Assembly: GCA_002784465.1 (NCBI GenBank)
Contig: PFLE01000011.1
Span: 3,966-67,965, forward strand
DNA length: 64,000 nucleotides
DNA from: Candidatus Shapirobacteria bacterium CG_4_10_14_0_8_um_filter_39_15
Lineage (GTDB): Bacteria; Patescibacteriota; Microgenomatia; UM-FILTER-39-15
Reading direction: 5' to 3'
Part shown: one piece after another, positions 1 through 64,000 of the stretch
How positions within the stretch are numbered: the first letter of the stretch is position 1
Layout: each line of letters starts with the position of its first letter
The notes under the pieces: model-generated
What the model saw: the letters and a program-made list of their open reading frames with translations, nothing else
What the model was told of the DNA's origin: nothing
Databases searched by the model: none
Position numbers and translations under genes: made by a program

Positions 1-1775
1 CAATTAACAAAATCGCCTTGGTAAATAACACAATAAAGGAGGAAACCCTAATTTTATATTCATAAGATTGGTTGTTGATTTTACCGTTGATGGAACCAAC
101 GCCTTCCCAAATCAGTTTTTGGCTTTTAAAAGCGATCGGCAGGCTGATTGTTCCATAGGGCGGAATAACATTGAGATGTTTTTGGTTTAAAGATAGCAAG
201 GTGAATTGATCGGTTTCAATAAGAAAATCTTTATTATAAACCGCCTCTCCGCCGGTATTTTCTATTTGAATACTACCGTTGGTTTTAAATTCACTGTAAA
301 CTTTTTTAGGAAGATTGAAAATGAATTCCAGATCAAGATTGGGACCCTCTAAATATTTACCGAAAGTGATATCAATATCTCTTGTGTTCTGGTTGCTGGT
401 TTTATAAGCGCCGGCCGGAAGGGGTTTTTCGCTATCAAGGCCGTGAATTGCAAAAACAAAATGATTCAAATCCATATTATGGAAAAAATCAATCACGCCG
501 GTGGTATTTTCCCAAGTCGGATCAACTTGCTTCCAGATATTTAGACTTTCGTCCCAATATTCCGGCCAAGCGTGGAGAATATCCTGATTAAGGCTTAATG
601 GCTTGTTTTGAGGATTATCAGTATAGGAATAACCGGTTAGTTCTCTGGCCGGAATACCGGCCGCCCGCGCAAGTGCGATAAACAGATCCGAAAATTCGGT
701 ACAAATAGCCTGGTCCGGGTTATTCAGTACTGCTCTGGCTCCCATTCTCTCTCTTTTCACTTCAAGTTTTCCATAATCATATTTAAGGGTTTTAACAACA
801 TAATCGTAAATTTTTTCCGGCGTTTTTAACTGCTGGGCCAGATTAATAATTTGCTGATCATCCACTTCCCAATATTTTTGCGGTTTTAAATATTCCTGTT
901 TATCAACAAAAGGTTCATTCATCTGAAAATCGAGATTCGGTTGACTGATAATTTGAACACGGCCTTTAGCAATTACATCCAGTTTTTGACCTTTATTAAG
1001 AAAATATGTTGCCAGCCAATTACCGTCATTATCTTGTTCCACATTTATCGGTTTTGGCTCAAGGCTTTGAAAAGTCATTATTTGATAAGCCGTATCCGGA
1101 GGTAAGGCAATTTGCGTGCTGATATTAGATTTTAAGGGATTTGAGAGATGATAAATTAAGGTAAAATTAAAAATTTGAAAATTACCAAAAGCACCCAGTA
1201 TTCCGAATTGGGAAAGCTGATTTTTATTAAATTCATAAATCTGAAAGCCGTTAATTTCCATCTTGGAAAAAGGATCGAGTGAAAGATAGGCCGGTTTCCC
1301 AAAAGAAGAAGGAATCTTTAAAACTAAATGATAATTATTTATCTGGGCGGAATCGGACAATTTCGGAATCATCACTTCCCAAGCCTGGCCGGATTTTTTA
1401 ATCGAATCGACGGCATCGTAATTTAAAGTGAAAGAAAGTATTTTATCTTTGCCGACCACCGGGCGGCTGAAATTAACAGTAATCTTTGCCTGGGAATTTT
1501 GATTGGTAACCACCGCATCCAGCGGCCCGACAGAATCAAAAGCTTTGATATTAGCAGGGTTCATTCGGTCAAGAATCATGGAATAAGAAGAAGCATAAAT
1601 TTCCGAAGTGTTATTTTTTAAAGAAATATTGTAGGTAAAATGCATGGTCCGATCGGTTTTGGCTTCCGCGGTTACTTGATAATCAGAAGTGAGATTTTCG
1701 TCGGCTTTAGCCGGAGAAATTAAAAAAGCAAAGAAAAAAACCAACAGAAAAAGAATTTTTAGCAAACGATACATC
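1..1775 (-). CDS. secreted transglutaminase-like (TGc) protein; 3' end lies beyond the window start
   Basis: Minus-strand reading frame begins at ATG 1775-1773 with a signal peptide (MYRLLKILFLLVFFFAFL). The TGc core motif ICTEFSDLFIALARAAGIPARELTGY is encoded around 620-700. The frame stays open to position 1, and it is absent from the ORF track because it has no stop in the window. Confidence 0.6.
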
Positions 1776-1838
1776 CTGTTAATTTTAGGCCGAATAATGA
1801 CTCTTGACAAGAGTTTTGGGTTTTGTTAGGGTATATAT

Positions 1839-2459
1839 ATGCCGGTAACATTATACAAAAGACAAAAGCAAATCTACGATTTTATTTCCCAATACATCCA
1901 AAAATTCGGCTGCTCGCCAACCCTTCAGCAAATAGCCGACGCGATTAATGTTCATTCTCTGGCCACCATTCACGAACATTTACAGGCAATGGTCAAAAAG
2001 GGCGTCATCCGTAAATACGAAGGAACAATTCGGGGAATTGAATTGATTGACAAAAAAATGGGTGAACTGACCAAAGGGATTGAAGTGCCGATTTTGGGCT
2101 ATATTGCCGCCGGCGCACCAATAGAACCATTCACTGATCCCAATGCCACTTTGCAAGTTTCAGCCTCAATGCTTTCAGGTGGAAAATCCTCCTTTGTTTT
2201 ACAAGTTAAAGGCGAGTCAATGATTGAAGACGGCATTCTTCCGGATGATTATGTCGTGGTTGAACAGCAGGAAGTCGCCAATAACGGCGATATTGTGGTG
2301 GCGCTATTAGATAACGGCTTTGCCACTTTAAAACGATTTTATAAAGAAGCCAGCCGGATCCGTTTGGAACCAGCAAATGCTAAAATGTCTCCTATCTTTG
2401 CCACAAGAGTAAGAATTCAGGGAAAAGTGGTGGGAGTAATCAGAAAATATCAGGTTTAA
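1839..2459 (+). CDS. lexA: LexA repressor (wHTH plus S24 autopeptidase)
   Basis: 206 aa. The N-terminal wHTH is followed by the cleavage-site motif GYIAAGAPIEP. The Ser of GESM and the Lys of TLKRFY form the S24 dyad. Confidence 0.85.
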   Translation: MPVTLYKRQKQIYDFISQYIQKFGCSPTLQQIADAINVHSLATIHEHLQAMVKKGVIRKYEGTIRGIELIDKKMGELTKGIEVPILGYIAAGAPIEPFTDPNATLQVSASMLSGGKSSFVLQVKGESMIEDGILPDDYVVVEQQEVANNGDIVVALLDNGFATLKRFYKEASRIRLEPANAKMSPIFATRVRIQGKVVGVIRKYQV

Positions 2460-3145
2460 TGAATAAATTATTTTTGGTCGCTACGCCAATAGGCAATCTT
2501 CAAGATATTTCATTTCGCGCGGTAGAAACTTTGAAAACTGTCTCAATAATCGCTTGCGAAGATACCAGAAAAACAGGACAACTGCTTAAAAATTTTGATA
2601 TTCCAAACAAACGCTTGATTTCTTATTATGAAGAAAATGAAATCACCAGGATTCTGGAGATAGTTCAATTAATTAAACTGGGTAATGATGTTGCCTTAAT
2701 TTCTAACGCCGGAACACCGACAATTTCTGATCCGGGCTATAAGCTTGTTCGGGAATGTATCAAACAGGGAATTGTAGTTGAATCAATCCCCGGTCCTTCG
2801 GCTTTATTAACCGCGCTTATTTCTTCAGGATTACCAACGGATAAATTTATGTATTTGGGTTTTCTGCCGGAAAAACAAGGAAAAAAAAGGGCTCTTCTGG
2901 AAAGTTTAAAAACAATTCAACAATTTAATAATTTAACAATCATTGTTTACGAATCCCCTTACCGTTTGCAAAAAACACTGGTTCAAATATTCGAAGTATT
3001 TGGCGATATTGACATTGTTATTGCCAGAGAAATGACTAAAGTTTTCGAAGAGACCAGACGCGAAAAAGTCAGTCAGGCAATCACTCATTTTGCAAAAGTA
3101 AACCCAAAAGGAGAATTTACAATTTTATGGAAACCAGAGTTCTAA
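2459..3145 (+). CDS. rsmI: 16S rRNA (cytidine1402-2'-O)-methyltransferase RsmI (tetrapyrrole-methylase fold)
   Basis: N-terminus LFLVATPIGNLQDISFRAVETLK...ACEDTRKTGQLL is typical of RsmI. The ATG overlaps the lexA stop. Confidence 0.85.
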   Translation: MNKLFLVATPIGNLQDISFRAVETLKTVSIIACEDTRKTGQLLKNFDIPNKRLISYYEENEITRILEIVQLIKLGNDVALISNAGTPTISDPGYKLVRECIKQGIVVESIPGPSALLTALISSGLPTDKFMYLGFLPEKQGKKRALLESLKTIQQFNNLTIIVYESPYRLQKTLVQIFEVFGDIDIVIAREMTKVFEETRREKVSQAITHFAKVNPKGEFTILWKPEF

Positions 3146-3186
3146 AGCTTGATTCAATCGGAATAATTTTGTCCACATTTTCCATT

Positions 3187-3209
3187 TTCCACATCGGATG
3201 TGGAATAGC
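3187..3209. repeat. REP-A palindrome TTCCACATCGGATGTGGAA plus TAGC, left flank of RAYT-1
   Basis: Perfect 19-nt palindrome (9-bp stem, 1-nt centre) lying 37 nt upstream of the RAYT-1 start. Confidence 0.7.
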
Positions 3210-3245
3210 TTGACACATCGGGAATAAAAGGATAAATTTATTGTA

Positions 3246-3914
3246 ATGCCTTATCGATTTACTCCATTAGTGACAGGACAGTTTTATCACATCTTTAATC
3301 GTGGGATTGCTCGGCAACCAGTTTTTCTAGATAAATATGATTACCAAAGAATGATTGATACTCTTTGGTTTTATCATTTTGCTGAATCTTCTGTCAAATT
3401 TTCTCGCTATTTAACTCTTCCTTATAAACAAAAGACTTCCTTAATTAATACACTTGCACTTTCTAAAGACATCGTCTCTATTAACACTCATGCATTAATG
3501 CCCAATCATTTTCATCTTTTATTAAGTCAAGAAAAAGATGGAGGAATATCTAAGTTTATTAAGAAGGTAATTGATAGCTATACTCGTTTTTTCAATACCA
3601 AATACGAGAGAAATGGAGCCATCTTTCAAGGTCAGTTCAAAGCGAAATTAATCGAATCAGACGAACAACTTCTTCATCTTTCCAGATATATTCATCTAAA
3701 TCCCTATACCTCTCATATTGTGAATAGGTTAGAAGATATTATTAATTATCCCTGGTCTTCAATGAGTGAGTATATGAATATACGAGAGGGGATATCTAAT
3801 CCAAAATATATATTAAGTAATTTTGGGTCAAAAGAGAAATATTTAGAGTTCGTTAACGATCAGAAGAATTATCAGCGAATCTTGGGTGATATTAAGCATC
3901 TTACTTTCGAATAA
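3246..3914 (+). CDS. REP-associated tyrosine transposase-like protein (RAYT / IS200-like Y1 HuH transposase family), copy 1
   Basis: HuH motif MPNHFHLLL. The C-terminal pattern ...IFQGQFKAKLIESDEQLLHLSRYIHLNPY...INYPWSS matches E. coli RayT (IWQPRFWEHAI...YIYINPV...DWPFSS). It is a paralogue of the ORF at 57555..58214. Confidence 0.75.
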   Translation: MPYRFTPLVTGQFYHIFNRGIARQPVFLDKYDYQRMIDTLWFYHFAESSVKFSRYLTLPYKQKTSLINTLALSKDIVSINTHALMPNHFHLLLSQEKDGGISKFIKKVIDSYTRFFNTKYERNGAIFQGQFKAKLIESDEQLLHLSRYIHLNPYTSHIVNRLEDIINYPWSSMSEYMNIREGISNPKYILSNFGSKEKYLEFVNDQKNYQRILGDIKHLTFE

Positions 3915-3931
3915 TATCCCGACGTGCGAAC

Positions 3932-3953
3932 CTATTCCACATCCGATGTGGAA
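3932..3953. repeat. REP-A palindrome (CTA-TTCCACATCCGATGTGGAA), right flank of RAYT-1, inverted relative to the left copy
   Basis: Same 19-nt palindrome as the left copy with a complementary centre base. It lies 18 nt after the RAYT-1 stop. Confidence 0.7.
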
Positions 3954-3974
3954 AGGATATCCGCCGAGAAAAAA

Positions 3975-5684
3975 TTAGTATTCCTCAAGAGTTGAAGTAT
4001 CCCCCAATGGTAAGCCCAATTCTTTGGCTTTTAAATATCTTCTGACAATTTTACCCGACCTGGTTTTGGGTAATCTTTCAATAAATTCTATTTCTCTTGG
4101 ATACGCGTGGCCGGCCAAATGGGTTTTAACGTGCTGTTGAAGCATTTGAATCAGCTTATCCGAACCTTTAAACCCCGGTTTTAGAACAACAAATGCTTTA
4201 ATTATTTCACCCCGCAAAGGATCCGGCTTGCCGATTACGCCCGTCTCCGCGACTTCCTGACATTCCAAAAGCGACGATTCGACTTCAAATGGCCCGACTC
4301 TCTCTCCTGATGTTTTTATTACGTCATCCGCCCGCCCGACAAACCAGAAATAGCCGTCTTTATCTTTATAAGCCAGGTCGCCGGACAAATACCATTTTTT
4401 ACCTTTATTGGTTACAAAATATTTTTGATATTTATGAGGACGGAGCCAAATTGTTTTCATCATTGACGGCCAACCAGGCTTAATCGCCAAATTGCCGATT
4501 TGTTTTTCTTTTAAAACTTCCCCCTTATCATTCACAATATCCGCCACCACGCCGGGAATCGGTTTTCCCATTGACCCGGGTTTAATATCCAAACAGGGAT
4601 AATTGGCAATCAGAATGCCGCCGGTTTCCGTTTGCCACCAGTTGTCATGGAAAGGCAAACCAATCGCTTTTATGCCCCAAAAAACCGCTTCGGGATTTAA
4701 CGGTTCACCCACCGAGGCTAAATGGCGCAAAGACGAAAGATCATATTTTCCGACTAATTTTTTATCGGATGCCGCCAGCATCCGAATAGCCGTTGGTGCC
4801 GTATACCAAACATTTACTTTGTAGTCTTGTATTAGCTGATACCAAGTTGCCGGATCAAAACGGCCGGAATAAATTAAAGAAGAAGCCCCGTTTGACCAGG
4901 AGCCCAGGATTTCATAGGCAATGCCGGTAACCCAACCCGGATCGGCGGTGCACCAATAAACATCTTCATCGTGAATATCCAAGACCCATTTGGCAGTCAG
5001 ATGTTCGACATAAATTGCTTTATGAGAGTGGATTACCCCCTTGGGTTTACCGGTAGTACCGGAAGTATAAAGCATAAACGCCGGCTCATCCGGATCCATT
5101 TGGGCAATTTTAAAAGTATCAACCTGTTTGGCCAGTTCCAAAGCCAGATCTTCAACCAGAACAATTTTTTCCAGATGAACAAGTTTTTTTCTAATTTCAT
5201 TAACTCGCGGTAAAAGATCATTATTGGTGATTAAAATTTTGGCTTTCGAGTTGCTTAGACGATCTAAAAGAGCTTGCGGACCAAAAGCCGAAAACATTGT
5301 TCCGGCAATCGCGCCGATTTTTAGAGTACCTAAAAATCCATAATATAATTCCGGAACTCTGGGCAGAAAAAAGAAAACCCGATCTGATCTTTCAACACCT
5401 AAACTTTTTAAATAATTGGCAAAACGGTTGGATAATAAAGATAATTCCAAAAAAGTATATTTAATTTTTAAACCGGTTTCATCCTGCCAATATAAAGCGA
5501 CTTTGTTTTTTCTTTGATTTCCGGCATTGTAATCGATTGCCCAATAGGCCGCGTTCATTTTACCGCCGGGGAATTTGGGAATACCAAAATCATAAGTTTT
5601 CCAATCGAAAGTCCGATAGGTTTTTTCGTAATCCGTTAAATTCGGCGGATTTTTATACTTCTTTCTTATTTTAGTATCGTTCAT
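3975..5684 (-). CDS. AMP-forming acyl-CoA synthetase, acetyl-CoA synthetase-like
   Basis: AMP-binding signature YTSGTTGKPKGVIHSH. 569 aa, with an ACS-like N-terminal region. Confidence 0.75.
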   Translation of the reverse strand: MNDTKIRKKYKNPPNLTDYEKTYRTFDWKTYDFGIPKFPGGKMNAAYWAIDYNAGNQRKNKVALYWQDETGLKIKYTFLELSLLSNRFANYLKSLGVERSDRVFFFLPRVPELYYGFLGTLKIGAIAGTMFSAFGPQALLDRLSNSKAKILITNNDLLPRVNEIRKKLVHLEKIVLVEDLALELAKQVDTFKIAQMDPDEPAFMLYTSGTTGKPKGVIHSHKAIYVEHLTAKWVLDIHDEDVYWCTADPGWVTGIAYEILGSWSNGASSLIYSGRFDPATWYQLIQDYKVNVWYTAPTAIRMLAASDKKLVGKYDLSSLRHLASVGEPLNPEAVFWGIKAIGLPFHDNWWQTETGGILIANYPCLDIKPGSMGKPIPGVVADIVNDKGEVLKEKQIGNLAIKPGWPSMMKTIWLRPHKYQKYFVTNKGKKWYLSGDLAYKDKDGYFWFVGRADDVIKTSGERVGPFEVESSLLECQEVAETGVIGKPDPLRGEIIKAFVVLKPGFKGSDKLIQMLQQHVKTHLAGHAYPREIEFIERLPKTRSGKIVRRYLKAKELGLPLGDTSTLEEY

Positions 5685-5685
5685 A

Positions 5686-7311
5686 TTAGGGTAGCAGGCT
5701 GCATCCGGTCATTGACGAGGGAATCGGAATTTCCAGCAAAGTTAGAATTGTAGGCGCAATATCGCCCAAAATACCGGTGGGCAACACAACCGACTTGCCT
5801 TCGTATTGCTTGCCGACAATAATAATCGGAACTGGGTTGGAGGAATGTTCCGTATCGACCGCGCCGGTTTTCAAATTAATCATTTCTTCAATATTACCAT
5901 GATCGGCAGTGAGAATAAGCGTTCCGCCCAAAGCAACGACATTTTTAACCACTTTATCTAAACAAGCATCAACCGCTTCACAAGCCTTAATTCCGGCACT
6001 TAAAACGCCGGTGTGGCCGACCATATCCGGATTAGCATAATTGATTAAAATAAAATCATAGGTTTTTTGGGCCACTTTTTCCAAAATATTATTGGTTAAT
6101 TCAACGCAGGACATTTCCGGCTTTAAATCATAGGTTGCCACTTTGGGAGAAGGAATAATTATTTTTTGGGTATTGGTGAAAAAATTCTCGCGCAGGCCGT
6201 CAAAATAATAAGTGACGAATCTTTCTTTTTCCGATTCGCTGGCCCGAAGTTGCACAAGTCCTTTATCGGAAATAATCCTGCCTAAGGGCAAGTCAACATG
6301 GTTTGGAGGAAAAGCAATTTGAACCGGTAATCCGTCCTCATATTCAGTCATGGTAACAAAAAATAAGTTCTTGATTTTCGGACCGCGGGGAAAAGTTTGC
6401 TTAATGTCAGACTCATAATAACTTTTTTTGAAATATTTTTCGGCATAGGGATCAAAAGCGATTTTTTTACCAAGAAGATTATTCATATTGTCGATCACAA
6501 AAGCCTTGGTTAATTGCCGAGGCCGGTCAATCCGGAAATTATAAAAAATTGCCGCGTCGTTAGCGTTTATCCGAGGAAACATTTTACCGTCAGGACCTTT
6601 GAAAATTATTGGTTTTAAAAATTCATCGGTTTCTTTGGCTTTGTAGCGGTCAGCGACGGCCGATTTCGGATCGGAATACAGATCACCTTTGCCTTTAGTC
6701 AAGGCCTCATAGGCAATTTGGGTTCTTTCCCAGCGGTTATCCCGGTCCATGGCATAATACCGGCCGACTAAAGTGGCAATCGTTCCGACACCATCGGATT
6801 TACATAACAATTCTATTTGATCTAGCAGTATCGAAGCAGAATTGGGAGGTGAATCGCGCCCGTCAGTAAATAAATGAAGATAGACTTTTGTTAAACCTTC
6901 AAGTTTGGCCAATTTCATTAAGGCATAAAGATGTTCCATGCTGGAATGAGCCGAACCTTGACCGATTAAACCCATTAAATGCAAGTTGCTGGAATACCTT
7001 TTGCAATGATCGATCGCCCCAAGGAAAGCCGTATTTTTGTAAAAAGAACCGTCGGCCAAAGAAAGATTTATATGAGGAAGATCCTGATAGACGATTTTAC
7101 CGGCGCCTAGATTCAGATGACCGGTTTCCGAATTGCCGCAAATCCCGTGAGGCAAGCCAACCGATTCTCCGGAGGCTTGGAGCTGGCCATGAGGATAGGA
7201 AGCATAAAGATTATTAAAGGTGGGAATTTTGGCCGAAGTTACGGCATTCCCCTTGCTTGGCGGGGCAATTCCCCAACCGTCCAAAATTAGTAAAACAACT
7301 GGTTTGGTCAT
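5686..7311 (-). CDS. gpmI: 2,3-bisphosphoglycerate-independent phosphoglycerate mutase
   Basis: N-terminus VVLLILDGWGIAPPSKGNA...ETGHLNLGAG. 541 aa. Confidence 0.9.
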   Translation of the reverse strand: MTKPVVLLILDGWGIAPPSKGNAVTSAKIPTFNNLYASYPHGQLQASGESVGLPHGICGNSETGHLNLGAGKIVYQDLPHINLSLADGSFYKNTAFLGAIDHCKRYSSNLHLMGLIGQGSAHSSMEHLYALMKLAKLEGLTKVYLHLFTDGRDSPPNSASILLDQIELLCKSDGVGTIATLVGRYYAMDRDNRWERTQIAYEALTKGKGDLYSDPKSAVADRYKAKETDEFLKPIIFKGPDGKMFPRINANDAAIFYNFRIDRPRQLTKAFVIDNMNNLLGKKIAFDPYAEKYFKKSYYESDIKQTFPRGPKIKNLFFVTMTEYEDGLPVQIAFPPNHVDLPLGRIISDKGLVQLRASESEKERFVTYYFDGLRENFFTNTQKIIIPSPKVATYDLKPEMSCVELTNNILEKVAQKTYDFILINYANPDMVGHTGVLSAGIKACEAVDACLDKVVKNVVALGGTLILTADHGNIEEMINLKTGAVDTEHSSNPVPIIIVGKQYEGKSVVLPTGILGDIAPTILTLLEIPIPSSMTGCSLLP

Positions 7312-8588
7312 ATTGTTGGCGAGACAGGTTTTAATTCGGCTTCAATTTCCAATAATCGGTTGTATTTGGCAATTCTCTCGCCTCGGGCTGGCGCGCCGAA
7401 TTTAGTATAGTCCGAACCAACGCCAACCGCAAAATCGGCAATAAAATCATCATTCGTTTCCCCTGAACGGTGAGAAACAATGACCTTCCATTTGGCATCG
7501 CGGGCCTGTTTAATTACTTTTATGGTTTCCGAAATGGTTCCAATCTGATTCGGTTTAACCAGAATCGCTCCGCAGGCTTTCCTTTCAATTGCCTTTTTAA
7601 CTCTTTCGGGGTTGGTGCACAGCAGATCATCACCGACTAAAATTGTTTCCGCGGTAACTTCAGCATTCATTTTCGTCCACGAATCCCAATCTTCTTCATA
7701 TAAAGGATCTTCTAGTAAAGATAAAGGATACTGTTCAAAAAGAGACCGGTAGAAATCAATCAAGTCGGCTGTTTCCATCGGCTGGGTCCGATCGCGGATC
7801 GTATAAACGCCATTTCTGTAAAAATTACTGGCGGCGCAGTCCAAGCCTAAAAAAACATCTCTTTTGAATTCAAAACCGCGTTCTTTTATCGCTTGAACAA
7901 TCACTTCTAGGGCATCAAGATTGGTAAATAAATTCGGCGCAAAACCGCCTTCATCGCCAACAGAATGAATCGCCCCGTGCCTGATTAAAATATCTTTAAC
8001 CCCTTGATAGACTTCTTCGGCAATTTCCAGATTTTGTTGATAGCTTTTTTGAGAAGTCAAAATAATATGAAATTCCTGAAATTCCAGATTTCCGGCGCCG
8101 TGTTTTCCCCCGTTGATTAAATTAAAAGTTGGTACCGGTATTATTATCGGGCCCAAAACTAACCCAATACCGGCGGCTAACTCCCGGACATACCGGTAAG
8201 TTGGTAATCCTTTGGCCAGAGCGCCCGCCTCGCAAATCCCTTGAGAAACACTTAATATAGAATTTGATCCCAGGTTACTTTTATTAAAACTGCCATCCAG
8301 ACGAATTAAAATATCATCAATTTCGAATTGCTTTGTTGGATCAAGACCAATTAATTTTGGCCCCATTATTTGATTGACATTATTAACCGCTTTCAAAACA
8401 CCCAAACCACCATAACGATTGGGATCGTTATCTCGAAGTTCCGAGGCTTCCATCGACCCGGTAGAAGCACCGGAAGGGACAGAAGCGATCGCTTTTTGAT
8501 TATTATCCAACCAAACAGCCGTTTCCACGGTTGGATTTCCGCGGCTGTCTAAGATTTCTCGTGCTTGAATGGCTTTAATTAAACTCAT
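7308..8588 (-). CDS. eno: enolase
   Basis: MSLIKAIQAREILDSRGNPTVETAV..., 426 aa. There is a 4-nt overlap with gpmI. Confidence 0.95.
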   Translation of the reverse strand: MSLIKAIQAREILDSRGNPTVETAVWLDNNQKAIASVPSGASTGSMEASELRDNDPNRYGGLGVLKAVNNVNQIMGPKLIGLDPTKQFEIDDILIRLDGSFNKSNLGSNSILSVSQGICEAGALAKGLPTYRYVRELAAGIGLVLGPIIIPVPTFNLINGGKHGAGNLEFQEFHIILTSQKSYQQNLEIAEEVYQGVKDILIRHGAIHSVGDEGGFAPNLFTNLDALEVIVQAIKERGFEFKRDVFLGLDCAASNFYRNGVYTIRDRTQPMETADLIDFYRSLFEQYPLSLLEDPLYEEDWDSWTKMNAEVTAETILVGDDLLCTNPERVKKAIERKACGAILVKPNQIGTISETIKVIKQARDAKWKVIVSHRSGETNDDFIADFAVGVGSDYTKFGAPARGERIAKYNRLLEIEAELKPVSPTI

Positions 8589-10891
8589 GACGTTTTTTTA
8601 ATTAACCGGTTTTCGGCTTCGTAAACGGTTTGTCTGACTTGATCAATAACGTCTGGATTAACCGAGATGGAAGTAATCCCCCACTCGACTAATTTATCAA
8701 CTAAATCAGGATACATACTTGGAGCTTGACCGCAAATTGAGCAGGTAACTTGATATTTATGACAGGTTTTAATCACTTTTTCAAGCGCCCATAAAACCGC
8801 CGGATCTTTTTCGCTAAAAATCGGCGCCACTTCACTGTTATCCCGATCAATACCTAAAATTAACATTGTTAGGTCGTTTGAGCCGATCGAAACGCCATCA
8901 ATGCCGATTTTGATAAAATCCTCCAGCATTATTACATTGGAAGGAATTTCCACCATAATCCAAAGTTTAAAAGTCGGCGACCTTAATAATCCCTTGGAAG
9001 CCATAATCTTTTTAACTTGGGCTAATTCCCAGGGAATATGAATAAACGGAATCATTAAATTTAAATTATCATATTTTTCTCTGACTTTTTTAATTGCGTC
9101 CAGTTCCAATTCAAAAACGTTCGGATCGGATAGATAGCGGAAGGCGCCGCGGTAGCCAAGCAAGGGATTCGGTTCTTCGGGTTCAAAGGTTTTGCCGCCG
9201 GTTAAATTCCGGTATTCATTGGTTTTAAAATCAGTGGCACGGTAAACAACCGGACGCGGATAGAATTGCTCACAAAATTTACTCAAACCGCGAAACATGT
9301 GGTCAATGAACAAATTTTGTTTCCGTTCTTCAATGAGTTTTTTCGGATGAATTCCCAATTGAGCCACCAAAAATTCGGCGCGGGCTAAACCAATCCCGTC
9401 AACATTCTTTTGCGCAATTTCCGACGCCAAATCCGGTTCGGCCAAATTAACATAAATTTTAGTGGCGGTTCTTAAAAGATTTTGAGAATGAGAATCGCCT
9501 GAAACTAAGGGAGTCAGTATTTCTGCTTTTTCCGATTGATCATTTTTACTAAAAGGTTTATAAATTTCGCCGGTTTTACCATTAACGGTGACGAACTGCC
9601 CGGTTTTTAAGACTTTGGTCGCCGTTTGAGTTCCGACAATACAGGGAACACCCAGTTCACGTGAGACAATGGCCGCGTGAGAGGTTTGACCACCCCGATC
9701 GGTAATAATGGCAACCACGTCTCTCAAAGCCGGAACAAAATCGGGAGTGGTCATTTCGGTGACTAAAATATCGCCTTTTGTCACTTTACCGATTTCTTTT
9801 GGTGAGTGAATAATTTTTACCGGACCGGTAGCGATTCCCGGACAGGCAGAAATACCAGTAAGCAAAACAGTTTTTTTCTTATTTTCTTCCTCCAGTTCTC
9901 GCTTCCCGCCTCCCGCCTCTTTGTTCTCTAACGTGGTGATGGGTCGCGTTTGTACAAAATATAATTTCCCTTTTTCAATTGCCCATTCGCAATCCTGGGG
10001 AAAGAAATAATGAGCTTGAAGTTCTTTACCGAATTTAGCAATCTTTAAAATCATTTTGTCATCAATTTTTCTTCGATCTTGCTTACTTTGGGGAACTTTT
10101 ACTTCTTTGGTAATATGGTTAATTTGAGTCAACTGAACGGTTTGGGTATTAGTTTCCGTCCCTATTATTTTCATTTCGCTTTTATTAATTAAATAGCGGT
10201 CAGGTGTTACTTGGCCTTGAACAATCATTTCTCCTAATCCCCAAACCGCTTCGATCACCATTTCGTTTTTAGCATTGGTGACCGGATTGACAGTAAACAT
10301 CACTCCGGAAACATCAGATTGAATCATTTTTTGAACCGGAACAGCCAAACCGACTTTAAAATGATCAAAATGATTCTGTTGGCGGTAGAAAATCGCCCGC
10401 GGTTCAAAAAGAGAAGCATAGCATTCCTGTACCGCGCGGACAATATTAGCTTCACCCTTGATATTTAGAAAACTTCTTTGTTGGCCGGCAAAAGATGCCG
10501 TCGGCAAATCTTCGGCCGTGGCGGAGGAACGAACAGCAACCAAAGTATGATTAATATTGTTACCTAATTTTAAATAAGATTTCATAATTTCCAAGGCCAG
10601 ATCTCGGGGAAAAATTGCTTTTTGAAAAACCTTTTTAATTTTATCGGAAACAGCCGTATAACTTGAGGGATCATCGCGATTAACTTCAGTTAAAATACTT
10701 TTTATTTTTGGTTGAAGATTATTTTGCTCAAGAAAATAAAAATATGCTTGGGAAGAAATCACGAAACCAGGGGGAACAGGAATCCCGAAGTTATACATTT
10801 CCCCCAAATTAGCACCTTTACCGCCAACCAAAGGAATATCTTCCTTATGAATTTCTTTAAACCAGGCAATATATTTTTGGGCAGTGTTCAT
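8585..10891 (-). CDS. ppsA: phosphoenolpyruvate synthase (pyruvate, water dikinase)
   Basis: PEP-utilizing-enzyme architecture with the phosphohistidine motif GGQTSHAAIVSRELGVPCIVG. 768 aa, which fits PpsA rather than PPDK. Overlaps eno by 4 nt. Confidence 0.8.
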   Translation of the reverse strand: MNTAQKYIAWFKEIHKEDIPLVGGKGANLGEMYNFGIPVPPGFVISSQAYFYFLEQNNLQPKIKSILTEVNRDDPSSYTAVSDKIKKVFQKAIFPRDLALEIMKSYLKLGNNINHTLVAVRSSATAEDLPTASFAGQQRSFLNIKGEANIVRAVQECYASLFEPRAIFYRQQNHFDHFKVGLAVPVQKMIQSDVSGVMFTVNPVTNAKNEMVIEAVWGLGEMIVQGQVTPDRYLINKSEMKIIGTETNTQTVQLTQINHITKEVKVPQSKQDRRKIDDKMILKIAKFGKELQAHYFFPQDCEWAIEKGKLYFVQTRPITTLENKEAGGGKRELEEENKKKTVLLTGISACPGIATGPVKIIHSPKEIGKVTKGDILVTEMTTPDFVPALRDVVAIITDRGGQTSHAAIVSRELGVPCIVGTQTATKVLKTGQFVTVNGKTGEIYKPFSKNDQSEKAEILTPLVSGDSHSQNLLRTATKIYVNLAEPDLASEIAQKNVDGIGLARAEFLVAQLGIHPKKLIEERKQNLFIDHMFRGLSKFCEQFYPRPVVYRATDFKTNEYRNLTGGKTFEPEEPNPLLGYRGAFRYLSDPNVFELELDAIKKVREKYDNLNLMIPFIHIPWELAQVKKIMASKGLLRSPTFKLWIMVEIPSNVIMLEDFIKIGIDGVSIGSNDLTMLILGIDRDNSEVAPIFSEKDPAVLWALEKVIKTCHKYQVTCSICGQAPSMYPDLVDKLVEWGITSISVNPDVIDQVRQTVYEAENRLIKKTS

Positions 10892-11278
10892 TTATTTTGT
10901 CATCCCAGATTTAATCTGGGATCTATACAAATTTCTCTCTTCTTCAAATTCTGTTCCTCTTTGGTAATCATCTTCCATCCTGATCGTATTGCCAACCTCC
11001 GGGGACGAGTGTTCCACGAGATCGCAATCGGTAATGGCGGTATAACGGTGTTTTTGCATCGGATTTATCTGATAACCTTTATCAGTTTCCATATCTATCT
11101 CCTTATCATCCAAAAGGAGTCTTGCTTGTCCCCGAATTAAAGTCAGGGTTTCCGTTTTCTGGTCGTGGTATTGCAGGCTGCATCTTTTTCCGGCTTCTAC
11201 ATGAAGAATTTTACCGGTATAAGGTAAATCAGGAGTGGTCAATAATATTTCGTAACCCCAGGGTTTTTCTATTTTCAT
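10892..11278 (-). CDS. cupin-domain protein (mannose-6-phosphate-isomerase-type cupin)
   Basis: WGYE...GKILHVEAGKRCSLQYHDQKTETLTLIRG is the cupin_2 pattern. Confidence 0.6.
   Translation of the reverse strand: MKIEKPWGYEILLTTPDLPYTGKILHVEAGKRCSLQYHDQKTETLTLIRGQARLLLDDKEIDMETDKGYQINPMQKHRYTAITDCDLVEHSSPEVGNTIRMEDDYQRGTEFEEERNLYRSQIKSGMTK
10899..10931. repeat. hairpin-family element H1 (GTCATCCCAGA-TTTAA-TCTGGGATCTATACAAA)
   Basis: Member of the GTCATyCC[stem-loop-stem']GGAATCTATAyAA family. It sits 8-40 nt upstream of the ppsA start codon and overlaps the last codons of the cupin ORF. Confidence 0.55.
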
Positions 11279-12048
11279 TTTATAATTTCCAGCAATCTGT
11301 CAACTAATTCTTCCCCGCCCAAATCCAATTTTCCCAAAGTAAAATAATCCGCTTCCAGTTCTTTAGGATCGGTGGAAACGCCAATACCGGCAACAGTCAC
11401 CATATCCTTATCGTTTAGTCCGTTGCCGATGGCCATGGTTTGATTAATATTCAGACCAAGATATTCTGTCAACTTGATTAAGGATGTGCCTTTGTTAAGA
11501 TTTTTAGGAGCAATATCGTAGGCCTCGCCATTCCACCAGCAATAAAACTCATTATTGGTATCATATTTTTTGACAATTTCCTCGATCTCTGGGACGGCTT
11601 TCCAACAATGAGGCGTAATTAAAAATTGCTTGGGCTCAAAACCGCGGATATCTTTATTGGTTTTTGCCAATTGTCTGATCGCTTCTTTCATTTGCTGGAT
11701 TTTATTTAATAATTCAGGGGTAAATTTTTCCTGCTGGATTACTTGGCCATCAATTAAAATAAATATTCCATTTTCTCCCTGCAAGCTGACATTTTCCCAA
11801 AGAAGTTTTCCATACATTCGTTCCAAATAAAGTAAACTTCGACCGCTGGAAAAAGTTAAATGAAATCTCTTTTTAAGAAGGATCATTTTATTTAAAAGAC
11901 TTTCAGAAAGTACGTGGGTTTTAACAGTCAAAGAATCTTCGGTTTCTTCAATTTCCGTGCCGCGTTCCACCGTTACGCCATCGCAGTCGAAACAAATAAT
12001 TTTAATATTCTTTAATTCCTCTGAAGTTAATTCGGATATTGGTTTCAT
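11275..12048 (-). CDS. HAD-superfamily IIB (Cof-like) sugar-phosphate phosphatase
   Basis: Motif I ICFDCDGV and motif IV GNGLNDKDM. The ORF-track start is TTG at 12054, and ATG at 12048 is the likelier start. Confidence 0.65.
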   Translation of the reverse strand: MKPISELTSEELKNIKIICFDCDGVTVERGTEIEETEDSLTVKTHVLSESLLNKMILLKKRFHLTFSSGRSLLYLERMYGKLLWENVSLQGENGIFILIDGQVIQQEKFTPELLNKIQQMKEAIRQLAKTNKDIRGFEPKQFLITPHCWKAVPEIEEIVKKYDTNNEFYCWWNGEAYDIAPKNLNKGTSLIKLTEYLGLNINQTMAIGNGLNDKDMVTVAGIGVSTDPKELEADYFTLGKLDLGGEELVDRLLEIIK

Positions 12049-12056
12049 AAACAATT

Positions 12057-12088
12057 GTCATTCCCGCAAAAGCGGGAATCTATATAAA
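12057..12088. repeat. hairpin-family element H2 (GTCATTCCCGC-AAAA-GCGGGAATCTATATAAA)
   Basis: Intergenic, between the stop of 12094..12774 and the HAD start. Confidence 0.55.
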
Positions 12089-12093
12089 TTATT

Positions 12094-12774
12094 TTATAGA
12101 CTAGCAACAAAAATATCAAGGTGGGAAAGCAGATTTAAGGCGTCATTGCCGGTTTTTTGATTGTAATCAATTTGCTGAAGTTCTTGATAGATTTTTTCCA
12201 GGTAATCAGGCATAAATAATCCTGCTTGCGCTTTTAATTTCGCTCCCTGCCAAGGAGCGCCTTTATAAAGATCTTCCTTGGCTAAAATCAACTGGCGAAT
12301 TTGCCGGGTCAACATAAAAAATACCAATTCCGGCGCTTCCGTTTTCTCAAGTTCTTTGAGAATCGTCAGCGGCTTAAGAGGATTGTTTGGTTTAATTGAA
12401 TCCAGAAACTTGAACAGCTGTTTGTCTAATTCAAAGGTTTCAATCTTCAATCCGTTGGGAATTGTTCTTCGGTCAACATTCTTTCCCTCCCACAAAATAA
12501 TTTCGTTATTAAATTCTTTTTTAAAAAGATACTCGGTAATTTTTTCTTTTCTTTGAGATTTTTGCGAAGTTAACAAATTTTCAACAACGATCAGTTTATC
12601 ATTGCCAAACATTGACGAAGAGCCCGTGGCCGACCTAATTTGTTCCAAAGAAACTTTAGTGCCGTCCAAATTAACAACTTCAATCTTTTTTTGTTGGGCA
12701 TTTCTAATTTTTAACGACAATGCCTGACGGCTGGTGATTAAATTTTCACCGCAAATTATGGAAATCTTATTCAT
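12094..12774 (-). CDS. putative DNA polymerase III delta subunit (short form)
   Basis: Delta-subunit-like N-terminus (ISIICGEN...LFGNDKLIVVEN), but only 226 aa, so this is a weak assignment. Confidence 0.4.
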   Translation of the reverse strand: MNKISIICGENLITSRQALSLKIRNAQQKKIEVVNLDGTKVSLEQIRSATGSSSMFGNDKLIVVENLLTSQKSQRKEKITEYLFKKEFNNEIILWEGKNVDRRTIPNGLKIETFELDKQLFKFLDSIKPNNPLKPLTILKELEKTEAPELVFFMLTRQIRQLILAKEDLYKGAPWQGAKLKAQAGLFMPDYLEKIYQELQQIDYNQKTGNDALNLLSHLDIFVASL

Positions 12775-13126
12775 ACAATTTCTTAAGCAAAATGTTTACC
12801 TTACTCATGTTTCTGATTAAATGGGAAACCAAAGCGCCGGAAAAGTTTTTGGGAATGTGCATCAGTTCGTGAATAAGGGTATACTGTTTATCTTTCTCGG
12901 ATAATCTGTCAAATTTTTCCGAGATAACTTCAATACAGTACGCGGGTTGACAACCGAGAGCGATGAGAAAGATCCTTGGAAGACCCCAGATGCGGGCACG
13001 GGCGCGGCTAGTTGAACCATGAGAACGAAAACAGAAAATACGGCGGTGATTAAGATAATCTAGACTAAGGATTTCAATAAGGTTTTTTACTTCCTTATCA
13101 ATATCGGGCGCGGGTTGCAATTCCAT
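12767..13126 (-). CDS. HExxH metal-dependent hydrolase, DUF45/YgjP-like (possibly truncated)
   Basis: ARIWGLPRIF ... LIHELMHIPKNFSGA resembles the COG1451 pattern RWGSC...HELxHL..NHS. 119 aa. Confidence 0.4.
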   Translation of the reverse strand: MELQPAPDIDKEVKNLIEILSLDYLNHRRIFCFRSHGSTSRARARIWGLPRIFLIALGCQPAYCIEVISEKFDRLSEKDKQYTLIHELMHIPKNFSGALVSHLIRNMSKVNILLKKLYE

Positions 13127-13129
13127 TGA

Positions 13130-13384
13130 TTATTCCTTTACCAAATAAACTTCATCGCCTTCTTTAACCGCCTGATCAACTTTCATTCCGACGGCATCTC
13201 CCTTTTTGGCCGATTCTATCTGCTTGTGTTCAACCTGCATTGAAGAAACCGTTTGGGTAAATTCATTGCCGTGACCGGAAATTCTAATTGTTTCTCCATC
13301 TTTCAATGTTGCCGACAATTCCAGTACCGCTACACCAATTTTATCGTAATAATGGGTAATTTTCCCGATTTTTACGTCTGCCAT
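13130..13384 (-). CDS. small hypothetical protein (EF-Tu domain-2-like beta-barrel?)
   Basis: 84-aa ORF in the operon with no diagnostic motif. Confidence 0.3.
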   Translation of the reverse strand: MADVKIGKITHYYDKIGVAVLELSATLKDGETIRISGHGNEFTQTVSSMQVEHKQIESAKKGDAVGMKVDQAVKEGDEVYLVKE

Positions 13385-13448
13385 TATTTCTCACCTCCCT
13401 TCGCAACACAGAGATCACTGAGAATTACACTAAAACACTGATTAATAT

Positions 13449-13685
13449 TCACAAAATTATCCTCTTTATTTCCAATTTACTCTTTCCAAAATTCAAAATC
13501 AAGCCTATCTTTATGTTAGTTGCCTTTAAATAGGAAATCATTTGTCTAACATGTTCATTGTTAATTTCTTTCGTTGATTTTAGTTCAAGAATAACCTTAA
13601 TACTAACTTTAGGTTGAGATTTATGAGGTATTTGATTGACAGATAACTCTGTTAACTCTGACTCCGGATATTTATTCTCGTTCAT
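13449..13685 (-). CDS. GxxExxY-family (PD-(D/E)xK-like) protein, apparently N-terminally truncated
   Basis: C-terminus ...VILELKSTKE...ISYLKATNIKIGLILNFGKSKLEIKRI matches the GxxExxY family tail. The N-terminal GxxExxY motif is absent. Confidence 0.45.
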   Translation of the reverse strand: MNENKYPESELTELSVNQIPHKSQPKVSIKVILELKSTKEINNEHVRQMISYLKATNIKIGLILNFGKSKLEIKRIIL

Positions 13686-13688
13686 ATT

Positions 13689-14294
13689 TTAGAGTTTCGG
13701 TGTAATTTCGTTCTGTGTTTCGGTGTTCTTTTTTCTGTGATTCCGTGTCACGTGTTTCTGTTTAGTCGTTTTCTGTGTTTCAGTGTTACTAGTTTCAGTG
13801 TAACCGGTTACAGTGCGACGATGGTGACAAATAGCAACTGCCAGCGCGTCGCAAACATCATCAAAATAGGTTTTTTTATGATTAGGGGCGCGGATAGAAA
13901 GTAATTTTCTAACCGTCGCTTTCATTAAGATTTTATCCGCTTTTCCCGATCCACCAACGACAAGTTTAATACTCATTGGTGCGTAATCAAAAACCGGAAT
14001 TTTCTGTTTGGCGGCGGCTAACCTGATAACACCCAGGGATTCGGATACGGCCATCGCGGTTTTAACATTGGTGGCAAAAAATAATCGCTCAATTGCCAAA
14101 ACATCCGGTTTGTGTTTTTTCAGAATGGCCAGCATCTCTTCGTGGATCGTGACTAAGCGGTTTTCGCGCAGGGAATCTTTGTCGGTTTTTATCCATCCCC
14201 AATCAATCAGTTCGTATTTTTCCGTTTTACCGTCGGTTTTAAGCACTCCAAATCCGGTAGTAGCCGTTCCCGGATCAATTCCCAAAATAATCAT
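13689..14294 (-). CDS. ruvC: crossover junction endodeoxyribonuclease RuvC, with a low-complexity C-terminal tail
   Basis: MIILGIDPGTATTGFGVLK...; the ORF-track start at 14309 lies a little upstream. The last ~40 aa (TETSNTETQKTT...) are encoded by GTTTC(N)GTGT-type tandem repeats at 13689-13810. Confidence 0.8.
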   Translation of the reverse strand: MIILGIDPGTATTGFGVLKTDGKTEKYELIDWGWIKTDKDSLRENRLVTIHEEMLAILKKHKPDVLAIERLFFATNVKTAMAVSESLGVIRLAAAKQKIPVFDYAPMSIKLVVGGSGKADKILMKATVRKLLSIRAPNHKKTYFDDVCDALAVAICHHRRTVTGYTETSNTETQKTTKQKHVTRNHRKKNTETQNEITPKL

Positions 14295-14357
14295 AAATAA
14301 TGATAGCACATAATATATCTGGTAATACGTTCGGCTTTTTAGTATAATTCAACACGA

Positions 14358-14409
14358 GGCCCCATCGTCTAGTGGTCCAGGATGCGAGGTTTCCTGCCCG
14401 CAGTGCCAA
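14358..14409 (+). other. tRNA 5'-half-like fragment (acceptor GGCCCCA, Glu-like D-arm, aberrant 8-nt anticodon loop GTTTCCTG)
   Basis: Has no T-arm. Its acceptor strand is perfectly complementary to TGGGGTC at 14531-14537. Confidence 0.4.
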
Positions 14410-14483
14410 GCCGCCATCGTCTAGCGGCCTAGGACATCTGGTTTTCAGCCAGAGAATCGGGAGTTCGAATCTCCCTGGCGGCA
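14410..14483 (+). tRNA. tRNA-Glu (anticodon TTC)
   Basis: Full cloverleaf: acceptor GCCGCCA/TGGCGGC, anticodon stem TCTGG/CCAGA with loop TTTTCAG, and T-arm GGGAG-TTCGAAT-CTCCC. Confidence 0.8.
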
Positions 14484-14513
14484 CAGCTTTGGCAGGCGGG
14501 TCAGCCTTGCAAC

Positions 14514-14540
14514 CACGGTCCGAATCCGTGTGGGGTCACC
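14514..14540 (+). other. tRNA 3'-half-like fragment (T-arm CACGG-TCCGAAT-CCGTG plus acceptor TGGGGTC-A-CC)
   Basis: Its 3' end GGGGTCACC is identical to the tRNA-Lys 3' end at 14944-14952. It pairs with the 5' fragment at 14358. Confidence 0.35.
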
Positions 14541-14568
14541 TCGCTTGGCTCGGTGCAAGCACTTTATT

Positions 14569-14847
14569 ATGTATTGGTTTGTCTATATAGTTGAGTGTAG
14601 TGATAGTTCTCTTTATACCGGCATTAGTAACGATGTAAATAAAAGAGTCTGGAAACATAATAATGGGTTAGGTGCTAAATCCATTAAGGGAAAATTACCA
14701 GTAAAACTCGTGTACATAGAAAGGCATAATAATATGCACGAGGCGGCAATTAGAGAAAGAGAAATTAAGGGGTGGAATAGATTTAAGAAACTAAGATTAA
14801 TTAACGAAATTCCTTATAAAGGGCTTAGTCCTGGGAATAAACGATGA
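14569..14847 (+). CDS. GIY-YIG nuclease-superfamily protein (YhbQ/UPF0213-like)
   Basis: WFVYIVECSDSSLYTGISNDVNKRVWKHNNGLGAKSIKGK...EAAIREREIKGW aligns to E. coli YhbQ. The ATG at 14569 is preferred to the ORF-track start at 14530. Confidence 0.75.
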   Translation: MYWFVYIVECSDSSLYTGISNDVNKRVWKHNNGLGAKSIKGKLPVKLVYIERHNNMHEAAIREREIKGWNRFKKLRLINEIPYKGLSPGNKR

Positions 14848-14878
14848 AGGGCTTGCCCTAAGGAAGGAAATGACGAAG

Positions 14879-14953
14879 GGCCCCGTAGCTCAGCGGTAGA
14901 GCAGTTGCCTTTTAAGCAATTGGTCACAGGTTCGAGTCCTGTCGGGGTCACCA
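14879..14953 (+). tRNA. tRNA-Lys (anticodon TTT), CCA encoded
   Basis: Acceptor GGCCCCG/CGGGGTC, anticodon stem GTTGC/GCAAT with loop CTTTTAA, T-arm CACAGG-TTCGAGT-CCTGT. Confidence 0.85.
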
Positions 14954-14956
14954 TAT

Positions 14957-14995
14957 CTACGTTCACACCTTTAAGGTGAACTACGTTCACACCTT
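14957..14995. repeat. REP-B element copy a (CTACGTTCACACCTTTAAGGTGAACTACGTTCACACC)
   Basis: Direct repeat of (C/T)TACGTTCACACC around a palindromic core CACCTTTAAGGTG. It lies immediately 3' of tRNA-Lys. Confidence 0.75.
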
Positions 14996-15008
14996 GGGAA
15001 TCGAATCT

Positions 15009-15686
15009 TTAATTCTTATATACGTTATTGAAGCAATTCTGGGCTTTCTGAAAACCAGCATCCTGGGCTTCTTTTTCAGTACAAAACCAACTTTCTCCTA
15101 AATTTTTTTCTACAAAAACCGCAGTATATTCACTGCATCCTGGAAAAAAATAATGTTTAATCGTCGTATTCTTAGTGATATTTCCTTTAATCAGACATTT
15201 AGGGTTATCCGGCTTTTCGGCAAAGCAGGGCGGTTCATGAATACCTCGATTATTTGCAACCGCTTCGTCATCGGCTTTTTTTAAAATTTTCCTCTTGGAA
15301 TTTGGAGTACCATCATATCTGACGAGTCCTTCTTTTAGTAAAGCCTCGTTAACCAAAACATTATTAACATAAACCAAGGCGAGTGTTCGGTTGAAAACGT
15401 CTTCGGTATTCGCCACAATCGTCACATTTTTTCCCAAAATCATTTTTTCCAAATATTGTTTGGCTTCTATTCCCCCGCATAAATTTATTTCCGGGGCCTC
15501 AATATTACTTAATCTGATTCTTTGCCAGCCGCCGATAATAATTGTATCCCCGTCAACAACATTGGTAACTTTATTCGATTCAGCCAGCTTTTGATTTTGA
15601 GAATATTGAAAGATATTTAATCCCAAAGACCCCACCAACCCCAAAGTCCCCAAAACCCCCAAAATTCCTAATTTATTTCTCTTCAT
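15009..15686 (-). CDS. secreted thermonuclease (SNase-like) with a Cys-rich C-terminal domain
   Basis: N-terminal hydrophobic segment, then VVDGDTIIIGGWQRIRLSNIEAPE, which is the staphylococcal-nuclease motif. Confidence 0.7.
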   Translation of the reverse strand: MKRNKLGILGVLGTLGLVGSLGLNIFQYSQNQKLAESNKVTNVVDGDTIIIGGWQRIRLSNIEAPEINLCGGIEAKQYLEKMILGKNVTIVANTEDVFNRTLALVYVNNVLVNEALLKEGLVRYDGTPNSKRKILKKADDEAVANNRGIHEPPCFAEKPDNPKCLIKGNITKNTTIKHYFFPGCSEYTAVFVEKNLGESWFCTEKEAQDAGFQKAQNCFNNVYKN

Positions 15687-15721
15687 AATATTCCCTTTGT
15701 CTTCCTTTATTTTCCTTATGT

Positions 15722-15754
15722 GTCATTCCGGTCATTGAGCCGGAATCTATACAA
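15722..15754. repeat. hairpin-family element H3 (GTCATTCCGGTC-ATTGA-GCCGGAATCTATACAA)
   Basis: Intergenic, about 35 nt upstream of the thermonuclease start. Confidence 0.55.
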
Positions 15755-15956
15755 CAGGATTATTGGCCGAATAAATAGCAACAAAAATAATCAATATTGT
15801 TATTCCTAAAACGAAAATCGAAACTCCAACAAGAGTACCCTTAATAATATTTTTTAGCGATATGCTTGTATCAAAAGGATCAAGAGGATAAATTTTCGCT
15901 TTCGGGTCGTAGATAAAAGTTATTTCAACGGTAGCATCTTTAAGCGGATTCTTCAT
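15747..15956 (-). CDS. hypothetical small membrane protein
   Basis: 69 aa with a C-terminal TM helix; weak call. Confidence 0.25.
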   Translation of the reverse strand: MKNPLKDATVEITFIYDPKAKIYPLDPFDTSISLKNIIKGTLVGVSIFVLGITILIIFVAIYSANNPVV

Positions 15957-16042
15957 TGGATAATTTAGTTTAATTCAGAGGGTTTGAAAATGCAAAAAAA
16001 AGAATTTTAATCTTGTTTAAAATACTTGAATATTTTTCTCCA

Positions 16043-16421
16043 TTAATTTATCCTGCTCATTAAAAACAAATTGACCCAAAAGAAAAATTTTTCAGAAACC
16101 ATATCTAAACTATCAACATTTAATGGATCAACCCATTGAAAATCTCCTTCTTCAGATGACGGAAGAGAAATAATGTTGGGAAGATTGCCAATAAAGTTAA
16201 CATGAACCCATTCAACGCTTCCTGACGGAACTACGGATTGGGTCACCCCATATGGTCTAAGACTCTCCGGGTTCTACCTTTCCCCCAATTCCAGAATATT
16301 TGCCGGGATTAACCTTTTTTGTCATCGGTCTTTTAACCAGCAAAACTTTTCCTTGAGAAAAAACAAGGATATTAACACTTAAAATCGTCTTATAATCCAT
16401 ATACTTCTGTAAGTCACTCAT
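16043..16421 (-). pseudogene. Nudix hydrolase pseudogene (frameshifted; Nudix box lost)
   Basis: One frame gives MSDLQKYMDYKTILSVNILVFSQGKVLLVKR...PGKYSGIGGKVEPGES and then a stop. The downstream frame (ORF-track 16043..16246) continues with a Nudix-like C-terminus. REx2EE is absent. Confidence 0.45.
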
Positions 16422-16425
16422 ATCT

Positions 16426-17270
16426 TAGGGTAATTGTCAATATTTAGCACCAAATTTGTTAATTAATAATTTTAATAATCTTTCTTTTTGTTTTGTTAAA
16501 TCGTCTTTTTTATGGTTATCTCTCCAAACATATTCTCCTAAGAAAAGTGGTAAGTAAATTCTTCTGACTCCACCCTTACTTGCCAGTTTTCTTTTGAGAA
16601 AACCCCAGAAGCCTTCCAAGCCATTGATGTGATTTTTGCCCCTGACATATTCTTTTTCCCGATGTTCAACTGTTCTATGAACATATCCCATTGCTGCCAA
16701 TCCGGTGTAACTTCTGTAGGTATCAGAACAGATGCGAGATCCGGTTCTAACCTTCTTCGTTATGATCGGTATTAGGTCTTTCGCTTCCGTATCAGAAACA
16801 ACTTTGGCAAACACTTTGCCATTTCGGCAAAGGATACCAAAGACAGGCTGTTTGGTGGTTCCAAAACCACTTTTACTTTCCTTTTGTTTTCTTTTGACCT
16901 CCAAGGTGAGTTTCATCTACTTCCACTGTTCCTGAAAACATTTTAGGGATGTCTTTTAACATGACCATTCTTAACAACCTTAATGCCTTGTTTATGGTTC
17001 CCATGCTTTTCCCTGTCTTTTCCTTTATGGTTGGACTATTTACCTCCAGTAAAAACAAATCAATAATCTTGATTCAGTCTTTTCTGGAAAGATTAAAACC
17101 AGAAATAAATTTAGGTTTTGAATCCTTTCTGCAAACCCGACAACGATATTCTCCACCGGTTAATTTCCAGTACTTTTTTCCTCCACAATTCTCACATTTG
17201 TATCTCATGTGCAAATTATATCGAAAAATCGAACCGTTTTCTTATTTTAAGGTGCTAGATTTTAGATATT
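16426..17270 (-). mobile_element. degenerate IS1595-family insertion sequence (~845 bp) with ~26-bp imperfect terminal inverted repeats
   Basis: IR-L is TAGGGTAATTGTCAATATTTAGCACC (16426-16451). IR-R is GGTGCTAGATTTTAGATATTACCCTA (17243-17268). The transposase is internal and fragmented. Confidence 0.6.
16437..17207 (-). pseudogene. IS1595-family (ISXO2-like DDE) transposase split into three frames
   Basis: Zn-ribbon piece MRYKCENCGGKKYWKLTGGEYRCRVC (17207-17070, then stop). Next piece ...GTVEVDETHLGGQKKTKGK (17058..16873). C-terminal DDE piece ...HINGLEGFWGFLKRKL...LFLGEYVWRDNHK (16916..16437). Confidence 0.7.
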
Positions 17271-17361
17271 ACCCTACTATACGTAGTCTTTCCAGTTAAG
17301 ACGTAAAGCGCCTAGGTCGAAGGCGTATGGATTAGACAAATTTATCCAAGAGGGGTGTAAA

Positions 17362-17607
17362 ATGGCAGGCCCGAGAGATACAGACAAGGACGACGACAGG
17401 AACGATGATCGGGACGACGACAAGGGTAATGACAAGGACGACAGTTGGCCTTCAGGCTACGATTATATCGACAGCTCTGGCAGCCTACATGACAACGCCC
17501 GTGAGACGATCGAAGCAAACCTAAGCAAAGAGGAAGCTTGGGGTACGGGTGCTCAGTGTAGTCAGGACGCAGACAACATCGATAGTTCTGACTCCAAGGA
17601 CGACTAG
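17362..17607 (+). CDS. highly acidic Asp-rich small protein (low complexity), locally GC-rich
   Basis: 81 aa, DKDDDRNDDRDDDKGNDKDD...; good RBS (AGAGGGGTG) before the ATG. GC is clearly above the flanks. Adjacent to the IS1595 remnant. Confidence 0.35.
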   Translation: MAGPRDTDKDDDRNDDRDDDKGNDKDDSWPSGYDYIDSSGSLHDNARETIEANLSKEEAWGTGAQCSQDADNIDSSDSKDD

Positions 17608-17815
17608 CAACCGCTGGGCCAACAACTGAATAAGTGATCTAAATTAAGAAAGGGTACTCCATAATGGAGATAAGGCGTAAGATCACTACGCTAGAACATC
17701 CGTTCTACCCTTTCTTTTCTCTTTAAAAAAAATTTAAATTAAAAATTGGTTAGGCTTCTTGACATAAACAGCCTTATATGAGATTATAAATTTGGCAAAA
17801 TGAATTACAAAAACG

Positions 17816-19090
17816 ATGAATCAGGACAATAATTTTCAGACAGTTTTTTGGCCGGTAAAAGGAGTAGAAACGGTTTTGGTGAGTTTGTGGGTTAGATCCG
17901 GAGGATGGTATGAAACAAAAGTCAAAAGAGGGATTTTCCACTTCTTAGAGCATGTTTTGGCACAAGGAACAAAGAGATATTCTTCATATTTGGAGCTTTC
18001 AAAAAAACTAGAAGAGCTGGGAATCAATCCGAAAAATTCTGTCGGTGGATATTTTTCAATATACAACTGGATAATTCCAAAGGAAACATTCTCCGATTCA
18101 CTGGCTCTTCTGGCTGAATATGTTTTCAACCCTCTATTACCAAAGGAAGCGATTGAAAGAGAAAGAAAAATTATTTTACTGGAGTATTTTGATTATTGGG
18201 ATAAACCGATTAACCATTTTAATCATTCGTTGGGCGAAAGTTTTTTTGGGAAAGGACATCCATACACTTTTGATGCTTTAGGGACAAAAGAGTCAATAGA
18301 AAATATTACCAAAGATGATTTGGTTGAAGCCCATAAGCAATATTATCAACTCAACAATATGATTTTGGGGGTAGTTGGTGATTTAGAAGAAAAGTTTGTA
18401 AATCAAGAGATTAACAAGAATTTTAAAAATCAAAGAAAGGGAGAAAAAATTGTTTTAACCGACGATGTTGTTTTGGATTTTACAAGGAAAATTGTTTTCA
18501 GTAAAAAAAATGCTGACCAAGTTGATTTTTCCCTTAATTTTCCTACGATTGGTTTTAAAGAAGAAGCTTTAAAGGAAAAATATTCACTGGCAATGTTGTC
18601 TTACCTTCTTGGTCGATCAAGGGTTTCCAGATTAAACTTGCGTATTCGGGAAAAAGAACCGCTTTCCTATTCGATTGGTTCATCAGTGAAACACTTTCCT
18701 CAAAAAGGAGTTTTTACCGTCGGGTTTTTATCCTCGATAGGAAATTCTCGCAGGGCAATCGAGATAATCAAAGAAGAAATAGAAACGATCAAAAGAAATG
18801 GTATTTCTGAAGAAGAATTTAGGGGTTGTCAAAAAAGTTTTATTTATCATGTTTCGTTAAGCTTTGATACTATTTATTCAATTGCGGACAATTTAATGGA
18901 CAATCTTGGTTGCAAAGGAAGAATCTTTTTGCCGGAAGAAAAAAAGAGGGCAATCGCAGAAGTTACTAAAGAGGATTTATCTGAAATGGCTAAAAGAGTT
19001 TTTGATTTTGACAAAGCAACTATTGGATTTATGGGGAACAAAGAGAATTTGGAAGAGATAAAAAGCACGGGTATTGATAGAATTATTTAA
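17816..19090 (+). CDS. M16-family (pitrilysin-like) zinc peptidase
   Basis: Inverted zinc motif HFLEH near the N-terminus. 424 aa, two-domain size. Confidence 0.7.
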   Translation: MNQDNNFQTVFWPVKGVETVLVSLWVRSGGWYETKVKRGIFHFLEHVLAQGTKRYSSYLELSKKLEELGINPKNSVGGYFSIYNWIIPKETFSDSLALLAEYVFNPLLPKEAIERERKIILLEYFDYWDKPINHFNHSLGESFFGKGHPYTFDALGTKESIENITKDDLVEAHKQYYQLNNMILGVVGDLEEKFVNQEINKNFKNQRKGEKIVLTDDVVLDFTRKIVFSKKNADQVDFSLNFPTIGFKEEALKEKYSLAMLSYLLGRSRVSRLNLRIREKEPLSYSIGSSVKHFPQKGVFTVGFLSSIGNSRRAIEIIKEEIETIKRNGISEEEFRGCQKSFIYHVSLSFDTIYSIADNLMDNLGCKGRIFLPEEKKRAIAEVTKEDLSEMAKRVFDFDKATIGFMGNKENLEEIKSTGIDRII

Positions 19091-19143
19091 CTTTTAACGA
19101 AGTTATTGATTTACTCAAAAAGAGACAGGATTATAATCAGATT

Positions 19144-19560
19144 ATGAATAATAAAATTTTAAAAGATGTTGTAAAAACAAAAGAAGGGGAGATAACCTTT
19201 ACCTGGTATTCCGGAAAAATTATTGAGGGATTAAAAGTTCATATGGTTTACGGTTTTTGCTTAAACAAGAAAGGAAAGATCGTTCTGGTGAGGGATAAAG
19301 ACGAGAAAAGATTTACTTTACCTGGAGGTAAAATAGAAAATAATGACAGTAAAATAACCGATCATCACCAACAAGTTAGATATCTTTGCTCGATTGAAAA
19401 CCCGGGAGATTTTATTCTCGAAAAAGATGGTTTTGAAACGGTAGAGAGAATTTTTATTGATCCTGCCAAACTTCCGGATTATATTGATTGGATAAATTAT
19501 CCGACCGGAAAAGTTCAATTTGAAGAATTTCTGGATAGAAATACAAAAATTATTTCTTGA
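19144..19560 (+). CDS. hypothetical protein, Nudix-fold-like but lacking the Nudix box
   Basis: KIVLVRDKDEKRFTLPGGKIE resembles the start of the Nudix fold, but there is no REx2EE motif. Confidence 0.3.
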   Translation: MNNKILKDVVKTKEGEITFTWYSGKIIEGLKVHMVYGFCLNKKGKIVLVRDKDEKRFTLPGGKIENNDSKITDHHQQVRYLCSIENPGDFILEKDGFETVERIFIDPAKLPDYIDWINYPTGKVQFEEFLDRNTKIIS

Positions 19561-19653
19561 TTAAAACTTTACGCGGTTCGGCTCCATGGCTCGGTCCAAT
19601 AACTCCTTCAGTTTTAAGATCTTCAATAATTTTTTGGCTATCATCCATGCTAT

Positions 19654-19944
19654 TTAAAAGGGAATGTTATCGGCTGTTTTTTCTACTTTAGGACTTTCCC
19701 CTGGTGTGACTGAAGATTTTACCGCAGCTTCGTCAGAAGTATCAAATTCCTTCTTGATTTCTACAAATTCGGTTTCCGCCTTCTTAAGTCTTTCTTTGCA
19801 TTGTTTGATCAACAACAATCCACGCCGAAATTTAGCTAATCCTTCGTCCAAATTAATGTCTTCGCTTTGAAACCAGCGATTAATTTCTTCAATTTCTGCT
19901 ATGGCTTTAGCAAAATCAAAATTTGGTATATCAGTCATACTCAA
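19654..19944 (-). CDS. xseB: exodeoxyribonuclease VII small subunit
   Basis: FDFAKAIAEIEEINRWFQSEDINLDEGLAKFRRGLLLIKQC is typical of XseB. Confidence 0.85.
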   Translation of the reverse strand: MSMTDIPNFDFAKAIAEIEEINRWFQSEDINLDEGLAKFRRGLLLIKQCKERLKKAETEFVEIKKEFDTSDEAAVKSSVTPGESPKVEKTADNIPF

Positions 19945-21278
19945 TTATTTATTTTATTGACTTTAGATTTAGCCGTTCCTTGATATAATTTTAGATTAAG
20001 GGTTTGTCCTATTGATAACTGCTTAGCACTTTTAATTATTTTACCACTTTCGTTGGCAACAATACTATAACCTTGTTTTAAACGTGCTTCGGGGTTTCCT
20101 AAAGCTAATTTTTGTTCTAACTCAGACAAAAAAGTAGCAATAAACTTGCTCCAACGAAAAGATTCTCTATTAAGAAATGCTTCTTGTCTCGAAATTTCAT
20201 TTTTAATATTCGAGAGCAAATTTTGAATCACCCCCCAATTAGTAAAAAATTTCGTTTGAATTTGTTTTATTTGCGAAATTAATGTCCGGATTTGGGATTC
20301 CAACAACCTCTGTAGATCGTTTAGTTTTATTTCTTTAATACTAATTATTTTTCTGGGCAAGGCCAGAAAATAAGCTTCATTCGTGGCAACTATTTTTTTA
20401 TAATTACTGTGACTATTCATAAAAAGTGAGGTGATATTCTTTTGAGCATTTGTAATTGTTAATTCAGCATTTCTCCAATGCTCAGAAATGATTCGTGCAG
20501 CATCAGTTGGGGTAGAAGCGGAATAATCAGCTGCCAGATCCGCAAGCGTTTCATCGTTCTCGTGCCCAATACCCGTAACGATAGGAATTCTTGAACCAAT
20601 AATGGTTTTAACCATGGACTCCGAATTAAATGCTTGCAAGCTTTCTAAGCTTCCACCACCTCGAGTAATAACTAAAACTTCCACTTCCGGCAAGTTTTCA
20701 TTTAAAAATCTGATCGCCTTAGTAATTTCGTCAACGGCCATTAATCCCTCTACTCGAACACTTATAAAATTGATCTTATATCCAAAAACACCAATATGAG
20801 TTAGAAAATCATTTTTGGCATCACCAAAACCAGAAGTAATTAAACCAATTTTCTGAGGATATGGTGGGATTGGTTTCTTTCTTTCCGCCTCAAAATATCC
20901 TTCAGTCAGTAGTTGTTTTCTAAGTTTTTCAAAGGCTAATTTTAGAGCCCCTTCGCCAATTAAACCAAGATTTTCTATTTCAAAAGTAAACCGGCCGTTG
21001 GGCTTATAGATTCTGGAAAATCCCTTGACTTGAATTTCTAATCCTTCTTTAAGCTCAATCCCAAGATTATTAAGGATTCTTTGCCAAATAAAACATTTTA
21101 AAACCGCTTTTTCGTTTTTATCAAGAATTGAAAAAAATACATATCCGTTCCCGGGACTTATTTGGCTGATTTCTCCTTGAACAACTACTTTTTGTGGAGC
21201 AATTAGTGAATTAATAAAATCAAGGTATTCCGAAACTGTATATATCTTTTCTTCTGTTTTTAAATCATTCGATTTCAT
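19941..21278 (-). CDS. xseA: exodeoxyribonuclease VII large subunit
   Basis: OB-fold N-terminus (YTVSEYLDFINSLI...VVVQGEIS) and 445 aa. Overlaps xseB by 4 nt. Confidence 0.85.
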   Translation of the reverse strand: MKSNDLKTEEKIYTVSEYLDFINSLIAPQKVVVQGEISQISPGNGYVFFSILDKNEKAVLKCFIWQRILNNLGIELKEGLEIQVKGFSRIYKPNGRFTFEIENLGLIGEGALKLAFEKLRKQLLTEGYFEAERKKPIPPYPQKIGLITSGFGDAKNDFLTHIGVFGYKINFISVRVEGLMAVDEITKAIRFLNENLPEVEVLVITRGGGSLESLQAFNSESMVKTIIGSRIPIVTGIGHENDETLADLAADYSASTPTDAARIISEHWRNAELTITNAQKNITSLFMNSHSNYKKIVATNEAYFLALPRKIISIKEIKLNDLQRLLESQIRTLISQIKQIQTKFFTNWGVIQNLLSNIKNEISRQEAFLNRESFRWSKFIATFLSELEQKLALGNPEARLKQGYSIVANESGKIIKSAKQLSIGQTLNLKLYQGTAKSKVNKINN

Positions 21279-21295
21279 AACTTTTTATTATATAC

Positions 21296-21673
21296 TTATT
21301 TCTTTTCTAGAAAACGGAGCAAACAATTTCGGACAGCATTTGTTATAAATGGTTTTCTTTCTCTTATGTCTTTTCCGATTTGTAAATTAATTGGATTACT
21401 ATTATTAATAATATATTCTCTAACATAATCTCCAAGATATAAACCTTTTCCCAATATCTTTTGGTGAAATTTTGGCAAAACAAAAGTATGAGAGGGAACA
21501 CTCACTCTTAGACTATCATTAACAATTGATGTCCAGCAAAAGATTTCAAAATTTCCTTCATTATTTTTTTCGTAACTTACCTCGATTCCAATACCAAAAT
21601 CGGATTTATCTGATTTTTCGAAAGCTTTTATTGCCCGGGTTAAAGAGCCGCTTTGGGTTTCTTGAGAAGTCAA
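21296..21673 (-). CDS. hypothetical protein
   Basis: 125-aa ORF with no recognisable motif. Confidence 0.3.
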   Translation of the reverse strand: MTSQETQSGSLTRAIKAFEKSDKSDFGIGIEVSYEKNNEGNFEIFCWTSIVNDSLRVSVPSHTFVLPKFHQKILGKGLYLGDYVREYIINNSNPINLQIGKDIRERKPFITNAVRNCLLRFLEKK

Positions 21674-22206
21674 AGGTTGCTCCGAAATCCCGCTTTCGAC
21701 TGGAAAGGCTCAATAACGGCATCAATTTTTTGTTCCAATGTTCCACCAAAAGCAATTTTATAAGTGTTCATGCTATGAAGTTTAATTCAGAAACTTGGAA
21801 AATGCAAAAATATTATAATAATCCCGGACGGGGACGAAGATCCTGCAGAAGGAAAAGCGACCAATAACCCCAACGATATGAATAATTACAAACCATTATT
21901 GGATCGGGAATAATAATTACCACAGTTAATGACTTTGGATCCATATTTTTCCTCCGATTTTCTTCCCGGTCTAAGCAGGTCTTCAATTTATTTTGATAAT
22001 CTTGATATCTATTTTCGGTGTAGACGCTGTAACTTTTCAACGCAATTAACAGCACACAGATAAGAAAAATTATTACAAATCTATACCTATAAACAAGTTT
22101 CATTTATTTAAGCCTAAGGTAAACAAAATAAAAAAGCAAACGGGGTGAAAATGCTTGCACTCAAAATTAGTCTTAGGCTAATTTTCAGGGCAAAAAATCC
22201 TTCCTT

Positions 22207-22240
22207 GTCATTCCGGGCGAAGACCCGAAATCCATACAAA
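22207..22240. repeat. hairpin-family element H4, degenerate (GTCATTCCGGGC-GAAGA-CCCGAAATCCATACAAA)
   Basis: Intergenic, between the NUDIX gene stop and the small ORF 21813..22103. Confidence 0.45.
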
Positions 22241-22248
22241 TAATCCTT

Positions 22249-22707
22249 TTATTTATTCATTCTTCCGACGTATTCACCCTGAGTTGGAAAACCTTTCTTA
22301 TAATCTTCAAAGAGTTTCTGTGATAGCGGGTGAGGAAAAAGATTTGCCGGTAAATTGTCGCTATCCAACCAAGTACACCAAACCGATCCATCGGAATGTT
22401 GCGGATCTAGAAGATGCTCTAATTCTTTAGATTTATCGATATCCCCTAAAATAAATAATTCGACACTGTGTTCGTTTTCTTCCGGTAAAATAAAAGCTCT
22501 GATATAGAGAACCTTTTTAAATTCGAATTTGGCTCCGTCACATTCTTCCGCTACTTCTCTAATGGATCCTTCCATAACCGTCTCCCCATATTCCAAATGT
22601 CCGCCGATGTAGTGATAATAATCGTGTTTTTGACGATACTGAACTAATACCTTGCCGTTTTTTATAACTACAATTCTTAACCTTACATTGATCTTGTGGT
22701 TTTCCAT
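22249..22707 (-). CDS. NUDIX hydrolase
   Basis: Complete Nudix box GGHLEYGETVMEGSIREVAEECDG. Confidence 0.8.
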   Translation of the reverse strand: MENHKINVRLRIVVIKNGKVLVQYRQKHDYYHYIGGHLEYGETVMEGSIREVAEECDGAKFEFKKVLYIRAFILPEENEHSVELFILGDIDKSKELEHLLDPQHSDGSVWCTWLDSDNLPANLFPHPLSQKLFEDYKKGFPTQGEYVGRMNK

Positions 22708-22783
22708 CTTTTTGAGTTTAAATCAAACCGGGTGAAAATGCTATAGTCCTGAGCGAGTGTGGCGAGTCGAAGGACAAAAAAAC

Positions 22784-23188
22784 TTAAATTATTTTTTGAA
22801 ATATTTCATTGGGAATAAGAATTCTAACGTTATCTCCCTCGTCTCGAACGAAAATAGTCCCGTATTTATCCTGAAAGGCAGTTTCGAGAATCGTGATAAT
22901 GCCTGGTCTGTTTTTTGTTTTTGGATCTAAATGCCCAATCATTTCTGCCATATATTCTCCAGTACCTCCACTTAAAATTAGAATTTCAACACCGGCTTTT
23001 AAAGCCACATTTTCCATTCTTAACATTAATTTATTTACCCTTAGGTTGTTGTAATGAAACAGCCTGTCTCGGTAAAGAAGAGAGAAAGGATAATATTGAG
23101 TTAACCAAGTCATAAATGAACAATTTAGGCTTTTCAGTTTCCAAAAGATTGAAAAAGAAGTTTGCGGTATGATCTTTTGATCTAACAT
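22784..23188 (-). CDS. hypothetical protein, possibly a remnant of a Rossmann-fold (LOG/DprA-like) gene
   Basis: Only the C-terminal ~80 aa (VEILILSGGTGEYMAEMIGHL...) look protein-like. The N-terminal half is low quality. Confidence 0.2.
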   Translation of the reverse strand: MLDQKIIPQTSFSIFWKLKSLNCSFMTWLTQYYPFSLLYRDRLFHYNNLRVNKLMLRMENVALKAGVEILILSGGTGEYMAEMIGHLDPKTKNRPGIITILETAFQDKYGTIFVRDEGDNVRILIPNEIFQKII

Positions 23189-23242
23189 AAGACTAAATGG
23201 AGTTTAAAGCAGTCGAAAGGAAAATGCAAAAAACATTCCCCT

Positions 23243-23255
23243 TCCGATGTGGAAA
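23243..23255. repeat. half-copy of the REP-A palindrome (TCCGATGTGGAAA)
   Basis: Matches the right arm of REP-A at 3941-3954. It lies in an accessory region. Confidence 0.4.
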
Positions 23256-23382
23256 TTACGAAACTTCCTCCCAATTTTCCTTCAAGTCAAATAATTAAAG
23301 TGTTTTCGGACATCGTAACTTGTAGTTTGATTTGGGATTATTTTCATCGTTTTTATTTCACCCGATAAAGCATCGCGGGCCC

Positions 23383-23628
23383 TCATAACACACTCCTCAT
23401 TATTCCAGGAGTTTTAGAAAACGGATATTTTTTATCGTTCATAAAATCGTTGTCCAATGTAACGAGTGAATAACCCTTGCTTTTACAGTAATCAAAATAA
23501 TACTGATCTCCCTTATTCCTTAAATTAAGATCGATTGCATTGAATAACCTTACATTTTCTTTTAGATTACTATTTCTTATAGAGTTAGCCACCTCTATAT
23601 GTTTTAAGTATATTTTTTGTCTTTTCAA
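23383..23628 (-). CDS. hypothetical protein, divergent from the LexA-MTase gene
   Basis: 81-aa ORF with no motif. Confidence 0.3.
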   Translation of the reverse strand: MKRQKIYLKHIEVANSIRNSNLKENVRLFNAIDLNLRNKGDQYYFDYCKSKGYSLVTLDNDFMNDKKYPFSKTPGIMRSVL

Positions 23629-23739
23629 GATTTTTGTTTAAATAAATTAATCTTTTCTCAACTTCCGGATATTTTATTTAAGTAATTTAACCCCTTGACA
23701 ACTTTCGTATTTCTTTCGTATAGTATATCTACAATTAAA

Positions 23740-25173
23740 ATGAAAATCAAGACCCTTACACCTAAACAAAAGAAAGTACTCGATTTTATAAACAAATTCA
23801 TCAAAAAGAACGGTTATTCTCCATCCTTGGAAGAAATGGCTAGTTACCTAAAATTGAATTCGGTCTCTACGGTTCATCAATTTATAGAAATCCTAAAAAA
23901 CAAGGGTTATATTAACAAGGAAGAAAATAAACCCCGATCAATTACCTCTGGATTTACCGAAATCCCCCTTTGTGGTTATATTGCAGCAGGCGAACCAATA
24001 GAGGCAATTTCTAATCCTCAACCGTTCAAGATTCCACAGGCTATCGTTAGTAAGACTGGCTTTTATTACGCTTTAAAAGTTAGAGGAAATAGTATGGTTG
24101 AAGACTGTATATATGATGGAGATACAATAATAATTAAACATCAAGATACCGCTGAAAATGGACAAAAAGTAGTGGCTCTAATTGACAATCTTGAAGTAAC
24201 TCTCAAAAAGATTTATAAAGAGAATGGGAAAATTAGATTACAACCGGCAAATCGAAACATGAATCCTCTCTTTGTCGATCCCTCAAGAGTAATTATTCAA
24301 GGAATAGTAATAGATATTCTTAAAAATAAGTCGATCGTTTCGGAGACGCCACTTATAGATCATACCGCACGACATATAAACACTAACCCCAAAGATCTAG
24401 GTGAATTATTGAATCAGGTAATAGAAGGTGACTGTCTTGAGGTGATGAACAGTATACCAAATAAATCCATCGATATGATATTATGTGATCTCCCTTATGG
24501 AAATACTCAAAACAACTGGGATAGTGTTATTCCGTTAGATAAACTTTGGTCGCACTATGAACGAGTTATTAAAAATAACGGCGTAATCGCTTTAACCTCT
24601 CAAGGATTATTTACTGCCAAATTAATTTTGAGTAATCCAAAACTGTTTAAATATAAAATCGTTTGGATTAAATCTAAATCTACCAACTTCTTAAATGCCA
24701 AAAAACAACCATTAAGACGACATGAAGATATTTGTATTTTCTACAAAAACCAACCGTCTTATAATCCTCAAATGTCACCCGGGGAACCTTATAATAAAGG
24801 TTTCAGAAAAAATCAACTTACGGGGAGTTATGGTGATTTTAATTCAGTCGAGGTTAAAAGTGACGGCTTACGTTATCCTACAGATGTCGTTTACTACAAA
24901 ACCGCAGAAAGCGAAGGAAAAGTATTTCACCCGACCCAAAAACCAGTAGAACTGGGAAGGTATTTGATTAAAACGTTCACAAAAACAGGCGATATTGTTT
25001 TAGACAATACTTGTGGCAGTGGTAGTTTCCTTGTTGCAGCAATCTTGGAAAAAAGACGGTTTATTGGGATCGAAAAAAATCAAGAAACATTCTTACATAA
25101 AAAACAGAGGGTTAACTATATCGAAATATGCAAAGAAAGAATAGAAAAAGCTAGAAAAGAACTAAAGAAATAA
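23740..25173 (+). CDS. fusion protein: LexA-like wHTH/S24 autopeptidase (N-terminal) plus beta-class DNA N6A/N4C methyltransferase (C-terminal)
   Basis: One uninterrupted ORF (track 23695..25173; ATG at 23740 preferred). Residues 1-200 are a paralogue of lexA: CGYIAAGEPIEA cleavage motif, GNSM Ser, TLKKIY Lys. Residues ~215-477 carry DLPYG (motif IV), then HPTQKPVEL, then NTCGSGSFLVAA (motif I), which is the PF01555-type order. Confidence 0.8.
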   Translation: MKIKTLTPKQKKVLDFINKFIKKNGYSPSLEEMASYLKLNSVSTVHQFIEILKNKGYINKEENKPRSITSGFTEIPLCGYIAAGEPIEAISNPQPFKIPQAIVSKTGFYYALKVRGNSMVEDCIYDGDTIIIKHQDTAENGQKVVALIDNLEVTLKKIYKENGKIRLQPANRNMNPLFVDPSRVIIQGIVIDILKNKSIVSETPLIDHTARHINTNPKDLGELLNQVIEGDCLEVMNSIPNKSIDMILCDLPYGNTQNNWDSVIPLDKLWSHYERVIKNNGVIALTSQGLFTAKLILSNPKLFKYKIVWIKSKSTNFLNAKKQPLRRHEDICIFYKNQPSYNPQMSPGEPYNKGFRKNQLTGSYGDFNSVEVKSDGLRYPTDVVYYKTAESEGKVFHPTQKPVELGRYLIKTFTKTGDIVLDNTCGSGSFLVAAILEKRRFIGIEKNQETFLHKKQRVNYIEICKERIEKARKELKK

Positions 25174-25912
25174 CTAAAATTTGGTTAATTTTTTCGATTT
25201 CTTGATCAGTAATTTGACCTTTCTCTTTTAGCCACTGCAAGAAATGAAAATATTGATTAGGGTGCAAAATTGGTCTTACAACTTCGACTAGACCAATTTG
25301 CTCTTTAACAAAATTAAGGTGTTTTTCTTGAAGAACCCCTCGTCCTATTAAGTCATAAACAATTCTAATAGCGTCCGCAGAAGTAAGATTTAAGTCTCCT
25401 TTTCTGTTCTTATCGATTTCAACATCTTGCGAACTAATTGACAAAATGTCTTCTAAGGTATTAAAACCATTTAGGTTCTTATTATAGAATTCTATCTCTT
25501 GCCCCCGATAAGTAAACCACGTTTTTCCTTGTTCTGTTAAAGATCCTCGAGGTAAATAAACCCCTTCTCTTTCGACCCTTTCTTTCGAAACCCAACCACA
25601 AACATACAAAATCCATTTTTTCTGCTTCTTTGTTCCCGGTAATAATCTGTTGCTGGGAGTTTCTAAGTGGGTCATTAAATATATGTCTGTATCAAGCTTT
25701 TTGTCGTATACTTGTCTTGCAAAAAAGTTGTGTTTAGCCTCTCGGGGAATTTTATCACCACTTAGATATTCCTCTTTAAACGGTAAGGATCCTCCTCTGC
25801 ATTTAACATCAATCTTAACTCCGGTTGGAAGTAAAATATCATAAGCAATCGAGTGATTTTCCATTGTCATTTCTGGCAATCCTAGTTTATTTCGAAGAAC
25901 AATCTCGGCCAA
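25151..25912 (-). CDS. putative PD-(D/E)xK restriction endonuclease (partner of the methyltransferase)
   Basis: Convergent with the MTase, with a 23-bp 3' overlap. Candidate catalytic motif YDILLPTGVKIDVKCR (D-x10-D-V-K). No family-level match recognised. Confidence 0.45.
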   Translation of the reverse strand: MAEIVLRNKLGLPEMTMENHSIAYDILLPTGVKIDVKCRGGSLPFKEEYLSGDKIPREAKHNFFARQVYDKKLDTDIYLMTHLETPSNRLLPGTKKQKKWILYVCGWVSKERVEREGVYLPRGSLTEQGKTWFTYRGQEIEFYNKNLNGFNTLEDILSISSQDVEIDKNRKGDLNLTSADAIRIVYDLIGRGVLQEKHLNFVKEQIGLVEVVRPILHPNQYFHFLQWLKEKGQITDQEIEKINQILVISLVLF

Positions 25913-26233
25913 TGCTCCGAAACCTTGCTCTTCGATATTTCCTCGTTCTGCGCCTGTCTTATTCAGATTTTTCGATATAGATTGCGCAGCTTGTTCACGT
26001 AAACTAAAACCTAAATCATCCGTGAGTTTTATAACTATTGGTCTTGGGGAATAATATTTATAGATCTTTCCTATTTTAGCACTTTTTATATTCTAAAATG
26101 AAATTCATAGAAAATAGAAGAAAATTAAAAGAAGTTATTATTTATAACAACTATCACAATTTGTCCCAATTTTACTTTACTTCTCTTTTCTTCACAAGAA
26201 AGAAGGAAAGTTGAGGGAAATAATTAAAGATTC

Positions 26234-27013
26234 TTATCCTGCTCTTTGTGCTTCTTGTGTGAGAGGAGAAGAAATTGGCGTAGGAGTTTTTTCACCTGGT
26301 CGGTGAAGACTAATATCACCGCAAGCCTGCCAAATATGTTCAAGCACTGGCATTATTCGGGGATTATTAATCGCTATTACTTTATTTAAGGGAGAATAAA
26401 GAAAATTATTAAGTCCTCCTTTGGTGGAATTTTTTAACTTTGAAAATTCATGAAACCCGGCATATAAACTCTCGGGGTATTTGGGATCTGGGTTTTGGGC
26501 TATAGATCTTCCTAAATCAAGGGCATTAAGAAAATCTTTTTCTCTCATTTTTCCTTCCGGACGATCACCAATGCAATATAGATGAAAAAGAGTTTCTGCT
26601 GACAAGGTAGGAAATTCTACTACCTGCGGTGGAACACTAACGTTAATCTTTCCAAATTTAAGGGTTGCCTCACTGGGTTTAATTTCTGCAATATTATGAT
26701 AAACAGCCCCGATACTTAACGGGGTTGGATTCTCGCGTCGAACTTTAACGGCTAAATCTTTTTTTGCTTGAGAAAATAGAATATCAACGTCTCTCCAAGT
26801 TCCTTCCGGGCTCATAACCACAAAATCCTCCTTTTGTAAAACTGCATCCCTGGCAATTCCGCCAATTACCCACCACCCTTCTTTTCCACCAGCTTCTTGC
26901 TCCACTACAGTTAGAAGATTATGTAAATGAGTCAGGTAAACTTCTCTATCTTGTGGAGTGCTTTCAACAATACGAACATTTCCTCTGGTATTAATTACTC
27001 TATCCGGAAGCAA
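26234..27013 (-). CDS. nucleotidyltransferase-fold protein (pol-beta-like NTase superfamily)
   Basis: WWVIGGIARDAVLQKEDFVVMSPEGTWRDVDILF fits the hG[GS]-x9-13-DhD pattern. Confidence 0.4.
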   Translation of the reverse strand: MLPDRVINTRGNVRIVESTPQDREVYLTHLHNLLTVVEQEAGGKEGWWVIGGIARDAVLQKEDFVVMSPEGTWRDVDILFSQAKKDLAVKVRRENPTPLSIGAVYHNIAEIKPSEATLKFGKINVSVPPQVVEFPTLSAETLFHLYCIGDRPEGKMREKDFLNALDLGRSIAQNPDPKYPESLYAGFHEFSKLKNSTKGGLNNFLYSPLNKVIAINNPRIMPVLEHIWQACGDISLHRPGEKTPTPISSPLTQEAQRAG

Positions 27014-27084
27014 GCCATTTATGGATTGTTAACTAAAGCCATTGTTGGGCAAAAGTACCACCACCATATCTTCCGGCAGATGAT

Positions 27085-27309
27085 CTAACGCCAACCGCAA
27101 TTGAATTCCATAACATTAAAACTTGGATTATGCATTTGTTCCCAAGCACCCATAAATTGAATTGTGTATTTCGTAGATAACCAATTGGCAATCACAATAC
27201 CGGTTGCTTCACGATCTTTGAACTTTGCCATGTCAGTCAAAGATATATATTCTTCTTCCTTATCTTTAATTACCGATATTTTAAGTCCATGAGCGATAAT
27301 TTTCTTCAT
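27085..27309 (-). CDS. Bro-N/KilA-N-like domain fragment (phage anti-repressor N-terminal domain)
   Basis: ISVIKDKEEEYISLTDMAKF resembles Bro-N (IRVI.D..GE.WF.A.DVAKAL). Only 74 aa. Confidence 0.35.
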   Translation of the reverse strand: MKKIIAHGLKISVIKDKEEEYISLTDMAKFKDREATGIVIANWLSTKYTIQFMGAWEQMHNPSFNVMEFNCGWR

Positions 27310-27427
27310 AATTTCTATTTAATTTTACCCCTTCAAGCATTTCGAGGCAAGCCCTTTTTCCACCCTCTAGCAATAGAAATTTATTCTTTTCCAATAAAGT
27401 AATGAAGCAATCAAAGGTATTGAGTAT

Positions 27428-27661
27428 TCAGTGTTTAGTTTTCAGTTTTGAAATTACTTTTTCCCAATATCTCCCTTTAGCTTGAAAGAAGAGAAGGTAA
27501 ATAATTTCCAAAATTCCCACACTATTAAGAATGAGAATCACAGTAAACCATTGCTTTTGTTCATTTTGAGCGGCTTTCCATAAAGCCCAGCCTTTCCAGA
27601 ACAAAGACCAAATCATTAATAGCAGAAAAGGCAAACTAGAAATCATTTGATTTATATCCAT
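27428..27661 (-). CDS. small membrane protein (two TM helices)
   Basis: 77 aa with two hydrophobic helices. Confidence 0.3.
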   Translation of the reverse strand: MDINQMISSLPFLLLMIWSLFWKGWALWKAAQNEQKQWFTVILILNSVGILEIIYLLFFQAKGRYWEKVISKLKTKH

Positions 27662-27673
27662 ATTTGTATCATA

Positions 27674-28018
27674 TCACAAAGGGGAAATGTTTTTAATCAC
27701 TCGTGTTTCATTGTAATCGATGCAGACTGCGTCTATTCGAAGTTGTTCAGGAAGTTCAGGATGAAGTAATTTATAATAGTCCCCCACTCTGGCTATTTTT
27801 CTGATTTTCCAGGGAGTAATTGCTTCTTCCGGCAGACCATACCAAGAATTTGATCTTGTTTTAACTTCAACAAAGATTAAAACATTGTCATCTAAAGCAA
27901 TAATATCAATTTCCCCGATTTTACAGGAAAAATTTCTTTGAAGAATTTTGTATCCTTGTTTTCGAAGAATGTCAACGGCTAAACTTTCACCCCTTCCTCC
28001 TAAATCTTTCGAACTCAT
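27674..28018 (-). CDS. yraN: YraN-family endonuclease (UPF0102)
   Basis: GESLAVDILRKQGYKILQRNFSCKIGEIDIIALDDNVLIFVEVKTR is the UPF0102 pattern. Confidence 0.8.
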   Translation of the reverse strand: MSSKDLGGRGESLAVDILRKQGYKILQRNFSCKIGEIDIIALDDNVLIFVEVKTRSNSWYGLPEEAITPWKIRKIARVGDYYKLLHPELPEQLRIDAVCIDYNETRVIKNISPL

Positions 28019-28314
28019 TTATTCAATTTTTTAATTTCTTTTTTAGTTTGGGTTCTTAAATAATAAAGTTTGGCTCTTTTTACTTTAGAAGTTTTCTTGA
28101 CTTCGACTTTTTGAAGCAAAGGTGAAGCAACCGGAAAAACTCTTTCGATTCCGACTCCGGCCGCCCCAATCCGCCGAACCGTAAAGGATTGATTTTCCAA
28201 GCTGCCCCGAATGGCCATGAGCATCCCTTCAAAATAATTTCCTTCACCAAAATAAACGCGGATTAAATCACCGACTTTTGCTTTTATTTCTTTGAAATTT
28301 AATTGATTTGCCAT
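28015..28314 (-). CDS. rplS: 50S ribosomal protein L19
   Basis: GDLIRVYFGEG...GMLMAIRGSL...FTVRRIGAAGVGIERVFPV. Confidence 0.9.
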   Translation of the reverse strand: MANQLNFKEIKAKVGDLIRVYFGEGNYFEGMLMAIRGSLENQSFTVRRIGAAGVGIERVFPVASPLLQKVEVKKTSKVKRAKLYYLRTQTKKEIKKLNK

Positions 28315-28420
28315 TTGAAGTATTTTAGCAGATTTTAGAAGAAAATAAAAGTGCAGTACCGGAAGAATATCAAAACAACAAGAAAGTTGTACTTTTCTTA
28401 TTATTGAACCCCTCCGGTAC

Positions 28421-30403
28421 TTAGAAGTTCACAACTGGACCGTCGTATGTAATCTTACCCATATTGATGATCACAACGCGAGAAGCAGTCTTTGCCACCT
28501 GCTGGTCATGGGTAACGATTACGACGGCGATTCCTTTTTGTATCAGTGCTTGTACTAAATCTAGAACTTTGGCAATTCCGTCTGCATCAAGCCCGATGGT
28601 TGGTTCGTCTAGAATCAGGACTTGAATTCCCGCGGTTGAGGCAGAAATCGCGAGCATTTCTACTTCACTTGGATGAAGATCCAATGGACAGCTTAGTGGT
28701 TCCAAACCGGTCCAATCAATTCCTTCCGTAACGAACGCTTCAATTCTACCCGAATCCCAATGTTGTATTTTAGGACTGAACGAAAGTTCGTCATTCACTG
28801 TCATTGAGATAGTTTGAAGAGAGGCATTTTGAAAGACGTAGCCGACTCCTCCTCTCGCCTTGACATTTCCCTTGATTGGCTTAATTGCACCGGCAAGAGT
28901 CAGCATCGCAGTTGTTTTTCCGGAACCATTAGGTCCCATAACAACCACAAGTTCGCCTTCTCTTAAGTCTAGCGAGATGCCGTTAAGAATTGCTGTTCCG
29001 TCTAGCTCCACATAGACATTGTCCATTTTAGCGATAATCTCTCCCGGAATAACAGACATTGGTGGCCGGAATTCGCGTAGAAGAGAGTATCGGGAAAGCA
29101 TCTCTTCGGTGAAGAACTCTCCGGGAAGAACATCCTGCGCAATTGTTCCTTTTTCTAGGGTAACTACCCGTGTAACAAAAGGTTTTATTTCACTCCAAAA
29201 GGGATCAGCGATTATCACGGTGCAAGGATTTTGAACGAGGAAATCCTTAAGAGCACTCAAGAATTCCTGCCGTCCTTGCGGATCAAGTTCCTGCATTGGG
29301 GAATCAAAAAGAAGAATTTTTGCTGTAGAAGCGAGAATTCCGGCAAGAACAAGCCGAACTTGCTGTCCTCCCGAAAGTTTAGTTATCTCCTTTTCCCACA
29401 AATCCCCGATTCCCATTATCTCAAGGGTTCTTCGTGCACTGATTTCGTTTTCGGCGAGGAAAGTTATCTCCTGCCCAACAGTGAGTCCGTGAAACGAAGC
29501 AAAGGGATCCGGGGATATATAACGGACTGATCCGGAAAGTTTTGCTAGGGACGTATTCATCGTATTCATCCCTGATGCAGTAACGCTTCCCATGAATTCG
29601 CCCATAATTGAACTGATAATACCCCCTACTACCCTAAGGAGCGTCGTTTTTCCAGATCCCGACCTCCCTGCTAGGTAGATAAATTCTCCACCATCAACCC
29701 TTAGGTTAATTCCCGTCAATACATCCGGAAGGAGGGGCGAGTAGCGAACATGTACGTCATTCAGAATAAGATCCCCATTTCCTTCAGGCTTTGTTCGTGT
29801 ATGCGATAAGCTGGCGGCTGCTCCTTTCTGAGTGTTGTCTATCACTCGAGGAATTATCGCCATTGCAAGTGGAATGAGATTCCTAATACTGGCGATTGGC
29901 GAATCCCACTTCAGCCCACGAATGATAAGCGATTGCGTGAGAGCCACAAACTCTCTTTTGATAATCTGGACCCCTCGAAGAATTGTCAAAACCCAAGGTT
30001 CTGCAGGTTTTATCCAGGATAATCCTTCGTACATCTCTGGAAGAGAGGTAGAAAGAAGCCAGGCAAACGAGATAAGCATCGCCCCGATGATTCTTGTCCC
30101 CATCACCAATCCTCTCTCGAAACCTGCTTGGTTCACTGTGAAAACTAACCATTGCCAGCCGCCATGACCTCTAGCGGAGAAAATCACGTTATAGAAAAAC
30201 ATCATCGCCCCGGTAATGGGAGCAGCTAAAACCAACTTCCAATTCCGATTTTCGCCCACAAGATAAATTACAATTCCAACAAGAAGGAAAAGGATTGCAC
30301 CCGGAATGTTGTTAATGAAAATGTAGAGACAACCGCTGGTGAAAACGACTACCAGCCTCACTCTTGGTGATAGAAAAGACAAACCTCTCTTCCTCGTCTT
30401 CAT
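28421..30403 (-). CDS. fused ECF-transporter T component (CbiQ/EcfT) plus two ABC ATPase domains (EcfA/EcfA')
   Basis: N-terminal multi-TM EcfT-like region, then Walker A GRSGSGKTT and signature LSGGQQ, then a second Walker A GPNGSGKTT. GC is far above the genome background. Confidence 0.75.
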   Translation of the reverse strand: MKTRKRGLSFLSPRVRLVVVFTSGCLYIFINNIPGAILFLLVGIVIYLVGENRNWKLVLAAPITGAMMFFYNVIFSARGHGGWQWLVFTVNQAGFERGLVMGTRIIGAMLISFAWLLSTSLPEMYEGLSWIKPAEPWVLTILRGVQIIKREFVALTQSLIIRGLKWDSPIASIRNLIPLAMAIIPRVIDNTQKGAAASLSHTRTKPEGNGDLILNDVHVRYSPLLPDVLTGINLRVDGGEFIYLAGRSGSGKTTLLRVVGGIISSIMGEFMGSVTASGMNTMNTSLAKLSGSVRYISPDPFASFHGLTVGQEITFLAENEISARRTLEIMGIGDLWEKEITKLSGGQQVRLVLAGILASTAKILLFDSPMQELDPQGRQEFLSALKDFLVQNPCTVIIADPFWSEIKPFVTRVVTLEKGTIAQDVLPGEFFTEEMLSRYSLLREFRPPMSVIPGEIIAKMDNVYVELDGTAILNGISLDLREGELVVVMGPNGSGKTTAMLTLAGAIKPIKGNVKARGGVGYVFQNASLQTISMTVNDELSFSPKIQHWDSGRIEAFVTEGIDWTGLEPLSCPLDLHPSEVEMLAISASTAGIQVLILDEPTIGLDADGIAKVLDLVQALIQKGIAVVIVTHDQQVAKTASRVVIINMGKITYDGPVVNF

Positions 30404-30484
30404 ATCTGCCTCCTAGAATACGTGGGACCGGACAGGCCAAATTGGGAACTGTCCGATCCCACTGACTAATGGAACCCAACAATG

Positions 30485-31270
30485 TTATTCGGCAATGCCG
30501 GCCTGGCGCAGGCGAAGGGTATATAGGGGTAAGAGGAACAACCCCAAGACGGCGGAGACCGTATCCCCCACAAACCAGCCGACACCAGGATCGATTAAGG
30601 CTGCCTCGATTGGTTTGCCACCCACGTAGGCTGCGAAGGCACCGATCAGCGCACTGACTCCACAGGCAACGACGGCAATGTCCACCGCGAGAACAAAGTG
30701 ATCCATGTTCAGGTTTCTGCCAACGTTCCCCAGGATGACGGGCACGCCCACCACCAGAACGATAAGGGGCAGAGCCAGACCCCAAGGGGATGGCAAAGCC
30801 AGAACAATATTGACCAGACCCGCCGCCATGACCGCCAGAGCGAGCACGACGACGCGAACGGCCCCGTTCAGCACGTCATACGGATCTTTGCAGCCGAACG
30901 TAGGATCAAGTCTTAACATTCGGAACAGAAGGGCAGGCAGCATTGCGTTGGCAAACCCGCCGGCAATGGGATTCTGGATGATGTCCGTAATACCCCATCC
31001 GCCATACGCGAAAATACCGGCTGTATACGCACCGAGTCCGCCTGCCACCGCTCCGAGCCATGGTCCAAGCCAGATTCCCGCGACCAACTGCAAGGCCGCA
31101 GGTAACCAGATGAAGCTCGCCCCCTTCACAGAGGGTGACGAACCAACGGTTATCATGACCCAACCGATCGCGGCGATGGCCACTGCCAGAAAGCCGGCGA
31201 AGGTGTAGCGTAGAACCGGGTCACGTCGTGCAACGTACGTCTTAGAACTTGCCATTGGAATTTCCTCCAT
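30485..31270 (-). CDS. integral membrane protein, putative ECF S-component (substrate capture subunit)
   Basis: 261 aa rich in Ala/Gly/Val/Leu with multiple TM helices. It lies between the ECF T/A gene and a 5-FCL-family gene. Other ORFs overlapping this GC-rich stretch are spurious. Confidence 0.45.
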   Translation of the reverse strand: MEEIPMASSKTYVARRDPVLRYTFAGFLAVAIAAIGWVMITVGSSPSVKGASFIWLPAALQLVAGIWLGPWLGAVAGGLGAYTAGIFAYGGWGITDIIQNPIAGGFANAMLPALLFRMLRLDPTFGCKDPYDVLNGAVRVVVLALAVMAAGLVNIVLALPSPWGLALPLIVLVVGVPVILGNVGRNLNMDHFVLAVDIAVVACGVSALIGAFAAYVGGKPIEAALIDPGVGWFVGDTVSAVLGLFLLPLYTLRLRQAGIAE

Positions 31271-31284
31271 TTTACTAACTTTTT

Positions 31285-32055
31285 TTACAGCTGAGAAGAA
31301 AGCCTGGTCGGCATACCTACCACCTCCTCCTGCATCGCCTGAAGCTCCCGAAGCGGAGGGATTGACCCCAACATTCCTGGCTGGAGACTATCCCAAACCA
31401 CCCCAAGAGTGGGTTTGTGCGGCTCGTCGACCTTGATCATCCTTCTCGGAGTGCAAATCAGATCACAAGCCGTGTCGAATGGATCGGCGGAGAATTGCTC
31501 GGTGACCACCTGGCAGTCATGAACAACTGCGACTACCGGTGTTTTGGCACTGACGACGCCGATTGAATAGAACATGGCCCATTCAAGATCGAAATAGCCA
31601 TGCCCTTTACCAATACGAATCCCTCCGATTGTTACTGCCCCTGTTCCGGTCACTAACAAGTCAATTTTGCCGAATATGCTTTTGATGCTTTGGAGTGATA
31701 TGATAGCACCTTCGTTTTCCATGCCATCCAGGGTAGCGGCATAAAGGTACCGGCTTTTTGGGATACCAGGACCGAGAAGAACAAACCCCCTCCGAATTCC
31801 ATATGTAGAAACAATGATCGTTTTTTCTTGCCATAAAGCATGGTAGCGCAACCTTTCCAAACAATTATCCGGGGTGATGAAGACAGTATCTGCCTGTCTC
31901 CAAAAATCGCTCCTTATTAACCGACCCAGGGCTTGACCGCTTCCTACAAAATCCGCGATAAATTCACCCAGATCCATGTCGAATCGGCTATCGGGACGAG
32001 CAACCCCCTTCCTTAACTTCTCAAAAACTGCTTGCCTGACTTCATTCTTATCCAT
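31285..32055 (-). CDS. 5-formyltetrahydrofolate cyclo-ligase-family (MTHFS-like fold) protein
   Basis: IGKGHGYFDLEW matches the GxGxGYYD motif, and ITPDNCLERLR is N-terminal-like. 256 aa. Confidence 0.5.
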   Translation of the reverse strand: MDKNEVRQAVFEKLRKGVARPDSRFDMDLGEFIADFVGSGQALGRLIRSDFWRQADTVFITPDNCLERLRYHALWQEKTIIVSTYGIRRGFVLLGPGIPKSRYLYAATLDGMENEGAIISLQSIKSIFGKIDLLVTGTGAVTIGGIRIGKGHGYFDLEWAMFYSIGVVSAKTPVVAVVHDCQVVTEQFSADPFDTACDLICTPRRMIKVDEPHKPTLGVVWDSLQPGMLGSIPPLRELQAMQEEVVGMPTRLSSQL

Positions 32056-32175
32056 TACTCCTCCTTCATAAAATTAATACATTTCACAGGCTAGCTCTCT
32101 ACCTCTGAACAACTTTTCGGATGCAGAGCGCTAACCTGTATATTTGTTAAAGTACAATGTTTTTATCCACCAAAA

Positions 32176-32207
32176 AAGCGCCTCTTATTGGCGCTTCCTA
32201 GTAAACA
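32176..32207 (-). terminator. Rho-independent terminator downstream of purF (bidirectional hairpin AAGCGCC-tcttatt-GGCGCTT flanked by A6/T6)
   Basis: On the minus strand, a 7-bp GC-rich stem followed by TTTTTT. Confidence 0.5.
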
Positions 32208-32437
32208 AAAACCTAATTAAAGGAAATTTTTCAACTGAAAAAAAATTTCGAACGGCCAATTTATGTATTTTCATCTTGCGGCCGGACAGTTTACAAGAAT
32301 TATTATTCTGACAATTACAAACTATAACACTGTGAAAAAGTTGTCAAGGGGCAATTATGCCCCTAGCCGTAACCATCCCCGAATTTTTGTCTCCAGATTT
32401 TTATCTGTTAATCTTTTTTTTTGATTATTTTCATTTT

Positions 32438-33853
32438 CTAGTCAAATTTATTCTTATTGGCTGTAAAAGAAGAAACAGGATATTTTCCGGTCGCGCACCC
32501 TAAACATAAACCATATTCTTTTTTAACCGTTTCGTTAACAACTTGGGAAAATTCCTCAACTGAAAGATAATTTAGCGAATCAACCTCTAGAGATTTGGCA
32601 ACTTGATTTATTTTAACCATTTCTTTTGCTATTAGCTTGTCACTGTCATTAATGTCTGTCCCTAATGGACAATAACCAATAACCGGCGGGAAAATAATTC
32701 TAAGATGTATTTTTTTAGCTCCACCATTCCGTAAATCTCCAATCCTTCTTCTTATCGTTTGCACAACCCCCCTGGTCGTTGTTCCGCGAATAATCGAATC
32801 GTCAACGATGGCGATTTCTTTCCCTTGAACAATATCGAAGGGGTGATAATTTCCATTGGCAACTTCTTTTCTCGTCTCATGGTTGGGATTAATAAAACCG
32901 CGAATTGCTCCATTGATGCTTCCGTAACGATTTTTCAACATTGACGTTTTTAAATCTATGGGTTTCCCCCAAAGTTCTGATAACCCTTGGGTAAAACCTT
33001 CTGATGCTGATTTTGCTGATTCAGCAATATAGGTCACAAAATCAATCGTTTTTGGAGGAGGATATAGTTCTACCAATTTTTTCCCAAGATTTCTTCTAAG
33101 TTTGTTAAAAATAATCATTTCGCCGGGTTTAACCTCTCTTTTATAGGAAATCTCTAAATTATTAAACGCTGATGATTCCGAAGATATGGCATAACCAGTT
33201 ATTTTATCTTGGGTAAATTCGGCATACGATAACGGACGATTACCGTATTTATCCCTAATGGCAATGATTGAATTTTTGGTAGCAAAAATTAAACAAAAGG
33301 ATCCCTCTAGTACGGGAAGACACTTCTCAATTTTGGTAATTAGACTTTTACCCGGTAAAGATAGAATTAAAGAACCAATAATTTCACTATCAGTTGTGCT
33401 AGAAAAAGAAAACCTCTTTTTTACAAGGATTTCTTTTAGCTGCGGGGCGTTTGTTATGTTTCCATTATGGGCAACAGCAAACGATCCTTTTGGTGAATCA
33501 AATAAAAAAGGAGCGGCATTTTTTAATGAAGACGAACCCGTTGTTGAATATCGGGTATGGGAAACAGCTAAATACCCCTTTAAATTTTGCTTAATATTTT
33601 CTTCACTCTCCAAATAAGTATTATATAAATTTCGTACTAAACCCATTCTTTTGAAAACCGCTGATAATTTTCGGCCATCACCAACAACAATTCCCGCCGA
33701 TTCCTCACCTCGGTGTTGCAAGGCCAATAATCCGGAAAGAGTAGAAGTTACGATCGTGTTTGAAAAATCCGGGTGAGGAAAAAATATACCAAATACCCCA
33801 CATTCTTCATGCGGATGATCAATATAAATTTTATTTGAATATAATATCTTCAT
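32438..33853 (-). CDS. purF: amidophosphoribosyltransferase
   Basis: Ntn-type Cys in CGVFGIF after a short leader. PRTase motif IAIVDDSIIRGTTTRG. 471 aa. Confidence 0.9.
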   Translation of the reverse strand: MKILYSNKIYIDHPHEECGVFGIFFPHPDFSNTIVTSTLSGLLALQHRGEESAGIVVGDGRKLSAVFKRMGLVRNLYNTYLESEENIKQNLKGYLAVSHTRYSTTGSSSLKNAAPFLFDSPKGSFAVAHNGNITNAPQLKEILVKKRFSFSSTTDSEIIGSLILSLPGKSLITKIEKCLPVLEGSFCLIFATKNSIIAIRDKYGNRPLSYAEFTQDKITGYAISSESSAFNNLEISYKREVKPGEMIIFNKLRRNLGKKLVELYPPPKTIDFVTYIAESAKSASEGFTQGLSELWGKPIDLKTSMLKNRYGSINGAIRGFINPNHETRKEVANGNYHPFDIVQGKEIAIVDDSIIRGTTTRGVVQTIRRRIGDLRNGGAKKIHLRIIFPPVIGYCPLGTDINDSDKLIAKEMVKINQVAKSLEVDSLNYLSVEEFSQVVNETVKKEYGLCLGCATGKYPVSSFTANKNKFD

Positions 33854-33880
33854 AAAACCCGAGTGCTAAAATTCGGTGGG

Positions 33881-34411
33881 TCAAGTACCAAATAAGGGAA
33901 GTTTGCCTAATGAATAAAAAGAAATCGTAATTTCCACCTTTTCTTCACCTTGCTTTAATACGGCCACGACTCCAACGACCCGGGCGTTGACTTCTTTCAT
34001 CAAATCATCTACCACTTTTATGGTTTTTCCGGTGGAAACAACATCATCAACAATCAGGACTTTTTTTCCTTTTATCAACTCGGCATCCGGTCCGTTTAAA
34101 ACCATCCCTGGTTTAGTTTTACTGGAAATCGGATGAGTCATATAACCCATGATGTTTTTTCTTAGGATTATATAACGAGGTTTTTTTAAAAGATTGGACA
34201 ATTCTTGCATTAAAGGGACAACTTTTACTTCCGGACCAACCAAATAATCAAAATCCAAATCCTTTATTTTTTCGGCCAGAGATTCGGCCACTTTTTTGAC
34301 CAATTCTCCATCACCAAGAAGGTTAAATGAAGCAATTTTCAAAAGAGGTCCTATGCTGACGATAGGAAGCTCTCTTTCCAAACCGCATATGTTTAATTTA
34401 TAAACATTCAT
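33881..34411 (-). CDS. type I phosphoribosyltransferase-family protein (PyrE/Apt-like)
   Basis: PRPP-binding motif VLIVDDVVSTGKT. Start uncertain: ORF-track 34543, with the internal ATG at 34411 more plausible. Confidence 0.55.
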   Translation of the reverse strand: MNVYKLNICGLERELPIVSIGPLLKIASFNLLGDGELVKKVAESLAEKIKDLDFDYLVGPEVKVVPLMQELSNLLKKPRYIILRKNIMGYMTHPISSKTKPGMVLNGPDAELIKGKKVLIVDDVVSTGKTIKVVDDLMKEVNARVVGVVAVLKQGEEKVEITISFYSLGKLPLFGT

Positions 34412-34533
34412 AAAATTATGATAACAGAATTGCCTTTTTTTGTTAAACTTTATATGAGCAATCAGACTGATTCGTGGTTTAGGAGGAAGATTGGTTGGTC
34501 TCGCCTGTGTTTGTAATTTGGGAAACATCACAA

Positions 34534-34592
34534 CTACGTTCACACCTTAAAGGTGAATTAGCTTCACACCTCGGGTATTTGTTCACTTACGA
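34534..34592. repeat. REP-B element copy b with a 25-nt tail (…GAATTAGCTTCACACCTCGGGTATTTGTTCACTTACGAG)
   Basis: Same core as copy a. Its tail is shared with copy c. Confidence 0.7.
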
Positions 34593-34664
34593 GATGTTTT
34601 TGAATAAGACTTTCTAAAAAATGCCAATAATCACTTTTGCCCCGATCTATTCCTATAATGTTTA

Positions 34665-35855
34665 TTACTTATACCAATTCCTAAAATTCGGATATGGTCT
34701 ATCGAACATGCAACAAAGCAGTGCCATTCGTACGTCTACTCCATTTCCTACTTGGCGAAAATAAGCCGCCCTTGGGTCACTATCCACTCGAGGGTCTATT
34801 TCTCCTCTTCTGGGCAGAGGATGGATTAATGTTAAATCTTTCTTTGCTTCTTTCATAATTTCCGGCGTTATTCTATAGAGATTTTCGTAACGCCTACATT
34901 CATCAAGATCTTTAAATCTTTCATTTTGAATTCTTGTAACATACAAAACATCAAGTGATGGCAATACTTCCGCCAAATCGCCAGTAACGACTACCTCACT
35001 TTGTCCTCCCCGTGTTAAAGATTCAATAATTGGTTGAGGCATTGATAGTTGTTCAGGAGAAATAAAATAGAACACCGCCGGTCCGCCCATACAGTTCAAC
35101 GATTTAGTCAGCGAATGTACCGTCCTTCCGTGTTTTAAATCCCCCAACATTCCTATATGCAACCTATGTAAATCATTAGCATTTTTGAGTCTTTTTTCCC
35201 AAATAATTGTGGTAATATCCAAAAGAGCTTGACTTGGGTGTTCACCTATTCCATCTCCCGCATTTATGACTCGCGGTTTTGTTCCATCACACCTAGTCAT
35301 AGATTGAAGGGCAAAAGCGGCTATTGCTGCCGCCCCGACTTCAGGGTGCCTTTGAACAATGACTGGAGAAATTTCCCCCATGACAATGGCATTGTCGGCT
35401 ACCGTTTCTCCCTTCGAAAAAGAAGACATTCTTATCATATCAGGGTTAGAAACAACGTCTAATCCCAATATTTGAGCTGCCGCTTCAAAAGACGTCCTTG
35501 TTCTGGTGCTTGGCTCGTAAAATGCAGTTTGCATGGAAAGAGGAAAAAGCCAACTTTTCAACTCAAATAACGCTCGCTGCTCCTTAGACATCCTTGTATC
35601 TCTAATTCTTGTTGCCATATTCACAATTTCAGCAAAATCATTAGCGGTTAACTGTTCCACACTAATAAAACTTTTGTTTCCCCACTCTCCCTCAATTTTT
35701 GGAGGACGCCAATGCTCGGGCATTCCAATTCTTTCCGCCTCTTCCTTCATACTTAACGATCCCTCTCTTTTATTAGTGCTTAATTCGCTCGAATTAGGCT
35801 CAATGATTCTGGTAATATCTGGAATTATTTCAAACCGTTCAACACTGGCAAACAT
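34665..35855 (-). CDS. pyrB: aspartate carbamoyltransferase catalytic-chain-like protein with an N-terminal extension
   Basis: FYEPSTRTRTSFE, HPSQALLD, GDLKHGRTVHSL. Bracketed by direct REP-B copies b and c. Confidence 0.65.
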   Translation of the reverse strand: MFASVERFEIIPDITRIIEPNSSELSTNKREGSLSMKEEAERIGMPEHWRPPKIEGEWGNKSFISVEQLTANDFAEIVNMATRIRDTRMSKEQRALFELKSWLFPLSMQTAFYEPSTRTRTSFEAAAQILGLDVVSNPDMIRMSSFSKGETVADNAIVMGEISPVIVQRHPEVGAAAIAAFALQSMTRCDGTKPRVINAGDGIGEHPSQALLDITTIIWEKRLKNANDLHRLHIGMLGDLKHGRTVHSLTKSLNCMGGPAVFYFISPEQLSMPQPIIESLTRGGQSEVVVTGDLAEVLPSLDVLYVTRIQNERFKDLDECRRYENLYRITPEIMKEAKKDLTLIHPLPRRGEIDPRVDSDPRAAYFRQVGNGVDVRMALLCCMFDRPYPNFRNWYK

Positions 35856-36025
35856 ATTATTAAACTATTCCCTCTCATCGGTGGTTGAAATTTTCTAACA
35901 ATAACTTCTTATTGTGATATCTTCTCATGTTCTTCTTAATAAAGTTTTTGGCTCTAGGAAATTATTATAAAGACAATTTACCCCGGATCAAGTCCCACTT
36001 TAACTTCATACAACAGGTGTCAATG

Positions 36026-36081
36026 TTACCCACCTTAAAGGTGAATTAGCTTCACACCTCGGGTATTTGTTCACTTACGAG
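36026..36081. repeat. REP-B element copy c (same subtype and tail as b)
   Basis: CCACCTTAAAGGTGAATTAGCTTCACACCTCGGGTATTTGTTCACTTACGAG. It contains the dnaE stop codon. Confidence 0.7.
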
Positions 36082-39000
36082 TAATTTTTGAATCTCTTTT
36101 TCTAAATTTTTATTATAATTTACCCCAAAATTCAAAACCAACTTCTTGGTATTGCCATTATTTTCAAAAACCAAAACCCCATTATTTTCACCCGGATTGT
36201 CTTTCAAAATTTTATTCAGTTCAACCAGTATTTCCGGCGCGGTTCCTTTGGGAATATTAACGGTAAAATCATAATGTGTGCCATTCCCGTTGGTTTTTAA
36301 AGTTGAAAGCGAAACTGCTTTTTCCGCAATAATCGAAATTCGATCGTCTCTGATTTCCAGTTTTCCTTCAACAATCACGATTTGATCTTTTACCCAGTTT
36401 GACTTAGACTCGGCATATACTTTAGGAAATACTATTACCTCTATCTTACCGGTTTGGTCTTCAAGCGTGGCAAAAACCATTTCCGAATTGGTTTTTTTGG
36501 TAAAAGTAGTCCGTAAAGCCGATATTATTCCTCCAATTTTAACCTTATCGATTGGTTCATATAAATCGGTTAATTCGCCGATTTTATGGCTAACTTCGTT
36601 TGTCAACAAGGCCAGAACAGCTGTCAGAGGATGCTCGGTTAAATAAAAGCCTAATAAATCTTTTTCCAAAGTGAGCAATTCATTTCTTGAAAATTCTTCA
36701 ATTTTTGGTAAATTATCCTTGCTTTCAATTTTATTCTGATTATCCTCGTCGTTGTTAAACAAATTTCCCTGACCGGAGATTATATTCTTCTGACTATTCT
36801 CGCATCCGAGCCGGATCTTATCTAATCCTGCCAATTGGGCGGCCCGAGATCCGAAGTGATCCATCGCCCCCACTTTAATCAACGATTCTAAAACTTTTTT
36901 ATTGACTTTCTGGCCATTCACCCGCCCGCAAAAATCCGTTAATGTTTTGAAATCGCCATTTTTTGATCTAGCTTCTAAAATCGCTCCAATGGCCGCTTCG
37001 CCGACATTTTTAATGGCCGAAAGTCCAAACCGAATAGCTTTGTCTTCCCGCGAACCAGTATCTCTTTCAATCGTAAAACCAACATCTGATTTGTTAATAT
37101 CCGGCGGTAGAACTTTTATTCCCATATGGTTACATTCCTGAATTCCTTCGGTCACCTTATCCGTATCACCAGATTCCGCTGTTAATAAAGCCGTCATGTA
37201 TTCATCCGGATAATGAGCTTTTAAATAAGCGGTCTGATAAGAAACAAAGCCATAGGATGCCGCGTGAGCTTTGTTAAATCCATACCCTTGAAAAGGAACA
37301 AATAATTCCCAAAGTTTTTCCGCTTCCTTTTTGGAGATGTTGGAAAATTTCTGGCAACCTTCCACAAAAATTTCGTGCTGTTTCGCCATTTCCGCCGGAA
37401 TTTTTTTACCGATCGCGACTCGCAGCTTATCAACCGATTCCCAGTTATAACCGGCCAATTCCATGGCCGTAAACAAAATGTCCTCCTGATAAACTAAAAT
37501 GCCGTAGGATTTGTCGAGAAATTTTTCCATTTTCGGATGAAGATAGGTAACTTTATTCCTCCCGTGTTTTCGGGCAATGAATTCCGGAATATTTGCCATT
37601 GGTCCGGGACGGAATAAGGCAATCATTACCATTAAATCTTCAATTCGGTTTGGTTTAAGATCAATCAACCATTTAGTCATCCCCGATCCGCCCAATTGAA
37701 AAGTTCCCATAGTTTCCCCCCTTGCCAACATATCGAAGGTCTTTTTATCATCAAGAGGTATTTTACCCAAATCAATTTTTTCGCCGATTGCCTTTTCGAT
37801 AATTTCTAAGGCCGATGTTAATATCGAAAGATTTCTTATTCCCAAAATATCAAACTTAACCAGACCAACTTCTTCGCAAGCATGCATTTCGTATTGAGTA
37901 ATTATTTTTATGCCTTCAGGCTCAAGTTGCAAGGGAGTAAAATTCGTCATTTCTTCCGGAGCAACAACGACACCGGCCGCATGAACAGAAGAATGGCGGG
38001 CATTGCCTTCAATTTCCTGTGCCACGTCTAAAACGCGTTTTGCGTCGGGTTCATTGATGTACATCGTTTTTAATTCGGGGGAGATTTCAATCGCGTGTTT
38101 AATCGTCATCGGGAAACCCTGCGACCCCATCGGAATTAATTTGGAAATTTTATCCGGAAAAGAATAAGGATGACCTAAAACTCGGCCAACGTCTCTAACA
38201 GCAGCGCGAGCTAACATCCTACCAAAAGTACAAATTTGAGCAACTTTATTAGCCCCGTATTTTTGAACAATATATGTGATCAATTCGTCTCTGCGATTAT
38301 CGGCAATATCTAAATCTATATCCGGCGGTTTAGGCCGGAAAGGATTTAAAAATCTTTCAAAGGGCAAGGCGTATTTAATCGGATCAACCGAAGTGATTCC
38401 TAAAACATAAGAAACGATCGAACCGGCGGCTGAACCTCTGGTATTTGTAACAATCCCCCGATTGGTACACCAGTTAACCATATCGGCCATTATTAAAAAA
38501 TATGAAGCATAACCCTTATTGATAATTACCTCCAGCTCATAATCGAGTCTTTTTTTTGTTTCTTCGACTGCTTGAGGATATTTTTCCGGAAAACCGGCGG
38601 AAGCCAATTCTTTTAAATAATCTGGCTCTGTTTTACCTTCCGGAAGATCAAATTTTGGAAACAGCCATTTTCCTAGTTCCATTTGCAAATCAACCATTTT
38701 GCTGATTTTAACCGTATTTTTTAAGGCGTCCGGAACATCGGCAAAAAGACTTTTCATTTCTTGCGGTGTTCGAAGATGAAAGGTTGGGTTGTCAACGTAC
38801 CGCAACCTGTCAATATCAGAAACTAATTTCCCCGTTGACACGCAAACCAAAACATCCTGTGCAAAAGCATCCGATTGCTTGAGATAATGAACGTCATTCG
38901 TCGCCACCAAGGGAATCCCTAATTCACGGCTCAATTTTACCGTATCTCTTACCCAAATATCCTCACTCCTTTGCATTTCCGTTAACCTGGTTATGATTTT

Positions 39001-39570
39001 TGCGTCTTTTGTTTTATCCAAATATTGAGAATATTGGTGCCGTTGAATTTCCAAATAATAATTATCTTCACCAAACAAATTTTCATACCATAAGACCGTT
39101 TCTTTAGCCTTCTGGTAATTATTTTCGATTAATAGCTGGCCAATTTCTCCTTTGGGACAAGCAGTCAAACAGATTAAACCTTCGTGATATTTTTTTAAAA
39201 CTTCTTTGTCAAAACGCGGACGGTAATAAAAACCTTCCAATTGGGCAATGGTAGAAATTTTCATCAGGTTTTTATAACCTTCTAAATTTTTGGCAATCAA
39301 AACCAGGTGGTTGTTTTCTTTGTCGCTTTTTCCTTCTTTTTTCCGAAGGTCACCATTGACGATATACCCTTCCATCCCAATCAACGGTTTAATTTCTTGA
39401 TCTAAACATTCTTTATAAAATTCAATTGCCCCATACATAACTCCATGATCGGTTAATGCCACTGAATCCATACCAAGATTCTTTACATAAGAAACAAGAT
39501 TTTTTATCTTAGGAAGTCCGTCTAAAAGGGAATATTCGCTGTGAACATGAAGATGAACAAAATCAGCCAT
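36052..39570 (-). CDS. dnaE: DNA polymerase III alpha subunit
   Basis: PHP domain start MADFVHLHVHSEYSLLDG (preferred start 39570; ORF-track 39600). About 1170 aa with polymerase, HhH and OB regions. Confidence 0.9.
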   Translation of the reverse strand: MADFVHLHVHSEYSLLDGLPKIKNLVSYVKNLGMDSVALTDHGVMYGAIEFYKECLDQEIKPLIGMEGYIVNGDLRKKEGKSDKENNHLVLIAKNLEGYKNLMKISTIAQLEGFYYRPRFDKEVLKKYHEGLICLTACPKGEIGQLLIENNYQKAKETVLWYENLFGEDNYYLEIQRHQYSQYLDKTKDAKIITRLTEMQRSEDIWVRDTVKLSRELGIPLVATNDVHYLKQSDAFAQDVLVCVSTGKLVSDIDRLRYVDNPTFHLRTPQEMKSLFADVPDALKNTVKISKMVDLQMELGKWLFPKFDLPEGKTEPDYLKELASAGFPEKYPQAVEETKKRLDYELEVIINKGYASYFLIMADMVNWCTNRGIVTNTRGSAAGSIVSYVLGITSVDPIKYALPFERFLNPFRPKPPDIDLDIADNRRDELITYIVQKYGANKVAQICTFGRMLARAAVRDVGRVLGHPYSFPDKISKLIPMGSQGFPMTIKHAIEISPELKTMYINEPDAKRVLDVAQEIEGNARHSSVHAAGVVVAPEEMTNFTPLQLEPEGIKIITQYEMHACEEVGLVKFDILGIRNLSILTSALEIIEKAIGEKIDLGKIPLDDKKTFDMLARGETMGTFQLGGSGMTKWLIDLKPNRIEDLMVMIALFRPGPMANIPEFIARKHGRNKVTYLHPKMEKFLDKSYGILVYQEDILFTAMELAGYNWESVDKLRVAIGKKIPAEMAKQHEIFVEGCQKFSNISKKEAEKLWELFVPFQGYGFNKAHAASYGFVSYQTAYLKAHYPDEYMTALLTAESGDTDKVTEGIQECNHMGIKVLPPDINKSDVGFTIERDTGSREDKAIRFGLSAIKNVGEAAIGAILEARSKNGDFKTLTDFCGRVNGQKVNKKVLESLIKVGAMDHFGSRAAQLAGLDKIRLGCENSQKNIISGQGNLFNNDEDNQNKIESKDNLPKIEEFSRNELLTLEKDLLGFYLTEHPLTAVLALLTNEVSHKIGELTDLYEPIDKVKIGGIISALRTTFTKKTNSEMVFATLEDQTGKIEVIVFPKVYAESKSNWVKDQIVIVEGKLEIRDDRISIIAEKAVSLSTLKTNGNGTHYDFTVNIPKGTAPEILVELNKILKDNPGENNGVLVFENNGNTKKLVLNFGVNYNKNLEKEIQKLLVSEQIPEV

Positions 39571-40156
39571 TTTGACTCCTGTGTTGTTCCCGTTCTCCAT
39601 CAGAAGCTCTTTGCCATAAATGTTGAAAGACTTCTCCCGGTGTTCCTTTCTGATCGTCTGTCAATTCGTCTAAACTGCTTATTCCCAGGGTGAAAGAAAT
39701 TTTGCCTTCTGCCTTTGCGGCTTTCCAGGGAATTCCTATGGTTTGAATATCCTGTAAAGACGTAACGCCTTCTTTGCCGTGTTCGCCGACGAAAAGAACT
39801 CCAAATTCGTCTCCCACAGAATGAGAACGCATGGCTAAACCATTCGAACCGGCAAGTTTTCCTAATTTGGCCGCCACGGTTTTCAGAACTTCATCTCCGG
39901 TAGCATGATTGAATGCATTATTAACATCTCGAAATTTGGTTAAATCCACGACGGCGACGACCACATTATCCCCAACTGTTTGCGCTTCTTGCATCCTTTC
40001 AAGAATCACTTTTCTTCCAAATTCACTGGTTTTGAATAAACCGGTCAGCTCATCAAAGGTCAAAAGAGATGTTAATCTGGCGTTATCTAAACGTAATTCA
40101 GTATTTTCTTGTTGAAGTAAATCAACTGAAGATAAATTCTCGCCTGCCTCTGCCAT
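39563..40156 (-). CDS. GGDEF-domain protein with a degenerate active-site motif (SVGDEF)
   Basis: DELTGLFKTSEF...VVVAVVDLTKFRDVNNAFNHATGDEVL...RSHSVGDEFGVLF...SFTLGIS. Confidence 0.55.
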   Translation of the reverse strand: MAEAGENLSSVDLLQQENTELRLDNARLTSLLTFDELTGLFKTSEFGRKVILERMQEAQTVGDNVVVAVVDLTKFRDVNNAFNHATGDEVLKTVAAKLGKLAGSNGLAMRSHSVGDEFGVLFVGEHGKEGVTSLQDIQTIGIPWKAAKAEGKISFTLGISSLDELTDDQKGTPGEVFQHLWQRASDGEREQHRSQNG

Positions 40157-40171
40157 AAATCTATAATAAAC

Positions 40172-41548
40172 TTAATTCTTTAACTTTTCTACCAGAATAT
40201 TTCTCACTAAATTCGGGCCAGCCTGACCTTTGGTCAATCTGGCAACTTGTCCAATAAGATATTCTAAAACCGGTGTTTTTCCGCCTTTATAATCCGCTAC
40301 CGGCTTAGGATTGTCAGCTAGTACTTGTTCTATCATCTTTTTCAGATTAGATTCTGTAAGAGAGATTGCGGATTTTTTAGTGGCCAATAACTTGATGATT
40401 TGATCCGGATCCAAGGTTTCTGAATCCACCTTTTTATTAATTATGGCGTTAGCAATTTCCAAAGGTTCCAGACGATCAGATTGTCCCAGTTTAACGCATT
40501 TTTCAAAATATTCCGCTTTTTCTTTTGTTTCGGTGAGAATAATAGCGTTTGTTTCAGTAAGTCCAAGCTCTTTTATGTATCGTTTTATCTTTGTATCAGG
40601 TAATTCTATTTTTTGAATTTCGAATTTCGAATTTCGAATTTCCGTTTCAGTCCACTGAAACGGAGGGATATCCGGTTCCGGAAAATACCGATAATCTTCG
40701 GCCTCTTCTTTTGTTCTTTGCAAAAAAGTCTTCTGCTTGACTTCATCCCAGCCCCTGGTTGTTTTGTTACCAGATTGTTTTTCTTGCCCTGTTTTTTCAA
40801 ATTCCTCCAATTGCCGTTGAATTTCATAATCAATCGCTTTTTGAGCGAATTTGAATGAGTTAATATTCTTAATCTCAACCAGAGGTGTATACACCATCTC
40901 GCCTTCCTGCTCTCCTGCCTTCTCGCACTCCAAATTCACGGTTGGTTCGCATCTCATTTGTCCCTTTTCCATATCCGCATCCGATATTCCCAAATAGCGG
41001 ATAATTTGCTGGAGTTTTTGTAAATACTCTTTTACTTGTTCTGTTGAAGTAAAGTCAGGTTCGGTAACAATTTCTACCAGCGGTACTCCGCTTCGGTTAA
41101 AATCAATCAAGGTCGCGTTTTCTCCATGTATTAATTTTGCCGTATCTTCTTCTAAATGTACTCTTCTAATTCTCACAATTTTGTCATTGCGAGGAGCCGA
41201 AGGCGACGTGGCAATCTCTTTAATGACAAGAGAACCGTTAATTGCCAGAGGCATATCATATTGAGAAATCTGGTACCCTTTTGGCAAATCAGGGTAAAAG
41301 TAATTTTTCCGGTCAAATTTTGAGATTTCTGGAATCTGGCACCCTAAAGCCAACCCCAGAAGAATCGTCCATTCAATTGCCTTTTGATTGGGGACTGGCA
41401 AAGCCCCGGGTAATCCTAAACAAACCGGGCAAGTGTGGGAGTTTGGTTCAGTTCCAAAATATTCGGCCGAACATGGGCAAAACATTTTCGAAGAAGTTTT
41501 TAATTCAACATGAACTTCTAAACCGATAATTGTTTTAAAATTGATCAT
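40172..41548 (-). CDS. gatB: Asp-tRNA(Asn)/Glu-tRNA(Gln) amidotransferase subunit B
   Basis: MINFKTIIGLEVHVEL...CPCS...CPVCLGLPGALP. Contains the in-frame GAATTTC x3 repeat at 40615-40636. Confidence 0.9.
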   Translation of the reverse strand: MINFKTIIGLEVHVELKTSSKMFCPCSAEYFGTEPNSHTCPVCLGLPGALPVPNQKAIEWTILLGLALGCQIPEISKFDRKNYFYPDLPKGYQISQYDMPLAINGSLVIKEIATSPSAPRNDKIVRIRRVHLEEDTAKLIHGENATLIDFNRSGVPLVEIVTEPDFTSTEQVKEYLQKLQQIIRYLGISDADMEKGQMRCEPTVNLECEKAGEQEGEMVYTPLVEIKNINSFKFAQKAIDYEIQRQLEEFEKTGQEKQSGNKTTRGWDEVKQKTFLQRTKEEAEDYRYFPEPDIPPFQWTETEIRNSKFEIQKIELPDTKIKRYIKELGLTETNAIILTETKEKAEYFEKCVKLGQSDRLEPLEIANAIINKKVDSETLDPDQIIKLLATKKSAISLTESNLKKMIEQVLADNPKPVADYKGGKTPVLEYLIGQVARLTKGQAGPNLVRNILVEKLKN

Positions 41549-42758
41549 TTTTATTGAATACATAGTAACCAAAACCAAAAGCACCAATAGCAACTAACAA
41601 TAAAATGTAGCCTACTCCTATTAAATCAGCAATCGCCCCGGCAAAAAGGACCGGCGGCAAAGATCCTAAAATTACCAAAAAACCTAATGTCCCAAAAACT
41701 CGAGCCCTAAAATTTTCAGGAGTTTGCTCCTGTAAAAAAGTTTGAGTAGGAATAATAAACATCACCGCTCCTGCTCCCAACAACATCATTATTAAGCTGG
41801 CAAGAATCGTAACCTCGTGAAAAAATCCTACGATTATCGCCAGGATAATTAAACTAAAGGAAGAAATAAAAGCGCCGTAGGTGATCATTTTCCGTTTCCG
41901 CCAATTTCCAGCTAGACGATTGACTAAAATTGCGCCGCCGATCGTTCCTAAAGCCAAAGGAATAATCAGTAACGGACCGGCATCGCGGATATCTATTCGA
42001 AGAACATCAACCGCGTATGAAGGTAAAATAACCGTAAAAAGACTGATCACTACTTGAACGGAAATAAGAATTAATAATGGCGCAAGAATATTTCGATGTT
42101 GACTAATATAATGATACCCTTCTCTTAGTTTACCAATCACCATTAAGAATCTTTTGGTATTGATTTTAAGAATTTTATCATTGGGTAATCGGGAAACCAG
42201 CAAGGATGCCAAAATAAGTAAAATCGAGGTAATTAAAAACGGAATTTTTGGACCAGCAATTCTTAATAATGGACCGGATAAGCCGAAACCAATCAGAAAG
42301 GCGGAGTATTGGGTAAAAAGAAAAATAGTATTGGCCGCCGGTAAAAGAGTCTTTGAAACAATCGAAGGTAAAGTCGCCGCTTCCGCCGGAAAGTAAAGTT
42401 GATTGATAATTGAATATAGAAAAATAATAGCATAGACCGCATAAATTTTATTACCAATAAGAAGAAAGCCCAACACCACAACGCTATTGAGAAGCGTGGT
42501 TATTATTAACGTTTTCTTCCTAGAAATCATGTCCACCAAAGCGCCGCTAAATGGACCTAAAATAATGGCTGGTAAGGAATAAAAAATCCAGACTAAAGAA
42601 ACAGAAGTGGTGGAGTGCGTCCGCTCAAAAATATTAATAATAATAATAAAATTAATCATTTGTAAGGTCACTTGAGAAAAAATCTGCGAACCCCAGATTT
42701 TTTGAAAATTTTTAATTTTTAGAATCTCAATGAGTGGATTGTTCATATATTTTTCCAA
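41535..42758 (-). CDS. MFS transporter
   Basis: 12-TM profile with an MFS N-terminal motif region. It sits between gatA and gatB. Confidence 0.75.
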   Translation of the reverse strand: MEKYMNNPLIEILKIKNFQKIWGSQIFSQVTLQMINFIIIINIFERTHSTTSVSLVWIFYSLPAIILGPFSGALVDMISRKKTLIITTLLNSVVVLGFLLIGNKIYAVYAIIFLYSIINQLYFPAEAATLPSIVSKTLLPAANTIFLFTQYSAFLIGFGLSGPLLRIAGPKIPFLITSILLILASLLVSRLPNDKILKINTKRFLMVIGKLREGYHYISQHRNILAPLLILISVQVVISLFTVILPSYAVDVLRIDIRDAGPLLIIPLALGTIGGAILVNRLAGNWRKRKMITYGAFISSFSLIILAIIVGFFHEVTILASLIMMLLGAGAVMFIIPTQTFLQEQTPENFRARVFGTLGFLVILGSLPPVLFAGAIADLIGVGYILLLVAIGAFGFGYYVFNKNDQF

Positions 42759-44112
42759 CTTGGAAAAGCATTTTTTCAGAAAACTGCGGTCCTAAGATTT
42801 GCATTCCTACCGGCAAACCGTCAACGAAACCAGCAGGGATGGATAAACCCGGAATTCCGGCCAAATTGGCGGTTACCGTATAAATATCAGCCAAATACAT
42901 TTGCATTGGGTCATTAACTTTTTCACCAAGTTTAAAAGGCGGATTAGGAGAAACAGGAGAAATCAAAACATCAACCTTTTTAAAAACCTCATTAAAATCC
43001 CTTTTAATTAAGGTTCTCACTTTCATGGCCTTAAGATAATATGCATCGTAATAACCAGCCGACAAAATATAAGTCCCTAGCATTATTCGCCTTTTGGCTT
43101 CATCGCCAAATTTATCCCGATCATTTCCAAATCTTATCCCGTCGTATCTGGCCAAGTTTGACGATACTTCCGCCGGCTGAATAATATAATAAGCGGCTAG
43201 TGCGTATTTTGTATGCGGCAAGGAAACCTCGATAATCTTAGCCCCCAAATCCTCCAAAACCCCTAAAGCCCCCAAGATTTTCTCTTTTATTCTCGCGTCT
43301 AGTCCTTCACCAAAATATTCTTTCGGCAAGCCGATTCTAATCCTTCTTGTCCCCCTATTCCCTCTAATTCCTTCCAAGTAATCTTCTACAGGCTTATTGG
43401 AACTCGTGGCATCCTTGGGATCAAAACCAGCCGTTACTCCTAAAATTAAAGCGCTGTCTTCAACCGTTTTTGTCAGATGTCCCATACAATCTAAAGAAGA
43501 AGCCATCGCCACTACCCCATATCGTGAAACTCGACCATAAGTTGGTTTTAAACCAACGACATTGCAAAAAGAAGCCGGCAAACGGACTGAACCGCCGGTA
43601 TCGGTTCCCATCGCTGCCAGACATTCATCTGCGGCCGCGGCAACGGCTGATCCACTGGAAGAACCGCCGGGGGTTCGTTCCAAATTCCAGGGATTGCGCG
43701 TTGGACCAAAATCAGAATTTTCTCCTGAAGCTCCATGAGCCCATGCGTCGCAATTGGTTTTGCCAATAATAATTGCCCCAGCATTTTTTAATTTGTCAAC
43801 CACGGTCGCATCGTAAACCGGAATATAATTTTCTAAAACTTTTGAACCGGCGGTTGTCTTAATTCCTTTTGTGCAATAAAGATCTTTTAAGGCAATCGGT
43901 ATTCCCAATAAAGGTTTTCTTTCCCTAAATCCCCTATCTATTTCTACCGCTTTTTCTGTTGCTTCTTCCTCGCAAACCGTAATAAAACTGTTTAATTTAG
44001 AATTAGTTTTATTTATCTGTTCCAAACAGGATTTTACTAACTCCAAACAGGAGAATTGCTTTTTTTTTAATCCTTCCCTGGCTTCTTTTATCGTTAATTC
44101 ATTTAACTTCAT
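42727..44112 (-). CDS. gatA: Glu-tRNA(Gln) amidotransferase subunit A
   Basis: Amidase signature GGSSSGSAVAAAA. 461 aa. Confidence 0.9.
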   Translation of the reverse strand: MKLNELTIKEAREGLKKKQFSCLELVKSCLEQINKTNSKLNSFITVCEEEATEKAVEIDRGFRERKPLLGIPIALKDLYCTKGIKTTAGSKVLENYIPVYDATVVDKLKNAGAIIIGKTNCDAWAHGASGENSDFGPTRNPWNLERTPGGSSSGSAVAAAADECLAAMGTDTGGSVRLPASFCNVVGLKPTYGRVSRYGVVAMASSLDCMGHLTKTVEDSALILGVTAGFDPKDATSSNKPVEDYLEGIRGNRGTRRIRIGLPKEYFGEGLDARIKEKILGALGVLEDLGAKIIEVSLPHTKYALAAYYIIQPAEVSSNLARYDGIRFGNDRDKFGDEAKRRIMLGTYILSAGYYDAYYLKAMKVRTLIKRDFNEVFKKVDVLISPVSPNPPFKLGEKVNDPMQMYLADIYTVTANLAGIPGLSIPAGFVDGLPVGMQILGPQFSEKMLFQVGKIYEQSTH

Positions 44113-44146
44113 ATTTATACATTGTTAATTCATTAAGTTTCATAAA

Positions 44147-44193
44147 CTACGTTCACACCTTAAAGGTGAATTACGTTCACACCTTCGTTATTC
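44147..44193. repeat. REP-B element copy d (AACTACGTTCACACCTTAAAGGTGAATTACGTTCACACCTTCG)
   Basis: Intergenic between gatC and gatA. Confidence 0.75.
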
Positions 44194-44472
44194 TATCAAC
44201 CGTTTAACTTTAAACATATCTTTTTCCTTTTGGGCAGCTCCCAACAACGCTTCTTTTTGTGTTTGACAAGGTCTAACCTTGTCAGTTCGAAAAACATTAG
44301 TTAAACCTGTCACGTGGCTGGTTGGCTCAATTCCACTCGTGTTAACTTCCTCCAGAATATTAAAATAATCAAAAACCTCCGAAAGTTGTTTTTGAAATTT
44401 TTCGACTTCAGCATCGGAAATCTCTAATTTAGCTAATTTCGCGACGTGTTTAATTTGTTCTTCGGTTAACAT
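44188..44472 (-). CDS. gatC: Glu-tRNA(Gln) amidotransferase subunit C
   Basis: MLTEEQIKHVAKLAKLEISDAEVEKFQKQLSEVFDYF. Confidence 0.85.
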   Translation of the reverse strand: MLTEEQIKHVAKLAKLEISDAEVEKFQKQLSEVFDYFNILEEVNTSGIEPTSHVTGLTNVFRTDKVRPCQTQKEALLGAAQKEKDMFKVKRLIE

Positions 44473-44473
44473 T

Positions 44474-45367
44474 TTATTCCATTTCTTTTAAGGCTTTAAT
44501 TCTTTCCTGAATGGGCGGATGAGTATTAAATAAACTGGAAATGTTTTTTCCTTTAAACGGATTAACAATATATAAATGAGCCGTGGCCCGATTGGCTGCT
44601 TCCAAAGGTTCTTGATCAGCGGAAATCTTTTCCAAAGCGGATATTAACCCTTCCGGATATTTAGTAATCAAGACCCCGGAGGCATCGGCTAAAAACTCTC
44701 TTCTTCTGGAAATCGCCAGTTGTATTAATTGAGCGATAATCGGCGAAAGTATTGCTAGAATTATTCCGATTAAAAAAAGAATTGCTCCCATATTTCCCCT
44801 CTCTTCCCGATTATCCCGATTACCCCTAAACAATGATCCCCTGATTAACCAGTCCGCTAGTAAAGCTAACATTCCAACCAGGATCGCGACAATTGCCATT
44901 AATCGCGTATCGTAATTTCTAACATGGGATAATTCGTGGGCAACTACCCCTTCCAGTTCCGTCCGGCTTAGCTTGCTTAGCAAACCGGTGGTAGCGCAAA
45001 CAACTGCATGTTGTGGATCACGGCCGGTGGCAAAAGCGTTAGGCGCTGTATCGTCAATCACAAATAATTTAGGCATTGGCATATCGGCTCCCAGACAAAG
45101 ATTTTCCGTTACCGTGTAAAAATTGAAAAAATCCTTGCGGTTGGCCGGTTTTGCCCCGGAGATTGTCAAAATTATTTTATCGCCGTACCAATAACTGGCA
45201 AAACTCATTACGCCGGCAAATATTAAGGCAAAACCTACCATATCCAATCCATAACCAAACGCCATCGATAATGTCCAAGTCACAAAAACAATAAACGCGA
45301 TAAAAATCACGATAATAAATAAACTCCGTCGTTTATTTTGATCTACCTGCTCGTAAACGTTTATCAT
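44474..45367 (-). CDS. htpX: M48 protease HtpX homologue
   Basis: N-terminal TM helices and HELSHV (HExxH). Confidence 0.8.
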   Translation of the reverse strand: MINVYEQVDQNKRRSLFIIVIFIAFIVFVTWTLSMAFGYGLDMVGFALIFAGVMSFASYWYGDKIILTISGAKPANRKDFFNFYTVTENLCLGADMPMPKLFVIDDTAPNAFATGRDPQHAVVCATTGLLSKLSRTELEGVVAHELSHVRNYDTRLMAIVAILVGMLALLADWLIRGSLFRGNRDNREERGNMGAILFLIGIILAILSPIIAQLIQLAISRRREFLADASGVLITKYPEGLISALEKISADQEPLEAANRATAHLYIVNPFKGKNISSLFNTHPPIQERIKALKEME

Positions 45368-45954
45368 TTTTCCAGATCAACTTTAGGAGTCGTTAAATCT
45401 TCTTTAGAAACTTCCAAAGCTTCTGATTCTTCTTCGGGCAACATTAAACCCGGTTCAGCCTTAAATCCAAACATATTGGCGACAAAGTTTGAAGGGAAAG
45501 TGACGATCTTGATATTGTAATCGGCGGTCAGGTCAATCAAAGTCCGGCGCGAATACATCACTTTATCGGCCGTATCCGTAAGTTCACTCATTAGTTGACC
45601 GGTCGGACCAGCGGCTTGCAATTGAGGAGTTGATTCAAAAACGGCTCTAATCGGCCCTAAAGCGGTTTGCAATTTTTGACTCGCGTCCACTAATTTTTGG
45701 GCTTGTCCGGATTCTAAAGCACCGGCTACAGATTTTCTTGCCTCGGTAAGCTTGTCAAAAATATCCTTCTCATGCTTCATGTAGCCTTTAACCGATTCGA
45801 TTAAGTTAGGAATAAGATCGGTTTGTCTTTTCAGTTGATTGCCGATTTCCTGAATCGAAGCTTTGATCCTTGTTTTAGTTGTCTGCAAGCTATTGTAAAC
45901 AGAAACTAAATATCCAGCCACGATTAAAATAAGAATAATTGGTAAAAATATCAT
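45364..45954 (-). CDS. lemA: LemA-family protein
   Basis: N-terminal TM helix then the LemA pattern (YNSLQTTKTRIKASIQEI...). Confidence 0.8.
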   Translation of the reverse strand: MIFLPIILILIVAGYLVSVYNSLQTTKTRIKASIQEIGNQLKRQTDLIPNLIESVKGYMKHEKDIFDKLTEARKSVAGALESGQAQKLVDASQKLQTALGPIRAVFESTPQLQAAGPTGQLMSELTDTADKVMYSRRTLIDLTADYNIKIVTFPSNFVANMFGFKAEPGLMLPEEESEALEVSKEDLTTPKVDLEK

Positions 45955-45985
45955 ATATTTAACTCTTCACCTCCTCTCGTTTTTC

Positions 45986-46018
45986 GTCATTCCAGGCTTG
46001 ACCTGGAATCTATATAAT
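45986..46018. repeat. hairpin-family element H5 (GTCATTCCAGGC-TTGA-CCTGGAATCTATATAATAA)
   Basis: Intergenic, about 30 nt upstream of the lemA start, just after the polX stop. Confidence 0.55.
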
Positions 46019-46021
46019 AAT

Positions 46022-47845
46022 TTATTTATCTAACTCATCCATAAAACGATTCAAATTTAGTGTGTTGATTATATCATTCTTTTCCGCCCATCCTCTTCGG
46101 GCAACCGCCACCCCATACTTCATCATCTTCAATTGATCAACCTGATGGCTGTCGGTATTAATAATTATTTTAACACCTTTTTTTATTGCTTGAAGAACTA
46201 AATTATCCGGTAAATCCAATCTTTCCGGCCAGCAATTTATTTCCAGCCATTTGTTATTTTTTAAGCAAAAATCGAAAATTACCTCCCAGTCGAGTTCGTA
46301 GCCCTCCCGCCGATTCAACATTCGGCCGGTAGGATGACCAAAAATTTTAATTTTTGAGTGAGAAAGTGCCTTAAGAACTCGATCTGTCATTCTCGCACGG
46401 CTTAAGTTAAAACTGGAATGGATTGAAACAATGGCATAATCCAGGTATTTAAAAGCCCCTTCTGGTAGAGCTAATTTTCCGCTTGGTTGGATGTCAATTT
46501 CTAAGCCGTTTAATATCTTTATGGGTAAATTATTTGTTCTTTTTTCACTAGAGTAATTTATTTGATCAATTAAGGCTTTTTTCTTCTTTATTATGGTAAT
46601 AATTTCATTTTCTCGGTGTTGAGAGATACTCGGGTTATGTTCGCTTAAACCTACATACTCATAACCTAACCCCTCGCACTTCCTGACAATCTCTTCTATA
46701 CTGCTCCCTCCTTCATCGTGACTGGTCTCGATCGGGAAATCTGAATGAAGATGTAAATCGCCTTTTATGTCTTTCGGTTCAATAAGCTTTGGTAGACGAT
46801 GCTGCACCGCAGCCGTAATTTCTCCCTGATCCTCTCTCAATTCCGGCGGAATCCAATCTAACCCCAAAAAATCATAAAATGATTCTTCTTTTTCAAATTG
46901 GTAAATTTTTAATTTTGAATTGTAATTTTGACCTTTGAATTTTGATTTTTGACTTAAAATCTTTATTCCATGCTCTGATAGTGACATTTCATTTTTCAAA
47001 GCAAACTCTCGTAAGCTAATATTGTGTGATTTGCTTCCGGTAAAATATTGAAGCATTGCCCCATACGATTCCGGCGTTTGCAACCGAAGATCAATTTGCT
47101 TTCCGTTATCCAAAATCACTCTGACTAATGATTGCTGGCCTTGATCAAGAACTTTTCTCACCTTTGGATATCTAGTAAACCAATCAATAACTTTTTTTGG
47201 GTCGGTTGTTTCCACCGCGATGTCAATATCTCCAATGGTGCTGACCATCCGCCTTAAGCTGCCAAGGGCATCTCCCCGAATTACCGCCGGACATTGTTCC
47301 AAATAATCCAATACTTCGTGGGCCAAGGAATCGGCTACCGGCAATAACATCCGTTTTTCTTTTGTCTGGCCTTTCCTAAACCTCACAATGCCTTCCAAGA
47401 TATCTTTTTCAGTCTTTTCCCCAAATCCCTCAATTTCCCTTATCTTTCCCTTCTTTCCCATATTTTCCAAGTCGACGATCTCTTTACCTTGTCTTAGCTT
47501 TAATTCCCCGGCCAATTGATACGCTGTTTTCGGCCCTATTCCTGGAATGGCAAGCAAAACAAACATCGCTTTAGGTAGATCTTTTTTAACTTCGTCAAAA
47601 TGAGTGACCTTACCAGTCTTAAATAGCTCGTCCAGGTAAGAAGCAATGTTGGGACCAACTCCAGCCAATTGGTCTAATTTACGGTCGTCCCAAAGATCCT
47701 TTACGTCGCTGGTGGCGTGCTCGATACTGGCAGCGGCATTTTCATAAGCCATGATTTTAAATCGGTCTTCATTTTTAACAATATAGGCGGCAGCAATCTC
47801 TCGAAGCAATTCGGCAATTTCCTGATTAGTAAAAGTTTTTTTCAT
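46022..47845 (-). CDS. polX: family X DNA polymerase with C-terminal PHP domain (PolX)
   Basis: N-terminal pol-beta-like HhH region and C-terminal PHP (HLHSDFPIETSHDEGGS). 607 aa. Confidence 0.85.
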   Translation of the reverse strand: MKKTFTNQEIAELLREIAAAYIVKNEDRFKIMAYENAAASIEHATSDVKDLWDDRKLDQLAGVGPNIASYLDELFKTGKVTHFDEVKKDLPKAMFVLLAIPGIGPKTAYQLAGELKLRQGKEIVDLENMGKKGKIREIEGFGEKTEKDILEGIVRFRKGQTKEKRMLLPVADSLAHEVLDYLEQCPAVIRGDALGSLRRMVSTIGDIDIAVETTDPKKVIDWFTRYPKVRKVLDQGQQSLVRVILDNGKQIDLRLQTPESYGAMLQYFTGSKSHNISLREFALKNEMSLSEHGIKILSQKSKFKGQNYNSKLKIYQFEKEESFYDFLGLDWIPPELREDQGEITAAVQHRLPKLIEPKDIKGDLHLHSDFPIETSHDEGGSSIEEIVRKCEGLGYEYVGLSEHNPSISQHRENEIITIIKKKKALIDQINYSSEKRTNNLPIKILNGLEIDIQPSGKLALPEGAFKYLDYAIVSIHSSFNLSRARMTDRVLKALSHSKIKIFGHPTGRMLNRREGYELDWEVIFDFCLKNNKWLEINCWPERLDLPDNLVLQAIKKGVKIIINTDSHQVDQLKMMKYGVAVARRGWAEKNDIINTLNLNRFMDELDK

Positions 47846-47923
47846 TATAGCAGTCTATCATTATAACAATATGCTATCAAAAGATTGATTCTTCCTCAAG
47901 CGTATGCTATATTTTAGGCGCAA

Positions 47924-47996
47924 GGATCCGTAGTGTAATGGTTAACACATCGCCCTGTCACGGCGAAAATTACCGGTTCGAGCCCGGCCGGGTCCG
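47924..47996 (+). tRNA. tRNA-Asp (anticodon GTC)
   Basis: Acceptor GGATCCG/CGGGTCC, D-stem GTGT/ACAC, anticodon stem TCGCC/GGCGA with loop CTGTCAC, T-loop TTCGAGC. Confidence 0.85.
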
Positions 47997-48029
47997 CATC
48001 TTCTGCCCAAAGGAGGTGATATTGGGCAA

Positions 48030-48593
48030 ATGACATTAAAATCGTTTTTAAAAAATCTTAAAAAATCGGAACAGACAATTAATACTATTTTGGGAGCCTT
48101 GGTTGTTATTATAATTGGCGTTCTAATCTTTAATTATCTTCACTCGCGATCCGCAAACAATCCTGAAAGCAACTTAAGTGTTTCCGAAGAACAGCAAGGC
48201 AATCAATCGTTGAAAGAATTGCCTCAAGTTCATCAGGTTAAGACCGGTGAAAGATTGTGGGATATTGCAATTCAATATTATGGTTCCGGCTACAATTGGG
48301 TTGATATTGCTAAAGCCAATAATTTAACTAATCCGAACGTGATTACTGTTGACCAAAAATTGGTGATTCCGGCGGTTGCTGAAAAAACATTGATTTCCAC
48401 CAATACGACAACTATCCAAGGTACAACACAAATTACGAGTGATAATTATACCGTTATTCGAGGCGATAGTCTTTGGAAAATCGCAGTTAGGGCTTATGGC
48501 GACGGCTATAAATGGGTGGAAATTGCCAAAACCAATAAATTGGTTAATCCGGGAATAATTCATCCGGGCAATGTTTTGGTTTTACCAAGGTAA
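48030..48593 (+). CDS. membrane-anchored protein with two LysM peptidoglycan-binding domains
   Basis: Two LysM repeats (ERLWDIAIQYYGSGYNWVDIAKANNL..., DSLWKIAVRAYGDGYKWVEIAKTNKL...). Confidence 0.75.
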   Translation: MTLKSFLKNLKKSEQTINTILGALVVIIIGVLIFNYLHSRSANNPESNLSVSEEQQGNQSLKELPQVHQVKTGERLWDIAIQYYGSGYNWVDIAKANNLTNPNVITVDQKLVIPAVAEKTLISTNTTTIQGTTQITSDNYTVIRGDSLWKIAVRAYGDGYKWVEIAKTNKLVNPGIIHPGNVLVLPR

Positions 48594-48626
48594 ACTACAG
48601 ATCTGATATAATTACCGTGTAACAAT

Positions 48627-48701
48627 GCGGTAGTAGTTCAGTGGTAGAATGTCTCCTTCCCAAGGAGAAGGTCGCCGGTTCGAGTCCGGTCTACCGCTCC
48701 A
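48627..48701 (+). tRNA. tRNA-Gly (anticodon CCC), CCA encoded
   Basis: Acceptor GCGGTAG/CTACCGC, anticodon stem TCTCC/GGAGA with loop TTCCCAA. Confidence 0.85.
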
Positions 48702-48773
48702 GCCAATGTAGCTCAGTGGTAGAGCAGCTGTTTCGTAAACAGCAGGTCGTGGGTTCAATTCCCACCGTTGGCT
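48702..48773 (+). tRNA. tRNA-Thr (anticodon CGT)
   Basis: Acceptor GCCAATG/CGTTGGC, anticodon stem GCTGT/ACAGC with loop TTCGTAA, T-arm GTGGG-TTCAATT-CCCAC. Confidence 0.85.
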
Positions 48774-48776
48774 CAG

Positions 48777-49490
48777 ATGAAAAGATTTTATTCCCGTTTG
48801 GCTCGAAAAGAAGAAACCCGAAGCCGCCGGCAAATATTTATTTATGGTGGTTTGTCCGTTATTTTTCTCATTTGCTTGGTTATTTTTGGTATTCCGTTAT
48901 TAACAAAACTCGCTTTTGTTTTTTCTTCAAAACAAAATTCGTCGGTCACGGAAAATAGTTTACCGTTATCGGCGCCGGTTCTTAATTCCGTTCCCCAAGC
49001 AACCAATAGCGCTTCTATTTCTTTTTCCGGTATGTCCTCTGACAAAACCCAAGTGGAAATTTTCCTTAACAACGCTTTATATACGACCGTTCCGGTTAAT
49101 AATGGGTCTTTCCAGGCACAAAATATTCAACTTAATGAAGGCAACAATACTTTTTATTCTCAAGCAATTAATTCTTCCGGGGGAAAAAGCCAGCCTTCGG
49201 ATACTCTGAACATTCTTCTTAAAACCACTCTGCCTACACTAATTATCGATAAACCGGCGGATAATTCGCAATTTAGCGGTTCAAATCAGCGCAATTTGTC
49301 AATCTCTGGCAAAACCGACCCCGATTGCACGATTTCGCTTAATGATCACTTGGCTATCATGGGAAAAGACGGTAATTTTTCTTATACTTTTACTCTGAAT
49401 GAAGGCGATAATGCTTTAAAAATTGTGGCAACTGATCAAGCGGGTAACCAAACCGAAAAGGATTTAACTATTAATTATTCTTCTAATTGA
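48777..49490 (+). CDS. membrane-anchored secreted protein with Ig-like (Big) repeats
   Basis: N-terminal TM helix then two Thr/Ser/Asn-rich beta-type repeats ending ...GNNTFYSQA / ...GDNALKIVATDQAGN. Confidence 0.4.
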   Translation: MKRFYSRLARKEETRSRRQIFIYGGLSVIFLICLVIFGIPLLTKLAFVFSSKQNSSVTENSLPLSAPVLNSVPQATNSASISFSGMSSDKTQVEIFLNNALYTTVPVNNGSFQAQNIQLNEGNNTFYSQAINSSGGKSQPSDTLNILLKTTLPTLIIDKPADNSQFSGSNQRNLSISGKTDPDCTISLNDHLAIMGKDGNFSYTFTLNEGDNALKIVATDQAGNQTEKDLTINYSSN

Positions 49491-49504
49491 GTTTCTTTTT
49501 TTAA

Positions 49505-49554
49505 TCTACGTTCACACCTTAAAGGTGATCTAGCTTCGCACCTCGGGATTTTTC
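49505..49554. repeat. REP-B element copy e (TCTACGTTCACACCTTAAAGGTGATCTAGCTTCGCACCTCGGGATTTTTC)
   Basis: Same subtype as copies b and c. It supplies the last codons and the stop of the ORF 49519..50763. Confidence 0.7.
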
Positions 49555-50763
49555 ATTTATTCCAAGCAAAATCCACCACCATCCCATTATCCACGGATAA
49601 AAAAGCGTATTGGTAAAGCAGGAGTGAATAAGCAAAGCAATTAAACTGGAACGGATAATTATATCTCCTTCCCGCCAAGCAACCCTCAAAATCCCCAAAT
49701 ACCCTAACAATCCTAAAACTCCTGTGGTTGCCAAAACAAATAATAAACTCGAATCAACCCCAGCCGCCGAATGGGCCGAATCTTCGCTGATTCTTTCTTC
49801 AATAAATCCATATTTTCCCTGGGCATAGCGGTAGCTATTGAAACCAACACCCAACAATAAGTGATCGCGGGAAATCGTTAGGGCGTGTTCCCAATTAATT
49901 ATTCGGTAACGAATTGTGCTGTCGCGTTCTAGTCTTACCCCCTCTCCGCCAGGTCTTGGTAAAATTAATAATGTAATAAACAGTAATCCAACGATTTTAA
50001 AAATAAACCTTGGTTTCTTTTTAATTAACCCTAACATTCCCAAACCCCCTAAAAACCCTAAATAACTAGCTCTTGAATATGTTAAGGCCAATGCCACGTA
50101 TGTAATGATCCAGACAATGATCAGAATTTTCTTTTTATCCTGCCAAATTTTTTCCGTTAATAAAATTAAGGTTAAAACAAGAATTATTCCCAAAAATCCC
50201 GGATCAAGAAATGTGCCAATCAACCGATAATAGTGCGGGTCCCATCCGAATTGGGCCAAGAAACGGGTATCGGGCAGAAAAATATACTGAACCAAGCCCA
50301 AAATTCCGCAAACAACTCCGGCTGCTATCAATCCACTTATCACCCTGATTTTCCCCGATACTTTCCCAATATCCCTGACAACAAAATATAGTCCGGCGTA
50401 AACTATCCATCGGAAAAGATAAAGAAAAGAAATTCCAAATTGCTTCGTGGTTAAAGAAGAATAATTAACCAGCAAAGAAAATAGGCCTAAACCAAAAAAA
50501 ATTAATATCGGTTTGGTCAAAGAGGTTGAAACTCCTCTTTTTTCCCTTATCCTCCTCATCACCCACATCACCCCTACTAGTCCTACGATCACATCCGTTA
50601 AGTAAAAATGAACCAGCGAAAGTTGCGTTGACTGTGGCGGAATCCGTAACAACTGTCCAAGTGGAAATAGAAAAAGATAAAGGTATAGCAATATAAGAAC
50701 CTTGCTTTCAGCAAGAACCTTGTTTTTCGCTTCGCTCAAAATAGCAATATATTTTTTGTTCAT
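49519..50763 (-). CDS. O-antigen ligase/polymerase-like (Wzy_C) polytopic membrane protein
   Basis: About 10-12 TM helices, with a TYSRASYLGFLGGLG region typical of the O-antigen ligase family. Confidence 0.5.
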   Translation of the reverse strand: MNKKYIAILSEAKNKVLAESKVLILLYLYLFLFPLGQLLRIPPQSTQLSLVHFYLTDVIVGLVGVMWVMRRIREKRGVSTSLTKPILIFFGLGLFSLLVNYSSLTTKQFGISFLYLFRWIVYAGLYFVVRDIGKVSGKIRVISGLIAAGVVCGILGLVQYIFLPDTRFLAQFGWDPHYYRLIGTFLDPGFLGIILVLTLILLTEKIWQDKKKILIIVWIITYVALALTYSRASYLGFLGGLGMLGLIKKKPRFIFKIVGLLFITLLILPRPGGEGVRLERDSTIRYRIINWEHALTISRDHLLLGVGFNSYRYAQGKYGFIEERISEDSAHSAAGVDSSLLFVLATTGVLGLLGYLGILRVAWREGDIIIRSSLIALLIHSCFTNTLFYPWIMGWWWILLGINEKSRGAKLDHL

Positions 50764-52385
50764 ATTTTTCCTCCAAATAAATATACCTTAACTTTTGTTT
50801 GAGAATTTTGATAAAGCAATATTTTGTTTCCAAACTTTGCCGGCAATTTTTCATTGTTTCCCACCAAAATATGAGTAAAACTGGTGCCAGGCTTAGCCCA
50901 CGATTCGTGAACATAAGGAAAATCTAAATAGTATAGATTATGAATTCCATAAACCAAAACCAGATCGTCTTTTTGAATATTGTTTTTAAACCAGCCGTCA
51001 ACATCATAAAAATCTCCATAAGAAAAGTTTAAATTACGGTTTAAAAATTCGGTTTTCGTTTCTTTTCCCAATAAGTAAGGAACAAATTTTCTGGCCGCTA
51101 ACATTCTGCTTCCCATGTTTAATCCAGCAGTAAATATGACCAATGAGACGAATAAGACTAATTTATCTTTCTGTTTTTCTAATATGGAAAAAGTTACTAA
51201 GGTTAAAGCTGGTAAATAGGGAAGAAGATAACGGTTCGATTGGGTCGGTGCCAAGAAAATTGCGAGCAAAAAATATAACGCCGTAATTTTGATAGGAGCA
51301 GATTGTTTCCAAATAAAAATTAATACCAATGGTAAAAAGATCAGATAAATTGGTGAAATAATATCATCGGGTTTTAAGGTTGCCTGCCAAAGAAAAAAAG
51401 GAGCGGTTATAAAATTTTTAATAAGATCCACAATATTAGGTAGAAGCGATGGTCCAGACGAACCAGTGCAGCCGAAAGAAAACAGGAACCAGGGGCTAAC
51501 GATTAATAAAGCTAATCCGATAAATTTCCCTGCTCTCCCAACAATCCCAACTATCCCTTCTTCCTTTAATAAAAATATTAAAATTCCAAAAGCCCCCAAT
51601 GTCCCCAATGCTAAAATCTTAGTCGCCATTACCAACCCCACCATTACCGCTGATTCCCATAACCAGACATCTTTCTTGGTCTCGTTCCATCTTAAAAATA
51701 AATCCAGGGCCAAAATTTCAAAAAAGGTTCGGGCCAAATCAACATAGGTCGTCGTTGATTGCCAACCAACAATCAGCATCGTATAGAAAGTCAGAACTCC
51801 CAACAAAGCAAATCTTAAGGTTAAATATCTCCTTAACAAACCAAATAACGCCAAAAGCCCTAATAACCCAAAGAAGAAATGAATTAGTTTAGCGGCAATT
51901 TCGTTGGAAAAAAGCAGAGCCGCCGTGTAATACATTTCCGTTAAACGGGGGAGATTGGCCGGCCACATAAGCCAGCCCGGGAAAGAAAAAATCTGGTGAT
52001 GTTCAATATATAATCTCGCCGAAGTTAAGTGATACCAAAGAGCGTCAAAAGAAAGTTCCGGTGAAATCGCGCCCAGGAAGTTTATTAAAATCTGAATTCC
52101 AAGTAAACCGAGTATTACTATTATTAATTTATCTTTTTTAATTTCGGTGATAACCCTGATTTCCCCGATTTCCCTAATCACCCTGATTATCCTAAATAAA
52201 CCATAAACTAAAAAGGGGATTGTTATTAAAAAAATTTCTACTTTTCCTAATCTTCCCAAAATTCCTAATGAGAAGACCAAATATCCATAGATTCCTAAAA
52301 TTATTCCCAACTCTACCATAATCCGCCCCTTTCCCCGAGCATTAGAATATATTTTCCCATTACTAATAAAACCCATATAACCCAC
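50760..52385 (-). CDS. GT39/ArnT-like polytopic membrane glycosyltransferase
   Basis: 541 aa and highly hydrophobic. Contains the in-frame EIR-type repeat at 52154-52192. Confidence 0.4.
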   Translation of the reverse strand: MGYMGFISNGKIYSNARGKGRIMVELGIILGIYGYLVFSLGILGRLGKVEIFLITIPFLVYGLFRIIRVIREIGEIRVITEIKKDKLIIVILGLLGIQILINFLGAISPELSFDALWYHLTSARLYIEHHQIFSFPGWLMWPANLPRLTEMYYTAALLFSNEIAAKLIHFFFGLLGLLALFGLLRRYLTLRFALLGVLTFYTMLIVGWQSTTTYVDLARTFFEILALDLFLRWNETKKDVWLWESAVMVGLVMATKILALGTLGAFGILIFLLKEEGIVGIVGRAGKFIGLALLIVSPWFLFSFGCTGSSGPSLLPNIVDLIKNFITAPFFLWQATLKPDDIISPIYLIFLPLVLIFIWKQSAPIKITALYFLLAIFLAPTQSNRYLLPYLPALTLVTFSILEKQKDKLVLFVSLVIFTAGLNMGSRMLAARKFVPYLLGKETKTEFLNRNLNFSYGDFYDVDGWFKNNIQKDDLVLVYGIHNLYYLDFPYVHESWAKPGTSFTHILVGNNEKLPAKFGNKILLYQNSQTKVKVYLFGGKI

Positions 52386-52401
52386 CCTACCCTCAACACC
52401 C

Positions 52402-53175
52402 TCATTTTCCCTGCTTCCATAATAAATATAATTTAGACCTGACTAAAAATGAATGAAAACTCATTAATAAGGCAACCGCAAATCCCGGCATTCCATCCAT
52501 AAATCCCAACCGGAAAATCCAGTTTTGAAAAAACTTTCCTAACGGAAAACAAATAATTTCCAGCAAATTTGTCTTTTTGCCTTGATCATATAATTCTTTC
52601 GCCCGTAAAGTGGAATAAAAATTAACCTCTTCCAGAAATTCCGTCATGGTGGGGTGGGGGAGATGCACTAAAGGATTTTCCAATTCTCCCAAATCCTTTA
52701 CGCCTATTTCCCATCTTTCGTGGACTTTTCCTTCCCATTTCCCCGCCTCTTTTCTTCCTAGTCTCAATAATTTCACACTTCCCGCTTCTCCATGCTTTAA
52801 TTCCCTACCCCAGATCATATCCAGCCGTTTTAAATAAAAACCCGTAACTAAGGGAGATTTATAGGAAGTAACTGATTCAATTTCTCTTCTCAATTCAGGT
52901 GAAACTCTTTCATCCGCATCCACAAATAAAATCCAGTCCCCTTTCGCCTTTTCCAATCCAAAATTTCTCTGCCTGGCAAAATCCCCATCAAGTGATCTTG
53001 AAAAAATTTTTATTTTCTCGCATCCCGCTTCCCGCATCTCGCTTCTGACTATCTCCAAGGTTTTATCGTCGGAACAATCATCCACCAGCACAATCTCATC
53101 CGCCCATTTAACTGATTCCAGGCATTCCTCAATATTCCTTTCCTCATTTTTAGTAAGAATTACAACAGAAAGCAT
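52402..53175 (-). CDS. family 2 glycosyltransferase
   Basis: MLSVVILTKNEERNIEECLESV...EIVLVDDCSDDKT. Confidence 0.8.
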   Translation of the reverse strand: MLSVVILTKNEERNIEECLESVKWADEIVLVDDCSDDKTLEIVRSEMREAGCEKIKIFSRSLDGDFARQRNFGLEKAKGDWILFVDADERVSPELRREIESVTSYKSPLVTGFYLKRLDMIWGRELKHGEAGSVKLLRLGRKEAGKWEGKVHERWEIGVKDLGELENPLVHLPHPTMTEFLEEVNFYSTLRAKELYDQGKKTNLLEIICFPLGKFFQNWIFRLGFMDGMPGFAVALLMSFHSFLVRSKLYLLWKQGK

Positions 53176-53190
53176 CAGGTAGATTTTACA

Positions 53191-53991
53191 TCAATCGCGG
53201 AAAGATGCCAAAAGTTGGTTGCAAATTACCTTAATTACCAAAAGCCCCCAATATCCCCAAGCGATCGGCCTCTTAAACCAAATAATATTTTTATTTATAA
53301 AAAGCAAGTTGCTTCGTAAATTATGGCAAAGAGTAATCTTGGAATTACGGCCCGAAGTTGCACCAAGTTTATGAAAAAAAATTGATTTCGGTTCTAATTT
53401 GACAATAAACCCCGCCTTCTTTGCTCGATAACAAAAATCAGCATCTTCGTAATATAAAAAAAATCTTTCATCAAACAATCCTATCTTTTCAAAAACTTCC
53501 CGCTTAATTAAAATTACAGCACCAGAAACATAATCAAGATTTCTTGCTTTTATTTTGTTTCTTACTGTCGTTTCTTCATGATAAGTCCTTCCCGTAAATT
53601 TATTAAAATGACCCCCAAAATCATAAACGGTCTCCCCGTTCCTCTCAAATTGAAGTACCGGTCCAACAATATTTCCCTCGCTGTTTATCAAAGCTCTAAA
53701 GCTTTTTGGGGTAAATTCAATATCGTTATTTAAAAGAAGTATCTTTTCTGCACCTTTTTCTAAAGCATATTTAATTCCTACGTTCATCCCTTTAGAAAAT
53801 CCTAAGTTTTGTTTATTTTCAATAATTTTTATTTTGGGATAGTTACCAGAAATCGCATTAACTGAATTATCCTGCGAACCATTGTCAATAACAATTATGT
53901 TTTTTAGATAATCAGGTTTGTTAAATAATTTTAAACATTTTAAAGTTTCTTTTTTTCTATTATAATTTAAAATAAGAATAAAAATATTCAT
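53191..53991 (-). CDS. family 2 glycosyltransferase
   Basis: FILILNYNRKKETLKCLKL...IIVIDNGSQDNS...NLGFSKGMNVG. Confidence 0.8.
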   Translation of the reverse strand: MNIFILILNYNRKKETLKCLKLFNKPDYLKNIIVIDNGSQDNSVNAISGNYPKIKIIENKQNLGFSKGMNVGIKYALEKGAEKILLLNNDIEFTPKSFRALINSEGNIVGPVLQFERNGETVYDFGGHFNKFTGRTYHEETTVRNKIKARNLDYVSGAVILIKREVFEKIGLFDERFFLYYEDADFCYRAKKAGFIVKLEPKSIFFHKLGATSGRNSKITLCHNLRSNLLFINKNIIWFKRPIAWGYWGLLVIKVICNQLLASFRD

Positions 53992-54068
53992 ATATAAGGA
54001 TTTTATCAGAATATTCTCATATTTGCCTCTTGACAATATTATTCTACATAAATTAAGTTATATTTGTA

Positions 54069-56531
54069 ATGAAAATTATACTAAAATCTTTTCTTCTATT
54101 TTTCATCATTTTACTTTTTAATTACCATAATTGTTTTGCCCTAACTCTGCTAGAAGATAATTTTAGTGGCGTTAGTCAAATGGATGGAAAACCCGTGAGT
54201 TGGGAAGAGCATTTAGGAGATATCGGTTCTTGGAATATCATTAATGGAGAATATATTGGAAAAGTCACAAAAGATACTTCCCAGGATTTATCTACATATT
54301 CTATAGCGGGTAACAATTCCTGGGATAACTATCGCTTTACTGTACGAATTAAAGGTGATATTGGTCTAGATAAAGTTATTCTTTTTAGATATCACTCTTT
54401 AAATGAAACTTATGCAATAAAGCTGATAAGCTCTTGGTGGGATACTTACGGAGATAAAATTACCCTGCTCAAAAATGATCTAACACAGTGGTGGGGAGCA
54501 AGTGCTGATTACGTTAATAGTCTTGGAATTTGGTACACATTATCTGTAGAGGTAAATAACAATAACATAAAGGTTTTTATCAATAACTCCACAACCCCCA
54601 TATTGGATTACACCGACACTAAAACTGAAACTAACAATCCTATTTTGAATGGAAAAATAGGATTAATGGCTTGGCCTGGATTTTATAACAATTATGGCAG
54701 CGTAACGCAGGTAAGTTTTGATGATGTCCTGGTAACTACCCTTGAATCTCCCTTACCCACCCTTACACCAACGCCTGCACCCTTACCCCCAATAGTAATC
54801 CTGCCCGGCTTGGGTTCCAGTTGGAATTCTGATGCCTTGCTTTTGGGACAGAATAAACCCCAAAGCGAATGGAAAGCAATGTTTGGTTTTACCCTTTATG
54901 AACCCTTAATCCAAACCCTTAAAAACGCCGGTTATGAGGATAATGGTCCTAACCAAAATCTTTTTCTTTTCTTTTACGACTGGACAAAACCGATTTCCCA
55001 AATCTCCGATGATTTAAAAATTTTTATCGCCAATGTTGTCAAGCCGCCGCCTAATAATAAAGTTGATTTAATTGGCCATAGTCTTGGAGGAATGGTAGGC
55101 AGAACTTATTTGCAGAATAATCCAGGCAATCCGGTTGATAAATTAATAACTTTAAGCTCTCCCCATCAAGGTGCGCCTTCGGCTTATTATGCCTGGGAAG
55201 GCGGTCAATTGGATAAACTTTTGGGGCCTTTTGAAAGAATCGGCGCCGGTCTTTTTCTCTATGGCAGAAATTTGACGCAAAATTCTCCATCGCAAGCTAA
55301 AGAAATTCAAACACTTTTTCCCGTCATTAAGGACTTACTGCCAACTTTTAATTATCTTAAGAAAGATCATTCGGAAGTCAATTTGGATCAAATGTCTCAA
55401 AAAAATATTTGGCTTATTAATCTAAATTCTTTCCTTCCGGATTATCTCACTTTACACCTCAATGCTTTTGTTGGCAATATTCCCAACAGCGTGATTGAAT
55501 GGATTCCGGTTACCTATCAGACCTGGCTTGATAAAATTTTAGGTCTTTGGCCTGATGGCAAACCAACTGACAATAATATTCTTGGGGCCGGGGATAAAAT
55601 TGCCTTGGCAAAAAGCAGCCAACTGGGAGGAGCAAATGTCTATGAAATTAATGGCGCCGATCACAGCACGATTGTTTCCGGTCCGGATTCGCTGCAAAAA
55701 GTCTTGGAAGTTCTCGGTCTGCCTTCCCAGCAATTTAACCCTTCGACTCCGCTCAGGGCAAGCAATTATTTAGTTTTTTACTTGGGTTCTCCGGCGAATA
55801 TCACTGGTATTTTTGATGGTAATCATCAACCGATTGGTAGTTTTGAAGGTAAAATGGGAATTGTTCCCGATCCTCTACCGGGCAAATATCAGGTGCAAAT
55901 TACCGGAACAGGAACGGGAAGTTATCGCTTATTTGTTGGGCAAATTAATCAAAATGGTCAGGATTTTTGGACCGATATTTCCGGAATGATAACTTTAAAT
56001 CAGGTCAAGTCCCATTTCCTTTCTTTCTCCTCTAATAATCCTCTAACTTTCCTTTATCCTGACGATTATTCGAATAGCGTTAAAACCAAACTGAATGACC
56101 TCAATATCAGCAGTACATACAAAACCGCTTTCCTTCTACTTTTTAATAAACAAAAATACGAGGACGCGATTAAATTTCTTTATGGTGTTCGTATCTTAAC
56201 CAAAGATTTTCCCACTAAAAATAAAATTCAGGAAATTATTGACCAATGCGAATTGCTTTATCTGTCGCAAAATTTAAACAAGCCTCTATATAATTCCGTT
56301 AAATTAGCTTCGGAATTAAAATCCAGCCGGTCGGTTTTTAATCAAATGGAAAGTTTGTTAAAAATAAAAGGTGCGCAGGGAAAAACGATTCCCGAATACG
56401 GTCAGCTTTATTTGCTGGCTCAAGATAAACTGAATCAAGCTTTGACAGCTAAATCTTATGAATCTCATATAAATGCCCTTGGCTCAAAAATGCTTTCCAC
56501 TGAACTAAATTATCTTCTTTCCAAAAACTAA
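54069..56531 (+). CDS. large secreted protein with an N-terminal lectin/LamG-like region and an alpha/beta-hydrolase (lipase/PGAP1-like) core
   Basis: Signal peptide and nucleophile elbow VDLIGHSLGGMVGRTYL (GxSxG). 820 aa. Confidence 0.5.
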   Translation: MKIILKSFLLFFIILLFNYHNCFALTLLEDNFSGVSQMDGKPVSWEEHLGDIGSWNIINGEYIGKVTKDTSQDLSTYSIAGNNSWDNYRFTVRIKGDIGLDKVILFRYHSLNETYAIKLISSWWDTYGDKITLLKNDLTQWWGASADYVNSLGIWYTLSVEVNNNNIKVFINNSTTPILDYTDTKTETNNPILNGKIGLMAWPGFYNNYGSVTQVSFDDVLVTTLESPLPTLTPTPAPLPPIVILPGLGSSWNSDALLLGQNKPQSEWKAMFGFTLYEPLIQTLKNAGYEDNGPNQNLFLFFYDWTKPISQISDDLKIFIANVVKPPPNNKVDLIGHSLGGMVGRTYLQNNPGNPVDKLITLSSPHQGAPSAYYAWEGGQLDKLLGPFERIGAGLFLYGRNLTQNSPSQAKEIQTLFPVIKDLLPTFNYLKKDHSEVNLDQMSQKNIWLINLNSFLPDYLTLHLNAFVGNIPNSVIEWIPVTYQTWLDKILGLWPDGKPTDNNILGAGDKIALAKSSQLGGANVYEINGADHSTIVSGPDSLQKVLEVLGLPSQQFNPSTPLRASNYLVFYLGSPANITGIFDGNHQPIGSFEGKMGIVPDPLPGKYQVQITGTGTGSYRLFVGQINQNGQDFWTDISGMITLNQVKSHFLSFSSNNPLTFLYPDDYSNSVKTKLNDLNISSTYKTAFLLLFNKQKYEDAIKFLYGVRILTKDFPTKNKIQEIIDQCELLYLSQNLNKPLYNSVKLASELKSSRSVFNQMESLLKIKGAQGKTIPEYGQLYLLAQDKLNQALTAKSYESHINALGSKMLSTELNYLLSKN

Positions 56532-56533
56532 TC

Positions 56534-56560
56534 GTCATCCTGAACGAAGTGAAGGATCTT
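56534..56560. repeat. hairpin-family element H6, divergent (GTCATCCTGAAC-GAAGTGAAGGATCTTC), followed by a T-run
   Basis: Starts 3 nt after the stop of 54069..56531. It may act as that gene's terminator. Confidence 0.4.
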
Positions 56561-56576
56561 CTTTTTCCCCGCGCCC

Positions 56577-56604
56577 TTGACAAGCTATCACCATTTGATA
56601 TAAT
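56577..56604 (+). promoter_or_regulatory. near-consensus sigma70 promoter (TTGACA, 16-nt spacer, TGaTATAAT extended -10)
   Basis: TTGACAagctatcaccatttgaTATAAT, giving a predicted start near 56611. Confidence 0.6.
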
Positions 56605-56610
56605 CTTTTC

Positions 56611-57472
56611 TTACGAATCACAAATTGGTGATGCAGTTTGAAAAAGGAGGTTCTTAACTAATTGACAGCAAACAGTCAGACAGTATGGAGATTCAATTCA
56701 CCCTGCCTGGACTGTTAGCCTACACCACTACGGCACACGGAGAGTACACGTTACTGAGGGGTCACGTTCTTGGGTGTTAGCTCCACAATTTCACGCACAT
56801 GTTGGGTATCACGGTGTGTGCCGTAAAGGGGAAGGTTTGGGTTCGGCGGAGCTTATGGTTGGGCTGTGATGCTGATCTCGCCTTTTCCTTGGATCCCGTC
56901 CGGCGGGATCCTGCTCAGACTCGGGAGGGTTTTTGTGGTGGAATCCCCCTGAGTCACAATCGACATGGCTCGGGTAAAGACCAAAAGGAGGTAGTATGGC
57001 AGTAGAAATCTTCCTGATTTCCTGGCTCGGCAAGGTTGCCAATCGCCAGTGCCAAGCGAATCCCTGTCAGGTCATGGTACCCCGAGCCGACTCCAACTCC
57101 CTCGGTTGTCATTTAGGATGGAGCCGTCTTGGGCCTGTCTAGTTTTGTTCGGGATCGGATTCGTCGGGAGTTGTCTTCGTTTTACGCCGTCGAGCTGTTG
57201 TATCTGATCAAGGTAAATCACCTTGCGTGATGCGTCAAACAGTTACGGTAATATTTACAGCGACAACTCTCTAATCGTTGTTCACAACCGGTCTAAATAG
57301 GAGGTAACATGCCTCTGTACAAATCCGGTATTTGTCGGCACAAGGTTCTGGGCCTTGTAAGCTGACTCGGTGAATCCGGGAAAATGAATGGCGTTCGTCA
57401 GCTCCGGCGGAGATGAAAACACAAGGTTACCAAACCTGTGCCACCATCATCTCTTCCGGAGCTCTTTTTTTA
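56611..57472 (+). ncRNA. candidate large structured non-coding RNA of unknown class (GC-rich, about 860 nt, no long ORF)
   Basis: GC about 50 % against about 36 % in the flanks. Longest ORF about 77 codons. An 8-bp/5-nt hairpin GGATCCCG-TCCGG-CGGGATCC lies at 56892-56912. Terminator-like CCGGAGCTC plus T7 at 57455-57472. Motif-level resemblance to RNase P P4 and to tmRNA only. Confidence 0.3.
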
Positions 57473-57473
57473 T

Positions 57474-57515
57474 AACTACGTTCACACCTTAAAGGTGAAT
57501 TACGTTCGCACCTCC
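57474..57515. repeat. REP-B element copy f (AACTACGTTCACACCTTAAAGGTGAATTACGTTCGCACCTCC), left flank of RAYT-2
   Basis: Lies 40 nt upstream of the RAYT-2 start. Confidence 0.75.
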
Positions 57516-57554
57516 TACTTTACATTCTTATTTAATTATTTTATAGTAATAATT

Positions 57555-58214
57555 ATGCCAGGGAGAAATCCAATTTTAGCTACAGGTGAAATTTATCATG
57601 TTTTTAATCGAGGTGTTGAACATCGTCAAATCTTTCATGATGTTTATGACTATCAAAGAGCAATTGGAGCAATTAATTTCTATCAACACAATCCAGAACT
57701 TAAATTTTCAGATTTTCTTAATCTCCCAATCGATCAAAAGCAACAAATTCTAAAAGATATTGATAAATTACCAAAAATTGTCGAAATACTCTGCGAATGT
57801 TTAATGCCTAATCATTTCCATTTCCTTCTTGAGCAATTAACCGATCAAGGAATTTCTATTTTTTTGAGTAAATTTACAAATAGCTATACTAAATATTTTA
57901 ATACAAGAGATAACCGTGACGGAAGTTTGTTTGGAGGTCCATTTAAGGCAGTTCGCATCGATACAACTGAACAGCTACTTCAGGTTTCTCGATATGTCCA
58001 CTTAAACCCTGTTGTTTCTTTTTTAATTAAACCCGAGGAAATAATAAATTATCAATGGTCTTCATTGAAAGAATTATTAGAAAAACCTACGACTGCTCAA
58101 AAGGAATTAATTCTTTCATCATTCCAAACTCCAGCAAAATATCAGGAATTTGTCATGGATCAAGTTAACTATGCAAAATCGCTGGAAAATTTAAAAGACA
58201 AATTTTTTGAATAA
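57555..58214 (+). CDS. REP-associated tyrosine transposase-like protein (RAYT / Y1 HuH), copy 2
   Basis: HuH LMPNHFHFLL and ...GGPFKAVRIDTTEQLLQVSRYVHLNPV...INYQWSS. About 45 % identical to copy 1. ATG at 57555 is preferred to the ORF-track start at 57438. Confidence 0.75.
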   Translation: MPGRNPILATGEIYHVFNRGVEHRQIFHDVYDYQRAIGAINFYQHNPELKFSDFLNLPIDQKQQILKDIDKLPKIVEILCECLMPNHFHFLLEQLTDQGISIFLSKFTNSYTKYFNTRDNRDGSLFGGPFKAVRIDTTEQLLQVSRYVHLNPVVSFLIKPEEIINYQWSSLKELLEKPTTAQKELILSSFQTPAKYQEFVMDQVNYAKSLENLKDKFFE

Positions 58215-58222
58215 AACGAAAG

Positions 58223-58250
58223 GTGTGAACCTAGTTCACCTTAAAGGTGG
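58223..58250. repeat. REP-B element copy g, truncated and inverted (GGTGTGAACCTAGTTCACCTTAAAGGTG)
   Basis: Lies 9 nt after the RAYT-2 stop and abuts or overlaps the tRNA-Val 3' end. Confidence 0.65.
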
Positions 58251-58321
58251 GTACGGAAGGACTTGAACCTTCGGCCTCCTGAATGTGAATCAGGCGCTCC
58301 AGCCGCTGAGCTACGTACCCA
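58249..58321 (-). tRNA. tRNA-Val (anticodon CAC)
   Basis: Minus strand: D-stem GCTC/GAGC, anticodon stem CCTGA/TCAGG with loop TTCACAT, T-arm GAAGG-TTCAAGT-CCTTC, acceptor 3' CGTACCC. Position 1 is T, giving a T1:C72 mismatch. Confidence 0.7.
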
Positions 58322-58425
58322 ATAAAATTTGTGCGGGTGCGGGTAAACCAACTGGGCCGCACAAGCTTCTTAACTTTTCCTTCTTGCTTCCATTATACCA
58401 AATACGGTAAAATTTATTAAAGATT

Positions 58426-59013
58426 ATGAATGAATTAACTAAACGAATTGGCGGATTTTTTCTTGATATTATTCAAACTATTGTTTTAGCCCTTTCCCTA
58501 TTTGTTGTTTGCTATTTGTTTTTATTCCAAGTTCATGTGGTTAAAGGAAGTTCAATGTTCCCCAATTTCCATGATGGAGATTTAATTTTAACCGATAAAA
58601 TTTCTTACCGCTTCAATCTTCCCCAAAGATTTGACGTGGTAGTCCTTAAGGCGCCTTCTTCCGAACCGTGCTCTGAACAAAATTGCGAATATATTAAAAG
58701 AATTATTGGTTTACCAAATGATAGAATCCGCCTCCTTAATAATCAAATATTTGTTGATGAATCGATTATTGCTGAACCTTTTTTGTCTTCAGACATCGTT
58801 ACCATGGGCAGCTCGGCGTTACATGAAGGAGAAACAAAAACTTTAGAAAGTGAAGAATATTTGGTGATGGGTGATAATCGAACATACTCCCGTGATGGCC
58901 GAGAATTTGGTCCGATCAAAAGAAATGCCATTATCGGAAAAGCGTGGTGGAGAGTTTGGCCTGTAAGCGACTTTGGTTTAGTTAAACACTATTCTTTGCA
59001 AACTGCTTTGTAA
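58426..59013 (+). CDS. lepB: signal peptidase I
   Basis: S26 motifs KGSSMFPNF and RIIGLPND with an N-terminal TM helix. Confidence 0.85.
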   Translation: MNELTKRIGGFFLDIIQTIVLALSLFVVCYLFLFQVHVVKGSSMFPNFHDGDLILTDKISYRFNLPQRFDVVVLKAPSSEPCSEQNCEYIKRIIGLPNDRIRLLNNQIFVDESIIAEPFLSSDIVTMGSSALHEGETKTLESEEYLVMGDNRTYSRDGREFGPIKRNAIIGKAWWRVWPVSDFGLVKHYSLQTAL

Positions 59014-59822
59014 ATTTTCAGAAGCGTTCCGTCGGTATCTTCCAACCCGCCCTTCAAAGTGAATGTTATTTTTGTTTCTGCCCTTGACCGGGTAATTTTA
59101 ACTTTTGCTTTCGCCCCATCATCCACCAGCTTTTTTTCCATTTCGTTTCTCATCCGATCCGCTTCCTCGTGAACCAAAAAAACTTGAACTTTGTTTCTCT
59201 TGGCCTCCTCGCCAACACTGTATTTCATTCTTCGGGCGATATCTTCCGCACGTCTCACCGAAGCGGCTTCCTTCAAAATTATCTTATAAGCTTCAATCAT
59301 TACCCTTGGATCCTCAATCGCGGCTAATGCTCTAGCATGACCTTCGCTGATTAAACCCGACAATAAACCGTCTTTCAAAGCATCCGGCAATGTCAGGATA
59401 CGCAATGAGTTGGAAACATAGGCCTGGCTTTTACCAATGCGGCGGGAAATTTCCGACGTTCCTAAACTAAATTCCTCAATTAATCTTTGAAACGCTTTAG
59501 CCCTCTCAATCGGATTCAAATCAACCCGCTGAACATTTTCCACAATGGCCATTTCCAACATCCCTCGGGGTGTGGTTTCCTTAATAATTACCGGTACGTA
59601 AGCTAATCCGGCAATCTTGGCTGCCCGCCATCGCCGTTCACCGGCAACTAGTTGATATCCGGCCGGTGTTTTAGCAACAACCAGAGGTTCTAAAATTCCG
59701 TGCTGTTTAATTGAGTCAACTAAATCAACTAACGATTCCGGAGTAATCACGCCTCGCGGTTGAAGAGGATTGCCCTGCAATTCGTTTATATCAAGCTGAA
59801 TAACCTGTTGATTTTCTGCCAT
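58989..59822 (-). CDS. parB: chromosome partitioning protein ParB/Spo0J
   Basis: ParB N-terminal box (IQLDINELQGNPLQPR...GILEPLVV...LVAGERRWRAAKIAGL) plus an HTH region. Confidence 0.85.
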   Translation of the reverse strand: MAENQQVIQLDINELQGNPLQPRGVITPESLVDLVDSIKQHGILEPLVVAKTPAGYQLVAGERRWRAAKIAGLAYVPVIIKETTPRGMLEMAIVENVQRVDLNPIERAKAFQRLIEEFSLGTSEISRRIGKSQAYVSNSLRILTLPDALKDGLLSGLISEGHARALAAIEDPRVMIEAYKIILKEAASVRRAEDIARRMKYSVGEEAKRNKVQVFLVHEEADRMRNEMEKKLVDDGAKAKVKITRSRAETKITFTLKGGLEDTDGTLLKIYKAVCKE

Positions 59823-59824
59823 TT

Positions 59825-60070
59825 TTAAATGACATTAACAAAAACATCACTTTTATTCTTTTTGAAAACTACCGACCCTTCCTTAAGGGCAAAAATCGTA
59901 TAATCACGACCCATACCGACGCCTTCTCCCGGATGATATTTTGTCCCTTTTTGCCGAACCAAAATCATGCCGTTTTTAACTTTTTGACCACCAGAAATTT
60001 TTAAGCCTAAACGGCGGCCGACGCGATTGGTTTTTTGACTGACTTTTCCGCCTGCTTTTGTTTTTGACAT
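59825..60070 (-). CDS. rpmA: 50S ribosomal protein L27
   Basis: [24 protein letters not shown]... Confidence 0.9.
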
Positions 60071-60165
60071 CTTAAAAAGAGTTTAAGCCATTTTTTCACG
60101 CGAGTCAAGCCCTGAAAATAAACGATTTATTTTTAGTGTTCTACTGGGGGTCAAGAGGAATTAAA

Positions 60166-60483
60166 TCAAACAGAAGAAATCTTTTCTATCGTAACTTGGG
60201 TATAAGAATGCCTATAACCAACAACTTTATGGTATCTTGATTTTGCTTTAAATTTCGCGGTTCTGACTTTTTGACCCTTAACCGCTCCTTTAACTTTTGC
60301 CTTAACAACCGTTTTTTCGATTATTGGTTGACCAATTTTTATTTTGTCTTCATCAACCAATAGCAATACCTGATCAAAATCGACTTCCTTGCCTTCTTCT
60401 AAGGATAAATTGTCTACCAAAAGGTCTTCTCCTTCGAAAACTTTATATTGACGGCCGCCATTTTTAATCACCGCGTATTTCAT
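60166..60483 (-). CDS. rplU: 50S ribosomal protein L21
   Basis: MKYAVIKNGGRQYKVFEGEDL... Confidence 0.9.
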   Translation of the reverse strand: MKYAVIKNGGRQYKVFEGEDLLVDNLSLEEGKEVDFDQVLLLVDEDKIKIGQPIIEKTVVKAKVKGAVKGQKVRTAKFKAKSRYHKVVGYRHSYTQVTIEKISSV

Positions 60484-60506
60484 TTTATGGATTATATCAA
60501 ATAATG

Positions 60507-61583
60507 TTACTTGATTTCAACCACCTCTTGATTTTTCTCAAATTTTCCGGCGGCTTCTACCAAACCGAAACAAATCATTGTTGCTAAAGCCGACGATCCG
60601 CCATAGGAAACGAACGGAAGCGGAATTCCGGTAATCGGCATTATTCCCATATTCATCCCGATATTGACGAAAATCTGGAAAAAAAGCATGGAAAAAACGC
60701 CTAAGCAAACAAGACTCGCAAATTTTGAATGACTATTTTGGGCATGTTTAAGAACGCGAAACAAAAGAATCAGATAACACATTATGACAATTGCTGCACC
60801 CACCAACCCAAATTCTTCGCTTAAAGACGCAAACATAAAATCCGTGTGCCTTTCCGGCAAAAAAGCCAAATGCGATTGGGTTCCCCTTCCCAGACCCCGG
60901 CCGAATAATTCACCGGAACCAACGGCAATAACCGCCTGAATCAAGTTATATCCCGAACCAAGAGGATCGTTATAAGGATTTAGAAAACTCAAAAAACGGC
61001 TTTTTTGGTAATCATGAAGAAAAAACCAAAAAGCAGGAATAATCATCAATATCAGAACAAAAAAACCGGCGATTGGTTTTTTCGTGATTCCTCCTCCAAG
61101 TAAAATGCCGGTCAAAACCGCCGCAATAATTAAACTGCTGCCTAAATCCGGCTGTTTAAAGATTAAAACAAGAGGGATGAGTGCCAATAAAAAAATCGCT
61201 GCTAAATGAGGAATTTTTAGCTTGTCCCATCCGGCGATTAACGAAGCAAAAAAAATAATCAGTAATGGTTTGACCATCTCCGACGGCTGAATCGAGTAAT
61301 TACCAATCGGTATCCAGCGAATCGAACCCCTCGTGACTTCACCTAAAATAAAAGTTAGAAAAAGGAAAAAAATGGAAAATAGATAGATAATTTTACTAAA
61401 ATTTTGAAAAATTCTAATATCAAATCCGGAAACAATGAAAAAAAGTAATAAGCCGACCAATAGAAAAACCAATTGCTGGTTAAAAAGCGAGGGAGTTAAA
61501 CTCCATACCATTACTAAACCAAAAGTGGAAACTATCAAAATCGAGAAGAGAATGACAAAATCAAAATTTTTGAAATATTTCAT
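60507..61583 (-). CDS. SEDS-family peptidoglycan glycosyltransferase (FtsW/RodA)
   Basis: 10-TM SEDS pattern with the C-terminal ...VSYGGSSALATMICFGL motif. Confidence 0.8.
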   Translation of the reverse strand: MKYFKNFDFVILFSILIVSTFGLVMVWSLTPSLFNQQLVFLLVGLLLFFIVSGFDIRIFQNFSKIIYLFSIFFLFLTFILGEVTRGSIRWIPIGNYSIQPSEMVKPLLIIFFASLIAGWDKLKIPHLAAIFLLALIPLVLIFKQPDLGSSLIIAAVLTGILLGGGITKKPIAGFFVLILMIIPAFWFFLHDYQKSRFLSFLNPYNDPLGSGYNLIQAVIAVGSGELFGRGLGRGTQSHLAFLPERHTDFMFASLSEEFGLVGAAIVIMCYLILLFRVLKHAQNSHSKFASLVCLGVFSMLFFQIFVNIGMNMGIMPITGIPLPFVSYGGSSALATMICFGLVEAAGKFEKNQEVVEIK

Positions 61584-64000
61584 TCGTTCAAACGTTTGAT
61601 CGAAAGAGTCTCGCCTTCATGAATCTCCGAAGCCAATGTTTGTTTCTTAATAAAATCTTCAAAAGCTTTTTGTACATTTGGAATATATACAATGACTTTT
61701 TCGTCTAGTAAACAGCCGGCAGTTTTCCTCAACTCTTGAATTTGCCGAATCAGATCTCTAACCTCGCCCTCAATCTTCAGTTCTTCGTTTATATTTGTGT
61801 CCAACTCAACTTTCAGCTCACCCTTTCCTTGTAAAACTTCTACCTTCTTTACGTTCAATTCATCTTCGATCAATTTCAATAATTCATTATCTAACTTCTC
61901 GTTTCCCTGCCTCGCCGCAAGGCGGGCCACTTCCAACTTCAATTTTTGTAAGGGTTGTCTCACCTTAATTCCTGCCTCTTTTCTTTTTGCGTGTCCCATC
62001 TCGCATATTTCCCTCACCATCCTCATCTCCCGCACCAACCCCATATCGATTTTCCCCACCGCAGGCCAATCAGACAGATGAACCGATTCCTCTTTCGTTA
62101 AATTTCGATAAATATCCTCCGCCAAGAAAGGTGTAAACGGCCCTAACAGCCGTGCCAGACTAACCAAGACTTCCCAAAGAGTTTCGTAGCATGAATCCTT
62201 GTCTTCCTGATTTGCTGTCGATGGACCGATCCGATCCCGTGATCTACGAATATACCAAGTTGACAAATCCGAGACGAAATCTTCAATCGCATGACTGGCG
62301 GTATAGGCGTCATATTTTTCTAACGATTCGGTCACAGTCTTTACCAGTTCATTCAATCTCGCCATTATCCATCTATCCAAAATGTTTCTCGCTTCCCGCT
62401 TCTCACCTCCCATTTCCCACTGGTCAATATTTGCATAGGTAACAAAGAAATTGTATATGTTCCAGAGAATCAAGTGAAATTTCCTTCTGGTTTCATCGGC
62501 CACATGATAACCAAAATTTAAATTGATTTCGGGATTTTGCGTCACGTACATCCACCGCATCACATCCACCCCGATTTTTTCGGCTGCCTCATCAAACCAG
62601 ATCGCGTTCCCCTTACTTTTGTGCATCTCTTCACCCTTTTCGTCCATCACGGTGGCATAGCCGAATAACGACTTAAAAGGATTGGTGTCTTCCATAACCG
62701 TTGACATCACTAATAATGAATAAAACCAGTTCTTAAACTGTCCCGGAAAGGATTCGGTCACAAAATCGGCCGGAAACCAATCTTTCGGCAAAGTTGAGAA
62801 AGGCACAATTCCGGCATCAAGCCAGGGATTTCCCACGTCTTTAATTCGGTTCATTAATTTTCCACACTTCGGACATTTTATTTTAACTTTATCGACCCAA
62901 GGACGATGTGGTGAATGATCCCAAAATCCTTTACCCTGAGCATCAGCGAAGGGCTCAACGGTCTTTTCTTTTAGCTCTTTCTTACTGCCGATTACCTCGA
63001 AATATCCGCATTCGCACTCCCAAATGGGTAAAGCCAGTCCCCAATATCTTTTTTTGGAAATTAACCAATCGTGCATATTTTTTATCCAATCAAGTTCCTG
63101 ATCCTTGCCCCAAGAAGGAATCCAGGTGATTTTTTCAACCACTTTTCGCATCGGATCACGCAGCGGATCCATTTTTATATACCATTCATCAACCACCCGC
63201 CAAACCAATTCGGTTTTACATCGCCAACACTGGGGATAACGATGAGTATATTTTTCAAGTTTAAATAAAAATTTCCCGTTATCTTTTTCTTTCAGAAAAC
63301 CAAATATCAATCCCGGGTCGTCTTTAGCATTTTTACCGGTTAAATCTCCATAACCATCAACATAGTTTGCGGCTTCATCTATTACCTCCACAATTGGTAG
63401 TTTCTCTCTTACGCCAAGTTGGAAATCCTCCGTACCGGCGCCGGGAACGATATGAACAATACCCGTACCTTCTTCGGCCGTCACTAAATCCTTTTCCAAA
63501 AAAACAAGATGATAAGTTTCCGGATAATCTTTTTTTGCCTGAATATTAATCGGTAGGTCGTCAAACGGCGCCGTATAATGTTCTCCTGCCAACTCAATTC
63601 CCCTGATTTCCCTGATTAACCTGATTTCCCTGATTCCAAACACTTTCGGTGCCAGATCTTTTGCCAAGATTAAAGTTTCTTTCTCTCCTTCTACTTCAAA
63701 TTCCCCATAGGTAAAGGTCGGGTTAACCGCTAAAGCAATATCGGCCGGAATTGTCCAGGGAGTGGTCGTCCAGACCAAAAATGCGGATGGATGATCAGAA
63801 TTTAAACGGTGACACTTAAAATAAACGGAAGTATGGGTTATTTCTTTATATTCTTCTGTTAAAATCTCGTGTTGAGAAATAGCCGTGCCGCAACGCGGAC
63901 ACCAGGGAACGCTGTCTCTACCTTTATACAACCAACCATTTTCGTGACACTGACGAAGGAAGTGCCAAATCATATAATTATTTTCATCAGACATTGTGTA
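61580..64000 (-). CDS. ileS: isoleucyl-tRNA synthetase, N-terminus beyond the window end
   Basis: ...MIWHFLRQCHENGWLYKGRDSVPWCPRCGTAISQHE..., KMSKS-type region, C-terminal Zn-finger-like. Contains the in-frame CCTGATTTC-type repeat at 63601-63637. The ORF-track Met at 63994 is internal. Confidence 0.9.
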   Translation of the reverse strand, partial: YTMSDENNYMIWHFLRQCHENGWLYKGRDSVPWCPRCGTAISQHEILTEEYKEITHTSVYFKCHRLNSDHPSAFLVWTTTPWTIPADIALAVNPTFTYGEFEVEGEKETLILAKDLAPKVFGIREIRLIREIRGIELAGEHYTAPFDDLPINIQAKKDYPETYHLVFLEKDLVTAEEGTGIVHIVPGAGTEDFQLGVREKLPIVEVIDEAANYVDGYGDLTGKNAKDDPGLIFGFLKEKDNGKFLFKLEKYTHRYPQCWRCKTELVWRVVDEWYIKMDPLRDPMRKVVEKITWIPSWGKDQELDWIKNMHDWLISKKRYWGLALPIWECECGYFEVIGSKKELKEKTVEPFADAQGKGFWDHSPHRPWVDKVKIKCPKCGKLMNRIKDVGNPWLDAGIVPFSTLPKDWFPADFVTESFPGQFKNWFYSLLVMSTVMEDTNPFKSLFGYATVMDEKGEEMHKSKGNAIWFDEAAEKIGVDVMRWMYVTQNPEINLNFGYHVADETRRKFHLILWNIYNFFVTYANIDQWEMGGEKREARNILDRWIMARLNELVKTVTESLEKYDAYTASHAIEDFVSDLSTWYIRRSRDRIGPSTANQEDKDSCYETLWEVLVSLARLLGPFTPFLAEDIYRNLTKEESVHLSDWPAVGKIDMGLVREMRMVREICEMGHAKRKEAGIKVRQPLQKLKLEVARLAARQGNEKLDNELLKLIEDELNVKKVEVLQGKGELKVELDTNINEELKIEGEVRDLIRQIQELRKTAGCLLDEKVIVYIPNVQKAFEDFIKKQTLASEIHEGETLSIKRLNE

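What the first reader, a model, noticed from the sequence alone, without database searches (positions are those of the whole stretch)
40615..63637. In-frame AT-rich microsatellite insertions encoding EIR-type peptides inside four conserved genes (gatB, polX, GT39-like, ileS)
The repeats are: gatB GAATTTC x3 (40615-40636, encoding KFEIRNSKFEI); polX (A)ATTTTGA-type x5 (46904-46953, ...SKFKGQNYNSKLKIYQFEKEE); the GT39-like gene CCTGATTTCC-type x4 (52154-52192, RIIRVIREIGEIRVITEI); and ileS CCTGATTTC/CCTGATTAA x4 (63601-63637, IREIRLIREIRGIEL).

The nucleotide units are related (GAAAT(C/T)...). All are in frame and all land in otherwise highly conserved enzymes. The same 9-mer (GGAAATCAGG on the coding strand) occurs in two unrelated genes.

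This looks like a lineage-specific class of expandable in-frame repeats, or mini-insertions tolerated in surface loops. They could be phase-variable in length.
Basis: seen in the sequence. Interest (0 to 1): 0.5.

Follow-up and report, generated by a model that had tools for sequence, protein, structure and literature searches.

The report
Short DNA repeats inside essential genes
Four short DNA repeats inside conserved genes of an uncultured groundwater bacterium are real, but three of them are not insertions; the exception in interest is a 7-base repeat in the translation gene gatB, which sits at the same spot in many distantly related lineages and breaks the gene when it loses one copy.

Summary
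All four repeats exist, on minus-strand genes of a Candidatus Shapirobacteria (Microgenomates/CPR) genome. The window as a whole has about 3 times more short tandem repeats than shuffled sequence.

The "in-frame insertion" reading fails for three of the four. The gatB, ileS and GT39-like repeats occupy segments as long as in orthologues and solved structures (+0 to +2 aa). Only the polX repeat is a real loop insertion (~10-14 aa), and it is old.

There are two repeat classes, not one:
- Imperfect 9-nt arrays with core AATC(A/G)GG in ileS, GT39-like and also HtpX. This unit is a generic tandem unit: at least 120 unrelated metagenome loci carry it, read in all three frames.
- A/T-rich 7-nt arrays in gatB (perfect) and polX (decayed).

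No in-frame array varies among roughly 10-16 same-species assemblies.

The gatB tract, (GAAATTC)4, is the only perfect tandem repeat in the 64 kb. A 7-nt tract lies at the same codons in most sampled Microgenomates lineages, with different units but a fixed length. It is kept at the nucleotide level while synonymous sites elsewhere are saturated. One assembly has one unit fewer, which frameshifts gatB. Orthologues show further hot spots of this kind in gatB and ileS.

Best reading: slippage-generated, length-frozen coding microsatellites. An adaptive switch is unproven.

The parts
40172..41548 (-). gatB (GatCAB amidotransferase subunit B), 458 aa from the MINFK start. The ORF is open up to 41593.
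   Evidence: Pfam GatB_N 1.5e-108 and GatB_Yqey. 100% identical to P0001/P0361/P0362, which NCBI names Candidatus Shapirobacteria GatB.
40615..40642 (-). Perfect heptanucleotide tract (GAAATTC)x4 on the coding strand. In the register shared with orthologues it reads G(AAATTCG)x3 AAATTCA. It encodes EIRNSKFEIQ within the first helix after the YRYFPEPD motif.
   Evidence: It is the only perfect tandem repeat (period 4-12, >=3 copies, >=20 nt) in the 64 kb. One unit is missing in assembly L001, which splits gatB. Orthologous 7-nt tracts occur in other lineages.
46022..47845 (-). polX (family X DNA polymerase with PHP domain), 607 aa.
   Evidence: Pfam HHH_8, DNA_pol_B_thumb and PHP. T. thermophilus PolX 3au2_A matches at 4.8e-108.
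46904..46955 (-). Decayed heptanucleotide array, unit TCAAAAT (= AAATTCA), about 7-8 units. It encodes SQKSKFKGQNYNSKLKIY and is a true insertion in a thumb-domain hairpin.
   Evidence: TRF rows. About 10 aa longer than P0368 and about 14 aa longer than 3au2_A. P0389 carries the homologous TQNSKLKTQKYNSKLKVYQ. Invariant in 10 same-species loci.
47434..47468 (-). Second, weak 9-10-nt repeat in polX (GATAGGGAAA-type). It encodes GKKGKIREIEG and is not an insertion.
   Evidence: TRF. Alignment (second block).
50760..52376 (-). GT39-like (PMT_2 / ArnT-like) membrane glycosyltransferase, 538 aa as called in public assemblies.
   Evidence: Pfam PMT_2 6.9e-05, below the cut-off. Homologues carry PF13231 and some carry the NCBI name 'glycosyltransferase family 39 protein'.
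52154..52197 (-). Imperfect 9-nt array (AGG-GNN-ATY)x5. It encodes RIIRVIREIGEIRVI in the loop after the second N-terminal hydrophobic segment. It also matches a canonical G-quadruplex motif on the coding strand.
   Evidence: The loop is +1 aa relative to P0242. Invariant in same-species entries.
61580..64000 (-). ileS (isoleucyl-tRNA synthetase). The N-terminal ~136 codons run off the window end.
   Evidence: Pfam tRNA-synt_1, Anticodon_1 and DUF5915. P0121 is 100% identical. 1ile_A matches at 2e-139.
63597..63637 (-). Imperfect 9-nt array (NNAATCAGG)x4.3. It encodes GIREIRLIREIRG inside the CP1 editing domain and does not change the segment length.
   Evidence: Invariant in all cluster members that cover it.
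44787..44826 (-). It is read in another frame (RGNRDNREERGN).
53015..53045 (-). Decayed 7-nt array (GCGGGAA-type x4.4) in a GT2 glycosyltransferase gene (52402-53175). It encodes SEMREAGCE.
   Evidence: TRF. Sequence. Invariant among cluster members.

Best explanation
These are independent short tandem repeats made by local replication slippage or misaligned repair. They lie in protein segments whose sequence is free to vary but whose length is not. They are not a family of inserted elements.

The host is a Candidatus Shapirobacteria genome that is generally rich in short tandem repeats. There are two kinds of repeat.

(1) Imperfect 9-nt (3-codon) arrays with an AATC(A/G)GG core, in ileS, GT39-like and HtpX. 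They have overwritten ancestral loop or hairpin sequence without net length change, and they are stable in the population.

(2) A/T-rich heptanucleotide arrays.
- The polX array is an old, decayed loop expansion.
- The gatB array is a perfect (GAAATTC)4 tract and is orthologous across Microgenomates. The same codons carry a tract of about 4-5 units in most sampled lineages, with lineage-specific units (AAATCTC, AAATTTC, AAATATC, CAGCTAT, AAATTCG ...).
- Read in three frames, such a tract yields a 7-residue peptide period, which I infer fits the amphipathic first helix after the catalytic domain.

Why the gatB tract stays perfect is inferred as follows. Seven is not a multiple of three, so every +/-1 unit slip is a frameshift and is purged. 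Length is therefore frozen. Misaligned repair or slippage events that restore the length would homogenise the units (concerted evolution), which would keep tracts perfect for long periods.

The deleterious by-product is visible: a minus-one-unit allele that truncates GatB after the catalytic domain.

Shown: the anatomy, the orthology, the nucleotide-level maintenance and the frameshift allele. Inferred: the slippage/conversion mechanism and the helix fit.
For: Not insertions:
- Alignments to orthologues and to solved structures.
- polX is the exception.

General excess of tandem repeats: 56 arrays against 18 +/- 5 in shuffles.

The HtpX site reads the same core in another frame.

Stability: all arrays except gatB are identical in up to 10 loci and in all cluster members.

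gatB tract:
- It is the only perfect tract in the window.
- Perfect 28-37-nt 7-periodic tracts occur in 7 of 9 lineages, at the same codons and in the same register, with 5 different units.
- 51 of 117 orthologues have at least 8 of 11 residues explained by a single 7-nt unit, against 0.5% of control windows.
- The segment length is always 16 or 18 aa and never differs by +/-7 aa.
- In the L012/L140/L143 pairs, synonymous-codon identity is 9/10, 9/10 and 10/11 inside the tract, against 0.35-0.46 elsewhere.
- The only indel in the aligned same-species DNA (roughly 100 kb summed over ten loci) is the loss of one unit in L001, on a haplotype whose linked SNP also occurs with a full-length tract in L006.

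Further hot spots in orthologues: a second gatB site with perfect 7-nt tracts in L012, L013, L015 and L141, and two ileS sites seen at the peptide level.
Against: - No direct measurement of slippage or conversion exists. The length-neutral homogenisation step is inferred.
- A tract of four or five 7-nt units is short for a hypermutable SSR.
- Only one length variant was seen (1 of about 14 contigs), and read-level support could not be checked.
- The same AAATCTC unit is retained in three lineages with saturated synonymous sites. That could equally reflect purifying selection on the nucleotide sequence, which would imply an unknown DNA/RNA-level or mutability function rather than neutral homogenisation.
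- The concentration of perfect tracts in gatB (11 in about 13.5 kb against 2 in about 116 kb of other DNA) is not predicted by a purely neutral, genome-wide slippage process. However, the sample of loci was centred on gatB.
- The ileS and GT39-like arrays share a 16-of-18-nt stretch, which chance explains only marginally.
Confidence: 0.68

Rival explanations
1. The repeats form a lineage-specific class of expandable, in-frame micro-insertions encoding EIR-type peptides. They are tolerated in surface loops of conserved enzymes and may vary in length.
For: - The polX repeat is a true insertion in a loop of variable length.
- The ileS and GT39-like arrays share GGAAATCAGG.
- The ileS and GT39-like repeat sequences are absent from the closest orthologues.
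Against: - gatB, ileS and GT39-like show no extra length relative to orthologues or structures.
- There is no copy-number variation in any in-frame array.
- 'EIR' arises from different codons in gatB than in ileS/GT39-like.
- HtpX reads the same DNA core as NR, not IR.
- The 9-nt unit is widespread in unrelated organisms and in all frames.
- The gatB tract is not lineage-specific.
Confidence: 0.07
2. The gatB heptanucleotide tract, and the analogous tracts in gatB and ileS of related lineages, is a selected contingency locus. Reversible +/-1 unit slippage would switch off or lower GatCAB (or IleRS) activity in a subpopulation. This would raise Gln/Asn mistranslation or slow growth as a bet-hedging strategy in organisms with few regulators.
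For: - The non-triplet tract is kept perfect at the nucleotide level across deep lineages.
- Perfect tracts are concentrated in gatB, and there are several hot spots in two tRNA-charging genes.
- A minus-one-unit OFF allele and an independent R167-to-stop allele of gatB both segregate in the same population, among only about 15 variants in total.
- Partial loss of GatCAB causes adaptive mistranslation and drug tolerance in mycobacteria (PMC8406222, PMC7541841).
Against: - There are only 4-5 units, and tract length does not vary among lineages as it does in classical contingency loci.
- The OFF allele was seen on 1 of about 14 contigs.
- gatB is normally essential, and an OFF cell must keep replicating in order to revert.
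- There is no evidence of reversibility.
- Whether GlnRS or AsnRS exist in this genome is unknown.
Confidence: 0.12
3. The 9-nt arrays are functional G-quadruplex motifs (a GGG every 9 nt on the coding strand and in the mRNA) embedded in coding sequence. They would be maintained for a DNA- or RNA-level role.
For: - The window contains 7 canonical (G3N1-7)x4 motifs against 0.7 expected; 0 of 200 shuffles reach 7.
- Six of the seven are on the minus strand, including the GT39-like and HtpX arrays.
- Two distant GT39-like orthologues carry their own GGG-every-9-nt arrays in the same loop.
Against: - The ileS array has only three G3 tracts with long loops, and the gatB and polX repeats have no G tracts.
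- GGG periodicity follows directly from (Gly/Arg-x-x)n codon periodicity, for example GIVGIVGRAG at 51528-51557.
- The closest orthologues lack the arrays.
- No structural test was possible.
Confidence: 0.06
4. The repeats, or the gatB length variant, are assembly or sequencing artefacts.
For: The gatB minus-one-unit allele is known from a single MEGAHIT contig.
Against: - The arrays are identical in up to 10 independent assemblies from NCBI, JGI, ENA and Logan, including three NCBI MAGs.
- The arrays are 28-52 nt long, far shorter than reads or the final k-mer size.
- ORFs stay open through them.
- The L001 deletion sits on a haplotype whose linked SNP occurs independently in L006.
Confidence: 0.03

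Closest known systems
Simple-sequence-repeat contingency loci (phase variation) of Haemophilus, Neisseria and Campylobacter, including intragenic heptanucleotide tracts such as (AATTTTG)14 in H. influenzae hmw1a (PMC2651432)
   Same: - An uninterrupted non-triplet unit lies inside an ORF.
- Gain or loss of one unit frameshifts the gene.
- A minus-one-unit allele is observed in a natural population.
   Different: - There are only 4-5 units, against typically 8-40.
- Tract length is fixed across a whole phylum-level clade instead of varying between strains.
- The host gene is an essential translation gene, not a surface, LPS or restriction-modification gene.
- Reversibility and high switching frequency are not shown.
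Multicopy elements of four or five tandem heptanucleotides in Geobacter metallireducens (GGGACCG x4 at 49 intra- and intergenic sites; MTYCTGA x5 at 15 sites; PMC2700814)
   Same: - They are arrays of 4-5 tandem heptamers.
[quoted passage not shown]
- Their function is unknown.
   Different: - In Geobacter one unit is shared by dozens of loci in one genome and is GC-rich.
- Here the unit differs between sites and lineages, while the position is conserved between lineages.
- Orthologous conservation is not reported for Geobacter.
Concerted evolution of tandem repeats by slipped-strand mispairing or unequal exchange (general model)
   Same: - Units within an array are identical, while arrays in different lineages differ.
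- Arrays persist longer than point-mutation decay would allow.
   Different: - Here the unit is out of frame with the codons, so homogenisation has to be length-neutral.
- The array lies in an essential coding sequence.
In-frame selfish insertions in conserved genes (Rickettsia palindromic elements) and lineage-specific insertions in CPR proteins
   Same: Repetitive DNA lies inside otherwise conserved enzymes and is translated as part of the protein.
   Different: - There is no added length in three of the four genes.
- There is no palindrome.
- The arrays are 28-52 nt rather than 100-150 nt.
- No multicopy consensus exists beyond a 7-9-nt core.
Nonanucleotide (G-x-y / N-Q-G / E-S-G) low-complexity coding repeats found throughout metagenomes
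   Same: They use the same AATC(A/G)GG-containing 9-nt unit, in frame and tandem.
   Different: - Those arrays are usually longer (up to 28 units).
- They lie in low-complexity proteins rather than in a catalytic domain of ileS.

Membership tests
Lineage-specific in-frame insertion | The segment adds residues relative to close orthologues and to solved structures. | tested here: not met
   gatB is +0 aa against its length class of orthologues and +2 aa against 3h0l_B/3al0_B. ileS is +0 aa against orthologues and +1 aa against 1ile_A. GT39-like is +1 aa against P0242. The feature is met only for polX (+10 to +14 aa).
Lineage-specific in-frame insertion | The repeat sequence is absent from orthologues of other lineages. 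| tested here: inconclusive
   - Absent from the closest ileS and GT39-like orthologues.
- Analogous 9-nt arrays recur in two distant GT39-like orthologues.
- gatB tracts are present in most sampled lineages.
- The polX duplication is shared with P0389.
SSR contingency (phase-variable) locus | An uninterrupted tract of identical units is placed so that a unit change alters the reading frame or expression. | tested here: met
   gatB has a perfect (GAAATTC)x4 tract inside the ORF. This does not apply to the 9-nt arrays, whose unit is a multiple of three.
SSR contingency (phase-variable) locus | Tract-length polymorphism exists among closely related strains or within populations. | tested here: inconclusive
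   There is one minus-one-unit allele (L001, ERZ27293400) among about 14 contigs that carry gatB. All other arrays are invariant. Read-level frequencies are not available.
SSR contingency (phase-variable) locus | Switching is reversible and frequent, and ON and OFF lengths both recur. | not testable with these tools
   This needs read-level or culture data. Across 117 orthologues the segment length takes only two in-frame values.
SSR contingency (phase-variable) locus | The tract is long enough to be hypermutable (usually at least 6-8 units for units of 4 nt or more). | tested here: not met
   4.0-5.3 units in all nine lineages examined.
Mobile or multicopy in-frame element (RPE-like, or Geobacter heptamer elements) | The same consensus is present at many loci of one genome. 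| tested here: not met
   - Only three loci share the AATCRGG core, over 16-18 nt.
- GAAATCAGG is not enriched outside the arrays.
- gatB site 1 and site 2 units differ within genomes.
- Only 64 kb of this genome was available.
G-quadruplex motif | At least four G3 tracts are separated by loops of 1-7 nt on one strand. | tested here: inconclusive
   Met for the GT39-like (52154-52183) and HtpX (44787-44826) arrays. Not met for ileS, gatB or polX.
G-quadruplex motif | A quadruplex actually forms. | not testable with these tools
   No G4 folding tool or experiment was available.

The most novel reading that the evidence does not exclude
Microgenomates (CPR) bacteria maintain, by selection, position-conserved heptanucleotide arrays of 4-5 units inside tRNA-charging genes. 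There are two sites in gatB and two in ileS. The arrays would act as built-in mutational switches, or as sites for an unknown nucleic-acid-level process, and would tune translation fidelity or growth in subpopulations. The window's gatB tract and its frameshift allele would be one instance.
Probability: 0.12. Interest if true: 0.8.

Novelty: new variant of a known kind. Interest (0 to 1): 0.5.

Why it matters
As originally stated, the finding is ordinary: short coding tandem repeats in permissive protein segments, mostly misread as insertions.

The follow-up turned up something less ordinary. An out-of-frame (7-nt) microsatellite sits in an essential translation gene. Its position and length are conserved across a phylum-level clade, while its unit sequence turns over in concert. 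It is kept perfect while synonymous sites elsewhere are saturated.

Non-triplet repeats are normally thought to be avoided in essential genes. A conserved one gives a natural system for two questions:
- How are tandem repeats homogenised when their length cannot change?
- Do reduced-genome symbionts with few regulators exploit mutational switches in core translation genes? Partial GatCAB loss is known to cause adaptive mistranslation in mycobacteria.

There is also a practical point. These tracts are predictable sites of apparent "split" or "pseudogenised" gatB and ileS calls in CPR metagenome-assembled genomes.

Tried and rejected
- **Genome-contig scan with polX.** It returned only a 35%-identical Desulfitobacteriaceae locus, so no syntenic close relatives were obtained that way.
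- **One family of related units.** Rejected. gatB/polX units (AAATTCG / AAATTCA, 6 of 7 identical) and ileS/GT39-like units (GGGAAATCA) share only 'GAAAT'.
- **Selection for an EIR peptide.** Rejected. The codons differ between gatB and ileS/GT39-like, and HtpX reads the same DNA core as NR.
- **Lineage-specific 9-mer element.** Rejected by the metagenome scan. At least 120 hits, across all GC contents and all frames.
- **Copy-number variation of the in-frame arrays.** Looked for in 10 loci and in 90%-identity cluster members. None found.
- **Contig break of NCBI PFEJ01000019.1 inside ileS.** It falls at about window position 63113, roughly 490 nt from the array, so it is not evidence of repeat instability (my calculation coordinates).
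- **Heptamer as a -1 ribosomal frameshift slippery site (X XXY YYZ).** Only AAATTTC fits this pattern and the other units do not. Rejected.
- **RNA structure or a known RNA family at the arrays.** Rfam finds only 6 tRNAs in the window. The A/T/C-only tracts cannot self-pair.
- **Window's own ileS at the two orthologue hot spots.** No 7-nt periodicity there.
- **Literature searches.** Searches for CPR/Patescibacteria plus SSR, phase variation or heptanucleotide found no prior description in the held library.

Full report

All four repeats are present on the minus strand, inside intact ORFs. Pfam confirms the genes:
- GatB (GatB_N 1.5e-108).
- A family X polymerase with a PHP domain.
- A PMT_2/GT39-like membrane glycosyltransferase. 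The match is weak here, but homologues carry PF13231.
- IleRS, whose N-terminus runs off the window.

- gatB is (GAAATTC)x4.0 perfect at 40615-40642 and encodes TETEIRNSKFEIQ.
- The polX repeat (46904-46955) is an imperfect 7/13/20-nt periodicity.
- The GT39-like (52154-52197) and ileS (63597-63637) repeats are imperfect 9-nt arrays.

The repeats are more than chance:
- TRF finds 56 merged arrays against 18 +/- 5 in dinucleotide shuffles, and 8 against 0.6 at score >=50.
- The two-unit pattern AATCRGGNNAATCRGG gives 12 hits against 2.3 expected.
- That search also reveals a fifth site, in the HtpX/M48 gene (44806-44821).

Outside the arrays the 9-mer is not enriched (28 against 21.6).

**2. 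Whose genome is it?**

Exact-protein look-ups place the region in Candidatus Shapirobacteria (Microgenomates, CPR) MAGs from groundwater/geyser metagenomes (NCBI GCA_002793655.1; proteins PIU/PIY/PJE...). There are many independent JGI, ENA and Logan assemblies of the same species. The nearest other lineages are only 65-77% identical at the protein level.

**3. Are they insertions?**

- **gatB: no.** WTETEIRNSKFEIQKIELPD aligns without gaps to orthologues such as WTKKQIEDLKIKVLKLELPD. It aligns to Aquifex and Thermotoga GatB with a 2-residue difference. It is the universal first helix after the YRYFPEPD motif.
- **ileS: no.** VFGIREIRLIREIRGIELAGEHY aligns gap-free with VLEGKKWKVRNELKGNDLVGEQY of the 71%-identical orthologue. 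It is +1 aa relative to T. thermophilus IleRS, within the CP1 editing domain.
- **GT39-like: no.** The loop is +1 aa relative to the 77%-identical orthologue, and similar in length to most others.
- **polX: yes.** It is about 10 aa longer than the closest representative and about 14 aa longer than T. thermophilus PolX. The hairpin length ranges from 0 to about +30 aa among lineages. A 53%-identical relative shares TQNSKLKTQKYNSKLKVYQ, so the duplication is old.

**4. Do they vary?**

In ten same-species loci, and in all members of the 90%-identity clusters, the ileS, GT39-like, polX, HtpX and GT2 arrays are invariant.

The aligned same-species DNA sums to roughly 100 kb over ten loci. The single indel in it is the loss of one heptamer in gatB in assembly L001 (ERZ27293400). 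That splits gatB into a 316-aa and an 85-aa ORF. The deletion lies on a haplotype marked by Q327K, a SNP that L006 carries with a full-length tract. A real variant is therefore more likely than an artefact.

A second, independent null allele (R167 CGA to TGA) is the only difference in the 8-kb contig L005.

**5. One class or two?**

The ileS, GT39-like and HtpX arrays share AATC(A/G)GG. HtpX reads it in another frame (GNRDNR), so the likeness is at the DNA level.

They come from organisms of 17-73% GC and are read in all three frames: NQG/NQD, ESG/KSG/QSG, and xIR/xIG, including EIREIREIR. The unit is therefore a generic nonanucleotide repeat, not a lineage-specific element.

The gatB and polX units (AAATTCG and AAATTCA in the same rotation) are A/T-rich heptamers unrelated to the 9-mers. 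'EIR' in gatB uses GAA ATT CGA, against GAA ATC AGG in ileS and GT39-like.

**6. The gatB tract is unusual.**

It is the only perfect tandem repeat (period 4-12, >=3 copies, >=20 nt) in the 64 kb.

Orthologue peptides at the same columns are three-frame read-outs of other heptamers: KSQISNLKSQI = (AAATCTC)n, KFQISNFKFQIS = (AAATTTC)n, KYQISNIKYQIS = (AAATATC)n.

DNA from eight other lineages confirms this. Perfect 28-37-nt 7-periodic tracts occur in 7 of 9 lineages, at the same codons and in the same register:

| Lineage | Unit | Copies |
|---|---|---|
| window | GAAATTC | 4.0 |
| L012 | AAATCTC | 4.9 |
| L140 | AAATCTC | 4.6 |
| L143 | AAATCTC | 4.6 |
| L013 | AAATTTC | 5.3 |
| L015 | AAATATC | 5.1 |
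| L141 | CAGCTAT | 4.7 |

Two lineages have decayed versions (L016 and L142).

Further evidence:
- At the peptide level, 51 of 117 orthologues have at least 8 of 11 residues explained by one unit, against 0.5% of control windows.
- The distance from FPEPDxxP to ELP is 16 aa (79 proteins) or 18 aa (34 proteins), and never differs by +/-7 aa.
- For the three AAATCTC lineages (57-65% protein identity), synonymous-codon identity is 0.35-0.46 outside the tract. Inside it is 9/10, 9/10 and 10/11. My binomial estimate is about 2e-3 to 2e-4.

So the tract is maintained at the nucleotide level. Its unit changes in concert within a lineage, and its length is frozen.

**7. It is not unique to that site.**

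Other lineages carry a second perfect heptamer tract in gatB, in the hairpin before RIRRVHLEED: L012 (AATGGCA)x4.7, L013 (AAGTTCC)x4.7, L015 (GTTTCAG)x3.4 and L141 (AAACCAA)x3.6.

In the DNA I hold, perfect tracts number 11 in about 13.5 kb of gatB against 2 in about 116 kb of other sequence. The sample is centred on gatB, so this ratio is biased.

The peptide signature occurs at these rates per 10,000 residues:

| Gene family | Tracts per 10,000 residues |
|---|---|
| gatB | 4.7 |
| ileS | 1.1 |
| GT39-like | 0.16 |
| polX | 0 |

In ileS the signature clusters at two orthologous sites: after TYANID, and directly after IKVRQPL. At least about 30 of 120 proteins show it, for example KCQMSNVKCQMSN, KFEIRNLKFEI and KLQITNYKLQI. 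The window's own ileS has no tract at these sites. These ileS tracts are inferred from protein sequence only.

**8. Mechanism.**

Shown:
- The anatomy, the orthology, concerted unit change and constant length.
- Nucleotide-level maintenance.
- One frameshift allele.

Inferred:
- Slipped-strand mispairing or misaligned repair creates and homogenises the arrays.
- Because 7 is not divisible by 3, products with a net +/-1 unit change are null alleles and are purged. Only length-restoring products survive. This would explain perfect tracts of constant length with lineage-specific units.
- Three heptamers equal one 7-residue peptide period with hydrophobic residues at positions i, i+3 and i+7, which suits the amphipathic helix seen in GatB structures.
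- The 16-aa and 18-aa classes correspond to 36 and 42 nt. This is compatible with one unit gained plus a 1-nt compensation, but that is speculation.
- The 9-nt arrays are ordinary in-frame slippage products in a loop (GT39-like), a hairpin (ileS) and a Gly/Arg-rich loop (HtpX).

**9. Rivals.**

- **A selected contingency switch in gatB.** It is attractive for three reasons: the nucleotide-level maintenance, the concentration of tracts in tRNA-charging genes, and the two segregating null alleles. Partial GatCAB loss also gives adaptive mistranslation in mycobacteria (PMC8406222, PMC7541841). Against it: the tracts are short, their length is invariant between lineages, and reversibility is untested.
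- **A G-quadruplex role for the 9-nt arrays.** It rests on 7 canonical motifs against 0.7 expected. It does not cover ileS, gatB or polX, and it follows trivially from Gly/Arg codon periodicity.
- **Artefact.** Excluded by the many independent assemblies.

**10. Comparison with known systems.**

The closest are:
- SSR contingency loci, which include intragenic heptanucleotide tracts in H. influenzae (PMC2651432).
- The unexplained 4-5x tandem heptanucleotide elements inside and between genes of Geobacter metallireducens (PMC2700814).
- General concerted evolution of tandem repeats.

The gatB tract meets the anatomical criterion of a contingency locus. It does not meet the criteria of tract length or between-strain length variation. 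I therefore do not file it as one.

I found no description of such tracts in CPR genomes in the searchable library.

**11. Verdict.**

- The finding as written is mostly a misreading: three of the four repeats are not insertions, the repeats are not one class, and the in-frame arrays are not variable.
- The repeats themselves are real.
- The gatB heptanucleotide tract is a position-conserved, length-frozen, concertedly evolving coding microsatellite, with an observed frameshift allele. It is a new variant of a known kind and deserves a phylum-wide and read-level follow-up.

Noticed in passing
L012:1313-1345, L013:1337-1369, L015:1330-1353, L141:822-846 (gatB codons ~105-123 in other Microgenomates lineages): A second perfect heptanucleotide tract lies in gatB, in the hairpin between GYQISQYDxPL..NG and RIRRVHLEED. 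The units are unrelated: AATGGCA, AAGTTCC, GTTTCAG and AAACCAA. It is absent from the window's gatB.
   Followed up: partly
ileS orthologues P0125-P0233 (protein level only): after TYANID, and directly after IKVRQPL: Two orthologous hot spots carry peptides that are three-frame read-outs of 7-nt units, for example KCQMSNVKCQMSN, KFEIRNLKFEI and FKIQNSKFKI. P0193 appears to use the same unit (AAATTCG, also the window's gatB unit) at both sites. The DNA could not be fetched.
   Followed up: partly
L005 (ERZ27293399), corresponding to window 41095: gatB R167 CGA to TGA (nonsense) is the only difference from the window in an 8-kb contig. Together with the heptamer-loss allele in L001, this gives two independent gatB null alleles in the same species population. 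gatA also carries T86K in L002.
   Followed up: partly
window 15622-15660, 26474-26499, 44787-44826, 50029-50058, 51528-51557, 52154-52183, 52372-52411: There are seven canonical G-quadruplex motifs (G3N1-7)x4 in a ~38% GC window, against 0.7 expected from shuffles. Six are on the minus (mostly coding) strand. There are fewer GGG runs than in shuffles, so the excess comes from regular spacing.
   Followed up: partly
window 41535-42758: An MFS transporter gene sits between gatA and gatB and overlaps both ends. The same arrangement (MFS, then gatB, then GGDEF or dnaE) is conserved in several distant Microgenomates loci (L012-L016, L141, L142).
   Followed up: no
window 23695-25173: A single ORF combines a LexA DNA-binding domain and an S24 peptidase with an N6/N4 DNA methylase domain (Pfam). 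This is an unusual LexA-methyltransferase fusion.
   Followed up: no
window 13689-14309 (tail at 13694-13815): This ORF (my reading from its translation: RuvC-like resolvase) ends in a low-complexity tail, TETSNTETQKTTKQKHVTRNHRKKNTETQNEITPKL. The tail is encoded by overlapping 8-, 15- and 22-nt tandem repeats.
   Followed up: no
window 14530-14847 and 16437-16916: A small ORF that looks like a GIY-YIG nuclease lies between tRNA-Glu and tRNA-Lys. A transposase-like ORF lies nearby. A 28-nt tandem repeat (14819-14881) abuts tRNA-Lys. The protein assignments are my reading of the translations and were not tested against a profile library.
   Followed up: no
L017:10001-11614 and L018:386-1972 (GT39-like orthologues P0310, P0302): Two distant orthologues (43-45% identity) have their own 9-nt AGG-GNN-ATA arrays (LRVIREIWEIRG; GIRGIREI) in the same loop as the window's array. 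Closer orthologues have none, so this repeat type has emerged recurrently at one site.
   Followed up: partly
window 28421-30403: A single 660-aa ORF fuses a CbiQ-type ECF transporter transmembrane domain with two ABC ATPase domains (Pfam).
   Followed up: no

What the first reader, a model, noticed from the sequence alone, without database searches (positions are those of the whole stretch)
56577..57472. Near-consensus promoter driving an ~860-nt GC-rich region with no long ORF: candidate large structured RNA of unknown class
A TTGACA-16-TGaTATAAT promoter is the best sigma70 match in the window. It is followed by about 860 nt at roughly 50 % GC in a roughly 36 % GC genome. The longest ORF is about 77 codons.

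The stretch has several strong local hairpins, for example GGATCCCG-TCCGG-CGGGATCC. It ends in a CCGGAGCTC plus T7 terminator-like element just before REP-B copy f.

In AT-rich genomes such GC enrichment is typical of structured RNAs (rRNA, tRNA, RNase P, tmRNA). There are motif-level resemblances. GGGGAAGGTTTGGGTTC (56825-56841) resembles RNase P CR-I/P4 (GGAGGAAAGTCCGGGCTC), with a possible complementary CCAAACCT at 57440. GGATTCGTCGGGA (57155) resembles the tmRNA 5' motif GGATTCGACGGGA.

Neither assignment is consistent in spacing or pairing, so the class is open. The large-ornate RNA families (GOLLD, ROOL, HEARO, OLE) often sit beside tRNAs and mobile elements, as here, so those families are also candidates.
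Basis: partly seen in the sequence, partly recalled or inferred. Interest (0 to 1): 0.7.

Follow-up and report, generated by a model that had tools for sequence, protein, structure and literature searches.

The report
Orphan structured RNA carrying small ORFs
A perfect promoter and a long terminator bracket an ~860-base, GC-rich, tightly folded transcript found in only two related candidate-phyla-radiation bacteria; it matches no known RNA family, and its conserved centre evolves like a gene for a 48-residue protein, so it is most likely a structured small-protein messenger rather than a new giant non-coding RNA.

Summary
Window 56577-57472 has the only 12/12 sigma-70 promoter in the 64 kb. 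It is followed by about 860 nt at 50% GC, against 30-44% in the other intergenic regions. All six frames carry stops, and the unit ends in a 64-nt terminator hairpin plus T7. Predicted folding is far stronger than in shuffles (z -9.0) and is strand-specific.

The proposed identities fail. Rfam 15 gives no match even at E<=10, and ARAGORN finds no tmRNA.

Only one other lineage carries the unit, a Logan contig (L020) at the same site. A more distant syntenic relative has just 66 nt there. So this is a lineage-restricted insertion, and no statistical covariation test is possible.

The two copies share the promoter, three 8-10-nt Shine-Dalgarno-like motifs, a 122-149-nt core hairpin, two 3' hairpins and the terminator. 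The GC-rich spacers between them cannot be aligned.

The core holds a 48/54-codon ORF. It shows 11 synonymous codon differences against 5.4 expected. All its indels are multiples of three, and start and stop are conserved (joint permutation P about 0.003). The other two frames show no such signal.

Best reading: a structured mRNA or dual-function RNA for an orphan small protein, with its ribosome-binding sites sequestered by folding. A pure non-coding RNA remains possible.

The parts
56577..56604 (+). Sigma-70 promoter: -35 TTGACA, 16-nt spacer with extended -10 TG, -10 TATAAT
   Evidence: It scores 12/12 and is unique in the window. An identical arrangement occurs in L020 at 5940-5967. Sequence homology with L020 begins at the -35 element.
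56611..56640 (+). Predicted 5' end of the transcript, with the conserved CTTACGAATCACA and a 5' stem-loop (ATCAC 56617-56621 / GTGAT 56628-56632)
   Evidence: 15 nt (TTCTTACGAATCACA) are identical in L020, and both copies can form a small 5' hairpin. The start site itself is inferred from its distance to the -10 element.
56641..56651 (+). Shine-Dalgarno-like motif 1 (AAAAAGGAGGT)
   Evidence: It is conserved in L020 (AAAAGGAGG at about 6124-6132, AGGAGG from 6127). The nearest start codon is 11-16 nt downstream, and the short ORFs that follow (18 and 10 aa) are unrelated, so there is no evidence that it drives translation of a conserved peptide.
56660..56966 (+). Variable GC-rich hairpin spacer 1 (GC 0.53), including GGATCCCGTCCGGCGGGATCC at 56891-56911
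   Evidence: It cannot be aligned with L020, where the corresponding stretches are shorter and lie partly upstream of motif 1. The window spacer has GC 0.53; the L020 counterparts have 0.46 and 0.41. Both are full of perfect hairpins, with UUCG loops in L020. The population SNP at 56797 lies here.
56967..57088 (+). Conserved core hairpin (122 nt; 149 nt in L020) closed by GGCUCGGG / CCCGAGCC. It carries SD motif 2 and the start of sORF2 on its 5' arm.
   Evidence: The same nested helices appear in both MFE folds: ACCA/UGGU, UGGCA/UGCCA, GAAAUC/GAUUUC and CUGGC/GCCAG. The RNAalifold consensus has 42 pairs, none broken, two with changes on both sides and six with a change on one side. The 21-nt insertion in L020 lengthens the apical stem.
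56983..56992 (+). Shine-Dalgarno motif 2 (AAAAGGAGGT), 4 nt before the ATG of sORF2
   Evidence: It is conserved in L020, 7 nt before the ATG. Its predicted unpaired probability is only 0.20 (0.26 in L020).
56996..57142 (+). sORF2: 48 codons plus TAG (MAVEIFLISWLGKVANRQCQANPCQVMVPRADSNSLGCHLGWSRLGPV)
   Evidence: The orthologue is 54 codons in L020 (6222-6386), 66% identical, with the last 21 residues nearly invariant. Differences by codon position are 10/9/21. There are 11 synonymous codon differences against 5.4 expected (P 0.014), BLOSUM sum P 0.001, and joint with no stop P 0.0026; the other two frames show no signal. All indels are multiples of 3. Gene callers called it in several assemblies. 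No population SNP falls in it.
57146..57295 (+). Variable spacer 2 (GC 0.46)
   Evidence: It is largely unalignable with L020 6390-6603, and indels there are not multiples of three. The population SNP at 57281 lies here.
57296..57316 (+). Shine-Dalgarno motif 3 (AATAGGAGGT) paired with CCUCU in a hairpin
   Evidence: The GGAGG/CCUCU pairing is kept in both species, although L020 has an 84-nt hairpin inserted in the loop. The unpaired probability is 0.17 and 0.19.
57309..57365 (+). sORF3: 18 codons plus TGA (MPLYKSGICRHKVLGLVS)
   Evidence: It is 46 codons in L020 (6620-6760). The frame and stop are kept despite 84-nt and 3-nt indels, and the C-terminal RHKxLxLVS is shared. Substitutions show no third-position excess by my count, and the conserved residues coincide with hairpin stems, so the coding evidence is weak.
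57334..57366 (+). Conserved hairpin GUCGGCACAAGG-loop-CCUUGUAAGCUGAC
   Evidence: The stems are identical in the two species and the loop differs. The rare population variant at 57341 (C to T) turns a C-G pair into U-G.
57400..57471 (+). Intrinsic terminator: 64-nt extended hairpin (57400-57463) followed by T7 (57465-57471)
   Evidence: The outer stem AGCUCCGG/CCGGAGCU is identical in L020. The inner stem is GGAGAUGA/UCAUCUCU here and CGGGAAAUGG/CCAUUUCCUG in L020, which amounts to two compensatory double changes and a paired insertion (MAFFT misaligns this stretch). Homology with L020 ends right after the T run.

Best explanation
The region is one autonomous transcription unit, restricted to a narrow Microgenomates lineage. 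It produces an abundant, heavily folded RNA of about 860 nt.

Shown:
- A consensus extended -10 promoter and a long terminator delimit the unit exactly.
- Conserved modules are separated by fast-evolving spacers that stay GC-rich and hairpin-rich.
- The conserved centre is a long irregular hairpin. It bears an unusually long Shine-Dalgarno sequence and a 48-codon ORF whose substitutions and indels behave like those of a protein-coding gene.

Inferred:
- The RNA is mainly the messenger for an orphan small protein. That protein may have an N-terminal amphipathic helix and a Cys-rich C-terminal hairpin with four possible metal ligands in both species.
- A second short ORF may also be translated.
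- Translation is gated by folding. Both functional Shine-Dalgarno sequences and both start codons are predicted to be base-paired with segments that lie downstream of them. Ribosomes could therefore load only during transcription or after the fold is opened.
- The GC-rich hairpin spacers and the 5' and 3' stem-loops stabilise the transcript in an AT-rich cell.

Whether the RNA also acts as a regulator in its own right, as dual-function RNAs such as RNAIII do, is open.
For: Unit boundaries:
- The 12/12 promoter is unique in the window and conserved in L020.
- The terminator is conserved with compensatory changes.
- Homology with L020 starts at the -35 element and stops after the T run.

Structure:
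- Whole-unit z is -9.0 and -7.9 on the sense strand in the two species.
- Local z is -3.1 to -6.5 in most element windows, while most flanking windows lie between about -1.6 and +2.
- The same helices recur in both species with no broken pair in the core.
- The L020 insertions sit at helix apices.
- The unalignable spacers are above typical intergenic GC (0.30-0.37 in eight of the nine other gaps): 0.53 and 0.46 in the window, 0.41-0.49 in L020.

Coding:
- sORF2 start, stop and frame are conserved, and all its indels are multiples of 3.
- Third-position excess is 21 of 40 differences.
- Permutation tests give P 0.014 for synonymous changes, 0.001 for BLOSUM and 0.0026 joint. Frames +1 and +2 give P above 0.5.
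- The SD motifs are 8-10 nt long in a genome where only 8 of 49 genes have at least 5 nt of SD. Three of the eight AGGAGG on the + strand of the 64 kb lie in this unit.

Sequestration: SD2 and SD3 have unpaired probability 0.17-0.26 in both species.

Not a pseudogene: no frame matches Pfam, PHROGs or NCBIfam.
Against: - Only two lineages are known, so both the coding and the structure signals rest on one pairwise comparison.
- The conserved codons of sORF2 also form conserved helices, and several synonymous sites fall at bulges or wobble positions. Structure alone could therefore mimic part of the coding signal.
- In the N-terminal half of sORF2, and throughout sORF3, residues encoded by loops change radically (F-L to W-Q, V to E, G to D).
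- The codon alignment used in the permutation test was made at the protein level, which favours frame 0 slightly in the gapped part.
- The peptide has no homologue among 1.84 billion cluster representatives.
- SD motif 1 has no usable start codon and is unexplained by a messenger-only model.
- Population SNP density is higher in the unit (3 in 862 nt) than in its flanks (8 in about 13.6 kb).
- No expression data are available.
Confidence: 0.5

Rival explanations
1. It is a new class of large structured non-coding RNA. The ORFs are accidents of a GC-rich sequence. The conserved codons reflect helices, and the three AAAGGAGG motifs are functional RNA elements, for example sites that bind the 3' end of 16S rRNA or a protein.
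For: - Folding is strong and strand-specific in both species.
- Helices are kept with compensatory changes and apical insertions.
- Variable regions stay GC-rich and hairpin-rich, with UUCG tetraloops in L020.
- Motif 1 has no start codon nearby.
- Residues encoded by loops are not conserved.
- The promoter is of the strength usual for stable RNAs.
- Long GC-rich intergenic regions are a recognised signature used to find structured RNAs (abstract of PMC8723152, seen).
Against: - The frame-specific excess of synonymous and conservative changes in sORF2 is absent from the other two frames.
- All four indels inside the two ORFs are multiples of three, while those outside are not.
- An optimal SD-ATG spacing is kept at two sites.
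- Two of the five stretches between promoter and terminator (about half the unit's length) cannot be aligned between species whose neighbouring genes are 78% identical. That is unlike known ornate RNAs with conserved cores.
- There is no Rfam match.
Confidence: 0.25
2. It is a type I toxin-antitoxin-like or otherwise toxic small-peptide locus. A stable, translationally inert primary transcript with sequestered ribosome-binding sites would encode a harmful peptide, released only after processing.
For: - The small ORF sits in a long, highly structured mRNA with SD and AUG buried by pairing.
- The unit lies in a variable island next to a tRNA and a transposase.
- It is a lineage-restricted insertion.
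Against: - The peptide is not a hydrophobic transmembrane helix. The N-terminal segment carries E4, K13 and R17, and the single-sequence model is only moderately confident (pLDDT 68).
- No promoter-like site exists on the opposite strand inside the unit in either species.
- No PADLOC search was done.
Confidence: 0.07
3. It is an inert or decaying remnant of foreign GC-rich DNA, such as a fragment of a mobile element or a pseudogene, that happens to retain expression signals.
For: - It is absent from the syntenic site in L023 and L021.
- Its GC content, strong SD motifs and consensus promoter are atypical for the host.
- SNP density is higher than in the flanks.
- Large parts cannot be aligned with L020.
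Against: - Promoter, terminator, three SD motifs, core hairpin and sORF2 are all preserved between two species whose neighbouring genes have diverged to 78% identity.
- GC-richness is kept in the window spacers and only partly in L020's, even though their sequence has turned over.
- No frame resembles any protein family.
- There are no terminal repeats or att-like duplicates.
- There are no phage or plasmid matches.
Confidence: 0.1
4. It is a divergent member of a known RNA family: RNase P RNA, tmRNA, GOLLD, ROOL, HEARO, OLE, raiA, or a group I or II intron.
For: Only short motif resemblances noted by eye, plus its size and its position near a tRNA and a transposase.
Against: - No Rfam 15 covariance model reaches its gathering score in the window.
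- In the 1.3-kb region, nothing but junk microRNA and snoRNA hits on the terminator hairpin appears at E<=10.
- L020 gives no hit at E<=0.1.
- ARAGORN finds no tmRNA.
Confidence: 0.02

Closest known systems
Dual-function (coding plus regulatory) bacterial RNAs, e.g. Staphylococcus aureus RNAIII/hld, SgrS/SgrT, SR1/SR1P (from established knowledge, not tested here)
   Same: It has its own strong promoter and intrinsic terminator. The structure extends well beyond the ORF. A small ORF is embedded in the middle of a multi-hairpin RNA, with its ribosome-binding site involved in pairing.
   Different: There is no sequence or model similarity. At about 860 nt it is larger than RNAIII (514 nt). It has three SD-like motifs and perhaps two ORFs. 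No target or regulatory activity is known. It is restricted to two uncultured CPR species.
Large ornate non-coding RNAs (GOLLD RF01998, ROOL RF03087, OLE RF01071, HEARO RF02033, raiA RF03072)
   Same: The size range is similar. It is a GC-rich intergenic outlier in an AT-rich genome, lies next to a tRNA and a transposase, and has strong predicted structure.
   Different: No covariance-model match appears at any threshold tried. About half of the unit cannot be aligned between close relatives. The conserved core shows protein-coding substitution patterns.
Type I toxin mRNAs (hok, tisB, zorO and similar)
   Same: It is a long structured mRNA with a small ORF whose SD and AUG are sequestered. It occurs in variable genome islands.
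   Different: The peptide is not a membrane helix. No antisense promoter or partner RNA is detectable.
Analogous unit in the relative L021 (7309-8300, + strand)
   Same: It has near-consensus promoters (11/12), about 950 nt at GC 0.5-0.6 without long ORFs, z of -6.5, and an AAGGAGG-led 42-codon ORF. It lies in the same variable island between the lipase-like gene and a tRNA.
   Different: nhmmer finds no sequence similarity, and the peptide is unrelated. Whether it is a diverged homologue or an independent cassette is unknown.

Membership tests
RNase P RNA (RF00010/RF00011) | Match to the covariance model, including the P4 pseudoknot and conserved regions CR-I to CR-V | tested here: not met
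   There is no hit at the gathering score in the window and none at E<=10 in 56400-57700.
tmRNA (RF00023 and permuted forms) | tRNA-like domain plus tag-peptide reading frame | tested here: not met
   ARAGORN finds only tRNA-Val in 54000-60000. There is no Rfam hit.
GOLLD / ROOL / HEARO / OLE / raiA | Match to the family covariance model (conserved multistem core) | tested here: not met
   No match in the window at gathering, in the region at E<=10, or in L020 at E<=0.1.
Group I / group II introns | Catalytic core (P3-P9, or domains V/VI) recognised by the Rfam models | tested here: not met
   No match. No intron-encoded protein is present.
Riboswitch or other cis-regulatory leader | Conserved aptamer in the 5' untranslated region upstream of the regulated ORF | tested here: not met
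   The 5' region between motif 1 and the core cannot be aligned between the two species, and there is no Rfam hit.
Dual-function RNA / structured small-protein mRNA | Independent transcription unit with promoter and terminator | tested here: met
   Both signals are present and conserved in the two species. Transcription itself has not been observed.
Dual-function RNA / structured small-protein mRNA | Small ORF under protein-level purifying selection | tested here: met
   For sORF2 the joint permutation P is 0.0026, all indels are in frame, and the other frames show no signal. This rests on only two sequences and is confounded with structure.
Dual-function RNA / structured small-protein mRNA | Conserved secondary structure beyond what coding requires | tested here: inconclusive
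   Sense-strand z is -9.0 and -7.9, and helices are shared with a few compensatory changes. Two sequences give no statistical covariation test.
Dual-function RNA / structured small-protein mRNA | Base-pairing or protein-binding regulatory activity of the RNA itself | not testable with these tools
   This needs target identification and genetics in an uncultured organism.
Type I toxin-antitoxin | Hydrophobic transmembrane toxin peptide | tested here: not met
   The sequence has charged residues throughout the N-terminal helix. The model shows helix 3-21 plus a beta hairpin, at pLDDT 68.
Type I toxin-antitoxin | Antisense or divergent antitoxin RNA with its own promoter | tested here: not met
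   There is no promoter-like site of at least 9/12 on the - strand inside the unit in either species.
Pseudogene of a known protein family | Residual similarity of some frame to a protein family | tested here: not met
   Pfam, PHROGs and NCBIfam were negative for sORF2 (both species) and L020 sORF3; Pfam was also negative for ten longer ORF fragments from both species. phmmer of sORF2 against 1.84 billion representatives finds only itself and two spurious repeat proteins.

The most novel reading that the evidence does not exclude
The unit is a new kind of large scaffold RNA that engages ribosomes. It would be a GC-rich, hairpin-studded transcript displaying three 8-10-nt sequences complementary to the anti-Shine-Dalgarno tail, in a CPR bacterium that otherwise hardly uses Shine-Dalgarno sequences. 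It would act on 30S subunits or on translation globally, for example as a sponge or as a regulator of ribosome availability. The embedded ORFs would be secondary or used as a sensor.
Probability: 0.12. Interest if true: 0.7.

Novelty: new member of a known kind. Interest (0 to 1): 0.4.

Why it matters
CPR (Patescibacteria) genomes are tiny and still poorly understood, and almost nothing is known about their non-coding RNAs or small proteins.

This locus is a clean, strongly signalled unit that annotation pipelines miss or call inconsistently. If it is expressed, it would be among the most strongly promoted transcripts in the genome. It would encode an orphan Cys-rich 48-residue protein inside an unusually structured RNA.

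It also illustrates a practical point. A GC-rich intergenic outlier in an AT-rich genome is not automatically a non-coding RNA, because coding and structural constraints can overlap in the same nucleotides.

Its narrow distribution, two uncultured species, limits general significance unless more members are found.

Tried and rejected
Homologue searches that found nothing new:
- blastn (distant mode) against phages and plasmids: no match.
- Word-indexed protein search with sORF2: only itself.
- phmmer against 1.84 billion representatives: itself plus two repeat proteins whose scores come from 8-20 weak repeats.
- Peptide-pattern scan of GTDB species genomes: one spurious hit antisense to an RNase J-like gene in an Acetobacteraceae MAG.
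- Degenerate-codon pattern scan of JGI metagenomes: only the same species.
- Four viral-contig scans: nothing, or chance 17-mer hits that were negative by nhmmer.
- Synteny route through the neighbouring lipase-like protein: one orthologue (L020) and three relatives without the element (L021, L023, L024).
- Route through the orphan 660-aa neighbour of L020: one more contig (L030), without the element.
- Look-up of the exact 48-aa peptide: always the same genomic context.

Other ideas tested and dropped:
- A recoded or frameshifted large gene: stops of all three kinds occur in all frames.
- Internal repeats or modular duplication: only the three SD motifs repeat.
- An integrative element with att repeats of the tRNA-Val end: none found.
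- Association with the RAYT transposase: L020 has the element without a RAYT.
- Paralogues elsewhere in the window: none by nhmmer.
- Fold search of the peptide model: not attempted, because pLDDT 68 from a single sequence would give meaningless matches.
Full report
**Context**

The window comes from a Microgenomates-group CPR bacterium. Exact-protein look-ups place it on GCA_002793655.1 (PFEJ01000019.1) and on many groundwater metagenome contigs.

The finding lies between a gene for an 820-aa lipase-like surface protein (54069-56531) and a REP-flanked RAYT transposase gene (57555-58214). Next come tRNA-Val on the - strand (58246-58320), signal peptidase, ParB and L27.

**Observation**

- The promoter TTGACA-16-TGaTATAAT at 56577-56604 scores 12/12. 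It is the only such site on either strand of the 64 kb.
- The following ORF-free gap is 906 nt at GC 0.50. The other nine gaps of at least 250 nt have GC 0.30-0.44, and the window mean is 0.388.
- The longest ORFs are 77 aa (- strand) and 68 aa (+ strand). All six frames carry 9-14 stops of all three kinds.
- The unit ends in a 64-nt hairpin at 57400-57463 plus T7, just before a REP copy.
- Predicted folding is much better than for dinucleotide shuffles. The whole-unit z-score is -9.0 on the + strand and -3.7 on the - strand.
- With 200-nt windows, z is -3.1 to -6.5 for most + strand windows between 56800 and 57600. One window (57000-57199) gives -0.2. Most flanking coding windows lie between about -1.6 and +2.

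**Known families**

- Rfam 15 finds only tRNAs in the window at gathering thresholds.
- In 56400-57700 at E<=10, it finds only meaningless microRNA and snoRNA hits on the terminator hairpin.
- The orthologous locus gives no hit at E<=0.1.
- ARAGORN finds no tmRNA.

The resemblances to RNase P and tmRNA, and the GOLLD, ROOL, HEARO, OLE and intron candidates, are therefore not supported.

No reading frame matches Pfam, PHROGs or NCBIfam. Nothing similar exists in the phage or plasmid collections. A pseudogene or a known mobile element is thus not supported either.

**Distribution**

All contigs that carry the exact neighbouring proteins belong to the same species. They differ from the window by 0-2 bases across the element.

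Homologues of the lipase-like protein gave one more carrier, L020 (Logan SRR22388223). There the protein is 78% identical and the element sits at the same place (5938-6873), with an identical 12/12 plus TG promoter.

Three relatives lack it:
- L021 (49% protein identity) has no copy at that site.
- L023 and L024 (42% identity) keep the order lipase, 208-aa ORF, signal peptidase, ParB, L27, but have only 66 nt after the lipase gene.

The element is therefore a lineage-restricted insertion in a variable island next to a tRNA. Every other search found nothing new: peptide words, phmmer against 1.84 billion representatives, peptide or codon patterns over GTDB genomes and JGI metagenomes, and four viral scans. 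With two lineages, no statistical covariation analysis is possible.

**Anatomy from the two-species comparison**

Homology begins at the -35 element and ends after the T run.

Conserved modules:
- the promoter, with 15 nt of the 5' end and a small 5' hairpin;
- three Shine-Dalgarno-like motifs, AAAAGGAGG(T) twice and AGGAGG once;
- a core hairpin of 122 nt (149 nt in L020) closed by GGCUCGGG/CCCGAGCC;
- a hairpin in which SD motif 3 pairs with CCUCU;
- the hairpin GGCACAAGG-loop-CCUUGUAAGC;
- the terminator.

Where alignable, these modules are 77-79% identical, the same as the neighbouring lipase gene at 78%. The stretches between them cannot be aligned. Those spacers are still GC-rich (0.53 and 0.46 in the window, 0.41-0.49 in L020) and made of near-perfect hairpins in both species. 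This suggests selection for folding rather than for sequence.

Evidence that helices are maintained:
- The core consensus has 42 pairs, none broken. Two changed on both sides and six on one side.
- The inner terminator stem is GGAGAUGA/UCAUCUCU in the window and CGGGAAAUGG/CCAUUUCCUG in L020.
- The L020 insertions of 21 nt and 84 nt both sit at helix apices and form hairpins of their own.

**Coding signal**

SD motif 2 lies 4 nt (7 nt in L020) before an ATG. That ATG opens a 48-codon ORF at 56996-57142, which is 54 codons in L020. The two peptides are 66% identical, and the C-terminal stretch VPRADSxSxGCxxGWSRLGPV is nearly invariant.

- Of 40 nucleotide differences in the 48 aligned codons, 10, 9 and 21 fall at codon positions 1, 2 and 3.
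- There are 11 synonymous codon differences against 5.4 expected (P 0.014).
- The BLOSUM sum has P 0.001.
- The joint probability of that many synonymous changes with no new stop is 0.0026.
- The other two frames show no signal, with P above 0.5.
- All indels inside the ORF are multiples of three. Those in the spacers are 14, 10, 37 nt and so on.

A second ORF follows SD motif 3: 57309-57365, 18 codons, against 46 in L020. It keeps its frame and stop across 84-nt and 3-nt indels. Its substitutions show no coding pattern, and its conserved residues coincide with hairpin stems.

SD motif 1 has no start codon within 10 nt in either species.

Two caveats apply. The conserved codons of sORF2 are also helix strands, and several synonymous sites sit at bulges or wobble pairs, so coding and structure are confounded. 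In addition, loop-encoded residues change radically.

**The Shine-Dalgarno anomaly**

Only 8 of 49 ORFs of at least 120 aa in the window have 5 nt or more of anti-SD complement upstream. Three of the eight AGGAGG on the + strand of the whole window lie in this 860-nt unit.

In the partition function of both species, SD motifs 2 and 3 and their start codons are mostly paired, with unpaired probability 0.17-0.26. Their partners lie downstream.

**Interpretation**

I consider a structured messenger, or a dual-function RNA, for an orphan small protein the best-supported reading (confidence about 0.5). In this reading, folding gates translation and stabilises the transcript.

The peptide has no homologue. 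A single-sequence model gives a helix at residues 3-21 and a beta hairpin, at pLDDT 68. Both species offer four possible metal ligands: Cys19, Cys24, Cys38 and His39 in the window, and four Cys in L020. A zinc site is only an inference from these sequences.

Alternatives:
- A pure non-coding RNA of a new class remains a serious alternative (about 0.25). The structural features are real and motif 1 is unexplained by a messenger-only model.
- A type I toxin-like locus (about 0.07) lacks a hydrophobic peptide and an antisense promoter.
- An inert foreign remnant (about 0.1) is hard to reconcile with preservation of all expression signals and the ORF, although SNP density is higher than in the flanks (3 in 862 nt against 8 in about 13.6 kb).

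**Verdict**

The finding is real, and it is a well-delimited orphan unit.

In kind it resembles dual-function or structured small-protein RNAs, so I rate it a new member of a known kind. Interest is moderate (0.4). It is an unusual locus in an under-studied phylum, but it is known from only two uncultured species and has no expression data.

Noticed in passing
L021:7309-8300 (+ strand): This relative lacks the element but has an analogous unit in the same island. It has two 11/12 sigma-70-like promoters (7309-7337 and 7796-7823); the second shares CCTTGACAAGCTnTC with the window promoter. The unit is about 950 nt at GC 0.5-0.6 with no ORF above 78 aa, and z is -6.5 (+) against -4.2 (-). A 42-codon ORF led by AAGGAGG starts at 8008. 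The unit ends against a tRNA. nhmmer finds no similarity to the window element.
   Followed up: partly
L020:6912-8894 (-), L021:5251-7278 (-), L030:442-2460 (+): An orphan protein family of 660-675 aa (32-51% identity, ending in CxCxKC) lies next to the element or its analogue. It has no Pfam or PHROG match and only a weak NCBIfam hit to a Csa3-type HTH. It is not found in the 64-kb window by tblastn.
   Followed up: partly
window:30300-31500: This is a second GC-rich island (0.55-0.60). It covers ORF 30485-31270 (no Pfam hit) and the start of a 5-formyltetrahydrofolate cyclo-ligase gene (31285-32055). The genes at 28421-30403 and 31285-32055 have unusually strong SD sequences for this genome (30485-31270 does not). 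It may be horizontally acquired.
   Followed up: partly
window, all ORFs of at least 120 aa: The genome rarely uses Shine-Dalgarno sequences. Only 8 of 49 ORFs have 5 nt or more complementary to the anti-SD within 22 nt upstream of the start.
   Followed up: yes
window:57475-57514 and 58216-58255; also 14940, 34517, 36031, 44130, 49489: A REP family (CGTTCACACCTTAAAGGTGAA...) flanks the RAYT gene 57555-58214 in inverted orientation and is scattered through the window. The right-hand copy overlaps the 3' end of tRNA-Val by 10 nt.
   Followed up: partly
window:3186-3954: A second IS200-like Y1 transposase (RAYT-type) ORF at 3246-3914 is flanked by a different pair of 38-nt inverted repeats, at 3186-3223 and 3917-3954.
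   Followed up: partly
window:56534-56558; L020:5863-5888: Different short palindromic elements follow the lipase-like gene in the two species. The window has GTCATCCTGAACGAAGTGAAGGATC, and L020 has GTCATTCCGGGCTTGACCCGGAATCC. Both lie upstream of the element's promoter and outside the homologous unit.
   Followed up: no
window:52145-52197 and 63592-63644: Short tandem arrays with a 9-nt period (CCCTGATTT-like) lie inside - strand ORFs. They presumably encode peptide repeats.
   Followed up: no
L032:2752-2959 and L033:2899-3067: JGI annotations place odd features inside the element. One has an 18-residue product spanning 208 nt, starting at the TTG after SD motif 1. The other has a 7-residue product on the opposite strand. 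This shows that pipelines handle the region inconsistently.
   Followed up: no

What the first reader, a model, noticed from the sequence alone, without database searches (positions are those of the whole stretch)
57474..58321. REP/RAYT unit 2: a paralogous RAYT flanked by inverted REP-B copies and abutting a tRNA-Val
The second RAYT-like ORF (57555..58214) is about 45 % identical to copy 1. Both end in ...FE.

It is bracketed by REP-B copy f (57474-57515) and by the truncated, inverted copy g (58223-58250). REP-B is a different palindrome family from REP-A. It carries CTAC (GTAG on the other strand) next to the hairpin, as canonical REPs do.

Copy g runs into the 3' end of a minus-strand tRNA-Val(CAC). 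The whole unit lies directly downstream of the GC-rich non-coding locus.

Two RAYTs, each with its own cognate REP, imply two co-evolving REP/RAYT systems in one small genome.
Basis: partly seen in the sequence, partly recalled or inferred. Interest (0 to 1): 0.65.

Follow-up and report, generated by a model that had tools for sequence, protein, structure and literature searches.

The report
RAYT-like nuclease gene with cognate repeats
A small tyrosine-nuclease gene in an ultra-small groundwater bacterium sits between two inverted copies of a short hairpin repeat that is also scattered through the genome; this is a known kind of mini mobile-DNA system, seen here in a bacterial group where the papers I could search do not describe it.

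Summary
ORF 57555-58214 encodes a 219-aa Y1 HUH protein, 45.5% identical to a paralog at 3246-3914. Its predicted fold is closest to E. coli TnpA_REP (4ER8).

The ORF is bracketed by a 35-nt inverted repeat (57479-57513 / 58221-58255) built from REP-B. REP-B is a hairpin (CACCTTWAAGGTG) plus a repeated CTACGTTCACACCT module. Its core occurs 7 times in 64 kb, against 0.03 expected. The outer module of the right arm is replaced by the 3' acceptor strand of an intact tRNA-Val(CAC).

Four orthologs from other genomes (61-70% identity) carry the same REP-B core on both flanks. None of 88 more distant relatives does.

Amendments:
- The protein carries the motif signature of RAYT subclass 2.1 (TIRYT), not of canonical RAYTs.
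- A third paralog lies just outside the window.
- REP-A has no solo copies in the window.
- The link to tRNA-Val(CAC) is shared by three of five clade members, so it looks ancestral.
- A sigma-70-like promoter placed for a leaderless mRNA sits at the inner edge of the left arm, and this is common across the family.

Verdict: a new member of the REPtron/TIRtron kind, in Patescibacteria. Moderate interest.

The parts
57474..57513 (+). REP-B copy f, the left (promoter-proximal) arm. Layout: CTAC + module GTTCACACCT, hairpin loop and return strand TAAAGGTGAA, TTAC + second module GTTCGCACCT. The module repeats directly with a 24-nt period.
   Evidence: (direct repeat D3, inverted repeats I1 and I3). 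Folded as DNA: -4.7 kcal/mol, z -2.1.
57519..57547 (+). Sigma-70-like promoter TTTACA-17-TATAGT. The -10 box ends 7 nt before the ATG, so a leaderless RAYT mRNA is predicted.
   Evidence: 10 of 12 matches. The same arrangement is found in 29 of 60 family members, against 0.9 expected from shuffles.
57555..58214 (+). RAYT2: a 219-aa Y1 HUH nuclease with HUH motif NHFH (H87, H89), catalytic Tyr147 in YVHLNP, and an all-helical C-terminal tail.
58219..58255 (-). REP-B copy g, the right arm, inverted relative to copy f. The inner module (AGGTGTGAAC), CTAG and the hairpin are present. The outer module is replaced by the 3' acceptor strand of tRNA-Val.
   Evidence: (I1). A terminator-like hairpin with a T-rich tail on the minus strand at 58239-58225.
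58246..58320 (-). tRNA-Val(CAC), intact. Its 3' end (CACC) forms the 5' half of the right-arm hairpin stem.
   Evidence: (70.1 bits).
14957..14997 (+). Solo REP-B copy a. It starts 4 bases (3 intervening) after the CCA end of tRNA-Lys (14879-14953).
34534..34575 (+). Solo REP-B copy b, followed by a copy of the last ~55 nt of dnaE.
36015..36063 (+). Solo REP-B copy c, with a variant left part. Its second module supplies the last codons and the stop codon of dnaE (minus strand).
44147..44187 (+). Solo REP-B copy d, intergenic between two minus-strand genes.
49506..49545 (+). Solo REP-B copy e, 16 nt after the 3' end of a plus-strand gene.
3186..3954 (+). Paralogous unit 1, given for comparison: RAYT1 (3246-3914) between REP-A arms 3186-3223 and 3917-3954. 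Same arm layout as unit 2. Promoter TTGACA-17-TAAATT, with the -35 box inside the arm.

Best explanation
The unit is a REPtron/TIRtron of a Candidatus Shapirobacteria (Patescibacteria) genome.

The gene encodes a single-domain Y1 HUH tyrosine nuclease of the RAYT superfamily. It belongs to a ~220-aa family that is very common in Patescibacteria. The gene sits between two inverted copies of its own recognition element, REP-B. REP-B is a short bulged hairpin preceded by a GTAG-like tetranucleotide, plus a second copy of the stem module.

Inferred mechanism, by analogy with E. coli TnpA_REP and IS608 TnpA: the enzyme binds the REP-B hairpin on single-stranded DNA at the replication fork. It cuts next to the tetranucleotide through a 5'-phosphotyrosine intermediate, and it can rejoin strands. 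This has seeded solo REP-B copies in intergenic DNA and at gene 3' ends.

The gene itself does not multiply. It is inherited vertically at a locus next to tRNA-Val(CAC). It is probably transcribed as a leaderless mRNA from a promoter at the inner edge of the left arm, so binding of the protein to that arm could repress its own synthesis.

Shown: gene, fold class, catalytic motifs, inverted arms, dispersed copies, clade-specific arm sequence, position of the promoter-like site.

Inferred: cleavage, mobilisation, autoregulation.
For: Protein:
- Pfam Y1_Tnp. REP_Tyr_transpos is the only NCBIfam hit for 21 of 21 family members.
- HUH histidines and the tyrosine are invariant in the alignment.
- AF2 model pLDDT 83. 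Best PDB fold match is 4ER8_A, TnpA_REP bound to a REP hairpin (E 4.9e-5, TM 0.64 normalised to the target), ahead of the IS608 and ISDra2 TnpA structures.

Arms:
- 35-nt inverted repeat.
- Most of the 88 related gene units fetched from other Patescibacteria genomes show the same layout, a hairpin plus a TAGCTTGACAC-type module in inverted copies within about 100 nt of the gene.

Cognate pairing:
- The REP-B core is in both flanks of 4 of 4 orthologs (61-70% identity) and in 0 of 88 distant units.
- RAYT3 and its 61% relative L038 share a different stem, TTCCCAC...GTGGGAA.
- Protein identity correlates with flank similarity (Mantel rho 0.36 upstream, 0.21 downstream, p<=0.001).

Dispersal:
- 5 solo copies, all extragenic or overlapping a gene 3' end.
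- No REP-B core or module match (the patterns) in 51 kb from three relatives with 72-74% DnaE identity. The dnaE-PRTase junction is an empty site in two of them.
- All 5 solo copies have the same orientation, which puts the strand with the tetranucleotide 5' of the hairpin on the inferred lagging-strand template. GC skew is -0.095 and 34 of 45 large ORFs are on the minus strand.

Not an insertion sequence:
- The three paralogs are only 42-45% identical.
- The Y motif is Y---NP (class 2), not the Y---Q of IS200 (Table 1 of PMC6006769).

Promoter.
Against: - No activity data exist. Nothing shows that this protein cuts REP-B or moved any copy.
- Ten assemblies of the same population are at least 99.95% identical with no indels, so no recent movement is visible.
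- The hairpin is short and weak (about -5 kcal/mol, z -1.1 to -2.1).
- The inner tetranucleotide varies among copies (GTAG, GTAA, CTAA, CTAG).
- The protein lacks the W-Q motif that contacts GTAG in E. coli TnpA_REP. It falls below the NCBIfam equivalog cutoff (35.7 against 80).
- Its motif signature matches subclass 2.1, for which the literature reports no REP association (PMC6006769).
- In most related loci no solo copies are seen within 20 kb.
- Only 64 kb of this genome could be surveyed, so the genome-wide copy number is unknown.
- The Mantel correlation could reflect shared descent alone.
- Promoter sites placed for leaderless mRNAs also occur at 6 of 44 other genes in the window under a more lenient test.
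Confidence: 0.7

Rival explanations
1. The gene is a fully domesticated host gene. Its arms are its own regulatory elements: an operator/promoter on the left and a terminator on the right. The solo REP-B copies are functional RNA or DNA hairpins (terminators, mRNA stabilisers, tRNA 3' processing signals). They would have spread by recombination or duplication and be kept by selection, not mobilised by the nuclease.
For: - Promoter at the inner edge of the left arm, a family-wide feature.
- The right arm forms a terminator-like hairpin with a T-rich tail behind tRNA-Val.
- Two copies follow tRNA 3' ends.
- The locus is inherited vertically next to tRNA-Val(CAC) and near the 820-aa hydrolase gene.
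- Copies b and c were duplicated together with about 55 nt of dnaE, which a Y1 cut-and-paste mechanism would not produce.
- No strain polymorphism.
Against: - Solo copies have no consistent orientation relative to transcription (3 sit between minus-strand genes, 2 follow plus-strand genes or a tRNA). Their orientation relative to replication is uniform, 5 of 5.
- Most solo copies lack a T tail.
- The catalytic HUH and Tyr residues are invariant across the family, which argues that nuclease activity is retained.
- Recombination alone does not explain identical 40-nt elements at unrelated sites.
Confidence: 0.17
2. The unit is an autonomous IS200/IS605-type insertion sequence. The flanking hairpins would be its left and right ends, and it would have inserted next to tRNA-Val.
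For: - Pfam Y1_Tnp hit.
- Fold similarity to the IS608 and ISDra2 TnpA structures (E about 1e-3).
- Hairpins at both ends.
- Proximity to a tRNA gene.
Against: - There are no near-identical gene copies. The paralogs are 42-45% identical.
- The ends are inverted, whereas IS200/IS605 ends carry same-strand hairpins.
- The protein is 219 aa with a C-terminal tail and a Y---NP motif, against about 150 aa and Y---Q for IS200 TnpA (PMC6006769 Table 1).
- No tnpB gene is present.
- No NCBIfam hit other than REP_Tyr_transpos, so no IS200-type model matched.
- Solo hairpin copies outnumber the gene.
- The locus is shared with orthologs in other species.
Confidence: 0.04
3. The unit is a decaying relic. 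The nuclease once mobilised REP-B but is now inactive or irrelevant. The repeats would be fossils drifting neutrally.
For: - No polymorphism among strains.
- The right arm is damaged (outer module lost), and copy c has a degenerate left half.
- RAYT2 itself has FG where the family has FQ.
Against: - The ORF is intact, with all invariant family residues.
- Orthologs at 61-70% identity are all intact, with conserved arms and promoter.
- Eight module copies are identical to the 12-mer ACGTTCACACCT, which is too uniform for old fossils.
- The family is retained across Patescibacteria, at 563 confirmed loci in species-representative genomes.
Confidence: 0.09

Closest known systems
TIRYT / TIRtron (Di Nocera et al. 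2013, PMC3733652) = TnpA_Y1 subclass 2.1 (Quentin et al. 2018, PMC6006769) = RAYT Group 1 (Bertels et al. 2017, PMC5581495)
   Same: - Motif signature NH[YF]H, FQ, Y[IV]HLNP, plus an SS motif in the tail.
- Length about 220-240 aa with a C-terminal extension.
- Low copy number, with divergent paralogs in one genome.
- The gene is flanked by about 35-40-nt terminal inverted repeats, some partly self-complementary, some with moderately abundant genomic families.
- The inner arm motif GGTGTSAA resembles the published GGGGWSAS (6 of 8).
   Different: - Published members are mostly Proteobacteria and Acidobacteria. Subclass 2.1 was reported to have no REP-like hairpins nearby.
- Here each arm contains a true hairpin with a GTAG-like tag and behaves like a REP, with solo dispersed copies.
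- No Pfam HTH domain is detected in the tail.
- The host is Patescibacteria.
- Assignment rests on motif comparison with a published table, not on a phylogeny.
E. coli TnpA_REP / REPtron (RAYT subclass 2.2, Group 2; structure 4ER8, PMC3479197)
   Same: - Best structural match.
- A Y1 HUH enzyme whose gene is flanked by inverted REPs.
- REPs have a GT[AG]G tetranucleotide 5' of a bulged hairpin and are dispersed extragenically.
- Each RAYT has its own REP family.
   Different: - Only about 15% sequence identity.
- Below the NCBIfam equivalog cutoff.
- Lacks the W94/Q95-type motif that reads the guide tetranucleotide.
- The hairpin is much shorter (6 bp, 8-9 bp in alternative pairings, with a 2-nt bulge).
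- The element carries a second, directly repeated module that allows two alternative hairpins.
- Copy number is unknown but probably tens, not hundreds.
IS200/IS605 TnpA (IS608, ISDra2)
   Same: - HUH/Tyr fold.
- Recognition of subterminal hairpins on single-stranded DNA.
- Expected orientation bias toward the lagging-strand template.
   Different: - The gene is not multicopy.
- The ends are inverted.
- The protein is longer and has Y---NP rather than Y---Q.
- No tnpB gene.
REPIN / BIME arrangements (Bertels and Rainey 2011, PMC3116915)
   Same: - Short palindromic units in alternating orientation.
- Non-autonomous; thought to be replicated by a single-copy RAYT.
- Vertically inherited.
   Different: - REP-B solo copies are not two full inverted REPs separated by a spacer. 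They are module / partial inverted module / module, 40 nt in all.
- No population-level data are available.

Membership tests
RAYT superfamily (TnpA_Y1 class 2) | Y1 HUH core: an HuH motif and a single catalytic Tyr in a Y---NP motif | tested here: met
   NHFH (H87, H89) and Y147-VHL-N151-P152, invariant in the 21-sequence alignment. Pfam Y1_Tnp 24 bits against a cutoff of 23; the paralogs score 33.5 and 29.4 bits.
RAYT superfamily (TnpA_Y1 class 2) | Fold of TnpA_REP / IS200 TnpA | tested here: met
   AF2 pLDDT 83, pTM 0.81. Foldseek top hit is 4ER8_A (E 4.9e-5, TM 0.64 normalised to the target), followed by IS608, ISDra2 and IS200 TnpA structures.
RAYT superfamily (TnpA_Y1 class 2) | Low copy number, with divergent rather than identical paralogs | tested here: met
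   Three paralogs within about 70 kb, 42-45% identical to one another. The whole genome was not available.
REPtron (canonical RAYT + REP) | Gene flanked by REP copies in inverted orientation | tested here: met
   35-nt inverted repeat, 83% complementary, 42 nt upstream and 5 nt downstream of the ORF.
REPtron (canonical RAYT + REP) | The flanking repeat belongs to a family dispersed in extragenic DNA | tested here: met
   REP-B has 5 solo copies in 64 kb, against 0.03 expected core matches. The genome-wide number is not testable here. REP-A, the repeat of unit 1, does not meet this within the window.
REPtron (canonical RAYT + REP) | GT[AG]G tetranucleotide 0-2 nt 5' of the hairpin foot | tested here: inconclusive
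   On the minus strand the tetranucleotide directly 5' of the hairpin is GTAG (copy a), GTAA (d, f), CTAA (b, c) or CTAG (e, g). A second, well-conserved GTAG lies 3' of the hairpin in 5 of 7 copies. The tag is present but not uniformly canonical.
REPtron (canonical RAYT + REP) | NCBIfam REP_Tyr_transpos equivalog score at or above the cutoff | tested here: not met
   35.7 bits against a cutoff of 80. It is nevertheless the only NCBIfam hit for all 21 members.
REPtron (canonical RAYT + REP) | W-Q/E motif and other GTAG-contacting residues of E. coli TnpA_REP | tested here: not met
   The family has F-Q at that position, and RAYT2 has F-G. This matches the FQ variant listed for subclass 2.1 in PMC6006769 Table 1.
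REPtron (canonical RAYT + REP) | Sequence-specific cleavage and rejoining of REP single-stranded DNA | not testable with these tools
   Requires purified protein and oligonucleotides.
TIRYT / subclass 2.1 | Motif signature NH[YF]H, FQ, Y[IV]HLNP, SS in the proximal tail; median length 238 aa | tested here: met
   Alignment consensus MPNHFHFLL, LFQGxFKA, RYIHLNP, WSS; lengths 215-227 aa, compared with PMC6006769 Table 1. This is a motif comparison only. No tree with reference sequences was built.
TIRYT / subclass 2.1 | C-terminal HTH-like domain (Bac_DnaA_C, HTH_23, HTH_28) | tested here: not met
   No Pfam hit for residues 147-219 even at E<=1. The model shows an all-helical tail.
TIRYT / subclass 2.1 | Flanking terminal inverted repeats, many with a GGGGWSAS motif | tested here: inconclusive
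   Inverted arms are present. The inner motif GGTGTGAA / GGTGTCAA matches GGGGWSAS at 6 of 8 positions but does not fit the consensus.
IS200/IS605 insertion sequence | Multiple near-identical copies; Y---Q motif; same-strand subterminal hairpins; often tnpB | tested here: not met
   No second copy above 46% identity, the motif is Y---NP, the arms are inverted, and there is no tnpB-like ORF.

The most novel reading that the evidence does not exclude
Patescibacteria carry a phylum-wide, vertically inherited family of domesticated Y1 HUH nucleases, with two to three or more divergent paralogs per roughly 1-Mb genome.

Each paralog would have a private hairpin 'address' that also serves as the operator of its own leaderless promoter.

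In some lineages, such as this Shapirobacteria, one address (REP-B) has multiplied and now shapes the genome. It supplies stop codons and C-terminal residues (DnaE), fuses to tRNA 3' ends where it may act as a terminator, brackets an inserted gene, and permits inversion of the nuclease gene between its arms.

Retention in such reduced genomes would point to a host-level function in handling single-stranded DNA at the replication fork, not to parasitism.
Probability: 0.25. Interest if true: 0.7.

Novelty: new member of a known kind. Interest (0 to 1): 0.42.

Why it matters
What RAYTs do for their hosts is still unsettled. The published surveys I consulted (PMC5581495, PMC6006769, PMC3733652) do not mention Patescibacteria; PMC6006769 was searched for the terms and has none.

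This locus shows that a RAYT-type family with cognate hairpin arms is common in Patescibacteria, whose genomes are about 1 Mb and strongly reduced. Genomes can keep several divergent paralogs.

It also links a subclass 2.1 / TIRYT-like protein to a true dispersed REP family. That blurs the published divide between REP-associated and TIR-associated subclasses.

Practical point: these genes are annotated 'transposase' or 'hypothetical protein' in metagenome-assembled genomes. REP-B-type repeats can extend ORFs (DnaE here) and sit on tRNA ends, which matters for annotation and assembly.

Tried and rejected
- Metagenome-wide scan with a 24-specified-base REP-B pattern returned only 5 stretches. 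One is the window's own copy a; the others are two distinct further sites, each found in two contigs. It was too sparse for a genome-wide census, and the collection evidently holds little of this genome.
- Ten assemblies of the same population were compared for presence/absence of REP copies. All are at least 99.95% identical without indels, so they say nothing about mobility.
- The central base of the hairpin loop is the same on the plus strand in both arms, in the window and in four orthologs. I considered this as a sign of strand-specific constraint. I dropped it because it is a single base, solo copy a differs, and the orthologs are not independent.
- I considered that tRNA-Val's missing encoded CCA was caused by the REP. 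Only 2 of the 6 tRNAs in the window encode CCA, so this was rejected.
- General tRNA targeting: 6 of 88 family units lie within 150 nt of a tRNA, against 1.6% expected (p=0.003). This is a weak enrichment, not a defined insertion site.
- The GC-rich locus upstream is not part of the unit. It has its own promoter and terminator, no Rfam match, and no similarity in ortholog loci.
- Rfam sub-threshold hits in the region were dismissed. Plastid-ycf2 is the antisense of the tRNA. HPnc0260 (E 0.066) and mir-5391 (E 0.77) are taken as chance.
- The afdb50 fold library was unavailable.
- Sequence search of the PDB is only marginal: ISDra2 TnpA 21.7 bits over the HUH region, 4ER8 17.1 bits. The fold search was needed.
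- A looser search for REP-A found no solo copies.
- The Mantel correlation is kept only as consistent evidence, because shared ancestry could produce it.
Full report
**1. What is in the sequence**

The ORF at 57555-58214 (+) encodes 219 aa. A paralog at 3246-3914 (+) is 45.5% identical over its full length. Both end in FE.

Upstream, 57474-57513 reads AACTACGTTCACACCTTAAAGGTGAATTACGTTCGCACCT. This contains:
- a module CTACGTTCACACCT;
- a return strand AAGGTGAA that pairs with the module to give a short bulged hairpin;
- a second, directly repeated copy of the module, 24 nt after the first (D3).

Downstream, 58219-58255 reads AAAGGTGTGAACCTAGTTCACCTTAAAGGTGGGTACG, the same layout inverted. The two arms form a 35-nt inverted repeat, 83% complementary (I1).

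ARAGORN and Rfam place an intact tRNA-Val(CAC) at 58246/58248-58320 on the minus strand. Its 3' end CACC is the 5' half of the right-arm hairpin stem. Its acceptor 3' strand CGTACCCACC stands where the outer module CGTTCACACC would be, matching it at 8 of 10 positions.

**2. More than chance**

- The 13-nt hairpin core occurs at 7 places in the window, against 0.03 expected.
- The 12-nt module gives 16 matches at up to 2 mismatches, against 2.2 expected. Eight of the matches are exact.
- Besides the two arms there are five solo copies, at 14957, 34534, 36015/36031, 44147 and 49506.
- All five are extragenic, or overlap only the last codons of a gene.
- All five have the same orientation as the left arm.
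- As single-stranded DNA the hairpins are modest: about -5 kcal/mol, z from -1.1 to -2.1.

**3. The protein**

- Pfam Y1_Tnp is just above its cutoff (24 against 23 bits). The paralogs score higher.
- The only NCBIfam hit, for all 21 aligned family members, is REP_Tyr_transpos, below the equivalog cutoff (35.7 against 80 bits for RAYT2).
- The HUH histidines (H87, H89) and Tyr147 in a Y-x-x-x-N-P motif are invariant in the alignment.
- The AlphaFold model is confident (pLDDT 83).
- Its best PDB match is 4ER8, E. coli TnpA_REP bound to a REP hairpin (E 4.9e-5). The IS608, ISDra2 and IS200 transposases follow at E around 1e-3.
- By sequence alone the PDB matches are marginal.

**4. Which kind of RAYT**

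The family consensus is NHFH, LFQG, Y[IV]HLNP and WSS, at about 220 aa. This matches the signature listed for TnpA_Y1 subclass 2.1 in Table 1 of Quentin et al. 2018 (PMC6006769). It does not match subclass 2.2 (DHLH, WE, YIHYNP), which holds the E. coli enzyme.

Subclass 2.1 equals Bertels' Group 1 and largely corresponds to the TIRYTs of Di Nocera et al. 2013 (PMC3733652). Those are tyrosine transposases flanked by terminal inverted repeats rather than canonical REPs. Quentin et al. found no REP-like sequences near subclass 2.1 genes. Bertels et al. found only modest flanking 16-mer abundance for Group 1.

This placement is a motif comparison, not a phylogeny. No Pfam HTH domain was found in the tail.

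**5. Organism and spread of the family**

- The protein is identical to a hypothetical protein of Candidatus Shapirobacteria bacterium CG08_land.
- The word-indexed search returned 1967 homologs. The named ones among the best hits are Microgenomates-group lineages: Levybacteria, Daviesbacteria, Gottesmanbacteria.
- Most of the 88 gene units in the 80 loci fetched show a hairpin-bearing inverted repeat within about 100 nt of each end. Many have the arm layout 'hairpin - TAGC - TTGACAC...'.
- Solo copies within these 20-kb loci are uncommon.
- Eight loci hold two paralogs.
- This genome has a third paralog 6.8 kb beyond the window end. It is 215 aa, 42-43% identical to the other two, and has its own hairpin GTTCCCACTTGACAAGTGGGAAC.

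**6.

Contigs were fetched for four orthologs of RAYT2 (61-70% identity).
- All four carry CACCTTTAAGGTG together with GTTCRCACCT modules in both flanks, in inverted arrangement.
- None of the 88 more distant units (51% identity or less) has an exact core. Five have it with one mismatch.
- RAYT3's nearest relative (L038, 61%) shares RAYT3's TTCCCAC...GTGGGAA stem.
- Across 57 units, protein identity correlates with flank similarity: Mantel rho 0.36 upstream and 0.21 downstream, p<=0.001. Shared descent could also give this.

So each paralog clade keeps its own hairpin, and three different ones coexist in this genome. REP-A, however, is present only as the two arms of unit 1 in this window. REP-A-like and REP-B-like solo elements lie side by side in another genome, with no RAYT in the locus.

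**7. Evidence bearing on mobility**

- Assemblies of the same population from ten samples are at least 99.95% identical with no indels, so no current movement is visible.
- Three relatives with 72-74% DnaE identity have no REP-B core or module match in 51 kb.
- In two of those relatives, dnaE is followed after 10-12 nt by a phosphoribosyltransferase gene.
- In the window the same junction holds REP-B copy c, a pyrB-like gene, a duplicate of the last ~55 nt of dnaE, and REP-B copy b.
- DnaE here has an 8-residue C-terminal extension whose last codons and stop codon lie in the REP module.

REP-B therefore expanded in this lineage and is associated with rearrangement. The flanking-DNA duplication looks like recombination rather than a clean Y1 reaction.

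On orientation: the plus strand has negative GC skew throughout the window, and 34 of 45 large ORFs are on the minus strand. The minus-strand sequence is therefore the lagging-strand template. All five solo copies put the strand with the tetranucleotide 5' of the hairpin on that template. This is what the IS608 paradigm predicts (abstract of PMC6006769). With five copies it is only suggestive.

**8. The tRNA**

- The tRNA is intact, and so is its ortholog in L100 (72.5 bits).
- The RAYT2-clade unit lies just downstream of tRNA-Val(CAC) in three of five genomes: the window, L100 and L101. The linkage is therefore probably ancestral, not a fresh insertion.
- In L101 a full outer module lies 16 nt after the tRNA. 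In the window the tRNA end is fused directly to the hairpin. This is as expected from a small deletion at the shared CAC.
- Relative to the tRNA, and relative to the neighbouring 820-aa hydrolase gene in L096, the RAYT gene is inverted in the window compared with the orthologs. That fits recombination between the inverted arms.
- Across the family, tRNA proximity is only weakly enriched: 6 of 88 units against 1.6% expected.
- The right arm also forms a terminator-like hairpin with a T-rich tail behind the tRNA.

**9. Expression**

A sigma-70-like promoter TTTACA-17-TATAGT lies at 57519-57547, and its -10 box ends 7 nt before the ATG. The same geometry, with the -10 box ending 5-9 nt before the start codon, is found in 29 of 60 family members against 0.9 expected from shuffles. 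Usually the -35 box TTGACA is inside the arm's second module.

This predicts leaderless mRNAs, and it makes autoregulation by arm binding plausible (inference). The arrangement is not unique to these genes: 6 of 44 other ORFs in the window show it under a more lenient test.

**10. Verdict**

It is a REPtron/TIRtron-type unit. Its Y1 nuclease is structurally closest to TnpA_REP but carries the subclass 2.1 / TIRYT motif signature. It has a cognate, lineage-specifically expanded REP family.

No paper listed in three full-text searches of the held library mentions RAYTs together with Patescibacteria or CPR terms; the listed top hits all had zero occurrences of 'RAYT'. It is therefore a new member of a known kind in an unreported host group, with some instructive details: the tRNA-end fusion, the ORF extension, the promoter in the arm, and three paralogs in a tiny genome. 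Mechanistic steps beyond the anatomy are inferred.

Noticed in passing
window 56577-57471 (+): A GC-rich non-coding transcription unit of about 860 nt (50-62% GC against 39% for the window). It has a consensus promoter TTGACA-17-TATAAT at 56577-56605 and a 17-bp hairpin plus T7 terminator at 57400-57471, which ends 2 nt before REP-B copy f. No Rfam family matches even at E<=1. No similar sequence is found in the RAYT2-ortholog loci. Its identity is unknown.
   Followed up: partly
window 34534-36063; L102 13498-13508; L103 5189-5201: The pyrB-like gene (34665-35855, minus strand) is bracketed by direct repeats made of the last ~55 nt of dnaE plus REP-B (51 nt identical, about 76 nt similar). 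In two relatives with 72% DnaE identity, dnaE abuts the phosphoribosyltransferase gene with no REP and no pyrB. This looks like a REP-associated insertion or rearrangement.
   Followed up: partly
window 36052-36078 (-): DnaE carries an 8-residue C-terminal extension (VSEQIPEV) that relatives lack. Its last codons and the stop codon lie inside the REP-B module.
   Followed up: yes
L082 17061-17708 (-), about 6.8 kb right of the window end, between ileS and ftsZ: A third RAYT paralog: 215 aa, 42-43% identical to RAYT1 and RAYT2, with Y motif YIHRNS. It is flanked by its own hairpin GTTCCCACTTGACAAGTGGGAAC. The two flanking copies appear to be in direct rather than inverted orientation.
   Followed up: partly
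window 14879-14997: Solo REP-B copy a starts 4 bases (3 intervening) after the encoded CCA of tRNA-Lys(UUU). It is the second REP-B copy in the window that lies directly behind a tRNA 3' end, and it has the same orientation relative to the tRNA as copy g.
   Followed up: partly
L100 457-700; L101 1-125; L096 3350-4200: Orthologs of RAYT2 lie downstream of tRNA-Val(CAC) in L100 and L101, and next to the ortholog of the 820-aa hydrolase in L096. In each case the RAYT gene is inverted relative to the window. This fits inversion by recombination between the inverted arms.
   Followed up: partly
L101 about 850-880: A sequence resembling a tRNA T-arm plus 3' acceptor strand (GGTGGTTCGATCCCACGCACGTGCA) lies directly after the right arm of the ortholog unit. 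Neither ARAGORN nor Rfam calls a tRNA there. It may be a tRNA remnant.
   Followed up: partly
L091 8769-8870; L093 2787-2890: In another genome (contig of 864 kb), a REP-B-like element and a REP-A-like element (TAGACACATCCGATGTGGGTTAGGTAGACACATCGGGA) lie side by side, with no RAYT gene in the locus. This is a BIME-like cluster of two REP families.
   Followed up: no
window 29000-32000: A second stretch of raised GC (46-52%). It is covered by minus-strand ORFs of 660, 261 and 256 aa, and Rfam finds no rRNA or other RNA there. It was not examined further.
   Followed up: no
window 14410-58320 (all six tRNAs): Only 2 of the 6 tRNA genes (Lys, Gly) encode the 3' CCA. tRNA-Gly(CCC) and tRNA-Thr(CGU) are directly adjacent, with no spacer (48701/48702).
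   Followed up: no
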